Assembly: GCF_000143415.4 (NCBI RefSeq) | Contig: NW_003314308.1 | Location: forward strand, 1,220,654-1,284,653 | DNA length: 64,000 bases | Origin: Selaginella moellendorffii | Lineage: Eukaryota > Plantae > Lycopodiophyta | Direction of reading: 5' to 3' | Part shown: positions 1 to 64,000 of the stretch, one piece after another | How the letters are laid out: every line of letters begins with the position of its first letter | Numbering within the stretch: the first letter of the stretch is position 1 | Program-made: the position numbers and the translations under genes | Notes under the pieces: generated by a model | Database searches by the model: none | The model's input: only the letters and a program-made list of their open reading frames with translations | Told to the model about the DNA's origin: nothing

Positions 1-317
1 GTCACTGATGGCATTTTGGATTGTGTTGCTGCTTCTTGCACCAAATTTTGCTGCTGCTACTGCTAGAAATCCCACTAAGGATGCGGTTTCTGCCAGAGGA
101 GCGCCTGGTGCATCTTACCACTTGGAGCACAACGACATAAACGAGCGCGGCAGACATCCCCCACGCCCTTGAATCCAGTATGTGTTACCAAAGTCTTATA
201 AAGATATGGACAAGCTTGCGAAATAGACGATACATAATCTGGCCACAAGTCACCAAAAATAAAAATTGGTTTAAGGTGTGAATGTCTCAAGTCTGTCAGT
301 CTCTCCTCAAAGATCAA
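1..317 (-). CDS. Possible exon(s) of an unidentified gene or pseudogene running off the left edge
   Basis: Minus-strand ORF 75-317 (LKPIFIFGDLWPDYVSS...), with a GTAAG donor near 118 and an AG acceptor near 62 followed by an open frame. No family recognised. Confidence 0.25.
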
Positions 318-369
318 GATCTAGTCAACTGCCAGTCCACAAAGGTCAAAATGTTTGACTAGCCATATA

Positions 370-880
370 AAGCATCAATATAGTCTGGACTGGAGAAAAG
401 AAGATCAACTGGAATGTCTCAGCCCTTACAATTTGGAAGGCTGTGAAGAACTTGCAAGAAAAGCAAGCTCCACTTTTTCCACTACAGGGTGAGATATTTA
501 GCTAGAAATTGTATACTACCAATTTCAAACATTGTAGCTTTCCAAGACAGGATATATGAAAATTGATGCAAAATGGAAAGAACTACCTGAGGAATTTTCA
601 CGAAATTAATTAGAGATTCAATTTTTTTTTTTTTTTTTATGAAGCATCAATAGAGTCTGGACTGGAGAAACGAAGATCAGCCCTTACAATTTGGAAGGCT
701 CCGAAGAACTTGCAAGAAAGCAAGCTCCCCTTTTCCTACTACTGGGTGAGATATTTGGTGAATTTTAGCTAGAAATTGTATACTACCAATTTCAAACATT
801 GTAGCTTTCCGAGACAGGATATATGAAAATTGATGCAAATGGAAATATACTACAATTAGAGATTCAATTTTCTTTTTTCT
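370..880. repeat. Imperfect tandem duplication of a ~250-270 bp unit
   Basis: agcatcaata(t/g)agtctggactggagaaa...ttagagattcaattt occurs at ~370-625 and ~642-880, separated by a poly-T run. Confidence 0.85.
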
Positions 881-2135
881 TTTTCCAAGTTTTTCAACGA
901 AATCTCTAAGAGAACTCAAAAAAGATGTGTACAGCAAACTCGTGAACTTTAGATTTGGCATATAAAATACTTTCTCCTATACACTTGCACTGTACAAATA
1001 CAAAGGGCCTGGCCGTACGCTTCTTGCAAGCTGGCGGTCACAAGCATTGGTTGTGTCATATGGTGGTTGGCGCCTGGCGTCAGCGGCGGAGGGGACAACG
1101 TGGCATCCAGTACGGAGGAGACTCCCGTACGGGGGAATCTCCCCCGGATTCCCTGGGAATCTCCTGTCGCCCCTGCAACACCAGCCTTGTCGTTGCCCCG
1201 CTGAAGCGCAATAAAAACAAGGCGCAGGAAGAAACGAGGAACTTTGCGACACTGACAAACACAGGAAAAAGCAAAGCGACGGTTTGGTGGTGGCAATGGA
1301 AAACAATGCCCAAATTCAATTCAAGCTATAATCAATTGCTGCCAGGAGAAAAACATTATAAAAACAATGGTTTTGATGCAAGGATTACATACATACCTTT
1401 AGTTTTTTCATTCTTCTTCTCAGACTTCTTCTCCTTGGCTTGGCTTGAGAATCAAATCCCTGCCTGCAACAACATTACAATAAAACTAATGGCCCCTGCT
1501 GTGGATCTGATATTGTTGGTGAGAAAAGAAGGGGCGCTTTGAAGCTTTTAGAATGAAGTGAAAAGAGAGGTTCGTTCTTATCTAAAAGCCATACTCCGGC
1601 GGGGCAAAAGGATAGATTTAAGTAGTTCTTTGATGTCGCTAGTTAAGATCCAAGCGTTGTTCCTTGACAATGGATCTGGATTTCCGGATGCAACCTTCTC
1701 CTTTTTCTTTTTGGCCTTCGGCTGTTGATTGTCTCGCCAGAAGCCAGCAAGTAGCGCAGCCAGCGAGCATCAATCAATCAGCTCACTAGAAAGGAAGGAA
1801 TAAAAAAAAAGCCAAGAGAGGAGCAAACCTTTGAGCTTGGCTGCTGCCTACAGCACGACACATTTATAAAGCGACCTTCGTACGCGTGTATTCCGCTTCT
1901 TGCTTTGTTGTTTGCCTTTACTTGCTTGCCTTGGTGCTCGCTCACTCGCTCCCTTCCACTAGAGGAGAGTCCCTGTGAGAGAAGGAGAGCGTAAGTTAGC
2001 AGTCGCAGTGAGTGAGAAACAACAAAAAGGAAAGAGAACTTCTTGCCTAGATTGCATTGTCGGTTTCATTCCTGTGAGAAGCGACCCGGTCTCTCGGCTC
2101 CACTTTTCTCTCATCATCATCACCGTAGCCTCGTC

Positions 2136-3512
2136 ATGGACTTGCGCCTCAACCAACTTTACAACAATTCCAAACGATCTCCGCCACCGCCTTCGTCGTC
2201 TTCACCGCTGCCACTCGACAGTTACGAACACCACGCAGAAGCAGCGGCGGCGTCAGCGGCAGCGGCAGCAGCAGCCAGGTTCTACTCGTCGGACCGTCCC
2301 CCTCCCACATCTCACAGAATGCTGGATCAACACACGGGCAGCACCTTCATTCCAATGGCTGCTGACTACGGCCACTTCTGCGACACCGCTCTGAAACAGG
2401 CAGGAGCTGCAGGTCCGTCATCAGTGATCTCACAAAGCCAAAGGAATTCTCGCAAGAGTTTTACTCACCTGGCTGCCTTTTTCTCGCTTTTGCAGCAGGA
2501 GACTTCCACCACGGCCACTTCCCTTTCACGGCCTCGCAATGGCTGGAGCTGGAGCACCAGGCGCTCATCTTCAAGTACATGCTGGCAAGAGCACCTGTCC
2601 CGGCGGAGCTCATCATTCCCATCCGGAGGGCCTTCTCCCTCTCACCCAACAGTGAGTGTTTTTATAAATTTCCCTGATCTCCCGTCGCCTCTTTGTTCGC
2701 TTTCGTTTCTCCCTGGCCACCGACATTGGCCTATCTTCATCATCGTCTCATCCTGTGGGTCCTTGGAACAGTTCAGTCACATTTTAGAGAGCCGCACCGC
2801 ACTGTGCCGCTACATGTTTTTCTGTTCCCAAGACTTGCGCCACCCACGGGAAAAACAATAATTGCTCATGTCCCTGCCCCTTCTTGTCATGCTTGCAGCC
2901 TTCCAGGTCGGACTTTGTCCGAGCAACCTCATGGACTCGGAGCCGGGCCGGTGTCGACGGACCGACGGCAAGAAATGGAGGTGCGCCAAGCCGGTGGTAG
3001 CAGTCGACCAAAAGTACTGCGAGAGGCACATCCACAGGGGCAGGAACAGGTCCAAGAAATCCAAAGCCACGCTGACGCCGACCGATGCTCAGCCGCCTCA
3101 AAACCCGTCACCACTTCCGGCCCCGGTCCACCAGCACTCGAAAGTTCCCGACTTTGTCGAGCGTCCGACTGATAAGCACAACGAGGACCAAAGGTACTGA
3201 CTGTCACGAACGAGTTCCACTCGAGAGAGTATTCCCTGCCCCTTGACGAACTATTTTGCCAGAGGAAGCTGCGGACCACGGCCCGAGCAGGACACGGATC
3301 ACGGCCACAGTCGTAAAACACCTGAAGCGCTGCTGCGGCATTTCTTCGATGACTGGCCCCGGGCCTCCGAAGGCAGGGAGCAGAATCCATCCCCCCATTT
3401 CGAAGAGGAAGAACCACCTGTTGTTCAGAACACTAGAACCTCGTCCTGCTTCCCCCAACCAAACTGGCACTGGAACATGCCGACGAAGATGTCTATACTG
3501 CCAACTTTGTGA
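2136..3512 (+). CDS. GRF: Growth-regulating factor (QLQ + WRC), 4 exons: 2136-2412, ~2496-2651, 2899-3193, 3263-3512
   Basis: [41 protein letters not shown]...[14 protein letters not shown] and C-terminal LRHFFDDWP motif. GT-AG introns keep the frame. Confidence 0.93.
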
Positions 3513-3665
3513 TGAGCCAGCAGGACCTGGTACCTAGACTAGATCCACATATAATCCACAGGACACGGCACCAAGGCACCAAGGCACCAAGGCAAGCTTG
3601 TCATTCTTTGTCTGCAGAGAATCCTCAACTTTATTAGACAACTTACAGACGTGTTCTTGGAGTAG

Positions 3666-4951
3666 TCAGTCAGGAATGACAACTTCCACGTATCTCTTGC
3701 CATCAATGTAAGGCCTATTTGGATTGTGTTCTTGTAACCACCGAGCGAACCATCTCTGCGTTCTGATCAAGGACTGCACGCAGGTAAGTGGAACATACAA
3801 GCTGAGAATTAGAAAAGGATACAAGCACTTTGAGCGGCTCCGAATAAGGCTTGGCTTTGCACAACGCTGTCAATCCCATTATCAAAGTTCGCTTTAAGGT
3901 CTTGTCGAAGGTGATCCGAGCCTTCGGTGGATCAGGTAGAGGATCCATAACCACTGCACAGGGAAAACACAATTTTATCCATTTTTGAAGCTCTCGCTTC
4001 TCAGAAGTCCAGGCATTTACCATTGGGAAAAATAAACTTGATCTCCTGTCTTGCACGTGCTGCATTAAAGCTACCATGCACTGCATTTCGCAGGATATCC
4101 CTTCCAAAGCGCGCTCGTAAGCTGGAGCAAGAACGGCGAGTATGAGAGAAGTTCATAAATCCAATCAGCAAAACAAACCTCAAAGGCGACTCTTTGCGAG
4201 CTTGCTCTGGATCCGTGGGACCGATCACAACATTCCATGACCTTGCCGCTCGCTCCTTTCCCAAGACGAACCCGTGCACAGGTCCACTGAATTGTTTACT
4301 AAAGGTTCATCAATACAACCACACAAATCGAGAGTGTATTACCTGCTCATGAACCGAGTCAATCTCTGAAACCACGGCTTGCCACGGTGATGGTCATAAA
4401 ATATGCCAGCTCTCACAGAAGTAAACTGCATAAACAACAGAGCCATCAACGAAAACGGTCCAAACAAGAACAACACTCACCTTAATGTAAGCCTCGTGCA
4501 CTATGACAAAACCGTGAGCATGCATTGCGTATCGTATCTCACGATCATGACCAGCTTTGAGAGCATCCGGTTTGATGAGTGCCAACGTCAGCTCGGTGTA
4601 AACAACTTTTGCGTGAGTCGGGGCTTGCTCCTTGAATTTAAGGTCTGTCTTGATGGACTCAGATACCATCTCCGATATAGATTCGTTGACGGCATCCTCG
4701 TGATCCTGATAGTACTCTTTTTCAAACTTTATGGCCTCCGAGACCACGACTGTCGTAGACTCGGCGGCCGCAGCCAGTTGATCCTGCTCGTAGGAGAATG
4801 TTTCTGATACCACACTGTCGACGGCCTTAGTGACGACTGTAGTTTCTTCTCCAGTGAGTCCTCTTTCGACGTCAACTGCCTGGACAACCAAGGAAATCGC
4901 GCTGTCTACAGCCGCAGCACTGTTCACGGAGAGTCGTGGAGATTCCGCCAT
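3666..4951 (-). CDS. NME5: Nucleoside diphosphate kinase homolog 5-like (NDK + Dpy-30 domain; radial-spoke RSP23/NME5 type), multi-exon
   Basis: TLALIKPDA, GPVHGFVL, SLRARFG..RNAVHGS and C-terminal LIMGLTALCKAKP..PLK / WFARWLQEHNPNRP, typical of the NME5 Dpy-30 region. Stop at 3666-3668. Confidence 0.85.
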
Positions 4952-5090
4952 TGTCTTCTCACAGTAAAACTGTCAACCTAACTCAACACTGGAAACACGC
5001 TACGTGGCAACCCCCGACAGTTATTTGGAAACGAAAAGAAAAAAAACAATACCTTTTACAGTAGTAGATACAGAAGAAGAACGACTTTCA

Positions 5091-6443
5091 TCAGACAGTG
5101 CTCTTCGATGATTTAAGGCTCTTGGTTTTCCCAAGCAAGGACATGAACATGTTCTTGCTACGGGAAGGAACTGAGCGGAGATCTTTTGTAGGACGCTCTC
5201 CATCAGTGGACATGAGGGAAGACAATGACTTTGATTCCTCTGCGGGAGATCCCTGCCATAAAAATCAAATTACTCGACCAGTGACTAGTTTGAAAAAGTT
5301 CTTCTTACTTTGTTGGATCGTGGCGTTCCGCCTGATACTACTTGTGGCGACACCGGAAGCGTATCTATTCGTGATGTTAGACAAAAATAAACACAGTAAC
5401 TGGTTCTTACCATGCGCGACGTCACGCCTTGTTCCGTTGCTGCGAAGACGCAGACGGATGAATACAAAAATCAGTGAGTGTTTGGGCCGACTCACCTGTT
5501 TGCCATTGGTTGAGGTGATCCAGCCTTAGAATCCACACCAGCACGACCTGGAGTGCCATAAGTAGAAGCTGGGAAGAAAGAAGCACGCGAATTACGTAAA
5601 GTAACGGGGAGATTTAGAAAAACACACACACATACCGTCTCTCTCAATTTCTTGCACCCGCGGACTTTTACCAGTAGAGACCATTCGAGGGGAATCATTC
5701 TGACTTTCAGGTCCAGTCACGGGTGATTTAGGCAACTCGACATCGCCATTCTCTAGAATGAAAAAAGAAAAGAAAAAACGATCAGCTATCAGCAATGCAC
5801 GACAGTGTTTATAATCATAACCTGCCTGGGAAACTATAATGCTTGTGGTGCCGAGGATATGTTTTGTAGAGGCACTGCTGTTTGAGAGCTTCACGGTCCG
5901 TGTACTCTTGGCAGGTTCGATAGCGCTATGGAGACAGAGAGATCCATAAGTTCTTATTCTTATTCCAGAAACGAGAAAAGTCTACCTGAGCGAGCGATGA
6001 AATCCGGAGATCGGCAGATACGATTTCGGAGTTTTGCTGGTCGAGAAGATCATTGAGCTTGCACGCTACGGTGCCGAGATGATCTACTGCATTGACGAGC
6101 GCTTTCACAGAGTAGTCCTTAAGATTTTCCAAAACGCTGCAAACAAAAATTCCCAATCTCACTACCCCAAGAAGATAAGCAAGATCTTACGCTTGCTTTT
6201 GCTCGCTGTAGAGATACGAGGATTCGCAGTACTCCGCGGCAGAGTGTAATTGTGGTCTCAAATTCTTGAGCTCCTAACCAGCAGTCCAATGCGCGCACAG
6301 ATCGAGCCACAGCGAAAGGAAGAACAAGAAAATACCTGCAAAGCCATGACGAAATGCCGGCTCCGATGCATCGAGACCTCATCGTACGTCAGCGCCGTCT
6401 CTGTGACAGTGGAGATCGTCGGCGAAGGAGACGAAGCCTGCAT
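5091..6443 (-). CDS. ABIL: ABI1-like (Abl interactor-like) SCAR/WAVE complex subunit, multi-exon
   Basis: TYDEVSM..RHFVMALQ / ELKNLRPQLHSAAEYCESSY / VLENLKDYSVKALVNAVDHLGTVACKL and C-terminal PSRSKNMFMSLL are plant ABIL signatures. Confidence 0.9.
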
Positions 6444-6560
6444 TGCGATCGATCGATCGCGATCGAATGAGGAGCCCTAGAGCATAAACATTAGGAAATT
6501 AAACATTAGGGCTCGGGGTTTAGTTGCCTAGTATATTCACCTTAGATTCCTTTAGGTTTT

Positions 6561-7808
6561 ATGGAGCGCGAGTTTGTCATCTCGGCTTCCCAGGAGGAGA
6601 TTCTCAGCGCAATCCCTGGATTTTGCCAGCAAGAAGAAGCTCCTGCTCCAGCGGCTGCCAATGCCGAGGTTCTTTCTCCTCCTCCTCCTGCCCTTGCGGT
6701 AGATCTCCCAGAGAGCAGCTTGGATTCGCAGCCGGTGATTCATCCCGTGGTTTTCAGCTCGCCGCCGGACACACAGCCCTCGCAGGAGATTCGCGAGGGC
6801 GAGGGCAGCGATGGCGATGGAGATGCCGATGGCGAGGGTAACAACGATCGGTTGGAGGTAAATTTCAATACCCAGGGATACATCCAATCGCCGGCTCCTC
6901 CCGCGACGAAGAATGCGGCAAGAGCAGCGGGGACTCCGCCAGACAGCCAGCGCAGCGACCGAAGCTTCAACGGGGCTTTCGAGAGCGATCGATCGCAATC
7001 GCCGTGCAGGCCATTGCACTGGCCGAATCTTCCTGGTGTGGGCTTGACCACGCAATCGCCCAGCATTCGTGGAAGGGATTGCAGTAGCTCCAGCCCGAAA
7101 CAGGATGGAGGAGAGAGTGGCAGTCCAGGATTTGACACTGGTGGAAGGCGGTCGAGCGCTAAAAGGGGAAGAGAAGAAACAACGATCGCGTTGGAAAGCC
7201 TCGATTTTTCTCAGTTCGTCAGTCCAGCGAAGAACAGAGAAGCAGCGGCGACGACACCGCCACCTCGTCCATCCATTGTTGGCGATCGTCATCCAACACC
7301 GCCACCACCTCCAGCCATTGTGGGCGATCGTCACCCAACACCGGTTCCATCTCCGGGGATTGTGACACCGCCTCCAAGCTCGCACGACGTCGAGAAAGTG
7401 CTGTCGAATCCCCGCTCCATCCCCGCTCGGGATCTCATAACCACAGTGGCGTCGAGCTCCGGAGGAAAGAAGGCGAGCACCAGGCTCGCCGAGGCTGACG
7501 AGAACTTCATCAGTCCCAACTCGGAGCTTGTGACTTTGAGGAGGAGGAGGAGGAGATTGCTGAGCAGCAGCTCATCGACACCCCAACCAAGTGATGGCGG
7601 TGGCGATGGTGACCATAACGATCATCACGATCGCGATCATCACACGAGCAGCTCGAAGAAAGCGAGGACTGGAGCTCCAAGGAACGTGGAAGCTGTGATA
7701 ACTTCTTGGATGAGGCCTTGCCGGGAGGTGAAGGACTTTGGAGTCGCGGCGTTCGCGGCAGCACTGCAAAGGATTGGATACAAGCTGCCTGGTTTTGGAA
7801 ATGGCTAG
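6561..7808 (+). CDS. Intronless 415-aa Pro/Ser-rich hypothetical protein (S/T-Q cluster, poly-Arg NLS-like stretch)
   Basis: Long ORF with ATG start divergent from ABIL and an internal IVGDRHPTP duplication. No family recognised. Confidence 0.6.
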   Translation: MEREFVISASQEEILSAIPGFCQQEEAPAPAAANAEVLSPPPPALAVDLPESSLDSQPVIHPVVFSSPPDTQPSQEIREGEGSDGDGDADGEGNNDRLEVNFNTQGYIQSPAPPATKNAARAAGTPPDSQRSDRSFNGAFESDRSQSPCRPLHWPNLPGVGLTTQSPSIRGRDCSSSSPKQDGGESGSPGFDTGGRRSSAKRGREETTIALESLDFSQFVSPAKNREAAATTPPPRPSIVGDRHPTPPPPPAIVGDRHPTPVPSPGIVTPPPSSHDVEKVLSNPRSIPARDLITTVASSSGGKKASTRLAEADENFISPNSELVTLRRRRRRLLSSSSSTPQPSDGGGDGDHNDHHDRDHHTSSSKKARTGAPRNVEAVITSWMRPCREVKDFGVAAFAAALQRIGYKLPGFGNG

Positions 7809-8849
7809 AAAAAAAGCTGGTCCACGCCTTTTGTAAGGGACGGACGCGATTTGCGCACCCTTTTGGAACGGACGGACACGATTTGGCAGGAATTGTATTA
7901 AAGAATGATTTAGGTCATTTATTTCTTACGATGGCGAGCCAGAAGTTTTTGGTGACAATCGCTGCTGTGAGCGCTGCAGTCTTTGGAGCTGAGCAAGAAC
8001 ACAAGTATCATCAACAAATCGGGATGATGGCATCGTTGAAGAGAGGATGGTGTTTAACGGGAGGCGCTCTAGAGCAGGATGAAAACAGATTGGAACAAAG
8101 GGTGCTCGAGTTTTTTCGCTTCATCCCAGGCGCTAGATACTGATCTACTGAATCCTGTAACATTTAGAGAGTAGATAGAACTCTCGTTGTATGTAAGTAC
8201 ACTCCCCGGAACTCAAGAAATACTTTCTGAGTTATTGGGGTTGGATCTCAAGTGACCAGTTAAGCCTGGAATATAATTTCGAAAACGATTGAACGTCCAC
8301 CTGCTTGTTAAAGGTCGTGGTTTCTCTTACATCATTGAGACGAGGATTCCTGTTTGTTGCTACTCACTGCAAAGATACCAAGGACAACTTTAGAGAGGCC
8401 ACCGCTGCAAAGGACGCACTCATTGAGATCGTCGTCTTGTGCAAGTTTTCAGACAATAAGTACGGAAAAACACTGCGGGACCATTTCTAAGCTATACGGG
8501 AAGATTGTGCTGCGCTTGGATTGGCCTCCTAAGACGCGAGAGCTGAGCGCAAAAAGATGAAAAGGATTTGTAGAATGTAGACGAAGACATGCATGTGGTT
8601 GTGGCAGGCCCAAATCAGCTTCTTAAGATGTGCTGGATCACCGCATTCCGACCAGCATCACAATAAGCAATTGCACCTTCCAAAGCTTTTGTTGTCGCTT
8701 TTCCAGAGTGTTGCCACAACAACAATGTGAAACTTGTCGCGCGTCCCAATTTAAGGCTCTCCAGAAAGAAATGGAAGCCAAGGAGCAGCCACACTACTAG
8801 TTCGTTGTTCTCTGCTTGTATGACTTTTGTTTCATCAGCGTTCAATAAC

Positions 8850-10050
8850 TCCAGTCTTTGGGCACTCGCTCGGTGAACTGCCACACCAGTCCTCTGTGAA
8901 GCTCTCCAAGAAGCTGGGAGTGGTTCCAGCGCTGATGATCGACTTGGCACAATGCGCACTAGAGTTTCTCACACTACACATGAAAAGAATGGGAGCGACA
9001 ATGGATGGGAAAGAATTATATATAACAAGAGGAGAAAGGGTCCTAACTCATGACCCTCCAGTGACCATCTAGCCTATGTGAATCTGGAAGGTGGCAAAAC
9101 ATGTGCCACTTGGAGAAAAGCATATCACCTCAAGAATACAATATTGCATTTGCCTTAAATACAAACTCGAAATATTTGTTCTTTGGCAGCAGGGGGCTGA
9201 ATTCTCCTGCTGGTGACCACTGAAATATAGTGACGAAACTGGTCACTCTGGAGCTCTTCACTTCCAAGAACATGGAGGTATTCAAACCTTGACGTGCTGA
9301 GGGGATTCTCCAGGTGTTGAAATCCATCACTTGCGAGGAGGGAAGCGTAGTCAGCATATGGAACCGGCTCGCTGTGCTCAACGTGAATAACATAAATCAG
9401 ATGGCTTTCCACAAGCAGGTGATTGGCCATCCAATGTTTGAGAGGTTCCTGACGGTATTGAAAGAGTCATTGGATCTCGCGGCTGCATTCAATTAGGTTG
9501 TAGAAATGATCAACGAGATATACCGGATGGTTCTCGACGAGCACAAGTTAAAGAGGAAGGAAACCTACAATGCCGGTCCTTCTGATCTTGTTGATATACT
9601 CCCTGCAGAAGGTGTGGACGAGAACATAATCAAAGGAATGGTCATGGTAACTCATCGTTTTCCTGCCTTCAAAACTTCCAGACCAACTCTTTTTGAATTG
9701 AATTCTGTCGCAGGGTATGCTCTTCGCAGGAACTGAAGAGGAGCTCGATAGAGTTGTGGGACGAGACCGCCATGTGCAAGAAGAGGATCTCGTCTACTGG
9801 AATCCGCCAGTGCCGCTGGTGCTGCCACGCGAGTCAACGTGAAAGTTACGAGCATAAAGTCCCAAAAGTTTCACAGTTTATTGCCAATATCTGAACAGTT
9901 CAAGCCCGAGAGGTTCCTCCATTGTCATTGGGGGAGGGACAGACCATGGTGGAGCTCAACCTTACTAGTCTACTCCAGCCTTTCGATTGGAAAACAGTGA
10001 AGGGGATATGGAGGAGGCTCAAGGGCTGACCACCAAGATGAAAGTGCCTA
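8850..10050 (+). pseudogene. Degenerate CYP71-clan P450 pseudogene (paralog of the downstream CYP)
   Basis: Fragments [63 protein letters not shown] with many deletions, stops and frameshifts. Confidence 0.9.
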
Positions 10051-10114
10051 GAACTCGAAGTCCTCTTGATAAACATAAACTAGCATATACCTGATTCTGC
10101 GACAGTTTTTCGTC

Positions 10115-11676
10115 ATGGATTACCAACAAGCCCACATCTTGGCATTCCCTTTCCCAGCGCAGGGCCATATCAATCCTATGATGTTGCTGTGCCGGAAGTT
10201 TGCCTCGATGGGAATCGTCATCACCTTCCTCAACATTCGCAGCCGCCACAACAATCTGGAAGAGGGCGATGATCAGTTCAGGTACGGTTGTGAGAGTTTC
10301 TTTCCTCCCCGCAAGATCTATTTGGAACCCCAGGTTTGTGAGCATCTCGGATGAGTGCCTACCAACGGGAAGGTTGGGAAACAACGTGATGAGGTATCTT
10401 ATGGCTTTGGAAGAAGGAATGAGGGGTGAATTTGAGCAGATAGTGGCGGATCTCACGGCCGACTCTAGTCGCCCTCCATTGACTTGCATCCTCTCCGATG
10501 CTTTCATGAGCTGGACTCACGATGTAGCCAGCAAGTTTGGAATCTGCCGTGCAGCGCTCTGGACGAGCTCTGCAACTTGGGCTCTCTTGTCTCTACGCAT
10601 CCCATTGCTCAGGGATAACGGAGTCCTGCCAGTGAATGGTAGGCCGAGAAATCTTTCGTTTTCTTTGGTTATAGATCCGTATGTATTCCACAGGGATTCG
10701 AAGTAGCAAGATCCTAGACTTTGTACCCGGACTTCCACCAATCCCAGCACGGTTTCTTCCGGAGACGCTGCAGCCCGATGAGAAAGACCCGGACTTCCGG
10801 TTGAGGATTCGAAGGAATAGTGTCATGCAGAAGGACGCGTGGGTGCTGCTCAACTCGGTCTACGAGATGGAGCCATTGCAGCTGGAGGAGCTTGCCAGCA
10901 GCGACAATCTGCACTTCATCGCCGTCGGGCCCTTGCAATGCCTTACGCAACCGTCGAAGGAACATGCTTCTCAGTGGCAGCAGGATCGAAGCTGCCTGGA
11001 ATGGCTGGACAAGCAAGCTCCGGGCTCGGTCGTCTACATCTCGTTTGGAAGCTTGGCCATCCTATCATATGATCAGGTGGAGGAGATACTGACCGGGCTG
11101 AACAAGAGCGGCCATGCATTCTTGTGGGTCATCCGGCTTGACCTTTTCGAAGGCGAGGAGATCCGAGCCAAGTTCCTGGAAAAGATCAGTCTCATAGATC
11201 GAGGTATTGTCATCCCATGGGCTCCTCAACTAGAGGTTCGTTTTATCATTTGATGATTCTCTAGGTGATCAACATTGAAATTAAGAATCCCTCCCCAGGT
11301 ACTACAGCATCGATCCGTGGGAGCGTTTCTCACTCACTCTGGATGGAATTCCGTCATGGAGGCACTTGCAGCTGGTGTTCCACTGCTGTGTAAGCCTTGC
11401 TTTGCCGATCAGATCCTAAACACCGCTCTTGTGGTGGATCACATCAAAGCTGGCCTTCGTGCCACCAAGCCAGACGATGACAAAGAGGTGAGTTCAAGCC
11501 GCATTCACGAGGTGGTGAGTTTTGCCATGGGAGATGACGGGGGTGAGCTCAGAGAAAGAGTTAAACGGTTGGGTCAGACTCTGGCAGAAGCGGCCGAGCA
11601 TGGAGGATCCTCGTTGTTAAACTTGCAAGCTTTCTGCCAGGACATGAAACGTAGACAGGCTGCCAGAGTAGAATGA
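10115..11676 (+). CDS. Family-1 UDP-glycosyltransferase (463 aa; exons 10115-10281, 10334-10638, 10694-11235, 11299-11676)
   Basis: N-terminal HILAFPFPAQGHINPM with catalytic His. PSPG box WAPQLE/VLQHRSVGAFLTHSGWNSVMEALAAGVPLLCKPCFADQ ends in Q (glucosyl type). Confidence 0.95.
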
Positions 11677-12561
11677 TAAATCCTTAAAATTATCAATCTC
11701 ATGTTGAGATAGAAGTCTTGCCCAAACAATTTCATTAACAAATCCTGGAAAAGTGGCAGAAGTCGCCATTGGTGGTGACATTGCAACGTTGGCAAATTCT
11801 GATCACCCATATGATACTGCTGCAAAAGTTGCTGCTTTATTTGAATTGGCAAACAGCTGGTGGGTCTTTAGATCTAGGTGGTATGTCCTGACATCACATT
11901 GGCCTGGTATATTGAGGACAATTTTTGCCAAGCTGTTGAAGATTTGTCAGCTGAAGATTCAAAAAGAGACAAGTTCTTTGTAGTTCCTGCTGTACCTATG
12001 GCAACTGAAAAGTGATGTGGTGATAATGTTTGTGGGGTGTTGGTTCATTGCATTTTTTGCATATGAATTTTAAAGTATCAATAAGCCACCCAATAAAACA
12101 TTCATATCTAGGGTTCTTCTTTAATTGCAAGTTGAAAAGAATGATCTGATTAAGTTCTCCAGAATTTTCCATAATAGCAACATCTAGAACATTTTCTCTT
12201 ATTTATTAATTTAATTGATAAAATGAAAGTTTATAATTATAAACATGTTTATAATTTATAAACACAAGATTAATCTTATTGAATATCAACCATTAAATGG
12301 TAGAATAAACTAGAATATACTAAAAAGTGTTTAAATAATAATAGTTATCCTAAAATATCTAAGTCTATTCTAAATATATTCAGGATATATGCTTATGTAA
12401 AACCTTTTGCTTGTGGTGCCAAAAAACCTCCACCACACTTGAAAAGCAGGTTAATGGGCACTGTCTACCGGACCCTGCTACTTGCAAACTCTGCTCCTGA
12501 GCAGTCTTCTTCATTTCCTTCCCGCCATAAAAGGGATCATGCTGCTGTGCAAAACAGAGAA

Positions 12562-14071
12562 ATGGAAGCCCTGTCTATCATCCTAGTGGGAGCAGCTACA
12601 CTAGTTCTATGCTCGCTCTTTGCATCGCGCTTCTTGTATCCGCTTCCACCGGGTCCATGGGGTACTCCACTCTTTGGGCATTTGTACTCGCTCGGGGAAT
12701 TGCCACACCAGACTCTCTCAAAGCTCTCCAAGAAGTATGGCCCGATCATGACTGTCAGGCTGGGAATGGTTCCAGCACTGGTGATTGACTCGCCGCAGTG
12801 GGCACGAGAATTTCTTACAACACATGATATTGCATTTGCCTCTAGGCCTCAGAATACAAACTCGAAGTATTTGTTCTTTAATGGCAGCGACGTTGGGTTT
12901 TCTCCGTATGGTGAGCACTGGAGGAATCTGAAGAAACTCATCACTATGGAGCTCTTCACCGCCAAGAAGATGGAGGTTTTCAAATCTCTACGTGCCAATG
13001 GGATCCTCCGCGTGCTGAAATCCATCGCTGCGGAGGAAGGCAACGTAGTCAGCATAAGGAATTTGCTCTCTATGCTCAACATGAACAACATAAGTCAGAT
13101 GGCTTTCAGCAAGCAAGTAATTGATGATCCAATATTTCAGAGGTTCCTGGCGGTATTGGAAGAGTCACTGGATCTCATGGCAGTCTTTGTTCTTGGAGAT
13201 TTCATTCCATTCCTTAAGTGGTTTGATCCTTACGGTTATGTTGAAAAAATGAAGGCCAACCGTAAAGAAATCAGCGGGATATACCAGATGATTATTGATG
13301 AGCACAAGTTGAAGAGAAAGGAAAATTGCACTCCCACTGATCTCGTGGATATACTCCTCTCACAAGGGGTGGACGAGACCACAATCAAAGGAACGATCAT
13401 GGTAATCACCATTTGTGTGCATTGTAAGTTTCATAAACCCACTCTTTCGAATCTTGTCACAGGGCATGTTCGTCGCAGGAACTGACACATCTTCACTCAC
13501 GTCGGAGTGGGCTCTTACCTCGCTCATAAACAATCCAAGCTGCATGAAGAGAGCCCAGGAGGAGCTCGATAGAGTTGTGGGGCGAGAGCGCCGTGTCCAA
13601 GAAGAGGATCTATCCAGTCTTGTCTACTTGAAAGCCATTGTCAAGGAGACCTTCCGGCTGCATCCGCCCGCGCCGCTTCTGCTGCCACGCGAGTCAACCC
13701 AGGAGTGTACAGCCAAAGGCGGGTACAAAATCCCCAAAGGTACACGACTCATTATCAATACCTGGTCAATCGGCCGAGACCCCAGCCTGTGGGAGTCGCC
13801 TGAAGAGTTCAAGCCCGAGAGATTCCTTGAAAAGTCCATCGATATCAAGGGACAAGACTTTGAGCTCATTCCTTTCGGTGCCGGGCGGAGGATTTGTGCT
13901 GGTTTGCCGCTGGGACAGACCATGGTGGAGCTCACCCTGGCTAGCCTGCTACAAGCGTTTGAATGGAAGACAGACAAAACGCTGGATATGGAGGAGTCTG
14001 AAGGGCTGACAACCAGGATGAAAGTTCCACTCGCAGCACATGTTACATGCAGGACTTCTCTCAAGTTCTGA
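12562..14071 (+). CDS. Cytochrome P450, A-type/CYP71 clan (482 aa; exons 12562-13401, 13463-14071)
   Basis: Membrane anchor + LPPGPW, I-helix [19 protein letters not shown], heme PFGAGRRICAG. Single phase-0 intron just before the I-helix. Confidence 0.95.
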
Positions 14072-16760
14072 ATCTTTGCATATCAGATTTGGTCCTCCTA
14101 TTATAGCTTTGTTGTGAGATGCCAAAGCCTTATCTAATTCATCCTTTGTGTTTAAGATTTTATTATTAGGTTATTCAACTCTGTGTTTTCTTGCAACCAA
14201 AAGTACCACAACACAGCCAGTCCAAAGTTGCGTCGTTGGTCTCCAAGAAACGTGGAAGCTTTGACAACTTCTTGGAGGAGACTCTAGAGTCGCTGCCGAA
14301 AGTATAGGATACAAGCTGCCCCGCCTCCTAAGGTGGAGAACTTTTGCTTGGTTCTGGAAGTGTTGGAAATGACTAACCTCTTGCTCTTGCTTCCGGAACT
14401 CAAGAAATACTTTCTGAGTTATTGGTTGGATCTCAAGTGAACTTGAAAACCAGTTTAGCCTGGAATATAATTTCGAAAAGGATTGAGCGTCCACGACCTC
14501 GCTCACCCACTTGTTAAAGGTCACGGTTTCTCTTACATCATTGAGACGAGGATTTCTGTTTGTTGCTACTCACCGCAAAGGTACCAAGGACAACTTTAGA
14601 GAGGCGACCACTGCAAAGGACGCACTCATTGAGATCGTCGTCTTGTGCAAGTTTTCAGACAATAAGTGCGGAAAAACATTGCGGGGCCACTTCTAAGCTA
14701 CACGAGAAGATTGTGCTGCGCTTGGATTGGCCTCCTAGGACGCGAGAGCTGGGCGCAAAAAGATGAAAAGGATTTGTAGACGAAGACGTGCATGTGGTTG
14801 TGGCAAGCCCAAATCAAGCAATTGCACCTTCCAAAGTTTTCATTGTCGCTTTTCCAGAGTGTGGCCAGAACAACAATGTGAAACTTGTCCCGCATCCCGC
14901 TCTCCAGATGCGAAACAAAAGAAATGGAAGCCAAGGTCATACTAGGAGCAGCCACACTACTAGTTCGTTGTTCTCTGCTTGTATGACTTTTGTTTCATCA
15001 GCGTTCATTAACTCCAGTCTTTGGGCACTCGCTCGGTGAACTGCCACACCAGTCCCTTGTGAAGCTCTCCAAGAAGCTGGGAGTGTTTCCAGCGCTGATG
15101 ATCGACTCAGCGCAATGCGCACGAGAGTTTCTCACACTACACATGAAAAGAATGGGAGCGACAATGGATGGGAAAGAATTATATATAACAAGAGGAGAAA
15201 GGGTCCTAACTCATGACCCTCCAGTGACCATCTAGCCTATGTGAATCTGGAAGGTGGCAAAACATGTGCCACTTGGATGTCATGAGGAGAAAAGCATATC
15301 ACCTCAAGAATACAATATTGCATTTGCCTTAAATACAAACTCGAAATATTTGTTCTTTGGCAGCAGGGGGCTGAATTCTCCTGCTGGTGACCACTGAAAT
15401 ATAGTGACGAAACTGGTCACTCTGGAGCTCTTCACTTCCAAGAACATGGAGGTGTTCAAACCTTGACGTGCTGAGGGGATTCTCCAGGTGTTGAAGTCCA
15501 TCACTCGCAAGGAGGGAGCATATGGAACCGGCTCACTGTGCTCAACGTGAATAACATAACTCAGATGGCTTTCCACAAGCAGGTGATTGGCCATCCAATG
15601 TTTGAGAGGTTCCTGACGGTATTGAAAGAGTCATTGGATCTCGCGGCTGCATTCAATTAGGTTGTAGAAATGATCAACGAGATATACCGGATGGTTCTCG
15701 ACGAGCACAAGTTAAAGAGGAAGGAAACCTACAATGCCGGTCCTTCTGATCTTGTTGATATACTCCCTGCAGAAGGTGTGGACGAGAACATAATCAAAGG
15801 AATGGTCATGGTAACTCATCGTTTTCCTGCCTTCAAAACTTCCAGAACAACTCTTTTTGAATTGAATTCTGTCGCAGGGTATGCTCTTCGCGGGAACTGA
15901 AGAGGAGCTCGATAGAGTTGTGGGACGAGACCGCCATGTGCAAGAAGAGGATCTCGTCTACTGGAATCCGCCAGTGCCGCTGGTGCTGCCACGCGAGTCA
16001 ACGTGAAAGTTACGAGCATAAAGTCCCAAAAGTTTCACAGCTTATTGCCAATATCTGAACAGTTCGGTTCCTCCATTGTCATTGGGGGAAAAGACTTTGG
16101 GCTAACCTATCAGGACTGGGACAGACCATGGTGGAGCTCAACCTTACTAGTCTACTCCAGGCTTTCGACTGGAAAACAGTGAAGGGGATATGGAGGAGGC
16201 TCAAGGGCTTGTTGTGGTGTGAAAAGGGATGAACATAACACTCATGAGCTCGTTCATTGTGTTCCGACTCTTTTTACATGACTTGACTCATGACCACGTG
16301 GACATGCCACGTCAGCTGATCGAGACTGACATCTCGACACTCCATCAGCTGAGAGGATGGACTACCCCTCCCACTCAGCCGAAACAGATGGAGAGCAGAC
16401 TCCCAGTGCAGCACAATGGCGTTCAAAGGAGTCTCGAGCCAAAGCCTTCGTGAGTATATCAGCCACCATTGCCTCGGTGGGGCAATATTCCAGCAACAAC
16501 TTTCCATTTTGGACTTGTTCCCTCACGTAGTGGAAACGAATCTCGATGTGTTTCGTCCGAGAATGGAAGCGTGGATTGGCGGCCAGTGCAAGAGCACTTT
16601 GGTTGTCCGAGAACAGCACCATAGGGCCGGTGCAAGCAGGAATCTGGGGCAGGTCACGGCAGAACTGGGTCAACCAAATCGCTTCTTTGCTGGCAGCGGT
16701 TAGGGCAATGTACTCTGCCTCTGTCGAGGACAGAGCCACCAGCGGCAGCCGCTTACTGAG

Positions 16761-19221
16761 TCTAAGACCACTTGCAATATAGTTTTGTCTTTCCAAGATT
16801 AAGCTATCCATCCATGAGTGATCATCCCATGATTGCACCTTAACATCCTTATAATGCCCCAATACATAAAAAACACCATCCTTCAATATCCTTATTTTGG
16901 TCCCCATTGAATCCCTTTCCGTCAATTGTAGTGTTTGCCAACACTACCACTGGGTCAAAGCCCAAAGGCCCAACCATTAAATTTCTTTGACTTGTGGACT
17001 TTCCTCACCACATGATTATACTTTTAGTCACTAAGCAAGAGGACCATTCCTTTTTTTTTTTATAGTCCAAAACTTAAGGATGACATTTCAAAACACCACA
17101 GCTCAATGCAAGCTTTGTGAGTACTCTCCCCATCTTCTACCACTAGGATGCCCTAACCATATGACTAAAGTGAGGTTTTGATGAGCCACACAATATATCC
17201 AAATAGGTAATGCCAACCACACTTAAATTGGGAGTATTGACCATTTAATATATTGGGGGAGATAAAGTTAATTCTTGAACACTTCACTAAATTACCCCAC
17301 TTGTTTATTTGTGTTTAATTTAGCCTTAAACTCCTCATGGTTATATCATCACCCACTGATGTAGCCATAAAGTGGTGTAAGACCAGGCTTAAGTGGACAT
17401 TGCCAATAGAAATTTACAAACCTTAAAAATATGACCAAGATGAAAAATCAACTCTGAAATATATGGATTGAAAGTAGCATGATATTGATTTAACAATTTT
17501 CCCTTTTTTTAAGTATATTATTATCCTTTTCTAATTTCAATTTCTCACATTTCTTTGTATGAGTTTTGAGATGCTAGCTGTCAAGATCTTCATTCTGTTT
17601 TACATTTATTTTTCATCTAACATTAGCTTCATCTATCATGATTAAATCCACTCTTCCCTTCAAGTATGCCAACTTCAAAGATGTTTGTTGACAAAAGGAG
17701 AGCTAACATTTTGCCATCATATCAATCTTGTGGAGGGGAAATCACCACTATTTTATCTTATCTACAATCTTTAATCAATAGAATTATAGTGTAATATAGG
17801 CATATCTATTACAAATGTGTCTATGCAGTATCAAAAGTTATATATTGGCTTGTCTTTTTGGATATTTTTCTTTTATTACCATGATAGTAGAAGATTGGTA
17901 TTGTTAGACTCTTTATCAATCTCTACCTATGCTAGTTCAGAAACTAGTTAGTAAATGTGTGCTTAGACTGGAAGAACACTAAGAACAAAAATCTTAAACT
18001 ATTATTTAGTCAATTATATTTGATATGGTGATGAGAAACTCATATTATTATATTACACTTGGTAATGTTATGAACCCCAATAGTCCCTTAATATTCCCTT
18101 CATCGAGGAGGCAAATAAGGCTTATGCGAGGCTCTAAATGTATAGTAAAGAGAATGGATAAGTAGGGCATAGTTGAGCAACTTGATATATTGTCTAGCTC
18201 TTTGTTAATCTAGTTTAGGTGTAAGCCCAAACTCCATACTATGCTAGCTAATGAGGTACTTATATCCTTGTGTATAGGCTATTTGTATGTTGAAATAATA
18301 TCAAATTTTGTTTAGCTTTCATTTGTATGCTAATTTTGATCTTAAAAGTTTTAGGACTATTCTAATATTGTTCCATATTCATATTCCTTAGTAATGAATA
18401 TAATATATTGAGATGTTGGTACCCTTGGATGTTGGAAGTAAAATCAAATACATGGAATATTTGGACTAAGTGCCAAGCCAATATAATCTTGAGATTACAT
18501 CTAGGGGTAAGCAAGTACCCTAAGACAAATGAAGAGAGTGAAATTCCTTAAAAAAGTCATAGGTATGGTTATATGACTAAAGTAGAATGAAAAAGCTTGT
18601 CCCTTATAACACGTTTGGACTAAAACTTTTGACTTAAATAGTTCAGAATAGAAATGGAACTTCTAAAGAAGCATTTAAAGGATGAGTATGAAGATATCAA
18701 AGAATGAGCACAAAGTGATTGATAAACAAGTCTTTAAAAAGGGACAAAAGAATGATTAAAATGTGGCAAATGTTATGACACATGGAAGTGTTAAGACTAA
18801 AGTCCTAGAACCTAAGAGCTCAAAGTGGAATGATGTTGGAATTAATTTACCCCATTAAGAAACTAAATGTTTGAAGTGTCAAATATGGAGATATCTTGGG
18901 CTTGATATATCTAGGGTTGCATATATCAAGTTTCTATGGAGGATTCTAGGGGAATTAGTATGACTAAGGAAGGCTATATTCATAATATGAACACAAGGGA
19001 ATTTAAGGCTAAAGTGAATATAAATAAAATGACTTAATGATGTGTTTAAGAGTTGCTAGCTCCTTTAGAAGATTAAATAATTAATGCTACTTATTTAGAT
19101 ACTTTGACTCAAAGAAACCTCACTTTAGCCATGTGGCTAATGTTATTAAGACTTAGTAGATGGGCATTTATGACTTGACCTAGTAGCAATATTCACAAGC
19201 ATTTAATGGGGATTGAAAAAA
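16761..19221. mobile_element. Degenerate LTR-derived insert interrupting the Copia RNase H
   Basis: RNase H ...GAAVS | LSKRLPLVALSS is split. The insert matches the solo-LTR family at 36.8-43.9 kb (e.g. catccatgagtgatcatc) in both orientations. No clear TSD. Confidence 0.75.
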
Positions 19222-22200
19222 GGACACAGCAGCCCCATGGAGCAAGAACGTATACCCGGAGGTAGAGCGCCTTGAGTCCTGGTCGCCCGCCCAGTCCGCA
19301 TCCGAGGACCCATGAAGTTCCTGTGACACAGCAGCGCCATAGTGAAGCTGCAAATGCAAGGTACCTCGAACGTAGCGGAAAATCCGCTTCACAGCTTGCC
19401 AATGTGCAGGTCCAGGGTTCTCGAGGAACTGGGAGACCATCCCAACAGCATAGGCGAGATCTGGTCGCGTTCCCAGCATCAAATAAACAAGACTTCCCAC
19501 AGCTTGACGATATGGCACCGTGGCCATGTACTCTCGTTCTTCCTCCGTGACAGGGGCCATGTCACGGCTGAGTTTGTGATTGACCTCAAGAGGTGCAGCA
19601 TATTGAAGCGTTCCAAGATCTCCCTTGATAATGAGCTTGTGTCAAACTCAAGGTGCATGCTCCTCGATTGCGTATAATTTGGATGCCAAGGAAATGGCGA
19701 AGCTCGCCCAGGTCAGACATCTCAAATTCTTCACTCAGCTTCTTTTTCATCTCGTCCAGCAGGTGGCGGGTTTTTGCACCGAGAATGCAGTCGTCAACGT
19801 ACACAGCAACCAGGAGAAAATCGTCACCACACTTGTACAGCTACACGTTTCCTTCCACTGCAAGAGGAACACACCCCAGGCTCTTGAAGAACGCATCAAT
19901 GCGTTCAAACCAAACCCGTGGGGATTGTTTAAGCCCATACAGGGCGCGATTCAGCTTGCAAACAAGATGTTCCTCACCAGGTTTGACGAATCCAGGTGGT
20001 TGCTTGACGTAGACCTCCTCGTTCAACTTGCCGTGCAGGAAAGCAGTGCGAACGTCCCACTGGTGCAGTTCCAGGTCGTACTTGGCAGCCAGTGCAAGGA
20101 TCACTCGCACAGAGGTCAACTTCACAACTGGTGAGTACGTCTCCATGTATTCCAAACCTGGAATCTGGCTGAAGCCCCGTGCGACAAACCTGGCCTTGAA
20201 CTTTGCTACAGTTCCAGTCTGTACTTGACTGTGTAAATCCATTTCGAGCTCACAAGGTGAGCACCTTCAGGTAAGGTTGTCTTTGTCATTGTATTGTTTC
20301 GCTCATGCGAATGCATTTCAGCATTCATGGCTTCTCGCCACTGGGCAGCATGAGGTCCAGCTAATGCCTCGTCAACATTCGCTGGAATGGGGATTCGCTC
20401 TGGATTAGCAGCCACGAAGTTAGCCTGGTGCGTTCCTTTCTTTTTAATTTTTCCAAAACTAAAGAAGGGACGAGATTGCTCAGCTTCCAGTTGCAGCCTC
20501 GATGGTACAGGAACTCGAGCAGAGCGCCGTGGTTCAGGACGTGCTGGAGGGTGGATCACAGGTGGTGGAACAAGTGGAGAGTCTGGGAGAGCTCCCACTG
20601 AAGTTGGCGACCTGCTTCCAGCTCCCACTGAAGGTGATGATCCACGTCCAGCTCCCACTGAAGATGAGCCGAGGAAGAACTCAGGAGCAGCTTGAAATTC
20701 CTCGTCGCCCTCGAAGTAAGTGTTCATCAGCTCTTCAGAGAAGTTAGGTGTTCTCACTGGAGGAGATTCTTGCAGAGGCGTAACTGGAGGGCGTGGTGGC
20801 AGTGCTGGAAGAACCACCACGTTACCACCAGCAGGAGCAAGAGGCAGCAACGGGACTTGAGAAGGAGCTGTAATCACGTGAACTGTGTCCACCCCATGGA
20901 AGTAGGAGCAGGAACTTCAGCGTGATTCTTGTACAGCTTGCTCTCATCAAAGAGCACATCCCGTCTTTCCAGCAAAGTCTTGCGCTTGAGAGAATAAAGG
21001 CGATAGCCTTTCATGCCTTCCAAATATCCCAGGAAAATGGATGGCTCAGCCTTTGACTCCAGCTTTCGGCGTTGCTTGCATAGGCGAAACAGCCAAAAAT
21101 GCGGAGATGATCATAACCAGGTGCGTGACCAGTCCAAAGCTCATAAGGAGTGGTCTTCCCAGGCAGCGCACGTGTTGGCAACCGGTTTCGAACATAAACA
21201 GCCGTGTTAACTGCCTCTCCCCAGAAAGCAGCCGGCATTCCTGCGTGAAGCAGCATACAGCGTGCAGCTTCTATGATGGTGCGATTCACCCTCTCGGCAG
21301 CACCATTCTGGGCATGTGCATCAGGGACAGCATACTGGCGCTGGATCCCAGCTTCAGCACAAAACGTCTCGAATTCTCCAGAGACGAATTCTCCTCCACG
21401 ATCACAGCGGAGCACACGAACTAAACAGCCGTGTAGATTTTCTACCAAAGCCTTGTATTGGCTAAAACAGGAGAACACTTCTGACTTATGAGCCAGCAGA
21501 TACACGATCAGGTACCGCGTGTAATCATCCAGGAAGGTGACTACGTAACGTTTGCCTCCCAAAGATTCAACCATAATTGAACAAACGTCCGAGTGTACCA
21601 ACTCAAGAACAGAACTTGCTCGAGAATGAGAAATCTGTGGAAAAGGAAAAACGTGGTGTTTTCCACCAACACAAGTTTCGCAAAAGAGGCGCCACAGGAA
21701 CATCCACCTTTTTGAGCTGTTGCTCGTTCACGTGACCAAGGCGCTGGTGCCAGGTTGCAAGTGTCGGTGGAACCCGAGCCATCAGCGCCACAGGTGGAAG
21801 GATCACGTGAGCATCCAGGCGGTAGAGCGTATCAACTGGAACTCCAAAAGCGACCTTGTCTCCAGTCTCGGCATCCAGCACGAACGCTCCCTGTGCTGTG
21901 AACAGAGTATCGAAGCCTACTTGAGCAGCAGTTCCAATCGACAGCAGCGTGTGTGTAAGTCCCGGAACATAAGACACAGGATAGATCTCCCGGATTTCTC
22001 CAGAAGAGAGCTGAACCCTGATTGTTCCTTTGCCTAGTACGTCGTGAGCAGAGGAGTCACCGAGTCCCACGGCGTCACTCTCACACGGTTCTTGGTAGGA
22101 AGCCATGGGCGTCATATGGAATGACGCTCCAGAATCCAGCCACAGCTCTGGTCCGAGCACGGGCTGGTGGCTGCTGCTTGCAGAGCGAGCCATCAAGAGC

Positions 22201-23460
22201 TTACGAGGAGTCCCAGAGCCCTTGTCTTTGTTTCCTTTGTCTTTGTTCTTGGCAGCTTTAGCACGATCAGCTTTCTTCTTCTTGCAATCCCTCGCCAAGT
22301 GTCCAGGTTTGTGGCAATAGTGACAAATGCCACGAAAACCAGTGTCGTTCGGCTGAGCTTGAGAGGACGAGGATGATCCTCCCGCAGCGCCAGCATAAAG
22401 CAAGGAAGATTTGGCTGAGGGCATCGCTTCTTTCTTCTGCGTTCCTCTCCAATTAGGGCACCCACGACTTGATCAAAGTTCATGGCCATGTGAGATAGAA
22501 GAGATGCGAGCGTGCTAAACGCAGGCGTGACGGTTGCAAGCAGCAACGCCCTGGCGCGATCGTGACAGGAGGCCCAGCACCAGTCAATTCAGCCATTAGC
22601 CCTCGAATCCGTCCCACGTACACAGCAATGGTTTCACCTGTTTCCATGTGAAGCGCCAAGAGTTGTTGATTCAGCAGCATGGAAGAATTTGCGGCTTGGG
22701 CCACGAAGATCGTGCGAAGCGACGTCCAGATTTCCGGTCTTGGTGAGATCAATCAGCGGCAAGAATTCATCGCTCAATCCCAAGCTAATGAGGGTGATGG
22801 CTTGCTGATTGCGAAAATCCCAATCTGATTGTAGCGTCTGCTCAGCGGGACGAGGTTCAGTCCCATCAACGATGTTCCACGCCCGTTTTGCAGAGAGAAT
22901 CAGCCTGATTCTTGTCGCCCATGTGAAGAAATTCGTGCCACTGAATTTCTCCACCTTCTCTGTGGAAGCCAACCGGTGGCGGTGGCGGCGGCAGCAGCGG
23001 CGGTGGTGGTGGGGGCGGCAGAGGTGGTTAAGGATCATCCCCGAAATCCAATACCATGTTGTGGTGTGAAAAGGGATGAAGGACTTCCCGGGTAGGGCGA
23101 GCACGTTCCCGCCCAGAACGGGCGAGCCGGGCATTGCTGGGCATTAGCCTGGTGAGCATGGAACGTGCGAGCCCGTGCCCGGGAACGACCTTAATGGGCT
23201 ATGGCGAAACCATTAATGGACACATGGAAGAATGTTATTCAAGGATGAGAGGGTTCTCCAAAATTGGCAGTTGGTAACCTAATTCTCTAGAACCTAGCAG
23301 TTGGCAATTAGGTTCTGGAGAACCTGGCAATTGTCAACCTGCAGAGAATTTAACTCGATCTGACAGTTGCTAATGGTTGAATTAAGTTAATAGGCAAGCC
23401 ACAGCCCGTTAAGGACATAACACTCATGAGCTCGTTCATTGTGTTCTGACTCTTTTTACA

Positions 23461-23505
23461 TGACTCAAGGGACATGACTCATGACCACGTGGACATGCCA
23501 CGTCA
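23461..23505 (+). promoter_or_regulatory. bZIP-site cluster (TGACTCA x2, CACGTG, CCACGTCA) in the Copia LTR, 120-160 bp upstream of UGT copy 2
   Basis: Motifs read directly from tgactcaagggacatgactcatgaccacgtggacatgccacgtca. Function untested. Confidence 0.45.
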
Positions 23506-23622
23506 GCTGATCAAGACTGATATCTCGACAGGGCTGACCACCAAGATGAAAGTGCCTAGAACTCGAAGTCCTCTTGATAAACATAAACTAGCATATACCT
23601 GATTCTGCAATAGTTTTTCGTC

Positions 23623-25183
23623 ATGGATTCCCAACAAGCCCACATCTTGGCATTCCCTTTCCCAGCGCAGGGCCATATCAATCCTATGATGTTGCTGTGC
23701 CGGAAGTTTGCCTCGATGGGAATCGTCATCACCTTCCTCAACATTCGCAGCCGCCACAACAATCTGGAAGAGGGCGATGATCAGTTCAGGTACGGTTGTG
23801 AGAGTTTCTTTCCTCCCCGCAAGATCTATTTGGAACCCAGGTTTGTGAGCATCTTGGATGAGTGCCTACCAACGGGAAGGTTGGGAAACAACGTGATGAA
23901 GTATCTTATGGCTTTGGAAGAAGGAATGAGGGGTGAATTTGAGCAGATAGTGGCGGATCTCACGGCCGACTCCAGTCGCCCTCCATTGACTTGCATCCTC
24001 TCCGATGCTTTCATGAGCTGGACTCACGATGTAGCCAGCAAGTTTGGAATCTGCCGTGCAGCGCTCTGGACGAGCTCTGCAACTTGGGCTCTCTTGTCTC
24101 TACGCATCCCATTGCTCAGGGATAACGGAGTCCTGCCAGTGAATGGTAGGCCGAGAAATCTTTCGTTTTTTTTGGTTATAGATCCGTATGTATTCCACAG
24201 GGATTCGAAGTAGCAAGATCCTAGACTTTGTACCCGGACTTCCACCAATCCCAGCACGGTTTCTTCCGGAGACGCTGCAGCCCGATGAGAAAGACCCGGA
24301 CTTCCGGTTGAGGATTCGAAGGAATAGTGTCATGCAGAAGGACGCGTGGGTGCTGCTCAACTCGGTCTACGAGATGGAGCCATTGCAGCTGGAGGAGCTT
24401 GCCAGCAGCGACAATCTGCACTTCATCACCGTCGGGCCCTTGCAATGCCTTATGCAACCGTCGAAGGAACATGCTTCTCAGTGGCAGCAGGATCGAAGCT
24501 GCCTGGAATGGCTGGACAAGCAAGCTCCGGGCTCGGTCGTCTACATCTCGTTTGGAAGCTTGGCCATCCTATCATATGATCAGGTGGAGGAGATACTGAC
24601 CGGGATGGAGAAGAGCGGCCATGCATTCTTGTGGGTCATCCGGCTTGACCTTTTCGAAGGCGAGGAGATCCGAGCCAAGTTCCTGGAAAAGATCAGTCTT
24701 ATAGATCGAGGTATTGTCATCCCATGGGCTCCTCAACTAGAGGTTCGTTTTATCATTTGATGATTCTCTAGGTGATCAACATTGAAATTAAGAATCCCTC
24801 CCCAGGTACTACAGCATCGATCCGTGGGAGCGTTTCTCACTCACTCTGGATGGAATTCCGTCATGGAGGCACTTGCAGCTGGTGTTCCACTGCTGTGTAA
24901 GCCTTGCTTTGCCGATCAGATCCTAAACACCGCTCTTGTGGTGGATCACATCAAAGCTGGCCTTCGTGCCACCAAGCCAGACGATGACAAAGAGGTGAGT
25001 TCAAGCCGCATTCACGAGGTGGTGAGTTTTGCCATGGGAGATGACGGGGCTGAGCTCAGAGAAAGAGTTAAACGGTTGGGTCAGACTCTGGCAGAAGCAG
25101 CCGAGCATGGAGGATCCTCGTTGTTAAACTTGCAAGCTTTCTGCCAGGACATGAAACATAGACAGGCTTCCAGAGTAGAATGA
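23623..25183 (+). CDS. UDP-glycosyltransferase, copy 2 (about 10 aa differences from copy 1, frame intact)
   Basis: Same four-exon structure and PSPG box as 10115-11676. Confidence 0.93.
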
Positions 25184-25653
25184 TAAATCTTTAAAATTAT
25201 CAATCTCATGTTGAGATCATTAACAAATCCTGGAAAAGTGGCAGAAGTCGCCATTGGTGGTGACATTGCAACGTGGGCAAATTCTGATCACCCATATGAT
25301 ACTGCTGCAAAAGTTGCTGTTTTATTTGAATTGGCAAATAGTTGGTGGGTCTTTAGATCTAGGTGGTATGTCCTGACATCGCATTGGCCTCGTATATTGA
25401 GGACAATTTATAGTTATCCTAAAATATCTAAGTCTATTCTAAATATATTCAGGATATTATTATTATTAAATGGTTATGTAAAACCTTTTGATCTTTACGT
25501 GTGTGCTTGTGGTGCCAAAAACCCTCCCCCACACTTGAAAAGCAGGTTAATGGGCATTGTCTACCGTACTTACCCACACCTAGTTGCAGTCTTCTTCATT
25601 TTCTTCCACGAACTCGCCATAAAAGGGATCATGCTGCTGTGCAAAACAGAAAA

Positions 25654-27152
25654 ATGGAAGCCCTGTCTATCATCCTAGTGGGAGCAGCTACACTAGTTCT
25701 ATGCTCGCTCTTTGCATCGCGCTTCTTGTATCCGCTTCCACCGGGTCCATGGGGTACTCCACTCTTTGGGCATTTGTACTCGCTCGGGGAATTGCCACAC
25801 CAGACTCTCTCAAAGCTCTCCAAGAAGTATGGCCCGATCATGACTGTCAGGCTGGGAATGGTTCCAGCACTGGTGATTGACTCGCCGCAGTGGGCACGAG
25901 AATTTCTTACAACACATGATATTGCATTTGCCTCTAGGCCTCAGAATACAAACTCGAAGTATTTGTTCTTTAATGGCAGCGACGTTGGGTTTTCTCCGTA
26001 TGGTGAGCACTGGAGGAATCTGAAGAAACTCATCACTATGGAGCTCTTCACCGCCAAGAAGATGGAGGTTTTCAAAGCTCTACGTGCCAATGGGATCCTC
26101 CGCGTGCTGAAATCCATCGCTGCGGAGGAAGGCAACGTAGTCAGCATAAGGAATTTGCTCTCTATGCTCAACATGAACAACATAAGTCAGATGGCTTTCA
26201 GCAAGCAAGTCATTGATGATCCAATATTTCAGAGGTTCCTGGCGGTATTGGAAGAGTCACTGGATCTCATGGCAGTCTTTGTTCTTGGAGATTTCATTCC
26301 ATTCCTTAAGTGGTTTGATCCTTACGGTTATGTCGCAAAAATGAAGGCCAACCGTAAGGAAATCAGCGGGATATACCAGATGATTATTGATGAGCACAAG
26401 TTGAAGAGAAAGAAAAATTGCACTCCCACTGATCTCGTGGATATACTCCTCTCACAGGGGGTGGACGAGACCACAATCAAAGGAACGATCATGGTAATCA
26501 CCATTTGTGTGCATTGTAAGTTTCATAAACCCACTCTTTCGAATCTTGTCACAGGGCATGTTCGTCGCAGGAACTGACACATCTTCACTCACGTCGGAGT
26601 GGGCTCTTACCTCGCTCATAAACAATCCAGGCTGCATGAGGAGAGCTCAGGAGGAGCTCGATAGAGTTGTGGGGCGAGAGCGCCGTGTCCAAGAAGAGGA
26701 TCTATCCAGTCTTGTCTACCTGAAAGCCATTGTCAAGGAGACCTTCCGGCTCCATCCGCCCGCGCCTCTTCTGCTGCCACGCGAGTCAACCCAGGAGTGT
26801 ACAGTCAAAGGCGGGTACAAAATCCCCAAAGGTACACGACTCATTATCAATACCTGGTCAATCGGCCGAGACCCCGTCTCCTGAAGAGTTCAAGCCCGAG
26901 AGATTCCTTGGAAAGTCCATTGATATCAAGGGACAAGACTTTGAGCTCATTCCTTTTGGTGCCGGGCGGAGGATTTGTGCTGGTTTGCCGCTGGGACAGA
27001 CCATGGTGGAGCTCACCCTGGCTAGCCTGCTACAAGCGTTTGAATGGAAGACAGACAAAACGCTGGATATGGAGGAATCCGAAGGGCTGACAACCAGGAT
27101 GAAAGTTCCACTCGCAGCACATGTTACACGCAGGACTTCTCTCAAGTTCTAA
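25654..27152 (+). pseudogene. CYP71-clan P450 copy 2, frameshifted by an 11-bp deletion before PERF and the heme motif
   Basis: Copy 1 gacccc-agcctgtggga-gtcgcctgaa versus copy 2 gacccc-gtctcctgaa. Premature TGA at 26882-26884 puts the heme Cys out of frame. Confidence 0.88.
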
Positions 27153-27522
27153 ATCTTTGCATATCAGATCTGGTCCTCCTATTATAGCTTTGTTGTGAGA
27201 TGCCAAAGCCTTATCTACCATAATTCATCCTTTGTGTTTAAGATTTTATTATTGGGGTTATTTGTGTTTTCTTGCAACCATAAGTACCACAACACAGCCA
27301 GTCCAAAGTTGCGTCAAATCCACCGGTGGTCTCCAAGAAACGTGGAAGCTTTGACAACTTCTTGGAGGAGACTCTAGAGTCGCCGCCGAAAGTATAGCAT
27401 ACAAGCTGCCCCGCCTCCTAAGGTGGAGAACTTTTGCTCGGTTCTGGAAGTGTTGGAAATGACTAACCTCTTTGCTTCCATACTGCTTGCTAGATCAACA
27501 CAAAACTCTTATCTCCTGCCTG

Positions 27523-30161
27523 TCAGTAAGAAGAGGACGAAGGGGGACGATTTCCCGGTGGATACGGAGAGCCTCTCTCCTGCGGTGGAGCTGACGTCCC
27601 GTCCTGGTTGTACTGCTGATGCTGCTGCTGCTGCTGCTGTGATGGATACTGCTGCTGCTGCTGTGATGGATACTGCTGCTGCTGCTGCTGCGGTGCGTAC
27701 TGCTGCTGTGGAGGGTATTGCTGCTGCGGTGGTGGCGAGTTTTGATACTGGTTGTACTGCGGCGGTGGCGCGTTTTGGTTATACTGTTGCTGCTGGTATG
27801 GTGGTGCGTTCTGGTATGGCGGCGGGCTGGAAGGACCGTTCTGGTACTGTGGAGCTCCTGACGCTGGAGGAGCCTGAGAGTAACCAGCGCCATATCCTCC
27901 GGATTGAGAGTAAGGTGATCCCGCTCCCTGCGAGTAGCCACCGCCGCCAGCCGGTGGAGCTTGTGTCCCTGCTGCTGAGTATCCGCCTGGAGCACCTGCG
28001 GCCGAGTATCCTCCCTGCCTTGGAGGCTGCTGCGAGTAAGGTGCCTGACCACCACCTCCTGCGGCCGAGTATCCTCCCTGTGCTGGAGCTTGTTGCGAGT
28101 AAGGTGATTGACCACTTGCGGCTCCAGCAACCGAGTATCCACCGGGAGCTGGAGCCTGCGAGTAAGGCGACTGAGCAGCTCCGTATCCGCCTTGCTGCGA
28201 GTAAGGTGGCTGGCCGCCTTGTGCGTAAGGTGACTGGCCAGTCCCTGCTGCTGCGTATCCACCTTGAGATGGAGCTTGCGAATAAGGTGACTGACCATAT
28301 CCACCACCCGAAGCTGGAGGCTGCGAATAAGGAGACTGAGTGGCTCCATATCCACCTGGAGCTTGCGCCTGTTGTTGCGTCCCGTATCCAGTTTGCGGCT
28401 GCGAGTAACCAGCCGGAGCTTGGGACGCTTGAGCTGGAGCTGGAGTTGGAGCTGGAGCCGATGCTGCTGCTGGGGTTGCTGCTTGGGAAGAAAGTCGTCC
28501 CCCGGAAGCGTCTGAAGTTGCTTCTGGAGCCGGAGCTGCCGGCTGCGCGGCTTCTGCTGGTGGAGCCCCTGCCGATTGCGCTGCTGGCATTGGATATAGT
28601 TCCGCAGGTGTAGTTGGAACGCCAGAAGCCGGTTGAGTCGCGGCTGCTGCAGCCGCTGCTGCCGGAGGGAGGTAGTCAGTCGTTCGAGGAGCCATTGCCG
28701 GCACTTTGATAGTCTTCTTCTCCTTGATGACTTCCAGTACCTTGTTAGCTTCGTCGATGAAGGCCTCGTAACCTTCAATGTTTCGGATCACAATGTCGAT
28801 CTGACAGAAAGCATGTGTCAGAATCAGCGTAAGAAAGAACAGAGAGAAAAATAAAAAGGAAAAGAGAAGAAAGAAAAGGAAGTGCTTACTCGCTCAAAGC
28901 CTTCGCAGCTGTCTTTAAGAGTTCGAAGAGCAACTTCTGCGCCATCCGCATAGGGGTACCTGAGCGTGATTGTTAGTAACTACCCCAAATAAAAGAAATG
29001 CCATACCCGTATATATTGCAAGACAATGGCGGAAATGCAAGATATTTTAGCTTCTCTTTGCGAGCAACCAAGAGAGCAGTCCTGCAGAAGTTGACTTTCG
29101 TGAGAACAAAAAAATCGAAAACAGAAATGCTGAACCTGTAAGCTTTTTCTAGAGTTGGATCAGACTCTCGAACACCTGTTTTCTCGTTCTTCTTGTGAAC
29201 AGCTCCGACTGTGTGAATGACACGATGTACAGGAAGATCAAAGGCTCTAAAACAAGAAAAACGAAAAAACAAAACGAAAAACTCAATACAAAAACTAGAA
29301 ACAACGACAAAGGTACCTCGTACTGATAGCATCACCCATTTCAGCCTTGATTCCCTGAGGAGCAACATCCGGGAGCCTTTGAGTGCATTCCAAGAGCTTC
29401 GAACCAGCAGCTTTGAAAAGAACTACAGAGAAACATACACACGCATTGGAACTATTAAGAAGCATTTGGAGTAAAAGGTGCGAATTACCTGCATTCACAG
29501 CTGGTCCTGTGTTGAGCTTCTTGTTTGCTGGAGCAATCTGCGAGGCAGGAAAAAAAAACGAAAAGAAGAACACGAACCTTACAAACGAAAGAAGAGAAGC
29601 ATAAGAGAGACATACCACTGCATCCTGCTTGCCATCCACAAACCACTTGGACAAGTCCCCAAAGTAAATGGTGCACAGACAAGTTGGCGAGAGCTTGAAG
29701 TGTTCTCGCTGCAAGAGCTCCGTCGGTGGCTTTGGCGGTGTCAGCCATTCCATCACCTTGGACTTCTGCTTGGTGGGATCATAAGGCCGCGGAGTTCCGG
29801 GCTTTGGACGAGGCGAGCCTGGCAATCCAGGAATCTGGCTCCCTGGAAAGTTGAGTCCCAGAGACCCAGAGAATCCCGAGAAGGGAGGCGGCCGCGAGAA
29901 CTTCCTATCGGAGGTAGCCGTGGACGCCGTTGGCCTGGTTGGGAGCTCTTTGGGAAGACTATCGGCAGTGCCATTTGTTCCAGACGGCGGTGGCGAGCCT
30001 GGAGCTCCAGTGCACGCCCTCACACTGAGAGAGAGCGACGAATTCCTGGTTGCGGCGGGCAAATACGCGAAGTTCCCGGGCCTCACATCGCCAAAGAGGC
30101 CAGAGGAATGGATACCTAGCGGAGGCGAGACCCTCGCCTGGCTCACAGCCGCGAGCTGCAT
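27523..30161 (-). CDS. Divergent macrodomain (Appr-1''-p processing/MacroD-like) protein with transit-peptide-like N-terminus and long Q/P/G/Y/S/A low-complexity tail, multi-exon
   Basis: GDLSKWFVDGKQDAV / IAPAN / LFKAAG / FDLPVHRVIHTVG / LKYLAFPPLSCNIYG / YPYADGAEVAL match the plant macro fold. Last exon ~28800-27523 encodes GQSPYSQ/GGYSAAG repeats. Confidence 0.85.
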
Positions 30162-30648
30162 CGTCCAGGAATCCCTGCGCGGCCGGGAGCTCTCAGCGCC
30201 GGATTGCGAGAAAATGCATCACGAATCTCAGCCATACCTCGGAGAGCGCGGAGGAGCACAGCGCCTTATCCCTTCGCGAGAAATATACGTAGGGCTTATA
30301 CCAGGGTTTATGAAAGATCTATCTGGAGGCAATCCCGACCGTCGGTTATCAAGCATCTGAAGCCGTCGGATCTAGATATTTCTTTTTTAAAACGAGGCAT
30401 GTTCTTGGATGGTTTGATCTAATCACATCGATTTTTTTCCCAGGAGATCACATCCCAGCCACTAGAACTAGTGGCCATTGCTCGAAATCGATAGAAAGAA
30501 CCAGGGCATGGAATTCGTCTATTTGGACCACGCGAGAGGATGATTCGCGGAATCAATCTCTTTTAAATATAGCTCCCACACCACGATGCGATAAGATTCT
30601 TCTGGGTGTTCTTCTCGAGCCCTTGGTAGAAGAGATCTTCTAGCTCCC

Positions 30649-32484
30649 ATGGCCACCATGAATGGATCGCCCAAGATCGATCCAGACGCCCTCGTCGATG
30701 CCTGGCTCGCGCGATTGGATTCCTCTCTCGCCTCCGGCGATGCATCGGCCGCTGCCACTCTCTTCGAGGAATCCACTTCCTTCTGGCGGGATCTCATCGC
30801 GTTCACCTGGAACATCGTCACGGTCGAGGGCCGGTCACAGATCCACGCCATGCTCCAATCCACGCTCGAATCAGTCGCGCCCAAGGGTTGGGTCCGCAAC
30901 GGTACCGCCAGCTACAGCGCGGACTCGGGCGTCATTGAGGCCTGGATCAAGTTCGAGACGCGCGACGCGGTATGTACGGGGCATTTGCGCCTGATGGCCA
31001 CTACTTCCCTCTGTCGTACGCTACTCACCGCCATGGAGGGGCTCAAGGATTTCCCAGAGAAGAAGGGCCATACGCGGCCCAAAGGTGTGACGCACGGCGT
31101 CATACGGCACCGCGCGTCATGGCTGGACGGGCGCAAGGAAGAGGAGCGGACGCTGGGCAGTACCGTGCAGCCCTATTGCGTCATTGTCGGGGGCGGGCAG
31201 GCGGGTATCGGGCTTGCCGCGCGGCTCCGGCAGCTCGGCGTGCCGTGCATCGTGGTAGAGAAGAACCCGCGGCCGGGCGATTCGTGGAGGAGTCGCTACA
31301 AATCGCTATGTCTCCACGATCCGGTGTGGTATGATCATCTTCCCTATTTGCCATTCCCGGAGAACTGGCCGATTTTCACGCCCAAGGACAAGATGGGAGA
31401 TTGGCTCGAGGCTTACACCAAGATCATGGAGATCAACTACTGGACCTCCAGCGAGTGCCTGGGAGCTCGTTTCGATCCACAGTCCGGGGAGTGGGAGGTG
31501 AAGATCCTGCGGGATAGGAGCAAGGAGGTGACCTTGCGACCCAAGCAGCTCATCCTGGCGACCGGGATGTCAGGATTTCCCAATGTGCCACGGATTCCCG
31601 GGCAGGAGGAATTCGTGGGCGATCTCCATCACTCGAGCAAGCATCCGGGAGGCAAAGCTTACAAGGGGAAGAGAGCGGTGATCCTGGGATCCAACAATTC
31701 GGCCCACGACATCGCCGCCGATCTCTGGGAGAATGGCGCCGCGGAGGTGACGATGATCCAGCGATCCTCCACCCACGTAGTTCGATCCGAGTCGCTCCTC
31801 CAATTCGTGATGAAAAACACCTACTCGGAATCGGCGGTAGAGTCGGGGCTCACGACTGACAAGGCCGACATGATCTTCGCGAGCGTGCCATACAAGATCA
31901 TGGGCGATGTTAATCGACCAACCTACGATGCGATCCGAGCCCACGACAAGGATTTCTACGCCGCGCTCACCAAGACTGGATTCATGCTCGACTTTGGCGA
32001 CGATGACTCGGGGCTCTTCATGAAGTACCTCCGCCGTGGATCCGGCTACTACATCGACGTGGGCGCATCCCAGCTGTTGATCGACGGCGAGATCAAGCTC
32101 CGCAGTGGCGTCACCATTGCGTCGCTCAAGCCGAGCTCGGTGGTGCTGAGCGACGGTACGGAGATCGCGGCCGATGTGGTGATTTTGGCCACGGGGTACG
32201 GATCCATGAACCAATGGGCCGCGAAGCTAATCTCCCAGGAGGTGGCGGATCGCGTGGGCAAGTGTTGGGGGCTGGGATCGAACACGCGCAAGGATCCCGG
32301 GCCGTGGGAGGGGGAGCTCCGGAATATGTGGAAGCCCACCGCGCAGGAAGGGCTGTGGTTCCATGGTGGGAATCTCCACCAGGCTCGTCACTACTCACTC
32401 TATCTGGCGCTACAGCTCAAGGCGAGGATGGAAGGAATCACGACCCCGGTGTATGGCATACCCAAGGTCCGCCACCTCAGTTAA
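30649..32484 (+). CDS. Type II (bacterial-like) flavin-containing monooxygenase, 611 aa, intronless, copy 1
   Basis: N-terminal extension (WRDLIAFTWN), FAD Rossmann VGGGQAG, WRSRYKSLCLHDP, FxGxxxHSSxH (FVGDLHHSSKH), second Rossmann GSNNSAHD, ATGY. Confidence 0.93.
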   Translation: MATMNGSPKIDPDALVDAWLARLDSSLASGDASAAATLFEESTSFWRDLIAFTWNIVTVEGRSQIHAMLQSTLESVAPKGWVRNGTASYSADSGVIEAWIKFETRDAVCTGHLRLMATTSLCRTLLTAMEGLKDFPEKKGHTRPKGVTHGVIRHRASWLDGRKEEERTLGSTVQPYCVIVGGGQAGIGLAARLRQLGVPCIVVEKNPRPGDSWRSRYKSLCLHDPVWYDHLPYLPFPENWPIFTPKDKMGDWLEAYTKIMEINYWTSSECLGARFDPQSGEWEVKILRDRSKEVTLRPKQLILATGMSGFPNVPRIPGQEEFVGDLHHSSKHPGGKAYKGKRAVILGSNNSAHDIAADLWENGAAEVTMIQRSSTHVVRSESLLQFVMKNTYSESAVESGLTTDKADMIFASVPYKIMGDVNRPTYDAIRAHDKDFYAALTKTGFMLDFGDDDSGLFMKYLRRGSGYYIDVGASQLLIDGEIKLRSGVTIASLKPSSVVLSDGTEIAADVVILATGYGSMNQWAAKLISQEVADRVGKCWGLGSNTRKDPGPWEGELRNMWKPTAQEGLWFHGGNLHQARHYSLYLALQLKARMEGITTPVYGIPKVRHLS

Positions 32485-32849
32485 GTCAAATCAACTAGTC
32501 AATCCTAGTAAATTTGTCAATGATAGTCAAACATTTAAAATCTGAAAAAAGTAATCGGGTATGATCAGCCTGCTAGTGCCTGTGGTGGTAGGGTGCAGTG
32601 CAAATCTGAAGCATCGCTTCCTGGGGAACAATGCTCGTCCCACAGCGATCAACGTTACGGGGTGGATTTTTGTCAGCTGCAAGAGACAAGGAGCATTCAC
32701 TAGAGGGATTGCAGCCAGGCCGGAATCAATGTTTTGTTCATGCAGATGAAGCTGAATTATTATCCACTACTTCTGGCGCTAAATGTAAGACGATTTATTT
32801 TCCATTAGCTTAAACAAAGTTTAGGTGGATCTTTTTGTTCCGTGTAGAA

Positions 32850-35800
32850 CATGTTTCTACCAAGAAAAAAAAGGAAAGTTAAATCTAGTTCTTTGTTTCC
32901 TTGATTGGGATGAGCTAGAGAAAGAAGATAAAGAACATGATATCCCCATATAACTCCCCTTGTATATAAAGAAATATATAACATTCTTCAACTGATTTGG
33001 AGGCAGCAATAGAGCAAGCATATTAGTGAGCACCTCATCAAAGGTTTTGGTTGTGATATGCCCAAAAGCAACAAGCTTGAATAAGGTGGGAATTCCTTTG
33101 TTGGCAAAGTCTTGAATACTTTCAGTTTGGCTCTTGACTATTCCACCAAATTTGGTTTTAAACTCAAAGTTTTGCCAAAGACGAGTTTCAAGGTTAGTTG
33201 GCAGTCTTGGTGTTGTCAAGATAACAATGATACAGTTTTCCAATTGCTCACCCAAAGATTCCAAGTGCTCATGTGTTGCACTTTTTTCATTCACTAATGC
33301 CATCTAGATTATTATGGGCAACTAACATTTCCCAGAGTTTCTTCTCCAACTTAAGATTTCTAGCCAAGGAAATCCTTCCCGTTGAACACTTTAAACAAAT
33401 ATTTATCAAAGAAACACTCCTAATAACTATTTAACATCCAATAGGTTGGCAAAAAGGGTGCTAAGTCAATAAAATAGTTGACTAAAGAATATTTTTGTTA
33501 CAATATGCACTACCACTTAAAGGGTATTTCAAATTTTTATTTCCGTTTTTTAAATATGCTAAGAATTTTCTTTTGTAATAAATTAATATTAGAAAATATT
33601 CTGTCATTATAACTATATCTTAAATCATGTAATTACTACAACTAAACTTTATGTTGTAACTATAAACTATTATATAATATCAGATATTATTATAACTAGA
33701 ATAAATTATATCTCAAATCCATACATATAGAAGAACTAGGTTACCTTTTTTGTTTTTCTCTCTTCTTCTTTAGTGCATAATCATTAATGAGCTTTGACAT
33801 GTAAGTTCATTTTTCCTTAATGTACACCTCTCCATAAACTTAGCTACAACTTTTGCATAGAGTGGCATATCATCAAGAGCTTTCTTCATAATAACATGCT
33901 AAAACCATTGCACAAAAAGTCAAGGATACAACCACCCTCACAGTAAAAGTGTTGCACAACCATGTTTATCAAAGCTTTTGATTTTTGTGAAAGAAGTTGC
34001 ATGTAAAAAATATTAAAGGTATTTTTTTGTCTAAAAAGAAATGACTTACCAAGCTTTGCATTTAATGTCATCCATGACAATATTGACTTATTTATGTTGG
34101 AGGAGATTTGATGAAAGGTTCAAAGGCAAAGCCACTTTTCCCCTTGTTTTCATTTTTTTGTGAAACAATAGCATTGAAATAACTTTGATTTATATTGCAA
34201 AATCAATTACTAATTAGGAAACATAAGAACTTTAAGCATACTTACTTTTTACCTCTAAAACCTTAGTCTATTCATAACTCTAGTATGTAGTTTTTAATTA
34301 CGACAAAGTGAGTTTGAAAAAACACTTCTACCATCTTAATTATTTGCAATGTCATCCCAAAAGTTAAATACCAATTGAAAGTCCTACAAAATTCATTTGG
34401 AAGATTAATACCAAAATAAAGTTGGGTTGGATGACTATCATCATATTTCTTCATTAACCCCCCCCCCCCCCCCCCCCCTACCCCTGACATCTTTGATAAA
34501 GCCAAAGGGATTTGTCCAATATTAAAATTCATCAATAAAGGAATTCTGAGAGTTGCAATACATAAACTTCTTCAGCTCCTCAAGAATTAACTTATGCTGT
34601 TTAAACATCTTGGTATTTGGAGCTTTTTCATCTTCATTAATTAGAATTGTTATAAAAATCCTTATTAGCATATTTCTTATATGTGTTATAGCCTTTTTGA
34701 AGAATGATTTCAGCTAAATCTGGTGGCAAAGTGCTTTTGGTATTTTATTTAGATCATCAATATATAGTTCCATGCAAGCTTGTGAGAAAAATTTCTTCCT
34801 TTCTTCTCTAAAACGTAAACGTCTTCCATCTTAAGATTAGTTGGAAAAATATAGTTAAATACAAAATAAATAAAGAGCTTTTTTGGGCTTATTAAATATA
34901 ATGAATGCTTATAGTGTTTTTAAAGTAGTAGGCTTTCTTTTCTTCTTTTCCAACTGTGTCTTCACTTTGGTAGGTTCGTTAATATTGTTAAATTCCATCA
35001 AGAATTCTTTTTTGATAGTTATAAATTGTTTCTCTTTGAACTAGTCTTGGATATTCAAGTTTCACATTTTTTGTTCCACTTTTGGCACCACAACAATATG
35101 ACAGTTTTCCTGTTCATAATTTATAACTCTAGTACATTTAGGCAGCTCCTCATCCCTATATATGTAGATAGACGAGGTAGGGAACAACCATGGCTCAACA
35201 ATAGTTGGAATTGCCTTTCACACAGATTTGAAGTACTTGAAAAATAAAGAAAATTAAAACTTGAAAAGTATAAAGTGATGAAAGTGTTACTTATATGCAA
35301 GGTGCTAACCAGTTTTTTATATTATTGCATCATTTTTTTGTCCCTTTAGTCTTCATCATCATCCTCTTTTATCTCGGCTTTACTAGACATTAGCTGGAGT
35401 TATGGCCAAATTTGTAAAATGCCAAACTTGAATTTATATTTCTTATAATACTCTAACACTATTTTGTACTTCGATCAATTTGCTCTAAATAAAATTTTTT
35501 TATCCACCTCCTCAATATACCCAATTGCTTTCTCTGTCACATTAATGTTTATTAGTTTTTTCCTCCACCAAATTCAAAATGACTTATCAGTGGTTAGAAT
35601 TAAAAAGTGAACAACTTTAGATGACATACTAGTTGCTCTTAACTCTTTGAACACTATTAATTTGTCCAAATTTGGATTTATGCCAAAGTTATTATGTTCA
35701 GCTTCTTAAATATACATTATTTGTACTATGGATCCTTAGCATTAAAGTTTATCACAACATCAAACCATTCCCCCTCAAGATTTAAATATAAGATATTGAT

Positions 35801-36790
35801 CAATTTCGTTATCTTTACTATATATTTTTATTTGATTTTGTACTCCTTTTTAACAATAGCATCAATAGCATCAATAGCATCATTTGTTGTGGGGGGAGCT
35901 ATAATGTCACTCCCCCTTATGTGACAACTCTAGTAGTATGCCACCATTTGGATTTGCCATGGGGGGAGCTATAGTGCCACTCCCCCTTGCGTAACAGTTC
36001 AGGTGGTGGTGAGTGCCACCACTCGGAGTGGCCATAGGGGGAGTTATGGTGTCACTCCCTTTGACAAAGTAGTATGATTTGCAGTCGATTCCTATGTTGA
36101 GGCTCCCCCCTCATTGAGCATAGAATAACATAAGGGATGGGTAGGGGGGAGTGCTTTTTGCTTGTGTGCTTGCTACTTAACCCATCTCTTGCTTAGAAAC
36201 CTTAATTACCAAAAACCTTAACCCAATTTTAATGTTGATATCAACCTTAGAAATACTTAAAGCATTATATCAATTTTGGAGAAAATGAAATAAAGTTACA
36301 GTTGTAAGAATTTACTTCTATTAATGACTTGATTTTTCTTGTAAGGTGTGTTTTTATTTTCCCTTATTTTAGGTATGGCTAAAAATCCAATAACAAAGGA
36401 TGTTACATAGCAATAGTGAGATATCAAAGGAGGGAGCTATCGTTAGAAATAGAGTTGCTGATAGAAAAAGGATCCTTATGTGCTTTCAATCTGATCAAGT
36501 TAGAATGTTATAAAGGGCTCAAGGTATAGGGTCACTTTGGGTTACTATGACAAATATTTTTTTAGGTGGGAAAATGTATTTTGCACTAAATCCAATTGTA
36601 GAAGCAGAGTTTCAACTAAAGAAGTTTGTGGTAGGTTTAAGTGATGCAAAAATGTAGAGTAGAGAGGTTTTTTCTTTAACAACAAATAAGAAAGAGCCAT
36701 TTTCGACAATAATAAACTCTTCTATAGTAGACTCAATAAAAAATTGTAGATATAGAAGAATATATAGGTAGTGAATCTGTGTTTGAGCTA
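32850..36790. mobile_element. AT-rich degenerate repeat/TE-derived region (unclassified)
   Basis: Abrupt drop in GC, broken ORFs, a long poly-C run and hairpin repeats. No domain recognised. Confidence 0.4.
35885..36065. repeat. Three ~70-76 bp tandem units, each with a GGGGGAG...CTCCC(CC) hairpin
   Basis: gggggagctataatgtcactccccc (35891), gggggagctatagtgccactccccc (~35962), gggggagttatggtgtcactccc (36037). Confidence 0.8.
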
Positions 36791-38016
36791 CTTATAAGTA
36801 ACTAAATTTTCCATTCTACTTTAGTCACTTAACCACACTTATTACCACTTAAAAGAGTCTCACTCACAATCTTCATAAGTTTTATTCCCGATTTAGGGAT
36901 ATGCTAGCCCCATGAATGGCATCTATGCTACTCTACCTTTGCACTTGGTCCATCTGCTCCACATGTTTAATCCCATGACAAACAGTCAAAGGTACTACTG
37001 ACATCTCAACCTATTATGTTAACACTATGTCTATTCACCTTTGTCTCATGATAATCCAAGACTACTCATACCATAGCTTTGTCTCCCAAAGACTAAGCCA
37101 TCTGTCCATGAGTGGTCATCTTATAACCCCACTTTAGCATCCTGAGGATGCTTAAAAATATAAGGAACACCCTTCTCGAATATCCCTTCTTCAATCTCTA
37201 TTAAGTCCCTTTTTGTCCATAGCTGTACTCATCAACACTGCTATTCGATTAGGGCTTAAAAGCCCAATTACTAAGTCCCATTGACCTCTAGGATTTCTTT
37301 GTTATGTGATTGTACCCTTAGTCACTACACAGGAGGATTGCTCCTCTTTTTTTCTATAGTTTAGGACTTTGGGATGATATTTTGAAACACTGCGGCCCAA
37401 CACATGCCTCGTGGGTACTGTCCCCATATTCCACCCTTTAGTGCTCTAGCCATATGGTTAAAATGAGGTTCCAATGAGCCACACTAGGTATCCAAGTAGG
37501 TAGTGCCACCCACACTTGGATTAGGAGCATTGATATTTCGATTTCTCAAGGGAATTAAAGCTGTCTCTTGAACACTTCACCAAATTACCCCATTTGTCCG
37601 TCCATATTCACTTTAGCCTTAGACTCTTCAATGGTTATATAATCACCCACCATATGGGTATAGCCTTCCTTGGTCACACTAGCCTTTCCTGGCTAAATTG
37701 GTTCCACTAGAGTCCTCCCCTTACTATACTTTTGGAGCTCACCAAACCCCTAAGGATTTGGGAGATGATCGCTTTGGGCTTTCACCCTCAAACTTGGACT
37801 CGAACTCGCACTTAGACTCGAGCTCTGGCTCAGTCTTGGTCTTAGTCTCGATCTCAGTGTCGGTCTCGATTTTGGTCTCAGTTTCAAACTCAACCTTGGG
37901 CTCCATCATCTCAGACTCTATCTCAGACCCCTTCTTGGACTCCATCTTGGGTCCATCTCGAATCCATCTCAAACTCCATCTCGGGTCCATCTTGGACTCC
38001 AACTTAGGTCCATTTC

Positions 38017-38690
38017 TGTAGCGCATGTGATCATGGGATGAGATTTGGATATACTGTCACTGTGGATCCTTGGAACCTTGGGGGATAAATGGGGATAAAA
38101 TAGCCACTAAGGGCTCTCTCATCAAGCAATTGCCCCTTTTCCAGTTGGCCTAAGGGGAGAGAGATAAGGTGCGCTACAGTTGGTATCGGAGCAAATGGCA
38201 CGGGTTTGATTCCCATTGATTAGTGGCTACTTAAAAGTATAATATACCCTTGAGCAAGGTATATTCCTACCCCTAAATTTGAAATCGTATGTATTGGGCA
38301 TCCATACGTACGTCCTTCCTCTTGTGTGGAGTATCCACGGACGAAGGTATCCACCGTGGGACTGCGGTATGGGTGGATGACTAGTTGCCTCACATGGAAT
38401 AGCTGGTCTACACAATGGAAGGATTGGTAGATTGAGTGCGGAAATGGAGGTGCTGGTTCCCCTTGGCTCAGTAGGGGTTGCTAGTCAATAGTCAATGAGG
38501 ACATTGACATTTCTGAAGGGGGGGTGAGTGTAGCGCATGTGATCATGGGATGAGATTTGGATATACTGTCACCGTGGATCCTTGGAACCTTGGGGGATAA
38601 ATGGGGATAAAATAGCCACTAAGGGCTCTCTCATCAAGCAATTGCCCCTTTTCCAGTTGGCTTAAAGGGAGAGAGATAAGGTGCGCTACA
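38017..38690 (+). mobile_element. Complete TRIM (162-bp LTRs 38017-38178 and 38529-38690)
   Basis: LTR ends TGTAGCGCA...TGCGCTACA. PBS TGGTATCGGAGC (tRNA-iMet-like), PPT GAAGGGGGGGTGAG, TSD ATTTC/ATCTC, non-coding internal part. Confidence 0.92.
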
Positions 38691-38788
38691 ATCTCGGGTC
38701 CATCTCAAACTCATTCTTAGACTCCATCTTTGGTCTACCTTGGACTCCTTCTCAGACTCTATCTTAGGTCCATCTTGGACTCCAACTT

Positions 38789-39731
38789 TGTAGCGCACTT
38801 GAATCTGGAGCTGAACTCCAAGCCCGTTGCGCTACAAAACGAGGGTCCGGTACAATCCCACGAGCACCAGCTCCCCATATCCAGCACCTGTAAGCAAAAT
38901 GGTGTCAAATGGAGTCTAGCATAATTTTGGCATACCGGTGGCTTAACGCGAGGAGGAGGGTACCCCACCGAATAGAGCAACGTGGAGCTTAGGCTTAGAC
39001 TCAAGCCGGACGTAGAACAAGGAGCGACACAGCCCAGCAGGGGCCAAACTAATGTCTCAGGTGATCGGACATGCATTTCAACCACTATCCCTACTATACA
39101 TTTAGTCCCACCAACCACTATCCACCACAGCATTTCAACCACTATCCCCACAGCCCCCCCGCCCCCCCTTCCCCCTTGAGGAACACATGCTTTGGGCTTT
39201 CACCCCAAGCCTCCTTTAGTATCAAGAGTTAGTCTCTGGGACAAGTTCAAAACTTATTAAATATAGAATGGTGTTAGATTGCGAATTTGGACATGGGATG
39301 AACACCATTATATTTAGGTCAATCTCTACATTATGTAGATATGCTAAATGAGCAAATCTAAACACTTTCCATAAATAGCATTTGGGACCAAAATGAGACT
39401 AACACAAAAGGCATGATAGCGAGGGTGTTTGGTAGACATGGTAAACTATCATCTAACAAATATTGAGGGACTAATCTCAATATCGCGGGGGTTCCCAACA
39501 CTAGCAAGTGCAAGTCAGCATCATGAGTTTCTCGTCACCGTGTCAAATATGCTTCCTTAGTGCCCTTCCGATCTAAGTGCATATATGCTGACCAGTTTCT
39601 CAACTAGCTTGGGCGGAGACCATAAAGGGAACCAGCAATACCGACCTCTTGCCGTCATGGTAGTAAGAAGAGAGTGTCCGTAAAGACTAGCCAACAAGTA
39701 TCTTTCGATACCTGAAGTCACATTTGCGACA
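38789..39731. mobile_element. Solo LTR of a second family (943 bp), TSD AACTT
   Basis: Starts TGTAGCGCA and ends TTGCGACA. aactt at 38784-38788 and 39732-39736. The host LTR resumes on both sides. Confidence 0.8.
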
Positions 39732-40594
39732 AACTTAAGTTTAATCTTAACACTTTCACATATCATGTATTGATCCTCTTGTGTCTATTTTCTAAAGGCT
39801 CGCTTATTGATTGTTTCGTGCTTATTCCTTAATCACTTTATTAAGAGTTCCACCTTTGCTCTTGACTTTTCAAGTTGGAGCTTTTAGTCCAAACGTGTTA
39901 CACTTGTTTAGCTTTTGCTTCAGCCACTACCACATGGCACCCTCTCAGCTCCACTTTAGAGCTTAGGGATTTGTGTTTCACACTACTAAAGCTTATGAGA
40001 TATAAATCCCTAAGCCCTAAATTGGAGATGAAAGGGTGCCACATAATAGTGATCAAAGTGGAAATCCAATAATCATAACATGTTTGGATCAAAAGTTCTA
40101 ACTTGGAAAGTTGAGAGTGGGAGTGGAACTTTGAACAAAGTGCTCGAGAATGAAGCAATCGGTGAATGAGTCTATAAAAAGGGATATAAGAAGGACTGAC
40201 ACATGGAAGTGTCAAGATTAAGTCCAAAAAAGAGTTTAAGAAGGAGTTTAAAATGGAGTCTAAAAAGGACTTCAAAAAAAAACATCTAAGATGGAGTTTG
40301 ATATAGACTCGAGATGGAGTCTGAGATGGAGTCTGGTATAGACCTAAGATGGAATCTGAGATGGACTTGAGATGGAGTCTGAGATGGACCAGAGATGGAG
40401 TCCGATATCAAGTCCGAGATGGAGACCAAGACCTGGTTTGAAGTCAAGTCCGAGGTCGAGTCTGAAGTTGAGGTTGAGACTGAGCCTGAGACTAAGACTA
40501 AGACCAAAACCAAGACTGAGTTGAAGACCGAGTCCAAGACTAAGACTGAGACCGAGATCGAGACCAAGACTGAGTCCAAGTCCAAGTCTAAGTC

Positions 40595-41130
40595 TGTAAC
40601 GCATGTGATCATGGGATGAAATTTGAATATACTGTCACTGTGGATCCTTAGAACGTTGGGGGATAAATGGAGATAAAATAGCCATTAAGGGTTCTCTCAT
40701 CAAGCAATTGCTCCTTTTTCAATTGGATTAAAGGGAGAGAAATAAGGTGTATTATATGTGGTATTGGAGTAAATGGCATGGGTTCAATTTTTATTAATTA
40801 GTGGCTATTTAACAATATAATGTACCCTTGAGCAAGGTATATTCTTACCTTAAATTTGAAATCATATGTATTGGGCATCTATGCGTACATCCTTCCTCTT
40901 GGTAGAGCATCCACAGATGAAGGTATCCATTGTGAGACTGCGGTACGGGTGGATGATTAATTGCCTCACATGGAATAACTGATTTACACAATAGAAGGAT
41001 TGGTAAATTCAATACGGAAATGGAAGTGTTGATTCCCCTTGGCTTAGTAGCTAGTAGCCATTAAGGGCTCTCTCATCATGCAATTACCCCTTTTTTAATT
41101 GGCTTAAGGAGAGAGAGAGGGTGCATTACA
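40595..41130 (+). mobile_element. TRIM copy with internal deletion, TSD AAGTC
   Basis: tgtaacgcatgtgatc...gtgcattaca flanked by aagtc on both sides. Confidence 0.85.
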
Positions 41131-41284
41131 AAGTCTGAGTCTGAGTCCAAAGGTGAAAGCCCAAAATGATCATCTCTTAGACCCTAGGGGGTATGGTGAG
41201 CTCCAAAAATATAGTAGGGGGAGGACTTTAGTGGAGCTAGTTTGGCTAGGAAATGCCAGTGTGATTAAGGAAGGCCATACCCAT

Positions 41285-43052
41285 TGTGAGACATAAATCC
41301 CAAAGCCTCAAAAGTGGAGCTGAAAGGGTGCCATATGGTAGTGGCTGAAGTGGAAGCCAAACGAAAATAACATATTTGGACTAAAAGTTCCTACTTAGAT
41401 AGTCAAGAGTGGGAGTGGAACTCCCAACAAAGTGATCAAGGAATGAGCATAAAGCAAGCAGTAAGTGAGTCTCTAGAAAAGGGACACAAGAGGATGAACA
41501 CATGACATGTGGAAGAGTCCAAGATGGAGTCTAAGATGGACCCGAGATGGAGTCCAAGATTGAGTTCGAGATGGAGCCTGGGATGGACCTGAGATGGAGT
41601 CTGAAATGGACCCAAGATGGAGTCCGAAATGGACTTGAAGTGGAATCCAAAATGGAGGCTAAGATGGAACCGAATTTGAGTCTGAGTTTGAGTTTGAGTC
41701 CGAATACTAATATAGGTTATTGGGTAAAAGCCCAAAGCAATCATCCCCCGGGAGAGTGTAGGGGTTGGACCCCAGTGGAGTTAGTTTGGCCAGGAAAGGC
41801 TAGTATAACCCAGGAAGGCTATGCCCATGTTGGGTAATGATATATCCACTAAAGAGTCCAAAGCTAGAGTGAATACGGATAAACAGGTAAAGTAGTTTAG
41901 TGAAGTGTTCAAGAGTTGGCTTTAGTTCCCCCAAGAGATCGAATGGTCAATGCTCCTAGTCCAAGCATGGGTAGCACTATCTACTTGGATACGTGGCATG
42001 GCTCAACGGAACCTCACTCTAGCCCCATGACTAAAGCACCCAAAGGTGGAAGGTGGGGAGAGTACCTATGATGCTCACTTAGGGCTACGGTGTTCTGAAA
42101 TGTTGTTCCAAAGTCCCTGATTATGGAAAGGAAAAGGGGCAATCCTCTAGTGTAGTGACAAAGGATACTATTACATAGTGAAGAAGTCCTAAAAAATAAT
42201 GGGATTTAGTGGTCAGGCCAGTGGGCCTTGACCCAATGGCAATGTTGGTGAACATGACTATGGACAAAAAGGGACTTGGTGGGGATTTGTAGCGTATATA
42301 ATTATGGGATGAGATTTGGATATACTGTTACCATGGATCCTTGGAACCTTGGGGAATAGCTAGTCTACACAATAGAAGGATTGGTAGATTCAATGCAGAA
42401 ATGGAGGTGCTGGTTCCCCTTGGCTCAGTAGGGGTTGTTAGTCAATAGTCAATGAAAACATTGACATCTCTAAAAGGGGGGTGAGTGTAGCGTATGTGAT
42501 GATAGCATGAGATTTAGATATACTATCACCATAGATCCTTGGAACCTTGAAGGATAAATGGGTATAAAATAGCCACTAAGGGCTCTTTCATCAAGTAATT
42601 GCCCCTTTTGTAGTTGGCTTAAGGGGAGAGAGATAAAGTGCATTATAGGATTGAAAAATGCATATTAGGGAAGGTTATTCCCCATATCTGCAAGCATTTT
42701 AAAGATGCAAAAGAGTGGATGTAAGATGACCACTCATGGATGGATGGCTTAGTCTTTGAGAGACGGGACTATGATGTAGGTGGTTTTGGATCATCAGTGT
42801 GACAAATGTAAATGGGCATGGCCTTAGCGTAATGGGCTGATATGTCAATGGTACCTTTAGGTGTCGGTCATGGGATCGGACATGTGGAGCACTTGGACCA
42901 AGTGCAAAGGTTGAGTGGCATGGATGTCATTTTTGGGACTAGCAAGCCCTAAATCCGAAATAGAACTTATGAAGATTGTAAATGAGATTCCTCCAGGTGG
43001 TCAGAGGTGTGGTTAAATGATTAAAGTAAAATAGAAAATTTAGTCGTTTACA
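41285..43052 (+). mobile_element. Family-L solo LTR nested in its own family, TSD CCCAT
   Basis: TGTGAGAC...GTTTACA, with cccat at 41280-41284 and 43053-43057. Confidence 0.85.
42288..42647 (+). mobile_element. Deleted TRIM copy, TSD GGATT
   Basis: tgtagcgtat...gtgcattata flanked by ggatt. PPT retained. Confidence 0.82.
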
Positions 43053-43899
43053 CCCATGTGGTGGGTGATAATATAACCACTGAGGAGTCCAAGACTAAAG
43101 TGAATATAGACGGATAAGTGGGGTAACTTGGTGAAGTGTTCAAAAGCGGCTTTAGCTCCTCTGGAAAATTGAATGGTTAATGCTCCCAATCTAAGTATGG
43201 GTGGCATTACTTACTTTGATATTTAGTGTAGCTTATCAGAACCTTGCTCTAGCCACATGGTTAGAGCACTTAAGGGTGGAAGGTAAGGAGAGTACCCACA
43301 ATACTTGTATAGGGCCTTGATGTTTTGAAATATCATCCTAATGTCTTAGACTGTGGAAAAGAAAAGGAATAATCCTCTTATGTAGTGATTAAGGATATGG
43401 TCACATGGTAAGGAAGTCCTAGATGTCAATGGGACTTAGTGGTCAAGCCTTCAAGCCTTGACCTAGTAGTTGTGTTGGTGAGCATGGTTATGGATGGAGG
43501 GGGACTTCATAGGAACTAAAGAAGGGACATTAAGGAAGGGTGTTTTTTATGTCTCCAGACATCCTAAGGATGTTAAAGTGTGGTCTTAAGATGACCACTC
43601 ATGGATAAATGGCCTAATTTAGGAGAGATAAAAGTATAGTATAGCTTTAGTGTAATGGGCTAAGATGTCAATAGTACCTTTGGGGTGTTAGTCATGGGAT
43701 TGGACACATGGAGAACTTAGACCAAGTGTAAAGGCTAAATGGCATAAATGCCATTCTTAGGGCAATTTAATAACTTAACCACACCTTTGACTATTTGGAG
43801 GAATTTCACTCACAATTTCCATAAATCTTATTCCTAACTTGGGGACATGCTAATGTTAAAAAGTTTTTAAAATTCATTAATAATAGCTGTAATACTTGT

Positions 43900-46800
43900 T
43901 CAACAAAAGTGGAGCAATATTCAAATTGATATCTTTGACTACACAATCAAAATGGTACTTTCATAATAACAAGAAAACCACAAAAATCTACTAATCTACT
44001 ATACCAGTCAAAGATTCAATTTAGTTTAGATGAATTACACCACCATCAAAAATGAAGTTCTCAAAATGGTCTATGCATTTTAGATATTTTGACATTACCT
44101 CTTTGGCAATAAAGTGAAGATTATGGTCGATCATAAAACACTTTTACACTTTTTCATAAAACCATCCTCATCTATAAAATTGCTCGATGGTTTTTACTTC
44201 TTAAAAAATATAACTTCCAGATCATTCATAAACCCAGCAAACAACATAAACAAACACATTAGCCGTATTACGACATATGAACAACTAAAGTATAACATGA
44301 ATGACTTCTTAAATTTAAACATCTTGTGAGTCTATACTTCACCAATTTGAATACATGACATCTACCACTAGACAACAACAAGATTTCATACCAATATATT
44401 ACTTCAGACCAACACAAACAATTTGTTTTGAGGATAAAATTATATTCAACCGTGGGAGGAAGACTATATAAAAAAAGATTAAACAATGTATTATAAAGAT
44501 GTGTACAACTTGAAAAACTCAAGATTTACTTGATGAAATTCGCTATGGACAAATACAAAGGCACTTTGCAAAAAAAATCACAGCTCGAAAGATTTTACAA
44601 GATAATCTTTGGTGGCCAGACACTCTAAAATGATTTAACAAAATTTTGTCAAAAATTCAACATTTATCAAAGAACCAAATATATGAGAAAAAAAAAAGAA
44701 TCAAGAACTTTATTCTAGAACTCCTCTTGAATAATTTCAACGATGGGGACTCAACTTTGTAGGACTATTTACAATAAGTTCCAAGCAAAAAAAATACATC
44801 CCTATAGCTACTAACTATATGACGAAGTGGGTCAAAGTTAAACTAATGAAGGCTATAACAACGAAAAGCACAGCAAAGTTCATTTATGAAAACATTATTC
44901 ACAAAATATGGTTTACCTTGAAAACTTATTATTAATCGAGGAACACTCTTCATAAAAAAAACTATCAATATTCTAACTCAAGAGTTCATAATCAAGCACA
45001 GAGCACCAACACCATACTATCCTCAAAGAAATGGTTAAGCCAAATCTACAAACAAGACCCTTAAAAATATACTCAAAAAGATCAAAAGATGAATCTAAAA
45101 GATTGGGACAATTGCATCTATAATGCCTTATAGGATTATTGAATTACTTACAAGGTTTCAATAAATTTGACACCATTCAAGCTCACCTACGGCTTAGAAG
45201 CATTTGAGTACATTGTTTTTCATTGCGAATAACAATACATTATGAGATCAACCAAGAAGAGTCAATCAGAAAAAGATTAGCAATGCTAAAAAAATTTGAT
45301 AAAGAATGACTACAAACAATTTGGACTCATTAAGCTATTTAAACTAGAAGAAAAACTAACCATAATAGAAAAAGACAACTCAAGAAAAGTGAAGAATTCA
45401 AAGTTGGATATCAAATTCTATCGTTTAAAGTAAATAAAAAGAAAATTGGCTCAAAAATAAAATCAAGATAAAAAATACCATTCTTTGTCTAACAATTTAA
45501 AGCTCTAGTAATGGTAGCAATTATAACATTTGACGACGAATATCTCCAAACTATCAACTTCAACAAGCTCAAAAAATATCAATCGATTGACACCAATTTT
45601 ATCAGCAATGATGTAGAAAGAAGTGAAGATTACAACTTTGAAACTCAAAAATTCAATATAGAAGAAAATCACAAACATAACACTCAACAATTCAAGGATT
45701 TACAACACAAAATTCAAGACTTCAACAAAAAAAAAATCAATTCAAGAAAATCAAATTCAAGAAATTAAACTCAAGAACCAACTTAAGAAATCAACTCAAA
45801 GAAGAACTTCAAATATCAATTACAAGAAGGCAACTCTAAAAAAATTCTCGAAATCAAGCTCAAAAACTTAATTCAAAGAAAATTTTCAAACTCGAAGTTC
45901 AAGGAATCAAGAAAAGACTAAAATCAACAATCATCACAATTCACTAAAATTCAATAATAAATATGCATAAGATCAAGAGAAAACAAGTTTCAACAAGAAA
46001 ATAACAAGAAAGAGAAAATTTAAGCTAGAAAATCAAACTTAAACCACTTAACAATTAGTCAAATTTGGAGAAATGTTGAAATTCCTGAACTTCATAGCAT
46101 GCAGCCAAGTTTGGAGGACATCCTAAACCCTAAACAAGTGATGGATTAATCTCCTGTAGACACACTCCCTAAAGTGATCACTTGCTAGAGACACTCCTTG
46201 AACTTTGGTTCATTCTTGGTCAAGACTAAACTCACCTCACAAACCTAACCGCCTCTTGTATTGCACTTGTATTGCCAACAATATTGTGTGCCAAGATCAA
46301 GAAAATGAAATAGGAAAGTGGGGCATATAAGCATGCAGCATTGCTAAGGAGTTCATCTTCAATCCCAAGGCACTCAACATGATCAAGGTGAGTCTCCTTT
46401 GTAATCCTATTTGGAATAAGATTGAAAAGCTTAACACATGGCTACACGAAGTCAAACTTTACGAGTTCTCAAAGATCATGGAGAAGTTATACAACATCAA
46501 TATCACCAAGAAGCTTCTCTTAGCATATAAGGAAGAATTCATGCACACCAACGACTACAAGTTTGTCTTGAGTGCCAAGTATTTTGCATAGACATTCAAA
46601 CTTCCCACTAGTGGAGAGCCAGTGACATTGATTCCATACATGAAGGGGATTCCACTAAAATGTATCAAGGTACATGAAAACTACAACAACAGAAATTTTG
46701 TGCAAATGAACAATGTGATCAATGAAGCTAAGTTACAACTCAAGTTTTTGATCTCCATATTAGAGATGTGCAAGTCCATGACTTCCGCTAGCAAAGCAAT

Positions 46801-47460
46801 TGCAATTCTCTACAATGACTTATAGCAAAAGACACAAGTTGACATTGCCAGTTATCTCCATGACAAGATCATCAAGGAATTTAGCAACAAAAGACTAGGC
46901 AAAGCCATGAAGATAGAGACATTACGAACACGAAGAAAAAGAGAATGTGCTTCAAAAATATGAGAAGATTTGATCCTCTTCGGACTAGCAAAGAGACAAA
47001 AAGCATCAATTAAGACAACACCACCCATTCATAAGGCCAAGGTAACATCTACACAATAGTAAGAAATTTGTCAAGAGAACGACCAACAACAAAGATCATG
47101 AAGCTTAAGGTGAGGAAATTCAAAAGAACACTGAAGAATAAGATCCTGAATACATAACTACCTTGTTGGATGATGCCAAGAATGAGATAAGTGCCAAGAA
47201 GGAGGTTCCAAACCTATAGTCATCACAACTAAAGGAGGGTAATATGAACATGACCTAGCAGGAGCAGCCTCTAGCATCTCCACCACATGCGGCAACACTA
47301 ACAAATCTAGCTCTTGACACCAATACCAATAGCATCCCACATCACCATGTACATCACAGTCAAGAGTGTCCCAAGCAAGAGTGATGTCGTGAGCCCAAGC
47401 TTCCACACTAGATCTTAAGCTCGGCATTTCTCCAGTTTATGGACAAAATGCAATATCTCC
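43900..47460 (+). mobile_element. Decayed Ty3/Gypsy internal region (RNase H - integrase pseudogene, then further ORF remnants)
   Basis: NYTTIKNEVL..MVYAF, HYLFGNKV..MVDHKTL, GHFAKKITARKILQ..LWWP, QRWGLNFVG, TPYYPQRNG, TPFKLTYGLEA with stops. RH-before-IN order indicates Gypsy. Confidence 0.82.
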
Positions 47461-47530
47461 AGCTGTTATAAATATGACTGTGGATATAAAAAAATTACTT
47501 ATCGACAAATCCTTTTGAATATTTTTTTTC

Positions 47531-47617
47531 TATTTTTATCCCTATTTATCCCCCAAAGTTTTAAGGATTTACGGTGATAGTATATCTAAATCTCATCCCA
47601 TGATCACATGCGTTACA
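47531..47617 (-). mobile_element. Partial TRIM LTR, reverse orientation
   Basis: Reverse complement reads tgtaacgcatgtgatcatgggatgagatttagatatac... Confidence 0.75.
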
Positions 47618-48915
47618 TTGTGTATGATCTTTGATAAATATGCACTTATTCAATTATTATATTAATAATATTCTCGTCTATAGAGTTGTGAGATGAAAGG
47701 AGAAGACACTCTAGCTCAAGTTCATTTTTAGACACTATTGAACAAAATATGCCAAATTAGAATATGATTTTCAACACCACCAATGTTTTATAGTTTCATA
47801 AGTGACAAAGTGTAAAAGAATTTACAAACTATTAAAACCATCTATAATGGTGGTTTAGATAAAGTTTTAATCGGGTGAGAGAGGAATTGCTTATTCCATT
47901 GGGAGTAAAGTATACATGAACACATAGAAAAATGCATTTGAGTGGAATGCCTTGATGAGCACAAGCATTTATGTTGGAGATTAAAAGCTAAAAACACTTT
48001 AAAAGATGTAGAATAGATTTGGTTGGCATGGTGGTTTACTCATTTTCCACATTGGGGGACTCTAATTATTTCTCAAGTGAGCAAATATTAGCATTGATCC
48101 TTTTTATTAATTCTCTTTTTATTATAGATGAGTTCTAAAATAGTTATTACCCAAATTCCAACAATAAATTTTACCAAAAGTTACTATGTGATATGGCTAA
48201 CAAAAATAAGTGGCTTGAAAAATAAACCTCTATCTAAAGCTTGTTGAAATGACTTAATCATTTTTATCTTATAATAGGCCTTTATGCATACTTATATAAA
48301 AGGCCAAGTTATAGGAAATGGACTAAATGTTGAGGATTTAGTGGCACGCTTATCTATTATAACATCAACATGATATTTTAGTTCATAGAATTGATAAAAT
48401 CAACTTTAGATGATTTTGGAATTCAATTCGCAACAAAACCAAATAACCTTGAAATTATCATAAGTGACAAACAAATGAGCTGATATAACTAATAGTTTCG
48501 CACTATAGTATGAGTATATTACTAGAGAACGAGAAGGACAAATAATTTCAGGCAACTAAGATCTCATATGCTTCCAAGTCAAAGAATAAAAAATTCAGAA
48601 GATTGAGTGAGATATATGACAATCTAAAATAAAATCTACAATCAAGTGTCTTGCTTGGATTGGAGGAAAAATATGTGGTAAGCAGATTACTTTAGGAATT
48701 TTATGCAACAATAATAATATGGTGATCTTCCACAACACAATAATCAGTTTATATGGTTCTGTCCAACATAAAGTTTGCACACATAGTTTGTTACAACATA
48801 GATTATCCAATAACTAGAACATGTACTATGTACTTATCTAATTGAAAAAAGGGTGAATTTGACAAATTTGGAGCTTTAAGCTTTGGTTAAAGCAAGCTTT
48901 AAATTTGAAGAGAAC

Positions 48916-49548
48916 TGTAGCATATGTGATCATGAGATGAAATTTAGATATACTGTCACCATGAATTCTTAAAACCTTGGAGGATAAATAGGGATAAAAG
49001 AGCCACTAAGGGCTTTCTCATCAAACAATTACCCCTTTTCCAATTGGTTTAAGGGGAGAAAGATAAAGTGTATTATAGTTGGTATCGGAGTAAATGGCAT
49101 GGATTCGATTCCCATTGATTAGTGGCTATTTAAAAAATATAATATACCTTTGAGCAAGGTATAATTCTACCCCTAAATTTAAAATTGTATATATTGGGTA
49201 TCCATGCGTATGTCCTTCCTGTTGTGTGGAGTATCCATGGACAAAGGTATCCACCATGGGACTGCGGTACGGGTGAATAACTAGTTGCCTCACATGGAAT
49301 AATTGGTCTATACAATGGAGATGTTGATTCCTTTTGGCTCAGTAAAAGTAATTAATTAATAATGAATGAGGACATTGACATCTCTGAAGGGGGGGTGAGT
49401 GTAGCGCATGTGATTATGAGATGAGATTTGAATATACTGTCACCGTGGATCCTTGAAACCTTGGAGGATAAATAGGGATAAAATAGTCATTAAGGGCAAT
49501 TGCCCTTTTTCCAGTTGGCTTAAGCAAAGAGAAATAAAGTGCGCTATA
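48916..49548 (+). mobile_element. Near-complete TRIM copy (no matching TSD)
   Basis: Two LTRs, PBS tggtatcggag, PPT gaagggggggtgag. Confidence 0.85.
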
Positions 49549-50512
49549 GTACACTTTATTGCCACAACCACAAGTTTAACCTTAACACTATTTTTAAGAA
49601 GTTCTGAAAACAAGAAATAACAAACATGTAAAGATTATAAATATTTAGTCAAAGGAAGCAAAAATAACATACTCAAAAGCATTACAGTTGAAGGTGGAAG
49701 TTATCATGGGTATATAGTTCTCAATTATGAAATTGATATTGTAAATGGAAAATTTACAACATCATAATGAATCAATTCCTAAGTTGCACTTGTGCATTCT
49801 TTCAATAGTAAACTTCTAATAAATCTTCCATCCTTTGTAAATATATATATTTTGTATATTGTATGTTTCTCTGGGATGGATCTAAATGTTAAATTTTGGA
49901 TTCATCACTCTGCAATGTTTAAACATGGGGTGTTTATGACATTGAGAAAGAATTCAATATTGATATTGTATTTGAATTTTATATAATATAAATAAATTTT
50001 TATTTATAAATTACATCTAAAACAATATAGAGAATTTCTTATAATAGGGATTTTATAGTAATAATGAAAAATTCAATACAAATATACATTATAAATTAGA
50101 GGATGCTAACTTAAATAATTAGTATAATACTAATTATTAAATATTAAAATAATATTTTCTTCTGTAAACTAGTTGATAAAGCATAACATCTATTAAATAG
50201 CAACTATTGCCACTATGGTAGTTTACACAGATCTAAATATTTAAAATTATTAATTTGGTTTAAAATACCTATTTAATAAGAATATTGCTGTTAAAACCTA
50301 AAAGGAATATTCTTTGTTGTGCTAATATTCTTAAAATGTTTTTGTCAACTCCGGAATGTCTGTTTGGACCAGGACGAGCAGTTGATTCGCCGAATCTATT
50401 TTCTATATGGCTCCTCACACTCAACGACGCGATAAAAGTCTTCTGGGGGTGTTCCAGACAGTGGAGCGCTGTTACAAGGTATATCTTGAGCGCTTAGAGA
50501 TCTCTAGCTGCC

Positions 50513-52348
50513 ATGGCCACCGTGAATGGATCGCCCAAGATCGATCCAGACGCCCTCGTCGATGCCTGGCTCGCGCGATTGGATTCCTCTCTCGCCTCCG
50601 GCGATGCATCGGCCGCTGCCAATCTCTTCGAGGAATCCACTTCGTTCTGGCGGGATCTCATCGCGTTCACCTGGAACATCGTCACGGTCGAGGGCCGGTC
50701 ACAGATCCACGCCATGCTCCAATCCACGCTCGAATCAGTCGCGCCCAAGGGTTGGGTCCGCAACGGTACCGCCAGCTACAGCGCGGACTCGGGCGTCATT
50801 GAGGCCTGGATCAAGTTCGAGACGCGCGACGCGGTATGTACGGGGCATTTGCGCCTGATGGCCACTACTTCCCTCTGTCGTACGCTACTCACCGCCATGG
50901 AGGGGCTCAGGGATTTCCCAGAGAATAAGGGCCGTACGCGGCCCAACGGTGTGACGCACGGCGTCATACGGCACCGCGCGTCATGGCTGGACGGGCGCAA
51001 GGAAGAGGAGCGGACGCTGGGCAGTACCGTGCAGCCCTATTGCGTCATTGTCGGGGGTGGGCAGGCGGGTATCGGGCTTGCCGCGCGGCTCCGGCAGCTC
51101 GGCGTGCCGTGCATTGTTGTAGAGAAGAACCCGCGGCCGGGCGATTCGTGGAGGAACCGCTACAAATCGCTGTGCCTCCACGATCCGGTGTGGTATGATC
51201 ATCTCCCCTATTTGCCATTCCCGGAGAATTGGCCGATCTTCGCGCCCAAGGACAAGATGGGAGATTGGCTCGAGGCGTACACCAAGATCATGGAGATTAA
51301 CTACTGGACCTCCAGCGAGTGCCTGGGAGCCCGATTGGATCCACAGTCCGGAGAGTGGGAGGTGAAGATCCTGCGAGATGGGAGCAAGGAGGTGACCTTG
51401 CGACCCAAGCAGCTCATCCTGGCGACCGGGATGTCAGGATTTCCCAATGTGCCACGGATTCCCGGGCAGGAGGAATTCGTGGGCGGTCTCCATCACTCGA
51501 GCAAGCATCCGGGAGGCGAAGCTTACAAGGGGAAGAGAGCGGTGATCCTGGGATCCAACAATTCGGCCCACGACATCGCCGCCGATCTCTGGGAGAATGG
51601 CGCCGCGGAGGTGACGATGATCCAGCGATCCTCCAGTCACGTTGTTCGATCGGAGTCGCTTTTCCGCTTCCTGACGCAGGAGATCTACTCGGAATCGGCG
51701 GTAGAGTCGGGGATCACGACTGACAAGGCGGACATGATCTTCGCGAGCTTGCCATACAAGATCATGGGCGATGCCCAGCGATGCAATTCCGATGCGATCC
51801 GAGCCCACGACAAGGATTTCTACGCCGCGCTCACCAATACTGGATTCATGCTCGACTTTGGCGACGACGACTCGGGGCTCTTCATGAAGTACCTCCGCCG
51901 TGGATCCGGCTACTACATCGACGTGGGCGCATCCCAGCTGTTGATCGACGGCGAGATCAAGCTACGCAGTGGCGTCACCATCGCGTCGCTCAAGCCGAGC
52001 TCGGTGGTGCTGAGCGACGGTACGGAGATCGCGGCCGATGTGGTGGTTTTAGCCACGGGGTACGGATCTATGAACCAATGGGCCGCGAAGCTAATCTCCC
52101 AGGAGGTGGCGGATCGCGTGGGCAAGTGTTGGGGGCTGGGATCGAACACGCGCAAGGATCCCGGGCCGTGGGAGGGGGAGCTCCGGAATATGTGGAAGCC
52201 CACCGCGCAGGAAGGGCTGTGGTTCCATGGTGGGAATCTCCACCAGGCTCGTCACTACTCGCTCTATCTGGCGCTACAGCTCAAGGCGAGGATGGAGGGA
52301 ATCGCGACGCCGGTGTATGGCATGCCCAAGGTCCACCACCTCAGCTAG
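50513..52348 (+). CDS. Type II (bacterial-like) flavin-containing monooxygenase, 611 aa, intronless, copy 2
   Basis: Same motifs as copy 1, about 32 aa differences. Homologous ~150 bp upstream region (50360-50450 vs 30519-30610). Confidence 0.93.
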   Translation: MATVNGSPKIDPDALVDAWLARLDSSLASGDASAAANLFEESTSFWRDLIAFTWNIVTVEGRSQIHAMLQSTLESVAPKGWVRNGTASYSADSGVIEAWIKFETRDAVCTGHLRLMATTSLCRTLLTAMEGLRDFPENKGRTRPNGVTHGVIRHRASWLDGRKEEERTLGSTVQPYCVIVGGGQAGIGLAARLRQLGVPCIVVEKNPRPGDSWRNRYKSLCLHDPVWYDHLPYLPFPENWPIFAPKDKMGDWLEAYTKIMEINYWTSSECLGARLDPQSGEWEVKILRDGSKEVTLRPKQLILATGMSGFPNVPRIPGQEEFVGGLHHSSKHPGGEAYKGKRAVILGSNNSAHDIAADLWENGAAEVTMIQRSSSHVVRSESLFRFLTQEIYSESAVESGITTDKADMIFASLPYKIMGDAQRCNSDAIRAHDKDFYAALTNTGFMLDFGDDDSGLFMKYLRRGSGYYIDVGASQLLIDGEIKLRSGVTIASLKPSSVVLSDGTEIAADVVVLATGYGSMNQWAAKLISQEVADRVGKCWGLGSNTRKDPGPWEGELRNMWKPTAQEGLWFHGGNLHQARHYSLYLALQLKARMEGIATPVYGMPKVHHLS

Positions 52349-54023
52349 ACAGTGTCAACTCAAGCAATGGTCAAAGGTCAATGGTCAATTGCTAGTCAAA
52401 CAGTCAATAACATTTAAAATTTGGAGAAAAAAAAACGAAGATAACCGTTGGGAATTAGGTTTAGGGCTCTTGCTGCGATGGATGCTGTTTGATTTCATCC
52501 TTATCCTCCTGACAAAGAGATTTCGAAGGCTCTCAATCCATAGTACATGATTTTTCGTGTCTCCTTCTTGTAGGCTTTGCAAAGGGGATATTTTACAAGG
52601 CGAGTAGCTTGTACGATTACGATTTTCATCACGAGAGGGCAGCTTTTCTAAAAAAGAAAATTTCTTGTGGAAGTTGTCAGGCTCTGGGCAATCTCTACAT
52701 CCTTGTACCATCAAGAAGAAGATAAAAATAAGGAACACGGTACTGTGAATCTGATCGAGTTCTTTGTTTCCTTGCTTTGGTCCTTTCAACTCAGTCGCCG
52801 ACAATAGTCTGAGGTTCTTATCTCCACCGCGACTCAAGCATGGAGCAAAACTTTGCACGAGAATGAGTTAACTTGCGAATTTTTCTCGGCAATGCAGGCT
52901 AGTCAGCGCGTTGGAAGACAATGCGATTGGAGCTACAGCGGCGTTGGAAGTTCTAGATTGTTTCTCACACTCTCAAGTTTGACCATCACGGTTTCGTCGA
53001 AGCAGCCGAGCCTCGAACGAAGAAACTCCTCGCAAGAAGAAAAAAGAGGATTATATCTTCTCAGTGCATTCGTTTTGGATGGATGGCAGATCTGATTCCT
53101 CGTTTTCTCCTTTTCTCTCACTGTTTGTGCAGGGCATCAGTTTCACTTTGAGTTTGGAGCAACTTCTTTATAACAGTGAGTGCTCCCCCGGCGTTCGTCA
53201 ACACGGCTCGCGATTGTTTAATCCAAACAAGTCATTTTCTAATAGAGGGGAGGGAGGTTGCCACTTCGCTTGCGCCACCACCACCTCGAAGTAGTGGAAG
53301 CGGCAAAATCTCCCAAAGGCATATCTTTTCGCTGGTAGCGGACAAACATCTATCGCATCGCATAGACAAAGTCAAATAAATCCTCGCAGGATCACAAATT
53401 CTGGTGGACAAGCTTTTAAAACACGTTTGTGGATAACAGGAAGGGAGAGCAGCGCAAAAAGTTGGCCAGATTGATTGTTGGATGGAACGGACGGAGAATT
53501 GGAAGACAAGAAAAGCAAAGAAAAAAAAAGAAAAAAAAAGAAAAGCAGAGAGATGGATTCAAGGCAGCACAACGTTAAAAAAGAAAAAATCGCTGAGATT
53601 CCGGCATCTGGGCATCTGGCAAGTTGCATAGCACCCGCCAAAAGCCAAGATGCTCTCCCATTTCAACAACCGCAACTAGACAAAGCTCTCTTTTTATTTC
53701 CTCGTTTTTTCTTTTTTTTTTCTTCTTGGTCTATCTCAAGCAAAGCCAAGCCAAGCCAAGCGCTCGATCGAGGCTCCTCCACAACACCACGACCGATTCG
53801 TTCCAATGGATCGATCCATCCATTCGTCCACGCCAAAACGAAGCGCGAGCTCGCCAGCTTTCAATGCCCCAAAGATGCTGCTGTTGACAAGTCGCGGCCA
53901 CAAAAGAATCGGTGTGTAATCAAAAAAACGATCGCAGCGGCACATTGGTCGCTTTCTCCCAGGAAGCTTCACGGTACGGACGGGGGAGACAACGGGTCCG
54001 TACGCGAGCCAATGAATGCTGCC

Positions 54024-54090
54024 TTATCCGCACCTCCACGTGTCGCGCTCTAGCCATGTGTGGAATCGAGAACAGGTGGCCACATGCATG
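54024..54090 (+). promoter_or_regulatory. ABRE/G-box (CACGTGTC), TTATCC and RY (CATGCATG) motifs upstream of the OXS3-like gene
   Basis: Motifs read at 54024, 54037 and ~54083. Short motifs, function not shown. Confidence 0.3.
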
Positions 54091-55150
54091 CAAAGATGGA
54101 TCAAACTCTAGGGCTGGGGCTTGCTTTTGCCCTAAGCAAGGGTGAAAGTAATGGCAGGCAGGTAAAGGTTAAAAACCTTCTTCACCTTCTAGGCTGGCCA
54201 ATGGGGTGGCAGGATTGGTGCACACCTCTCCAGAGTCCCTATCCAAGGGGACCCAACACAAAGATACCAAACACTTGACATACACTCACCTATCATCTAC
54301 AACAGTGGCGTTTACAGAAAAATCAAAAGAATTTCAAGCGTTATGAGCTATTTTGATAGGAAGTTTTCATCCAATGTGGATAAGCTTTGGCTCGGTTGCT
54401 GCTTAATTGGCTTAATCGGGGATTGGGTAATATAATTATAGTGGCTCACTACTAGGTTGCTGCCACGGAAGACTGGTTCCTCCCTCGATTCATAGCGTGT
54501 TTGATCTCTTTTCTCTCTTTTTCTTCTTTTCTTCTTCTTCTTCCTCTCATCCTTATCTTCGCGAGAGGAAGGAAGCAAGGAAAGCCCTCTCCATCTCCAC
54601 CTCGCGCTCGCCATCTCTCGCCATCTCTCGCGCTTTTCTCTTCTTGGGTCGCCAAAGAGGGCTTTTGGGGATCGACCCACGAGACCCATCAATCGCGAAT
54701 CGCGTCGCGGCGCTGGTGGGTCGGAGGACGATTTGGGGCGTTTTTTTTCGGGTTTGGTTTCGCCTTCTTCGCGTTGCGGCGATCGATCAAAGGCCGTCTA
54801 CGGTGGCTTCGGTGGCGCGCGATCACAGGGAAGAATTGGTGCTGCTGCGGTGTGAATGGGAGGATTGTCGCGCGGCTGCTGCTGCTGCCAAATGCGCGCT
54901 CGCCTGCTGACGGATCCCGAAGGGAACAGGCCTCTGGATTGCGTAAGGCCGCGCCTCGCCCGCCAGCTTGCTCGCAGGAAGATCCAGAATCGCCAGAGCC
55001 TCCTCAAGGGCTGACAACAAGTTCTTCTTTTGTTCTTCCTTACCGGGTAAGCTGGTTCTCCTTAAAGAATTCTCTCTTTTCGACCAAAGATGGAGGTTCT
55101 CATCGATCTTCCTTGCAGATCGAGGCGAATCCATCCCTTTGAAAGGAAGA

Positions 55151-56048
55151 ATGTCGATTGCCTACCAGAGCTGGGAGATAGGATCGGGCCCAACCGTGGG
55201 ATACAAACTCCAGGCTCACCAAGCAGCTGGCGATGGGCTAAACCTTCGCAAGCTTCTCTGCCGGCCCGAGACGACCGCCAGGTTCATGCAACAGGGTCTT
55301 CCTCCTCCAGCTCCAAAGCAGAGATTTTCCTCCTCCGCCACCATCGCCGCCACCACCACCACCGCCACTCTGAGTGGCGGAGCTTCTAAACCGGACGAGG
55401 ACTTGCCCCCGACCAAGGTGGAAGTTGTGGAACTTGTTGTGGCGCCGCCAGGAGGACTGGAAACGACTAACATGCCATCGTCGTCCTCGTCGCTCGTCAC
55501 ATCCTCCATCTCCAACGAGAGCTCGGACGAGTCGGACGACAAGGAGGTCCAGAGCGCGTTCAAAGGTCCCCTGGATCAAATGGATTCGTTGATGACCACT
55601 CTCCCAGTCAGGTTTGCTCCAAGTTCTTGTTTCCTCCATAGCTAGCTTGCTCTTGTTTTCCTCCATAGCTCGCTTGCTCACTTCTTCTTTCTCCAGGAGG
55701 GGGCTGTCAAAGTTCTACGTTGGAAAATCTCGTTCCTTCACATCGCTGGCGGACGTGAAATCGATGTGCATGAAGGACTTGGGCAAGCCCGAGAATCCAT
55801 ACTCCAAGAGGAGGAGGCTTCCATCCCACCGCGAAGGGATGGAGTCCAAGCCCAGGTTTCCACCACCCCGGATCTCCACTGGGATCTCCAAGAAGCCAAT
55901 CTCCTCCAACGGGACGACGCTCACGCTGGCGCTCGCCATGTCCACCAAGGGTGACAGGCTCGACGGCAGCGACGAATGCTTCGCCACGGCAAAGCAGTGG
56001 CAAAAGAGCTGCCGATCATTCTCGCTCACCGACTTGCAAAAGGCTTGA
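55151..56048 (+). CDS. OXS3: OXIDATIVE STRESS 3 / MTD1-like protein (exons 55151-55611, 55697-56048)
   Basis: EVQSAFKGPLDQMDSL..LPVR / RGLSKFYVGKSRSFTSL...KPENPYSKRRR and C-terminal RSFSLTDL. Confidence 0.85.
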
Positions 56049-56565
56049 ACAAGTTCCAACTTTGCTTGAACGATCCGGAAGAACTTCCAGCGAGTTCCAT
56101 GGTGGTGACACAAAGTTTAGCCGCAGGACACACTTTCATATGGAAGGTTGTATAATATCTGAGAGAGGAGGAGAGTAACTTGTAGAGAAAAAGAAAAGAA
56201 AGATACCAAGGGATACAACTCAGGGAGATGAGATGGCGTGAGATGGTGTTTTGTGTGTGAGAGAACAGGAAGGTTCCAGTGGGTTTTTGTATTTGATCCA
56301 GACTTTGACACTTGTATACATCGCTAGCGATGACTTGCTCCGGAAGTCCATCGTTGGTACAAATGCTTTTCGAGTTGACTACCTTGCTGAGAATGTCAAT
56401 GACGCCATCAGTCCTTGTTGTGTTGTGATTCCAGACCACGAGAACTTCTCCGGACGAGAACTTCTCCAAAGGTTCTTTGAAGGAGGACGAAACTCTGTGA
56501 AGAAAAAGAGAAGGAAACTTTTAGAGCCATCCTGGAGAGACATACCTGGCTTTTGTGGCGGTTCT

Positions 56566-59500
56566 CTAACCAGGAACTGGGGTGTTGTGATGCTCCCCGG
56601 CATAGATCTGGGAGAGGAGGACAAACGGAGCCGCACAGCTTTCGGTGGATTGCATCTGAGCCGCTGTTCTTGCTCCGCGGTGGAGGTCCTGTTGGTTCTT
56701 GCAAGCCGCCAGCATCGTGTTCAAAGTCACAACGTCTGGCCGGTCGATCATGCTGATGAGCTCCTCCGCCTCGTCCAGCCGTCCTGCCCGACACAGGAGA
56801 TCCACCATGCACTGGTAATGCTCGTCCAAGTGTGGCAGCTCAAAGTCGGAGATGATCCAAGTGAAGTAGTGGCACGCTTCGTCGGTCAGCCCCGCGTGGC
56901 TGCACGAGTTGAGGATGGCGATGAGCGTAACTCCATCCGGCACAACTCCCTCGTTGACCATCAGCCTGTAGGTGTCAATGATATCGTCGTGCTGTCCGTG
57001 CCGAGCACACAGTGTCATGATCGCGGACCACGAGATCCTGCTGCTCCTATCCATGCTCTCGAAGATCTGTCTCGCGTCTCTCATGCTCCCACACCTCGCG
57101 TACATGTTGATGAGACCGTTCCCAAGGAAGTCGGACATCTTTCCTCCCTGTGCGGCCAGGATGCGAGCATGGACTTCTCTGCCATCTTCCAAGTTGGAGC
57201 ACGCCTGAAGAACGGACGAGAACGTCACCTCGTCTGGTTCCGAATCCATCCGCTTGAACAGACTGAGAGCTTCTCGCTCGTTCCCAGCCGAGACACAGCC
57301 TCCAATCAACGCGGTCCAAGTTACGGTACACTTCTCCCCCACGCTCTCAAACACCTGCCTTGCCTCGCCCAAGGCGTTGCACCTCGCGTACATGGTGATC
57401 AACGCGTTCTTCACGAAGTCTGGTAGCATCCCGCAGGCTAGAGCACGGGAATGGACCTCTCTTCCGGTTCGCAGATCTTCCACTCGAGCACAGGAACTCA
57501 GGACGCTCATAAACGTGACGACGCTCGGTGACAGCCCCTCCAAAACCATCTCCCGATACACTCTGATGGCCTCTTCGCCACTGTCATGCCTGTTAAAAGC
57601 TGCTATCACCGCGTTCCACATGACCACCTTGTTTTGCTGCCTCGTCTTGGCAAACACCTCCCTGATCTCTTGCTCACTCCCACACTTGCAGTACATGTTG
57701 ACAAGCGCGACGGCAATATCCGGCAGGCGTTCCAGTTGACACTCGATGATCCTCCTGTGAACAGCCTTGCCTTGTCGAAACGTTTGAGGGGAGCACGCCG
57801 AAACAACGGCCGCGTATGTCGTATAGCTCGGCTCCTTCCCCTCCAAAAGCATCTTGTGATAGAGACCAAAGGCTTCGGTGCTGTAATCCCCACACTGCTG
57901 CTGCTGCTGCGAGTAGCACTCTAGCATAAGTGTCCATGTCACGACGTCCTTTTCCTCTGTCCTATCGAAAACTTCCAACGCTTCCTTCACGGAGCCGCAT
58001 TTGATGTGCAGACTGAGCAGAGCGTTTCCTATCGGCTGAAATCGAAAATCCTGCTTTATCGCCAAAAATTTTCCCTGTTCCAAGTCCCCCTCAATGGAGC
58101 AAGCCATGATGGCTTCGGCAACTGACACGCTATCCGGCTCCACACCTTCAGGCTTCATCCTATGGAACAATTCCAGTGCCGCTTTAGAATCACCTTGTTG
58201 CGCGTAGCCTTTTATCATGACTGTCCAAGTCAGGACATCCCGGCTCTCCATTCTATCAAATATCTTCCGTGCCTCTTCCATGTCACCACACTTACTGTAC
58301 GCCGAGACAAGATCTGCCCGTATGGAATCCATCTTATCTATCCCACTCCAATCAATAAGTTCCCGGATCGTTTTGCTCAACCGTGAATCTCGCTTTAGCG
58401 AACAGGCCTGGAGTGCGCTGCAAAAAGTTGGCAAGCTCAGCTGCATTCCCTCGAGAATCATCTGCCTGAAAAGCGTCAGCGCCTTACCGGGGTCACCGAA
58501 CTGTGCATGGCTCGTTACCATGGCTGACCAGCTCACGTAGTCCTTTTGCTGCATCTTCGCAAACAAGAACTCCGCGTCCTCCAGACTCCCACACCTGGAA
58601 TACATGAACATGAGCGCAGTCTCCACAACAGTGATCGATTCGAAACCAAAAGCCTTGACTTCCTCGTGGAGATGCTTACCTTGCTCTAACGTCGAGCACG
58701 CGGACAGCAGCGCGACGAAGGTAGCGGAAGTTGGCGAGACGCAATCTCGCCGCATTCCATCGTAGAAAGCGAAAGCCTCGCTGCCGAATCCAAGCTGCGC
58801 ATAGCCCGCGATCATCGACGTCCATGTAAAGACATCTCTGGTCGCAAGCCCGCTGAAAACCTCGAGCGCCTCGTCCATGCAGCCACACTTGGAGTACATG
58901 TTGATGAGAGCGTTCTCCATGACAATGTCACGCTGCAAACCAAGAGAAGTTATACGCTGGTGGATGGAAGAACCAAGTTCCAAGTTACCTAGCGACGCAC
59001 AGGCCGTGAGCAAGCTCGCAAAGACGAATCCATTCGGCTCCAAGCGCTCCCTCTTCATCCGATGGTAGAGCTCCAGTGCCTGCTCGGGATAGTCACACTG
59101 CACGAACGCCGAGATCATGGCGTTCCAGGACACCAAGTTCTTCCTTGGCATGGCGTCGAAGATCTTGATGCCTTCCAGCACGCTACCACACCTGGCGTAC
59201 ATGGTCACCAGCGAGTTCTGGACGACCACGTCGCTGGCGATGGATGGCGACTCGAGAACTCTCTTGTGGATTTCCCTGCCTTGCTCCAGATCCCCCAGCC
59301 CGGCACAAGCCGCAAGAGCGCTCGCAAAGATGAATCCATTCGGCGGGATGTCCATCTTGTGGAAGAGCTCCAGAGCTTCCCTGTTCTTGCCGCTCCTGGC
59401 ATAGCCAGAGATCATGAGATTCCACACGAAGTCGTTCTTGTCCGCGATCTCGTCGAATGCCGCCTTGGCATCGGCCAGGCAGCCGCATTTGGCGTACATC

Positions 59501-59670
59501 TGGACGACGCAGCGCCGCAGATAGCTGCTATCGCCATAGCCGGACCTGCGAAGATCGTCGTGGAGCCGCCGCCCCTCGGAAACGTTGCGCCTGGAGCAGC
59601 ATTCCTGCAAGAGCCTGGCGTAGCGCGAGACCTCGGATTCCTTCAACGCAGCTCCAGAGGAAGCTCGCAT
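56566..59670 (-). CDS. PLS-class pentatricopeptide repeat protein ending in an E domain, no DYW (organellar RNA-editing factor type)
   Basis: Intronless >1000-codon ORF with repeated NALINMYxKCG / VSWNAMI / VTFxSxLxAC units. Ends HYQCMVDLLCRAGRL...FVLLSQIYA. First ATG at 59670. Confidence 0.93.
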   Translation of the reverse strand: MRASSGAALKESEVSRYARLLQECCSRRNVSEGRRLHDDLRRSGYGDSSYLRRCVVQMYAKCGCLADAKAAFDEIADKNDFVWNLMISGYARSGKNREALELFHKMDIPPNGFIFASALAACAGLGDLEQGREIHKRVLESPSIASDVVVQNSLVTMYARCGSVLEGIKIFDAMPRKNLVSWNAMISAFVQCDYPEQALELYHRMKRERLEPNGFVFASLLTACASLGNLELGSSIHQRITSLGLQRDIVMENALINMYSKCGCMDEALEVFSGLATRDVFTWTSMIAGYAQLGFGSEAFAFYDGMRRDCVSPTSATFVALLSACSTLEQGKHLHEEVKAFGFESITVVETALMFMYSRCGSLEDAEFLFAKMQQKDYVSWSAMVTSHAQFGDPGKALTLFRQMILEGMQLSLPTFCSALQACSLKRDSRLSKTIRELIDWSGIDKMDSIRADLVSAYSKCGDMEEARKIFDRMESRDVLTWTVMIKGYAQQGDSKAALELFHRMKPEGVEPDSVSVAEAIMACSIEGDLEQGKFLAIKQDFRFQPIGNALLSLHIKCGSVKEALEVFDRTEEKDVVTWTLMLECYSQQQQQCGDYSTEAFGLYHKMLLEGKEPSYTTYAAVVSACSPQTFRQGKAVHRRIIECQLERLPDIAVALVNMYCKCGSEQEIREVFAKTRQQNKVVMWNAVIAAFNRHDSGEEAIRVYREMVLEGLSPSVVTFMSVLSSCARVEDLRTGREVHSRALACGMLPDFVKNALITMYARCNALGEARQVFESVGEKCTVTWTALIGGCVSAGNEREALSLFKRMDSEPDEVTFSSVLQACSNLEDGREVHARILAAQGGKMSDFLGNGLINMYARCGSMRDARQIFESMDRSSRISWSAIMTLCARHGQHDDIIDTYRLMVNEGVVPDGVTLIAILNSCSHAGLTDEACHYFTWIISDFELPHLDEHYQCMVDLLCRAGRLDEAEELISMIDRPDVVTLNTMLAACKNQQDLHRGARTAAQMQSTESCAAPFVLLSQIYAGEHHNTPVPG

Positions 59671-59763
59671 CGATCGATCCACACAAACCCTAAACCTTCT
59701 CTCTTTCCAAGAATCTAGGGTTCTTACAAACTCTCGTCTCTCTCTCTCCTCTCTCACACTCGC

Positions 59764-62020
59764 TCAGTGGGCGTGGTTCGCATCGTTCTTCACCGATCCA
59801 GGGCTGCTGGCGCTGCTGCTGGAATCCGAGAAGCACGTCAGCTTCTGGAGCACGCCAGTGGGCGACGCCAGGATCATCTTCTTGCGCTGCTGCTGCTCGA
59901 ATCCCACCGCATTGCCGCCGGCGGGAGGCTTGCACGACGAGGATTTGAGAAGAACATCCGAAAGCAAATCGCCGCTGGCGCCGGAGGAGGAGGAGATCCT
60001 GGCGAGGCTGATGTTGGTGTAGGGATCCTCCTCCTCCTCGAGCTCGTGCTCGTGATCGTCCTCGTTGTCTCGATGATCGTATCGCGCCTTGTACCGATCG
60101 TGATCGCCCCCTTGTTCTTGCTCTTCCAGCGCCAGGGAGAGGATCCCAGTGGATGGAACGCTCTTGAAGCAATGCATGGCGAGCTTGTCATGGCTGGTGG
60201 CGGGCATGGAGTTGGAATCTCGGGGCCAGTCGTCGTCGAAGAAGTGGCGCAGCGCCTCGGGCTTGCGCTCGATGCCTCGGATCAAAGGGCTTTTGCTCAG
60301 CTCCTCGTGTTCTTGCGACGATGGTCCAAAGATTTGCATGCTCCCGAAGTTGTGGTGCTCGGATCCAGCGATGATCTTGGGTGGCGACGACGATCCTCCT
60401 CCTCCTCCTCCTCCGCCACCGCCGCCGCCGCCTAGAGGCCTGGTGCAGCTGCCAGAAACCTCCGCAAAGAGCAGCTGCTCGGGACGCAAAGGATCAAACG
60501 TTGCTTTACTCATTCCATTCACAAACCTGAGAGACAAAAAAAACCATAGAATTCACAAGAGCACCACCCAAAAAAGAAAAAAAAAAAAAAAAAGTTCACA
60601 GATCAGTGATCTTCCCAGTCGCTCATCCATCCAAATTTCAATCTTGATCCAGCCAAGAACAAAGAAGCAGCAAGCAAGCCAAACAGACACGCAAGACAGC
60701 AAAAAAAAAAGATGGAAGAGTTTTTTTTCACCTTTGATGATCTTTGCTAGCAGCAAGATCTCCAGCTGATTGGAGAGGATAGTGGTATGATCCCATGCCA
60801 GTCTCCATGATCCCACCGCCAACCATCCCACCACCACCACCACCACCTTTGCTGCCGCTGCTACTCTGGTGTGACAATGCCGACGATCTGGCACCGCCAT
60901 TGTTGGTGGCGGAAGTGGCGGTGGCGGCGGTGGCGGCGGAGTTGGATCCCGCTCCTGCCGCCGCGGCCGCCGCGGCCGCCGCTGCTTCCGCCGCTTTCCT
61001 AGATCTGTTCCTCCCCCTGTGCATATGCCTCTCGCAGTACTTCTGGTCCGCCACCACCGGCCTGGAGCACCGCCACTTCTTCCCATCTGTTCTTCGGCAC
61101 CGCCCAGGCTCCGCGTCCATGGGGCTGCCCGATCCAACTCCAAGCTGGAACCCGCTCCATGCTGCTCCTCGCAAGTTTCACCAAGAACACAAACGTGAGA
61201 TGGCGATCGAGAGGAAACAAAGTGAGATCCTCCAAGTTTAAAGGCAGGAACAGTACGAGCAGTGATCCATCTTTGGACCCACAGACAAAGAGATAGCATG
61301 TTTGCAATCTGGAACTCACGAAACACGATAAAGCAAACAGTAGGAAACAAGCCCACCACGAGAAGATCGATCAAACACTCTAGAGGATATAGAAGCTTTG
61401 CCAGGAGAAGGAGAGCTTACAGTTCGTGGCGGAGGAGGGCGAGAGGATCAAGCTCCGGCGGATAGGAATGACGAGCTCGGGAGGAACTGGAGCTCTGGCC
61501 ATCATATACTTGAAGATGAGCGCTTGGTGTTCTAGCTCCGCCCACTGTGACGCTGTGAATGGGAAGTAGTGGAGCTGCTGCTGCTGCTGCTGCTGGAACG
61601 CTGTGCATCACGAATCCATCCAGCCATGACCATCAAGTTTCTTACGCGCTCGATCGAGAGAAATCAAAACAAGGAGGTACCTGGAGAGGAGATGGAGTGT
61701 GGCTGCTGCTTGATCGCGCCAGCAAATGGGTATGATCCTCCTTGCTGCTGGAACAAATGCCTCGAGTACTGCTGCTGGAAGAGCATCCCTCCCGGATCCG
61801 CCAGGAGCGCCGCGGAGCTGCTGTGGTGATCGTCGGGGGAGGGCGACGAATTGGATTCTTGCTGCTGCTGCCTGGCCGAGGAGAAGGAGTCCGTCCTGGA
61901 CAGCTTCATCGATCGGCTTCCCTCGTGGCGATCTTCGCCAAGCTCCAGGATGGGTCTACATTGCTTGAGGATGCGAACGTCGCCGCCCGGCTCCACGGAG
62001 CCGCTCAAGCTGAAATCCAT
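59764..62020 (-). CDS. GRF: Growth-regulating factor 2 (QLQ + WRC + FFD), 4 exons
   Basis: [36 protein letters not shown]...[38 protein letters not shown]. Confidence 0.93.
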
Positions 62021-64000
62021 GGCATCAATCGATCGAGATCGATGGATCCAGGGGTGGGATAGCTACTGCGATTCTCTCCTCGCTCTAAGGAAGGAGGAAC
62101 TATATAGTTTTGACGGAAGAACTTAGTAGAAGGAGACGTGAAGAAGAAAGAGATCACACACTCTCGAATGGATCTCGTGTGTTCTTCCGGGAGTTTCTCT
62201 AAGTTAAATGCTTGGGTGATACGAAAAAGGAGGAGGCAGCTTTAAAGATGCTGTGGAAGAGCAGGCAAAAACACACACAAGACTGGCAGGGCACACAAAG
62301 CAAAAGTGATAGTTGGGCTCAAGCAATCAAGCCTGGAAGATCGATTTGGGGGTGTTTGGATTGGATCTCTACAGGCAGCTGGATGCGCTGCTGCTGCTGC
62401 TGCTCGGAGGATCCGCGGCGCTGCTGCTCTTGTGCCATGGTGGAGGAAGTATCGCTGCTGCGGCGGCAATGCTTGCTGTTCAAGAGAGCTGTGGGCAAAT
62501 TGAGAGCTTGGATGCTACCGCGGCTGCCAGTGCTGCCACTCCAATGGATCATCATCAATTCCTCATCCTGTTCCAGAGCTTGCCCCATCAATCACTCGAC
62601 GCGATCGATGGATTGATCAATCGTCTTTGTGGGAAAGAAAGAAAGCGAGCTTTCCAATCCAATCCAATCCAATCCAAAATCGCTCACTCTACTGTAGCTA
62701 AGTAGAGGGAAAACGGATTAACATCCCACATCTCTCTTTCTCTCTCTCTCGCTCTCTCTCTCCCTCGAGAGGTTTAGGTTGCAAACTTGATGCCTGGATT
62801 CAAGGAGCAAAACTATATGCCCCGCGAATATTCCACGCGTCCAACGTAAACCCTAAAACCCGGCAGGGAATCGAGCGCGTGACGCGTCACCGGTCTTACA
62901 TTAAAAAACAAAGAAATATCTCACCTGGCCTTCCTTTACACCCTTGGCAGGGCACGGTAAAAACAAAAAAGGAAAATTACCTTGTCATTGACCGGGGGCG
63001 GGCGTGGTGAAACCTTGCCAGATAAGTTAGCTAGAGAGATAGCAGTACCAATACCAGCCCACCTAACCACAATAACCCACCACCCACAGCCGTGGCCAAA
63101 TAGCAGATGCCGCCAAACGCTGGTATCAGGCGCATATTCACTGGATAATACGAGGCCCTCCACCATACGAAGTACAATACAGCAAGGGCATGGGACTTCT
63201 GGCAGGGCAGTCAGAGCCTGCGAGGCTTTAAATGCGAGCCACCTACTCTCATGCCATCATTCCCTCAACCATTGATTAAACTCTTCCAATCTTCGCTTCC
63301 ATTCCAACGGTTTAAAACTTAACTAAGTTACCCAAGAACCCTAAAAAGTTCTTAAGCGGGTCATGCATTTCTTGAGCCCCCTATGCCTCCACGAACGACA
63401 ATTGTCACATGTGTGCATTAGGGGGGTTATGTCATTCATGACAAACGAGTTACGCAGCGAGGGGACGAGAGAGAGAGAGAGAGAGGCGAAGAGATCGGAT
63501 CTTCCAAAGGAAAGCATTGCGGGGGAATTTTGTAATGCCCGGGGCATTTGTTTATGGTTTGGGCAGCAGTCAATCCGAGAGAAAACAAATGGAGCGTTTT
63601 CATTGAACTCTCAGCCCCAGGAAAGACGAAGACGCGAAGACGACCTAAACTTTGCCGCCATTGGGCATATTTTACAAATCATATGGAGTGGAGGGTTGGC
63701 CCCTTGGCTTGCGGAAAAGAGAAAAATGCCTTCGTCGGGGATAATCATGCGCATTTCCTCGGGGTTTGGGCTAATGAGTGGACACACATGGAAGTTGCTA
63801 TCGGCTGCTTTTGTGGATGATCGATAAAAATTGCTAGCATTGGATTGCATGGTTCGAAAACAATGATATAATCTCAATCTGGGGTAACGAAAAAATTAAA
63901 TCGCGGAGGTCCATTGGGCATTTGGTCACATGCAGGTTGACGTTGAATAAACCCAATCTTTTGAAATGGGCGAATATCTCCGAGATACGCTTCCTTTGTC

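Follow-up and report, generated by a model that had tools for sequence, protein, structure and literature searches.

The genes described here form a real neighborhood of enzyme genes in a duplication-prone, transposon-rich region of the Selaginella moellendorffii genome, and they probably do not make up a dedicated three-enzyme pathway. The window, a 64,000-nucleotide stretch of scaffold GL377612.1, has on its plus strand two intact family-1 UDP-glycosyltransferases (UGTs), one intact and one broken CYP71-clan P450, two P450 relics, and two intact FMOs. An earlier note on this DNA had listed these genes and proposed them as a biosynthetic gene cluster. All of the UGTs, P450s, relics, and FMOs were found on the plus strand, at or near where the note had placed them, and it had named the enzyme classes rightly as CYP71-clan P450, family-1 UGT, and bacterial-type FMO. 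The interruptions by an unrelated gene and by transposable elements were also found, as a minus-strand spliced gene, the remnant of a Copia element, and a spacer rich in repeats (Table 1). We established the gene structures, their intactness, the family memberships, the duplication history, and the transcription of the three classes. The catalytic activities of the UGT, P450, and FMO are predictions from sequence.

Table 1. Genes, relics, and repeat features, with positions numbered along the window
Feature	Position	Strand	Description
P450 relic 1	8206..10049	+	Pseudogene; coding remnants at 8782-10049 in three frames
UGT-A	10115..11676	+	Intact family-1 UDP-glycosyltransferase; 463 aa; gene model with 4 exons (10115-10281, 10334-10638, 10694-11235, 11299-11676)
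P450-A	12562..14071	+	Intact CYP71-clan (A-type) P450; 482 aa; exons 12562-13401 and 13463-14071
P450 relic 2	14393..16184	+	Pseudogene copy of relic 1; starts second tandem unit; matches to P450-A at 14924-16184
Copia-type retrotransposon remnant	19180..23134	-	Degenerate; broken ORFs
UGT-B	23623..25183	+	Intact copy of UGT-A; 463 aa
P450-B	25654..27152	+	Broken; 11-bp deletion after 26875
Unrelated spliced gene	27190..30300	-	At least 6 CT..AC introns in transcript contigs; repetitive long exon
FMO-1	30649..32484	+	Intact single ORF; 611 aa; intronless; transcribed
Spacer between FMOs	32485..50512		18 kb, AT-rich; dispersed and inverted repeat fragments, transposon debris
FMO-2	50513..52348	+	Intact FMO-1 paralogue; single ORF; 611 aa; intronless

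The three introns of UGT-A are 52 to 63 nt long, and all are GT-AG. The protein has the catalytic dyad (His18/Asp111) and a PSPG box with WAPQ at residue 333, HSGWNS at 351, and FADQ at 373, as expected of a family-1 plant UGT (Pfam UDPGT, E = 1.7e-13). UGT-B differs from it at 10 amino acids, and transcript contigs exactly match the UGT-B 3' end. Family searches were done exon by exon and gave mixed answers. For the central 180 aa, the top match among solved structures was the cyanohydrin glucosyltransferase UGT85B1 (7ZER; E = 6e-23), at roughly 35 to 40% identity by eye, with the UGT85 family defined by at least 40% identity over the whole protein. The C-terminal segment preferred UGT73C1, and the N-terminal acceptor domain had no clear family match in the exon-wise search. 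By its family membership, the enzyme would glycosylate an acceptor with a UDP-sugar as donor, by means of the His18/Asp111 dyad and the PSPG box.

P450-A has a single intron (13402-13462) and all of the motifs of a CYP71-clan protein (PPGP, AGTDT, ETFR, PERF, and FGAGRRICAG). Its top matches were CYP71-, CYP750-, CYP75-, and CYP76-like proteins, but identity to any named seed-plant family was just 38 to 46%, with CYP750-, CYP71-, and CYP75-like proteins on top. Outside S. moellendorffii, we found no homologue above 50% identity. As a member of this clan, the protein would be anchored in the ER and would act as a monooxygenase, hydroxylating a small molecule. In P450-B, the frame is shifted upstream of both PERF and the heme-Cys loop, and the CYP71-clan motif set is incomplete. 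RNA contigs contained only the undeleted form of its sequence. Both relics match P450-A in several frames at 33 to 57% identity, and relic 2 is 88 to 95% identical to relic 1 at the nucleotide level. Relic 1 is without the I-helix (AGTDT), the PERF region, and the Cys loop. Relic 2 is without the I-helix and PERF region, and it partly matches P450-A from residue 421 onward, which suggests that its Cys loop may be preserved in part.

FMO-1 and FMO-2 are 95% identical at the amino acid level, and both are still intact although their flanks have diverged. FMO-2 is 97% identical to SELMODRAFT_422043, which is in the other assembled haplotype. Their sequences place them in the published type IIb/Seedless FMO family, in which S. 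moellendorffii members were already listed (PMC7570161, PMC13557801). As in other type IIb FMOs, also called Seedless FMOs or sister-YUCs (for example, JsFMO and Rhodococcus FMO-E/F/G), the alignment is full length, and the motifs and the His/Asp/Tyr residues are kept. Residues 13 to 611 align with JsFMO (PDB 8ACS), a Baeyer-Villiger enzyme from bacteria, at E = 5e-253. The FAD-binding GGGQAG is at 181 to 186, preceded by the N-terminal extension (SnoaL-like, about 160 to 170 aa) that marks the family. FVG(D/G)LHHSSKHP at 322 to 333 fits FxGxxxHxxx(H/Y/F)P, GDSWR(S/N)RY starts at 210, and the NAD(P)H motif is GSNNSA at 347 to 352, with Asn for the second Gly (motif consensus from PMC7570161 and PMC13557801). 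By a residue offset taken from the alignment, the JsFMO catalytic residues His216, Asp217, and Tyr458 correspond to His223, Asp224, and Tyr467, the same in both copies. The only characterized relatives of these FMOs are bacterial Baeyer-Villiger and sulfoxidation enzymes, and no plant Seedless/type IIb FMO has a known substrate (PMC13557801). From family membership, each FMO would be a soluble FAD/NAD(P)H enzyme that carries out Baeyer-Villiger or heteroatom oxygenation via a flavin C4a-peroxide, and this predicted chemistry would use the His223/Asp224/Tyr467 set in common with JsFMO.

The earlier note had stated that each enzyme class is locally duplicated. The copies exist, but their independence was overstated, because the UGT, P450, and relic copies all belong to one tandem duplication that is missing from the other haplotype. 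A 6.2-kb unit of relic, UGT, and P450 (8206-14392) is repeated as 14393-27476, and the other haplotype (GL377619.1) has a single UGT-P450 unit. In the history that we reconstruct, the unit of decayed P450, UGT, and P450 first duplicated in tandem. A Copia element then split the second unit, whose P450 lost its heme-binding end through the 11-bp deletion. The Copia remnant retains gag, zinc knuckle, gag-pre-integrase, and integrase core parts, and a search for its LTR pair found none. The two FMOs are older type IIb paralogues downstream, beyond the unrelated minus-strand gene, and in the other haplotype the spacer between them extends to about 54 kb.

The duplications might instead be an artifact of the v1 assembly, with the two haplotypes placed one after the other. 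The S. moellendorffii assembly does contain both haplotypes, and the divergence between the tandem units (1.3 to 2.6% mismatches) resembles allelic divergence. However, GL377612.1 carries two UGT-P450 sequences and GL377619.1 a third, all distinct, and a diploid can carry three only if one haplotype or both has a real duplication. At the 14392/14393 junction, the unit that starts at 8206 also repeats cleanly, head to tail. Therefore, we consider an assembly artifact very improbable.

Clusters for cyanogenic glucosides are known from sorghum (CYP79A1-CYP71E1-UGT85B1), and there are equivalents in Lotus and cassava. As in these clusters, an oxygenase, a CYP71-clan P450, and a family-1 UGT are close together here, and among solved structures the sorghum enzyme is the top match for the central segment of the UGT. 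Unlike in these clusters, there is no CYP79, and neither type of oxime-forming enzyme (a CYP79 or an N-Ox FMO) was found. The earlier note had cited the fern oxime synthase FOS1 as a precedent for an FMO replacing CYP79. That precedent does not hold, because FOS1 was placed in the N-Ox family (PMC13557801), whereas the FMOs here are type IIb/Seedless. We therefore rejected the cyanogenic-glucoside/FOS1 analogy, which fails at its key step. The locus also resembles the "tailoring-only" clusters of the plantiSMASH type, with at least three enzyme classes in a small interval, with local duplications, and without a core scaffold enzyme. Compared with such unvalidated predictions, its Seedless FMO is the sole distinguishing feature. 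The plantiSMASH 2.0 paper discusses another S. moellendorffii cluster, gene clusters were not analyzed in the S. moellendorffii expression-atlas preprint, and we found no mention of the locus identifiers in the literature.

All three classes are transcribed, as judged from four transcriptome assemblies. Contig k-mer depths for UGT/P450/FMO were 28/30/53, 363/5/626, 80/~3/~500, and 0/~3/6. The UGT and FMO depths co-vary across the four runs, and the P450 depth is out of step, a decoupling seen in four runs only and in assembled-contig depth, which is a poor measure of expression by the tool's own warning. Two of the runs (X3 and X8) have deep UGT contigs, compared with shallow and fragmentary P450 contigs. 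At least half of a stretch made up of the UGT 3' end and P450 exon 1 can be found in the runs of four or more studies. Therefore, both transcripts are present. The minus-strand gene is highly represented in transcripts and is head-to-head with FMO-1, a few hundred bases apart. This divergent neighbor alone could account for FMO-1 expression.

Might these genes nonetheless share a pathway? At least three non-homologous enzyme genes are physically linked, as in the operational definition of a plant gene cluster. A UGT, a P450, and an FMO share one strand over about 22 kb in this haplotype, compared with about 17 kb in the other, and the order P450-UGT-P450-FMO is common to both. If genes were placed at random, roughly 0.06 such triples would be expected per genome, a figure that uses assumed gene counts and ignores the post-hoc choice of classes. 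This rarity, the shared strand within about 17 to 22 kb, the kept order, and the co-variation of UGT and FMO depths all count against mere neighbors. In a true biosynthetic cluster, one substrate would pass through the CYP71-clan P450, the Seedless FMO, and the UGT in sequence to give a lycophyte-specific glycoside (for example, by hydroxylation, then Baeyer-Villiger or heteroatom oxygenation, and then glucosylation). Such a cluster would fit the co-location on one strand in both haplotypes, the transcription of all classes, the co-variation of UGT and FMO depths, the resemblance of the UGT middle segment to UGT85B1 among solved structures, and the survival of both FMOs between diverged flanks. 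However, Pfam searches of the window ORFs and of the genes called at the allelic loci revealed no scaffold-forming, signature, or first committed enzyme, in agreement with what the earlier note had said of scaffold-forming enzymes, and over the window they revealed no enzyme gene besides the UGT, P450, and FMO classes. The FMOs are outside the oxime-forming family, the P450 adjoining FMO-1 (P450-B) is broken in the GL377612.1 haplotype, P450 depth is decoupled from that of the UGT and FMO, and an unrelated gene and transposons break up the region. Paralogue loci and fern loci likewise showed no conserved linkage. The closest P450 paralogues (47 to 49% identity) are in a P450-only array or alone, with no UGT or FMO alongside, and the Diphasiastrum P450 homologue is likewise alone at its locus. 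No called P450, UGT, or other gene is within 10 kb of the Ceratopteris and Adiantum FMO loci, although these are uninformative for synteny in such large fern genomes. A true cluster is therefore unlikely. Its most specific form, a working lycophyte cluster in which a Seedless Baeyer-Villiger-type FMO, a lineage-specific CYP71-clan P450, and a UGT would make an oxygenated glycoside, is quite unlikely.

A smaller unit might consist of only the UGT and its adjacent P450, acting by hydroxylation and then glycosylation, with the FMOs as unrelated neighbors. In each haplotype and in each tandem unit, the two genes share a strand and are separated by 0.5 to 0.9 kb, and their transcripts occur together in the multistudy runs described above. 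However, their joint duplication says nothing about function, because it is the mechanical result of one segmental duplication. The unequal contig depths in X3 and X8 and the absence of a UGT beside the nearest P450 paralogues also argue against a two-step module, which we consider rather unlikely. The idea of a cluster thus kept its co-location and its transcription of all three classes. Its shared pathway is without support beyond adjacency, given the lack of a scaffold enzyme and of conserved linkage and the decoupled P450 depth, and the co-location, taken by itself, does not clearly exceed chance. We infer that the FMOs neighbor the UGT/P450 pair by coincidence, and we favor a neighborhood of enzyme genes over a dedicated pathway.

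As it stands, the locus is one among many unvalidated tailoring-enzyme neighborhoods, and the main value of this analysis is a corrected annotation that separates intact from broken copies and gives the duplication history and the FMO family. If a cluster were true, the uncharacterized Seedless FMO family would gain its first substrate and physiological role, and a plant pathway would be seen to have recruited an enzyme of possibly bacterial origin. If the P450, UGT, and FMOs do share a pathway, then the locus would be a practical entry point, with three small genes.

The FMO may have entered Selaginella by an independent bacterial transfer. The Selaginella FMOs have a GC3 of 0.78 and are 63 to 66% identical to proteobacterial enzymes. 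They are intronless, unlike the intron-bearing Ceratopteris type IIb member, to which they are 47% identical. In trees, they fall inside a clade that is bacterial apart from them, and Ceratopteris is placed outside it. An AU test did not reject Selaginella and Ceratopteris as a single clade (p = 0.49).

The minus-strand gene between P450-B and FMO-1 had no Pfam family in its long exons. By eye, its spliced translation seems to include a macro-domain-like stretch.

The layout of the locus was established from an ORF listing with Pfam matches and then by comparing the window with itself. Gene models for the UDP-glycosyltransferases (UGTs) and P450s were built by hand. The survey and these models bore out the earlier note's gene inventory: its UGTs, P450s, P450 relics, and FMOs are all present. 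On the plus strand the order is P450 relic, UGT-A, P450-A, P450 relic, UGT-B, P450-B, FMO-1, and FMO-2, interrupted by a minus-strand Copia remnant before UGT-B, a minus-strand gene before FMO-1, and 18 kb of repeats between the FMOs (the other haplotype's spacer measures about 54 kb). Positions 2970-26006 match scaffold GL377612.1 (1223623-1246659, assembly GCA_000143415.2) at 100% identity. Sequence comparison found the same locus on scaffold GL377619.1 at about 95 to 98% identity, and this copy is the other assembled haplotype.

Features of the locus, in window positions
Feature	Position	Strand	Description
Pro/Ser-rich ORF	6561-7808		415 codons
Relic 1	8206-10049	+	decayed P450
UGT-A	10115-11676	+	four exons, three GT-AG introns of 52-63 nt, 463 codons
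P450-A	12562-14071	+	482 aa, single intron where A-type P450s typically have one
Relic 2	14393-16184	+	decayed P450
UGT-B	23623-25183	+	four exons, three GT-AG introns of 52-63 nt, 463 codons
P450-B	25654-27152	+	11 bp missing after 26875
Minus-strand gene	27190-30300	-	spliced
FMO-1	30649-32484	+	uninterrupted 611-codon ORF, 95% identical to FMO-2
FMO-2	50513-52348	+	uninterrupted 611-codon ORF, 95% identical to FMO-1
Pentatricopeptide-repeat gene	56566-59757	-	one 1063-codon ORF

The self-comparison revealed three pairs of homologous blocks (8206-9901 and 14393-16065, 10022-11924 and 23530-25409, and 12408-14385 and 25504-27476). These trace to a single 6.2-kb relic-UGT-P450 unit that was duplicated in tandem, head to tail. 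About 7.5 kb, including a broken Copia element, later split the second copy. In the other haplotype only one unit is present, and the minus-strand gene and then the FMO-1 allele come straight after it. The P450-B exon 1 protein is 100% identical to that haplotype's intact P450, so the P450 copy adjoining the FMO is the original and has since been inactivated in the haplotype of the window. The co-location of duplicated enzyme classes described earlier holds, but with a simpler history than was suggested, the UGT, P450, and relic copies all belonging to one tandem unit.

The FMO duplication is of another sort. When 30510-32484 is compared with 50353-52348, the coding sequences agree at 96% and have 71 differences, 29 of which are concentrated in about 200 nt of the CDS (nucleotides 1122 to 1326). 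The flanks share about 100 nt upstream, at 78%, and nothing downstream. Near-identical coding sequences, diverged flanks, and clustered differences together suggest that the FMO copies are the older duplicates, kept alike by gene conversion or by strong constraint.

UGT-A and UGT-B are family-1 enzymes that differ at 10 residues, each with an entire PSPG box and the catalytic residues His18 and Asp111. UGT85B1 and UGT85H2 are the closest solved structures for the central segment, although other segments disagree. P450-A belongs to the CYP71 clan and has the motifs PPGP, AGTDT, ETFR, PERF, and FGAGRRICAG. P450-B goes out of frame past about residue 387, short of PERF (398) and of the heme cysteine loop (418-427). 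The best nonallelic P450 matches, just 45 to 49% identical, are other S. moellendorffii P450s, a Cryptomeria CYP750A1-like protein, and a Diphasiastrum protein. The relics align to P450-A only piecewise, in several frames, at 33 to 57% identity. Neither has the I-helix or the PERF region. The Cys loop is missing from relic 1, and relic 2 still matches P450-A in part from residue 421. Public annotation renders such relics, including at 1790-3947 of the extracted GL377619.1 locus, as "P450" proteins of 246 to 386 aa, one called CYP71AV8. These models have neither I-helix nor heme loop and seem to be pseudogene artefacts.

We examined four assemblies from four studies (runs X1, X3, X8, and X14), which we read as transcriptome-like because their contigs carry splice joints. 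The UGT 3' end was found in three of the four, and an X3 contig matches UGT-B exactly. All four have P450 contigs (including one of 1,539 nt in X1, spliced at 26492/26554) and the FMO-1 5' end, with exact FMO-1 matches in X3 and X14. Both contigs that span position 26875 (X1 and X3) contain the 11 nt absent from P450-B, so only an intact P450 copy was seen as RNA. A second run search found UGT and P450 transcripts together in runs of at least four studies. The minus-strand gene, with at least six introns and a repetitive long exon, is highly represented in contigs. It lies head-to-head with FMO-1 (FMO-1 side 30433-30899, plus strand), their contig ends being about 130 to 350 nt apart, and the two may share a bidirectional promoter. 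A Pfam search with the long exons of this gene gave no match, and visual inspection of the spliced translation suggests a macro-domain-like stretch.

Do these genes form a biosynthetic cluster, as the earlier note proposed? Their co-location is confirmed, but the cluster interpretation stays conjectural. We take S. moellendorffii to have about 22,000 genes, among them about 225 P450s, about 100 UGTs, and some ten class-B FMO loci. With these assumed counts and random gene placement, roughly 0.06 FMO loci per genome would be expected to have a P450 as well as a UGT no more than six genes away in either direction, which is uncommon, although the triple was picked post hoc among many possible enzyme combinations. 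Because these families also cluster in dynamic genome regions, adjacency by itself is weak evidence for a cluster. The closest S. moellendorffii P450 paralogues are in a P450-only array or solitary at the loci inspected for neighbors, and the Diphasiastrum homologue is solitary at its locus. No other called gene lies within 10 kb of the Ceratopteris FMO (a 7.6-kb gene with introns) or the intronless, frameshifted Adiantum homologue. The precedent of the fern oxime synthase FOS1 does not carry over, since FOS1 is assigned to the N-Ox family (PMC13557801) and the window FMOs are type IIb.

Contig k-mer depths for UGT/P450/FMO were 28/30/53 in X1, 363/5/626 in X3, 80/~3/~500 in X8, and 0/~3/6 in X14. 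UGT and FMO depths co-vary and P450 depth does not, a weak hint from four runs in which contig depth is a poor measure. A promoter region shared with the minus-strand gene could account for FMO abundance without any tie to the UGT. On balance, a coincidental neighborhood of UGT/P450 and FMO genes is the likeliest reading and a probable one. A two-gene UGT-P450 module is unlikely, if somewhat likelier than the full UGT, P450, and FMO cluster, which we regard as doubtful.

The FMOs carry the diagnostic motifs of the type IIb family, for which four S. moellendorffii sequences are already listed (PMC7570161). This is the same family as "Seedless FMO," in which no member is characterized (PMC13557801). 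Residues 13 to 611 align with JsFMO of Janthinobacterium svalbardensis (PDB 8ACS; E = 5e-253). Of the 120 proteins that scored best in a first search, 118 were bacterial or metagenomic (61 to 66% identity); the remaining pair comprised the Selaginella allele cluster and an unnamed EukProt transcriptome protein. The intron-containing Ceratopteris FMO is just 47% identical. In trees, the Selaginella FMOs are nested in a clade that is otherwise bacterial and to which Ceratopteris is sister; a single Selaginella-Ceratopteris clade was not rejected by the AU test (P = 0.49). FMO GC3 is 0.78, versus 0.58 to 0.69 in neighboring genes. A separate bacterial transfer into Selaginella is possible on these sequence data. 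On Ceratopteris richardii chromosome 18, at least two Seedless FMO genes with introns lie side by side (615 aa over 7.6 kb, 10001-17596 of the extracted locus; neighbor KP509_18G002500), and these are just 47% identical to the Selaginella FMOs. In Adiantum nelumboides (JAKNSL020010964.1), an intronless type IIb homologue occupies two overlapping frames (10001-10708 and 10597-11781 of the extracted locus). It shares 59% identity with the Selaginella FMO and groups in that mostly bacterial clade. This homologue could be a transferred gene in decay, a product of misassembly, or contamination.

By allelic annotation, the left flank (1-7808) contains genes for a GRF-type (QLQ/WRC) transcription factor and, on the minus strand, a nucleoside diphosphate kinase and an ABI-family protein. 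Allelic annotation and Pfam gave no obvious metabolic partner among the genes of this flank, and its Pro/Ser-rich ORF has no Pfam match. The pentatricopeptide-repeat gene is also kept in the other haplotype, with an annotated length of 734 aa.

Follow-up and report, generated by a model that had tools for sequence, protein, structure and literature searches.

The reading frame examined here lies among intron-bearing genes of Selaginella moellendorffii and encodes what looks like a bacterial type II FMO, raising the question of how a lycophyte came by such an enzyme: whether the frame belongs to the plant genome, what its product is likely to do, and whether the gene was imported separately or shares one old acquisition with other non-seed plants. 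An earlier note on the 64,000-nucleotide stretch of DNA analysed (hereafter the window) had described an intronless gene that looked acquired from bacteria and was duplicated with its promoter. Taken as a whole, our best explanation, which we hold with about even confidence, is an expressed pair of type IIb FMO genes of old bacterial ancestry, with an origin shared with the liverwort and fern genes and with gene conversion between the two copies.

The uninterrupted 611-residue frame is borne out at the position listed in Table 1, and its exact product is already recorded on GL377612.1. Transcription was observed directly, as a 2377-nt RNA-derived contig (run X1) spans 30477-32842 without any joint, carrying untranslated sequence at both ends and confirming that the gene is intronless, and the upstream neighbour is spliced in the same runs. 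A separate 481-nt contig from run X5 covers 32434-32911 (the 3' end of the coding sequence plus 3' UTR), and no RNA contig coverage was found past approximately 33007.

Table 1. Positions within the window of the FMO copies, the motifs and transcript parts of copy 1, and the surrounding genes.
Feature	Position	Strand	Details
Ty1/copia-type retrotransposon fragment	21014..22424	-	rve, gag-pre-integrase, zf-CCHC
UDP-glycosyltransferase and cytochrome P450 genes	23623..26884	+	Belong to a repeated UGT/P450 block, of which they form one unit
Macro-domain gene, upstream neighbour	27258..30161	-	Gene call; splicing seen in RNA contigs from 4 runs; introns GT..AG, 54-78 nt
5' UTR, copy 1 (minimum extent)	30477..30648	+	GC 0.46; RNA contig
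FMO copy 1, type IIb/'Seedless' FMO	30649..32484	+	Uninterrupted intronless CDS, 611 aa plus stop; Pfam Pyr_redox_3, Pyr_redox_2, FMO-like
N-terminal SnoaL/NTF2-like domain and linker	30685..31170	+	Residues ~13-174; aligned to 8acs_A residues 25-190
LFEESTSFWRD, plant-exclusive insertion 1	30760..30792	+	Residues 38-48; 1 residue longer than in bacteria; alignment and spacing scan
FAD-binding GGGQAG	31189..31206	+	Residues 181-186
GDSWRSRY...CLHDP	31276..31323	+	Residues 210-225; Seedless-FMO motif and His223/Asp224; 8acs_A alignment, invariant columns
FMO-identifying motif FVGDLHHSSKHP	31612..31647	+	Residues 322-333; FxGxxxHxxxH-P, type IIb form
NAD(P)H-binding GSNNSAHD	31687..31710	+	Residues 347-354; Asn instead of second Gly
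LWENGAAEVTM, plant-exclusive insertion 2	31723..31755	+	Residues 359-369; additional Ala relative to bacteria
YSESAVESG loop	31822..31848	+	Residues 392-400; bacterial length retained; alignment
GSGYYID	32038..32058	+	Residues 464-470; contains Tyr467
3' UTR, copy 1 (minimum extent)	32485..32842	+	GC 0.42; same RNA contig as 5' UTR
FMO copy 2, complete intronless CDS	50513..52348	+	611 aa; intact; 97% identical to SELMODRAFT_422043 (Smo422043), other haplotype
PPR-repeat gene, downstream of copy 2	56569..59757	-	Context

Integration into the S. moellendorffii genome, which the earlier note had argued from the plant flanks and the duplication, is confirmed. A bacterial-looking protein, the lack of introns and a coding GC of 0.61 against a window mean of 0.46 could suggest bacterial contamination or an assembly artefact, with the frame lying outside the plant genome, but the probability of this is vanishingly small. 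Both copies sit on a 1.46-Mb scaffold among spliced plant genes and a copia element, the flanks including Macro-domain, P450, UDP-glycosyltransferase and PPR genes, and allelic copies with the same flanks occupy a second haplotype scaffold of 1.39 Mb, where the locus is collinear with window positions 49711-62357 at 97.1% identity over 12.7 kb. The unspliced transcripts bear AT-rich, plant-like UTRs, the sequence is present in at least nine studies, and the protein is 34-35% diverged from every bacterium; on the plant flanks, the two haplotype scaffolds and the UTR-bearing transcripts, we rule contamination out. Two features that might be taken as signs of a recent transfer were also discarded, as the Marchantia and Adiantum homologues are equally intronless and the GC3 of the Selaginella gene (0.78) is the same in the Marchantia homologue.

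Copy 2 is located 19.9 kb downstream of copy 1 and is 95% identical to it in amino acids and 96.2% in nucleotides. The gene is thus duplicated as proposed, but co-duplication of its promoter does not hold: nucleotide homology is limited to 30631-32480 versus 50496-52344, which is the coding sequence plus 18 nt upstream, and a comparison of the 1-kb upstream and downstream flanks (word size 7) returned only one 17-nt exact match, downstream (E 5e-5). The 5' UTR seen in RNA begins at 30477, far outside the duplicated segment. Because the copies differ by a dS of just 0.083 despite the lack of flank homology, and because their alleles show a mixture of copy-1 and copy-2 states, the best explanation is that gene conversion has held the two coding regions similar since duplication of the locus.

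Sequence comparison places copy 1 in the type IIb FMO/sYUC/Seedless FMO family. Residues 13-611 align collinearly, N-terminal domain included, with residues 25-618 of chain 8acs_A (E 5e-253), the structure of JsFMO from Janthinobacterium svalbardensis (PDB 8ACS). The N-terminal region of about 170 residues, earlier called an 'extension', is the family's own SnoaL/NTF2-like domain. The corresponding domain of 8ACS is described as SnoaL-like (PMC10028610) and many close relatives carry a precomputed PF12680 SnoaL_2 annotation; a Pfam search of the copy 1 protein itself gave no SnoaL match at E<=0.01. The motifs and the C-terminus were found as the earlier note had quoted them, and FVGDLHHSSKHP, GGGQAG and GSNNSA (347-352) agree with the published type IIb consensus FxGxxxHxxx(H/y/f)P, with an FAD motif GxGxxG and with an NAD(P)H motif that has Asn for the second Gly and Ala for the third (PMC7570161). 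The Seedless-FMO family motif GDSWRNRY (PMC13557801) reads GDSWRSRY in copy 1 and GDSWRNRY in copy 2 at residues 210-217; GDSWRxRY is also conserved in bacterial relatives and so does not separate plants from bacteria. As expected of a Seedless FMO/sYUC, the gene is nuclear-encoded and transcribed in a non-seed plant. Motifs and alignment together uphold the proposed assignment to the class of Rhodococcus FMO-E/F/G and JsFMO rather than to YUCCA. Identity as a type I Baeyer-Villiger monooxygenase was rejected, as His332 occupies the Trp position of the fingerprint FxGxxxHxxxW-P/D and PDB entries of such enzymes match the Rossmann parts only (E 1e-7 to 1e-15).

The catalytic residues can be read from the same alignment. 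His223, Asp224 and Tyr467 correspond to 8acs_A chain residues 232, 233 and 474 (offset 16), are invariant in our alignment (A1), and are equivalent to His216, Asp217 and Tyr458 of JsFMO, of which Tyr458 is the hydrogen-bond donor for Baeyer-Villiger chemistry (PMC10028610). The two proteins fall in one length class (611 residues versus a 618-residue chain) and have in common the SnoaL-like domain, the FAD motif and the His/Asp/Tyr residues, with GANNSAHD in JsFMO for GSNNSAHD. The Selaginella gene differs in being plant-nuclear with eukaryotic UTRs and in carrying two one-residue plant-type insertions and small Selaginella-specific insertions. JsFMO is 71% identical to FMO-F (PMC10028610). Rhodococcus jostii RHA1 FMO-E, -F and -G, likened here through a published clade rather than by direct alignment, group within type IIb alongside four S. 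moellendorffii sequences (PMC7570161); Baeyer-Villiger and sulfoxidation activity and NADH/NADPH promiscuity were shown in these bacterial enzymes.

By analogy with JsFMO/8ACS and the R. jostii enzymes, we infer a single-component class B flavoprotein in which the N-terminal SnoaL-like domain precedes the FAD- and NAD(P)H-binding Rossmann domains. The FAD would be reduced by NADH or NADPH, and O2 would then combine with the reduced FAD to form a C4a-(hydro)peroxyflavin that may attack a ketone in a Baeyer-Villiger oxidation or oxygenate sulfur. Tyr467 is predicted to stabilise the Criegee intermediate, with His223 and Asp224 placed beside the flavin. The protein is probably cytosolic, because comparison with the bacterial proteins shows no added presequence at its N-terminus. 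No plant member of the family has been enzymatically characterised (PMC13557801).

This assignment conflicts with the database name of the Selaginella genes, 'probable indole-3-pyruvate monooxygenase YUCCA5' (NCBI/UniProt), which the sequence comparisons leave unsupported. An auxin-biosynthetic YUCCA would accord with that name, with the high expression of the 'sYUC' Smo422043 in root and root meristem and the role in auxin synthesis proposed for it there in 2021 (PMC8521068), and with the chemistry of YUCCAs, which also oxidise an alpha-keto acid in a Baeyer-Villiger-type reaction (PMC13557801). YUCCAs also have in common with the Selaginella protein the class B FMO fold with its FAD and NAD(P)H Rossmann motifs. 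The defining YUCCA motifs, however, are missing (H-P in place of Y/F-K/R, GSNNSA in place of GxGxSG), the Selaginella protein has an additional SnoaL-like domain of 170 residues that YUCCAs lack, identity between YUC and sYUC is at most 23% (PMC12659883), and the YUCCAs are not the sister clade of sYUC, so that we consider a YUCCA identity very improbable. The literature thus suggests auxin production in lycophyte roots by genes whose sequences mark them as type II FMOs of the Baeyer-Villiger type, descended from bacteria, and the auxin assumption therefore requires a biochemical test.

Neither the S. moellendorffii genes nor their family is new. Four S. moellendorffii 'type IIb FMOs' were placed in the clade in 2020 (PMC7570161), the family was called sYUC in 2021 (PMC8521068) and 2023 and 'Seedless FMO' in 2026 (PMC13557801), and it has also been reported from hornworts, other lycophytes and algae (PMC7570161, PMC13557801). 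The idea of a newly spotted, Selaginella-only gene thus falls away, as the intronless family is present in liverworts and ferns as well. The plant members, among them those of Marchantia polymorpha (P0353), Riccia, Adiantum and Ceratopteris (PMC13557801, PMC10015382), have the domain architecture and the GDSWRxRY motif of the Selaginella protein.

A bacterial source for this plant family is clear from sequence comparison. Its members share 57-68% identity with bacterial proteins, against some 40% with those of fungi; the Selaginella and Marchantia proteins are 57-66% identical to bacteria of many phyla and 38-44% to fungi, and in trees rooted on fungi and distant bacteria the plant groups nest inside the bacterial radiation. 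The acquisition appears to be an old one. Measured from the backbone, bacterial sequences have root-to-tip distances of 0.25-0.49, whereas Selaginella, at 0.73 (with a stem of 0.61), equals Marchantia and Adiantum, at 0.68-0.74; the gene is therefore old whether there was one transfer or two.

The number of transfers is harder to settle. Of the earlier proposal, the bacterial origin stands, the nearest non-Selaginella relatives being bacterial both by identity and by maximum likelihood. The refuting condition named in the earlier note, grouping with vertically inherited streptophyte FMOs rather than within a bacterial clade, receives a divided answer. The maximum-likelihood tree (IQ-TREE, LG+C20-PMSF) does put Selaginella in the Halomonadaceae group, with support of 81/93, as do FastTree on 418 sequences (with Halomonadaceae-type gammaproteobacteria, 0.93/0.99) and the C-terminal partition alone (0.95); an all-plant clade is nonetheless also unrejected (p-AU 0.12-0.19). 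The best all-plant tree is worse by 12.1 (PMSF) to 27.3 (LG) lnL units, and three sites (D134, P136 and Q195) supply about 9.4 of the 12.1. In AU tests, for which the PMSF versions used stored site frequencies, a position of Selaginella as sister to liverworts plus ferns is not rejected (p 0.15-0.19 under PMSF, 0.09-0.12 under LG+F+G4). The species-tree position, with Selaginella sister to ferns, is rejected (p ~0.001), and a single origin therefore requires hidden paralogy or artefact. A reconciliation with all plants beside the gammaproteobacteria was set aside, as it is worse than the backbone placement and is rejected under PMSF (p 0.02-0.03), though not under LG. The plants in our own trees are Selaginella, liverworts and ferns; algae (Klebsormidium GAQ82387.1), hornworts and other lycophytes are absent. 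An apparently eukaryotic match from Mantamonas (P0002) falls within Marinobacter in the tree, and we regard it as carry-over from bacteria.

In contrast to the trees, two single-residue insertions, one after Phe39 and the other the additional Ala at 364, link the Selaginella genes with those of the other plants. In a spacing scan of 562 sequences, every one of the 24 plant sequences, all eight Selaginella entries among them, carries both insertions, whereas the pair is absent from all of the approximately 352 non-plant sequences. Either insertion-like spacing does turn up by itself in a small number of bacteria (3 sequences for one, 14-17 for the other), which makes convergence possible. Residue signatures point both ways: Selaginella has 4 of 16 residues specific to the plant clade (controls: mean 0.38, maximum 2) and 5 of 13 specific to the gammaproteobacterial group (controls: mean 0.55). 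Liverworts and ferns have a common deletion of 3-4 residues at the 392-400 loop that Selaginella is without. With slightly better than even confidence, we infer that the Selaginella genes stem from the same acquisition as the liverwort and fern genes and branch before them, rather than having been separately imported.

The principal competitor, to which we give a probability somewhat short of even, is an independent old transfer into the Selaginella lineage from a gammaproteobacterium near Halomonadaceae/Marinobacter, parallel to the liverwort/fern acquisition, with the two plant-type insertions either convergent or present in an unsampled donor. It is the best topology in all maximum-likelihood analyses, placements inside the plant clade are rejected, and it accords with the gamma-specific residues and with identities of 64-66% to Modicisalibacter, Marinobacter and Halomonas (the highest for the Selaginella protein) versus 57-61.5% to liverworts and Adiantum; among 5.8 billion clustered proteins, none is 66%-94% identical to the Selaginella FMO. 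A mosaic gene with a gamma-like N-terminus and a plant-like C-terminus, hinted at by the positions of the signature residues, was rejected, as both halves show the same mild preference. The support is weak, however, and the weight carried by the three sites, the unrejected all-plant tree and a branch length no different from that of other plants all count against an independent transfer, which would also demand convergence of two plant-exclusive insertions and of the four plant-specific residues. The GARP-rich composition of Selaginella (0.283) resembles that of Halomonadaceae (0.289) more than that of other plants (0.262-0.266), and compositional likeness of this kind is known to draw lineages together in trees; the placement is not purely a compositional artefact, as it survives Dayhoff-6 recoding at reduced support (SH-aLRT 90, UFBoot 68). 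The broader scenario of at least two plant entries, one giving the liverwort and fern (perhaps also algal) line and the other bringing a Halomonadaceae-like gene, now expressed in root and meristem, into Selaginella with convergent insertions, is a touch more doubtful still; if true, it would represent parallel horizontal transfer followed by convergent adaptation to the plant host.

The family offers a clean case of a bacterial enzyme that non-seed plants have retained and seed plants have lost. Phylogenies restricted to plants make the family monophyletic by construction and thereby hide the question of one transfer or two, and the insertion pair, exclusive to plants, provides a simple marker by which new sequences can be scored.

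The intronless gene singled out in the earlier note (copy 1) is already known as a member of an established plant family, named 'sYUC' (PMC10015382) or 'Seedless FMO' (PMC13557801). The latter study reports it in algae, liverworts, hornworts, lycophytes and ferns, describes a GDSWRNRY motif and a structural resemblance to JsFMO, and calls every member uncharacterised; Smo422043, an allele of the paralogue (copy 2), is listed with high expression in the root and its apical meristem (PMC8521068). The product contains the Pfam domains Pyr_redox_3, Pyr_redox_2 and FMO-like, and an NCBIfam search returned sub-threshold matches only. All motifs quoted in the earlier note were located in the copy 1 product, and the quoted C-terminus (KDPGPWEGE...WFHGGNLHQARHYS) was confirmed. 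Residues 13-611 align with 8acs_A (618 residues, E 5e-253), which is JsFMO, a type II FMO of Janthinobacterium svalbardensis (PMC10028610). As this alignment takes in the N-terminal region, the 170-residue extension described in the earlier note is the family's own domain. The likeness to JsFMO is thus nearly end to end and includes the active site, with His223, Asp224 and Tyr467, invariant across aligned relatives from bacteria and Marchantia, as the counterparts of JsFMO His216, Asp217 and Tyr458 (the deposited chain being offset by 16 residues). The clade-defining traits, namely an N-terminal NTF2-like domain, FxGxxxHxxxH-P and an Asn in the NAD(P)H motif (PMC7570161), match those of the Selaginella protein, and the Rhodococcus FMO-E/F/G class named in the earlier note is correct. 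NCBI and UniProt instead use the name 'YUCCA5 / indole-3-pyruvate monooxygenase'; in contrast to YUCCAs, the Selaginella protein lacks the YUCCA motifs and has an additional domain, and identity between YUCs and sYUCs is no higher than 23% (PMC12659883). From its sequence, the YUCCA annotation of these genes is judged to be wrong.

Features of the window and of the copy 1 product
Feature	Position	Strand	Remark
FMO copy 1	30649..32484	+	uninterrupted ORF, 611 aa
FMO copy 2	50513..52348	+	second intact ORF, 611 aa
GGGQAG	residues 181-186		
FVGDLHHSSKHP	residues 322-333		
GSNNSAHD	residues 347-354		
UDP-glycosyltransferase, P450, Macro-domain gene	upstream of copy 1		gene calls
UGT/P450 repeat block	8298-10621, 14504-15816, 23530-27476 (and 12523-14385)		Pfam and repeats only
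Copia-type integrase/gag fragment	21-22.4 kb		
Long imperfect inverted repeats	37068-37561 / 43149-43642 and 37193-37653 / 41827-42287		
PPR gene	after copy 2		

Among 5.8 billion clustered proteins, every match above 66% identity was one of S. moellendorffii's own, and the next 119 (61-66%) were bacterial or metagenomic, led by Modicisalibacter, Marinobacter and Halomonas. A GTDB scan returned more than 600 loci, the best 80 of which show 60-66% identity and come from Gamma-, Alpha- and Betaproteobacteria, Actinomycetota, Chloroflexota, Eremiobacterota and Verrucomicrobiota. In 1.84 billion 50%-identity representatives, identity falls to 47% or less for the full-length groups that follow, among them a Ceratopteris protein and fungi at 40-44%. 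Using Ceratopteris and Marchantia queries, we recovered plant members from Marchantia, two Riccia species, Adiantum capillus-veneris, A. nelumboides, Ceratopteris and transcript contigs. Identity of the Selaginella protein is 57.6% with Marchantia, 59-61.5% with A. nelumboides and 60-65.5% with bacteria, and that of the Marchantia protein 64-68% with A. nelumboides and 58-62% with bacteria; on these values all plant members are far closer to bacteria than to fungi. An ML tree rooted on fungi and distant bacteria places the plant members inside the bacterial radiation. The Marchantia and A. nelumboides genes are intronless (1827 and 1782 bp), and among the plant homologues compared introns occur only in the divergent Ceratopteris gene. 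For the whole family, an old transfer from a bacterium to a plant is the natural reading, and bacterial ancestry that is old and applies to the entire plant family is well supported. The bacterial acquisition proposed in the earlier note therefore stands as to ancestry, but it is old and family-wide.

The Ceratopteris richardii gene (KP509_18G002400, record L088) is fast-evolving, with a very long branch (0.75), and its 7.6 kb span for 615 aa indicates that it gained introns. GC3 of the Selaginella gene is 0.78, equal to that of Marchantia and hence uninformative. A 'eukaryotic' match from a Mantamonas plastica transcriptome (EukProt, P0002) nests within Marinobacter, as sister to Marinobacter sp. 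NFXS11 (99/95; Marinobacter clade 100/97, ML), and most likely represents bacteria eaten as prey or contaminating the culture.

Whether the family entered plants once or twice was assessed with a plant sampling of Selaginella, liverworts and ferns. Two insertions are common to Selaginella and all liverwort and fern sequences: a single added residue in the interval from conserved Phe39 to conserved Trp46 (LFEESTSFWRD in Selaginella versus bacterial LFxEE-CYWRD), and an extra Ala (LWENGAAEVTM versus LWENG-ADVTM). In a scan of 562 sequences, both spacings occurred together in 24/24 plant sequences (23 labelled as plant and one 'other', identified as A. nelumboides) versus none of about 352 non-plant sequences; single spacings occur in 3 and 14-17 bacterial sequences. 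On the basis of this co-occurrence, a single plant origin would have about an even chance, roughly on a par with a separate transfer. Liverworts and ferns alone lack 3-4 residues after Tyr392, a deletion consistent with the topology (Selaginella,(liverworts, ferns)). From the backbone, root-to-tip lengths reach 0.73 (Selaginella), 0.74 (Marchantia) and 0.68 (Adiantum), versus 0.25-0.49 in bacteria; in duration or in rate, divergence of the Selaginella gene thus matches that of the other plant genes.

A separate bacterial transfer into the Selaginella lineage, to which we give somewhat less than an even chance, is favored by tree topology but must accommodate the paired insertions. FastTree, with 418 full-length sequences, joins liverworts to ferns (support 1.0) and Selaginella to a metagenomic bacterium (0.99), within a 71-sequence Halomonadaceae/Marinobacter/Marinomonas group (0.93). 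IQ-TREE (LG+C20+F+G4 by PMSF, 70 rows x 602 columns) recovered liverworts+ferns (94/100) and Selaginella (100/100, stem 0.61), and grouped Selaginella with Halomonadaceae (81/93) on an unresolved backbone; Dayhoff-6 recoding retained this grouping (SH-aLRT 90 / UFBoot 68), and each protein half alone mildly prefers it. AU tests on regrafted trees rejected a sister position of Selaginella to ferns alone or to liverworts alone (p about 0.001), but not one to the whole liverwort+fern clade under either LG+F+G4 (delta-lnL 27.3, p 0.09-0.12) or PMSF (delta-lnL 12.1, p 0.15-0.19), so the ML tree suggested as a check in the earlier note points to bacteria while an all-plant clade stands unrejected. 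Three sites (D134, P136 and Q195) account for about 9.4 of the 12.1 lnL units. The dual affinity of Selaginella is real: it has 4/16 plant-clade-specific and 5/13 gamma-group-specific residues, versus means of 0.38 and 0.55 (maximum 2 each) in 40 control bacteria. In amino-acid composition, Selaginella (GARP 0.283) is nearer to Halomonadaceae (0.289) than to other plants (0.262-0.266). The metagenomic contig joined to Selaginella is bacterial by gene content; on this scaffold (L003, encoding P0126) the FMO adjoins an FMN-dependent dehydrogenase gene, with a 56-nt overlap with a 254-aa ORF, and the pair of FMO and 254-aa ORF recurs on an independent Logan contig (L004).

Copies 1 and 2 share 95% protein and 96.2% DNA identity (dS 0.083, dN/dS 0.32). 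Their homology covers 30631-32480 and 50496-52344 only, which amounts to the CDS with 18 nt added, and at word size 7 the 1-kb flanks on either side show no similarity beyond one 17-nt exact downstream match (E 5e-5). The promoter was therefore not detectably co-duplicated, contrary to the earlier note, whose observation is otherwise real. Gene conversion restricted to the coding region would be the simplest reading, because homology stops at the CDS borders despite the dS value, amino-acid differences are concentrated at residues 375-426, and other-haplotype alleles mix copy-1 and copy-2 states.

The products of both ORFs are on record letter for letter on GL377612.1, a 1,463,349-bp scaffold of assembly GCA_000143415.2, and a second scaffold (GL377619.1, 1,387,680 bp) carries 94-99% identical versions, SELMODRAFT_422043 and SELMODRAFT_116690 / LOC9661707. 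The SELMODRAFT_422043 locus is collinear with 49711-62357 at 97.1% over 12.7 kb and thus represents the other haplotype of copy 2. At least 20 public runs, drawn from 9 studies, contain the stretch studied here, and four runs from four studies were mapped onto 29000-34000. The Macro-domain neighbour appears spliced in them, at four to five GT..AG introns (54-78 nt) on the minus strand, showing that the contigs derive from RNA, and in the same runs coverage of copy 1 has no joint. A single 2377-nt contig extends over 30477-32842, with coverage ending by about 33.0 kb, so copy 1 is intronless, as originally described, and transcribed with UTRs of at least 172 nt (5') and 358 nt (3') at 42-46% GC. 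With this transcript, the spliced neighbour, the flanking P450, UGT and PPR genes and the copia-type fragment, contamination is excluded, and the integration between plant genes and a TE is borne out.

In the copy 1 5'UTR, an RNA contig from run X1 has 11 nt (AGTTCCAGGTA) inserted after 30605 and two substitutions nearby, and is probably a transcript of the other allele. A structural haplotype difference adjoins copy 2: collinearity of the haplotypes begins only some 800 bp before it (at 49711), and farther upstream the other haplotype (L002:1-9242) matches the window only as short repeat pieces of 74-81%. RefSeq XP_002981097.2 (P0124, 611 aa, named 'YUCCA5') is a chimeric model across 30649-52348; of 32 copy-differing sites, the first (residue 4) agrees with copy 1 and the remaining 31 agree with copy 2, which implies that a spurious intron of about 19.9 kb links both paralogues, and the gene table likewise has this over-long model. 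The 17 kb separating the copies (33000-50400) are AT-rich (GC 0.29-0.45), have no ORF of at least 150 aa, and abound in dispersed direct repeats (D1 and D2 families, each with 5 copies, 220-290 nt) and in the long imperfect inverted repeats listed above; the region probably consists of decayed non-autonomous transposons. Directly upstream of the FMO pair, the UDP-glycosyltransferase and cytochrome P450 block forms 2-3 repeats at 94-100% identity, and the adjacent P450, UGT and FMO genes could constitute a candidate specialised-metabolism gene cluster.
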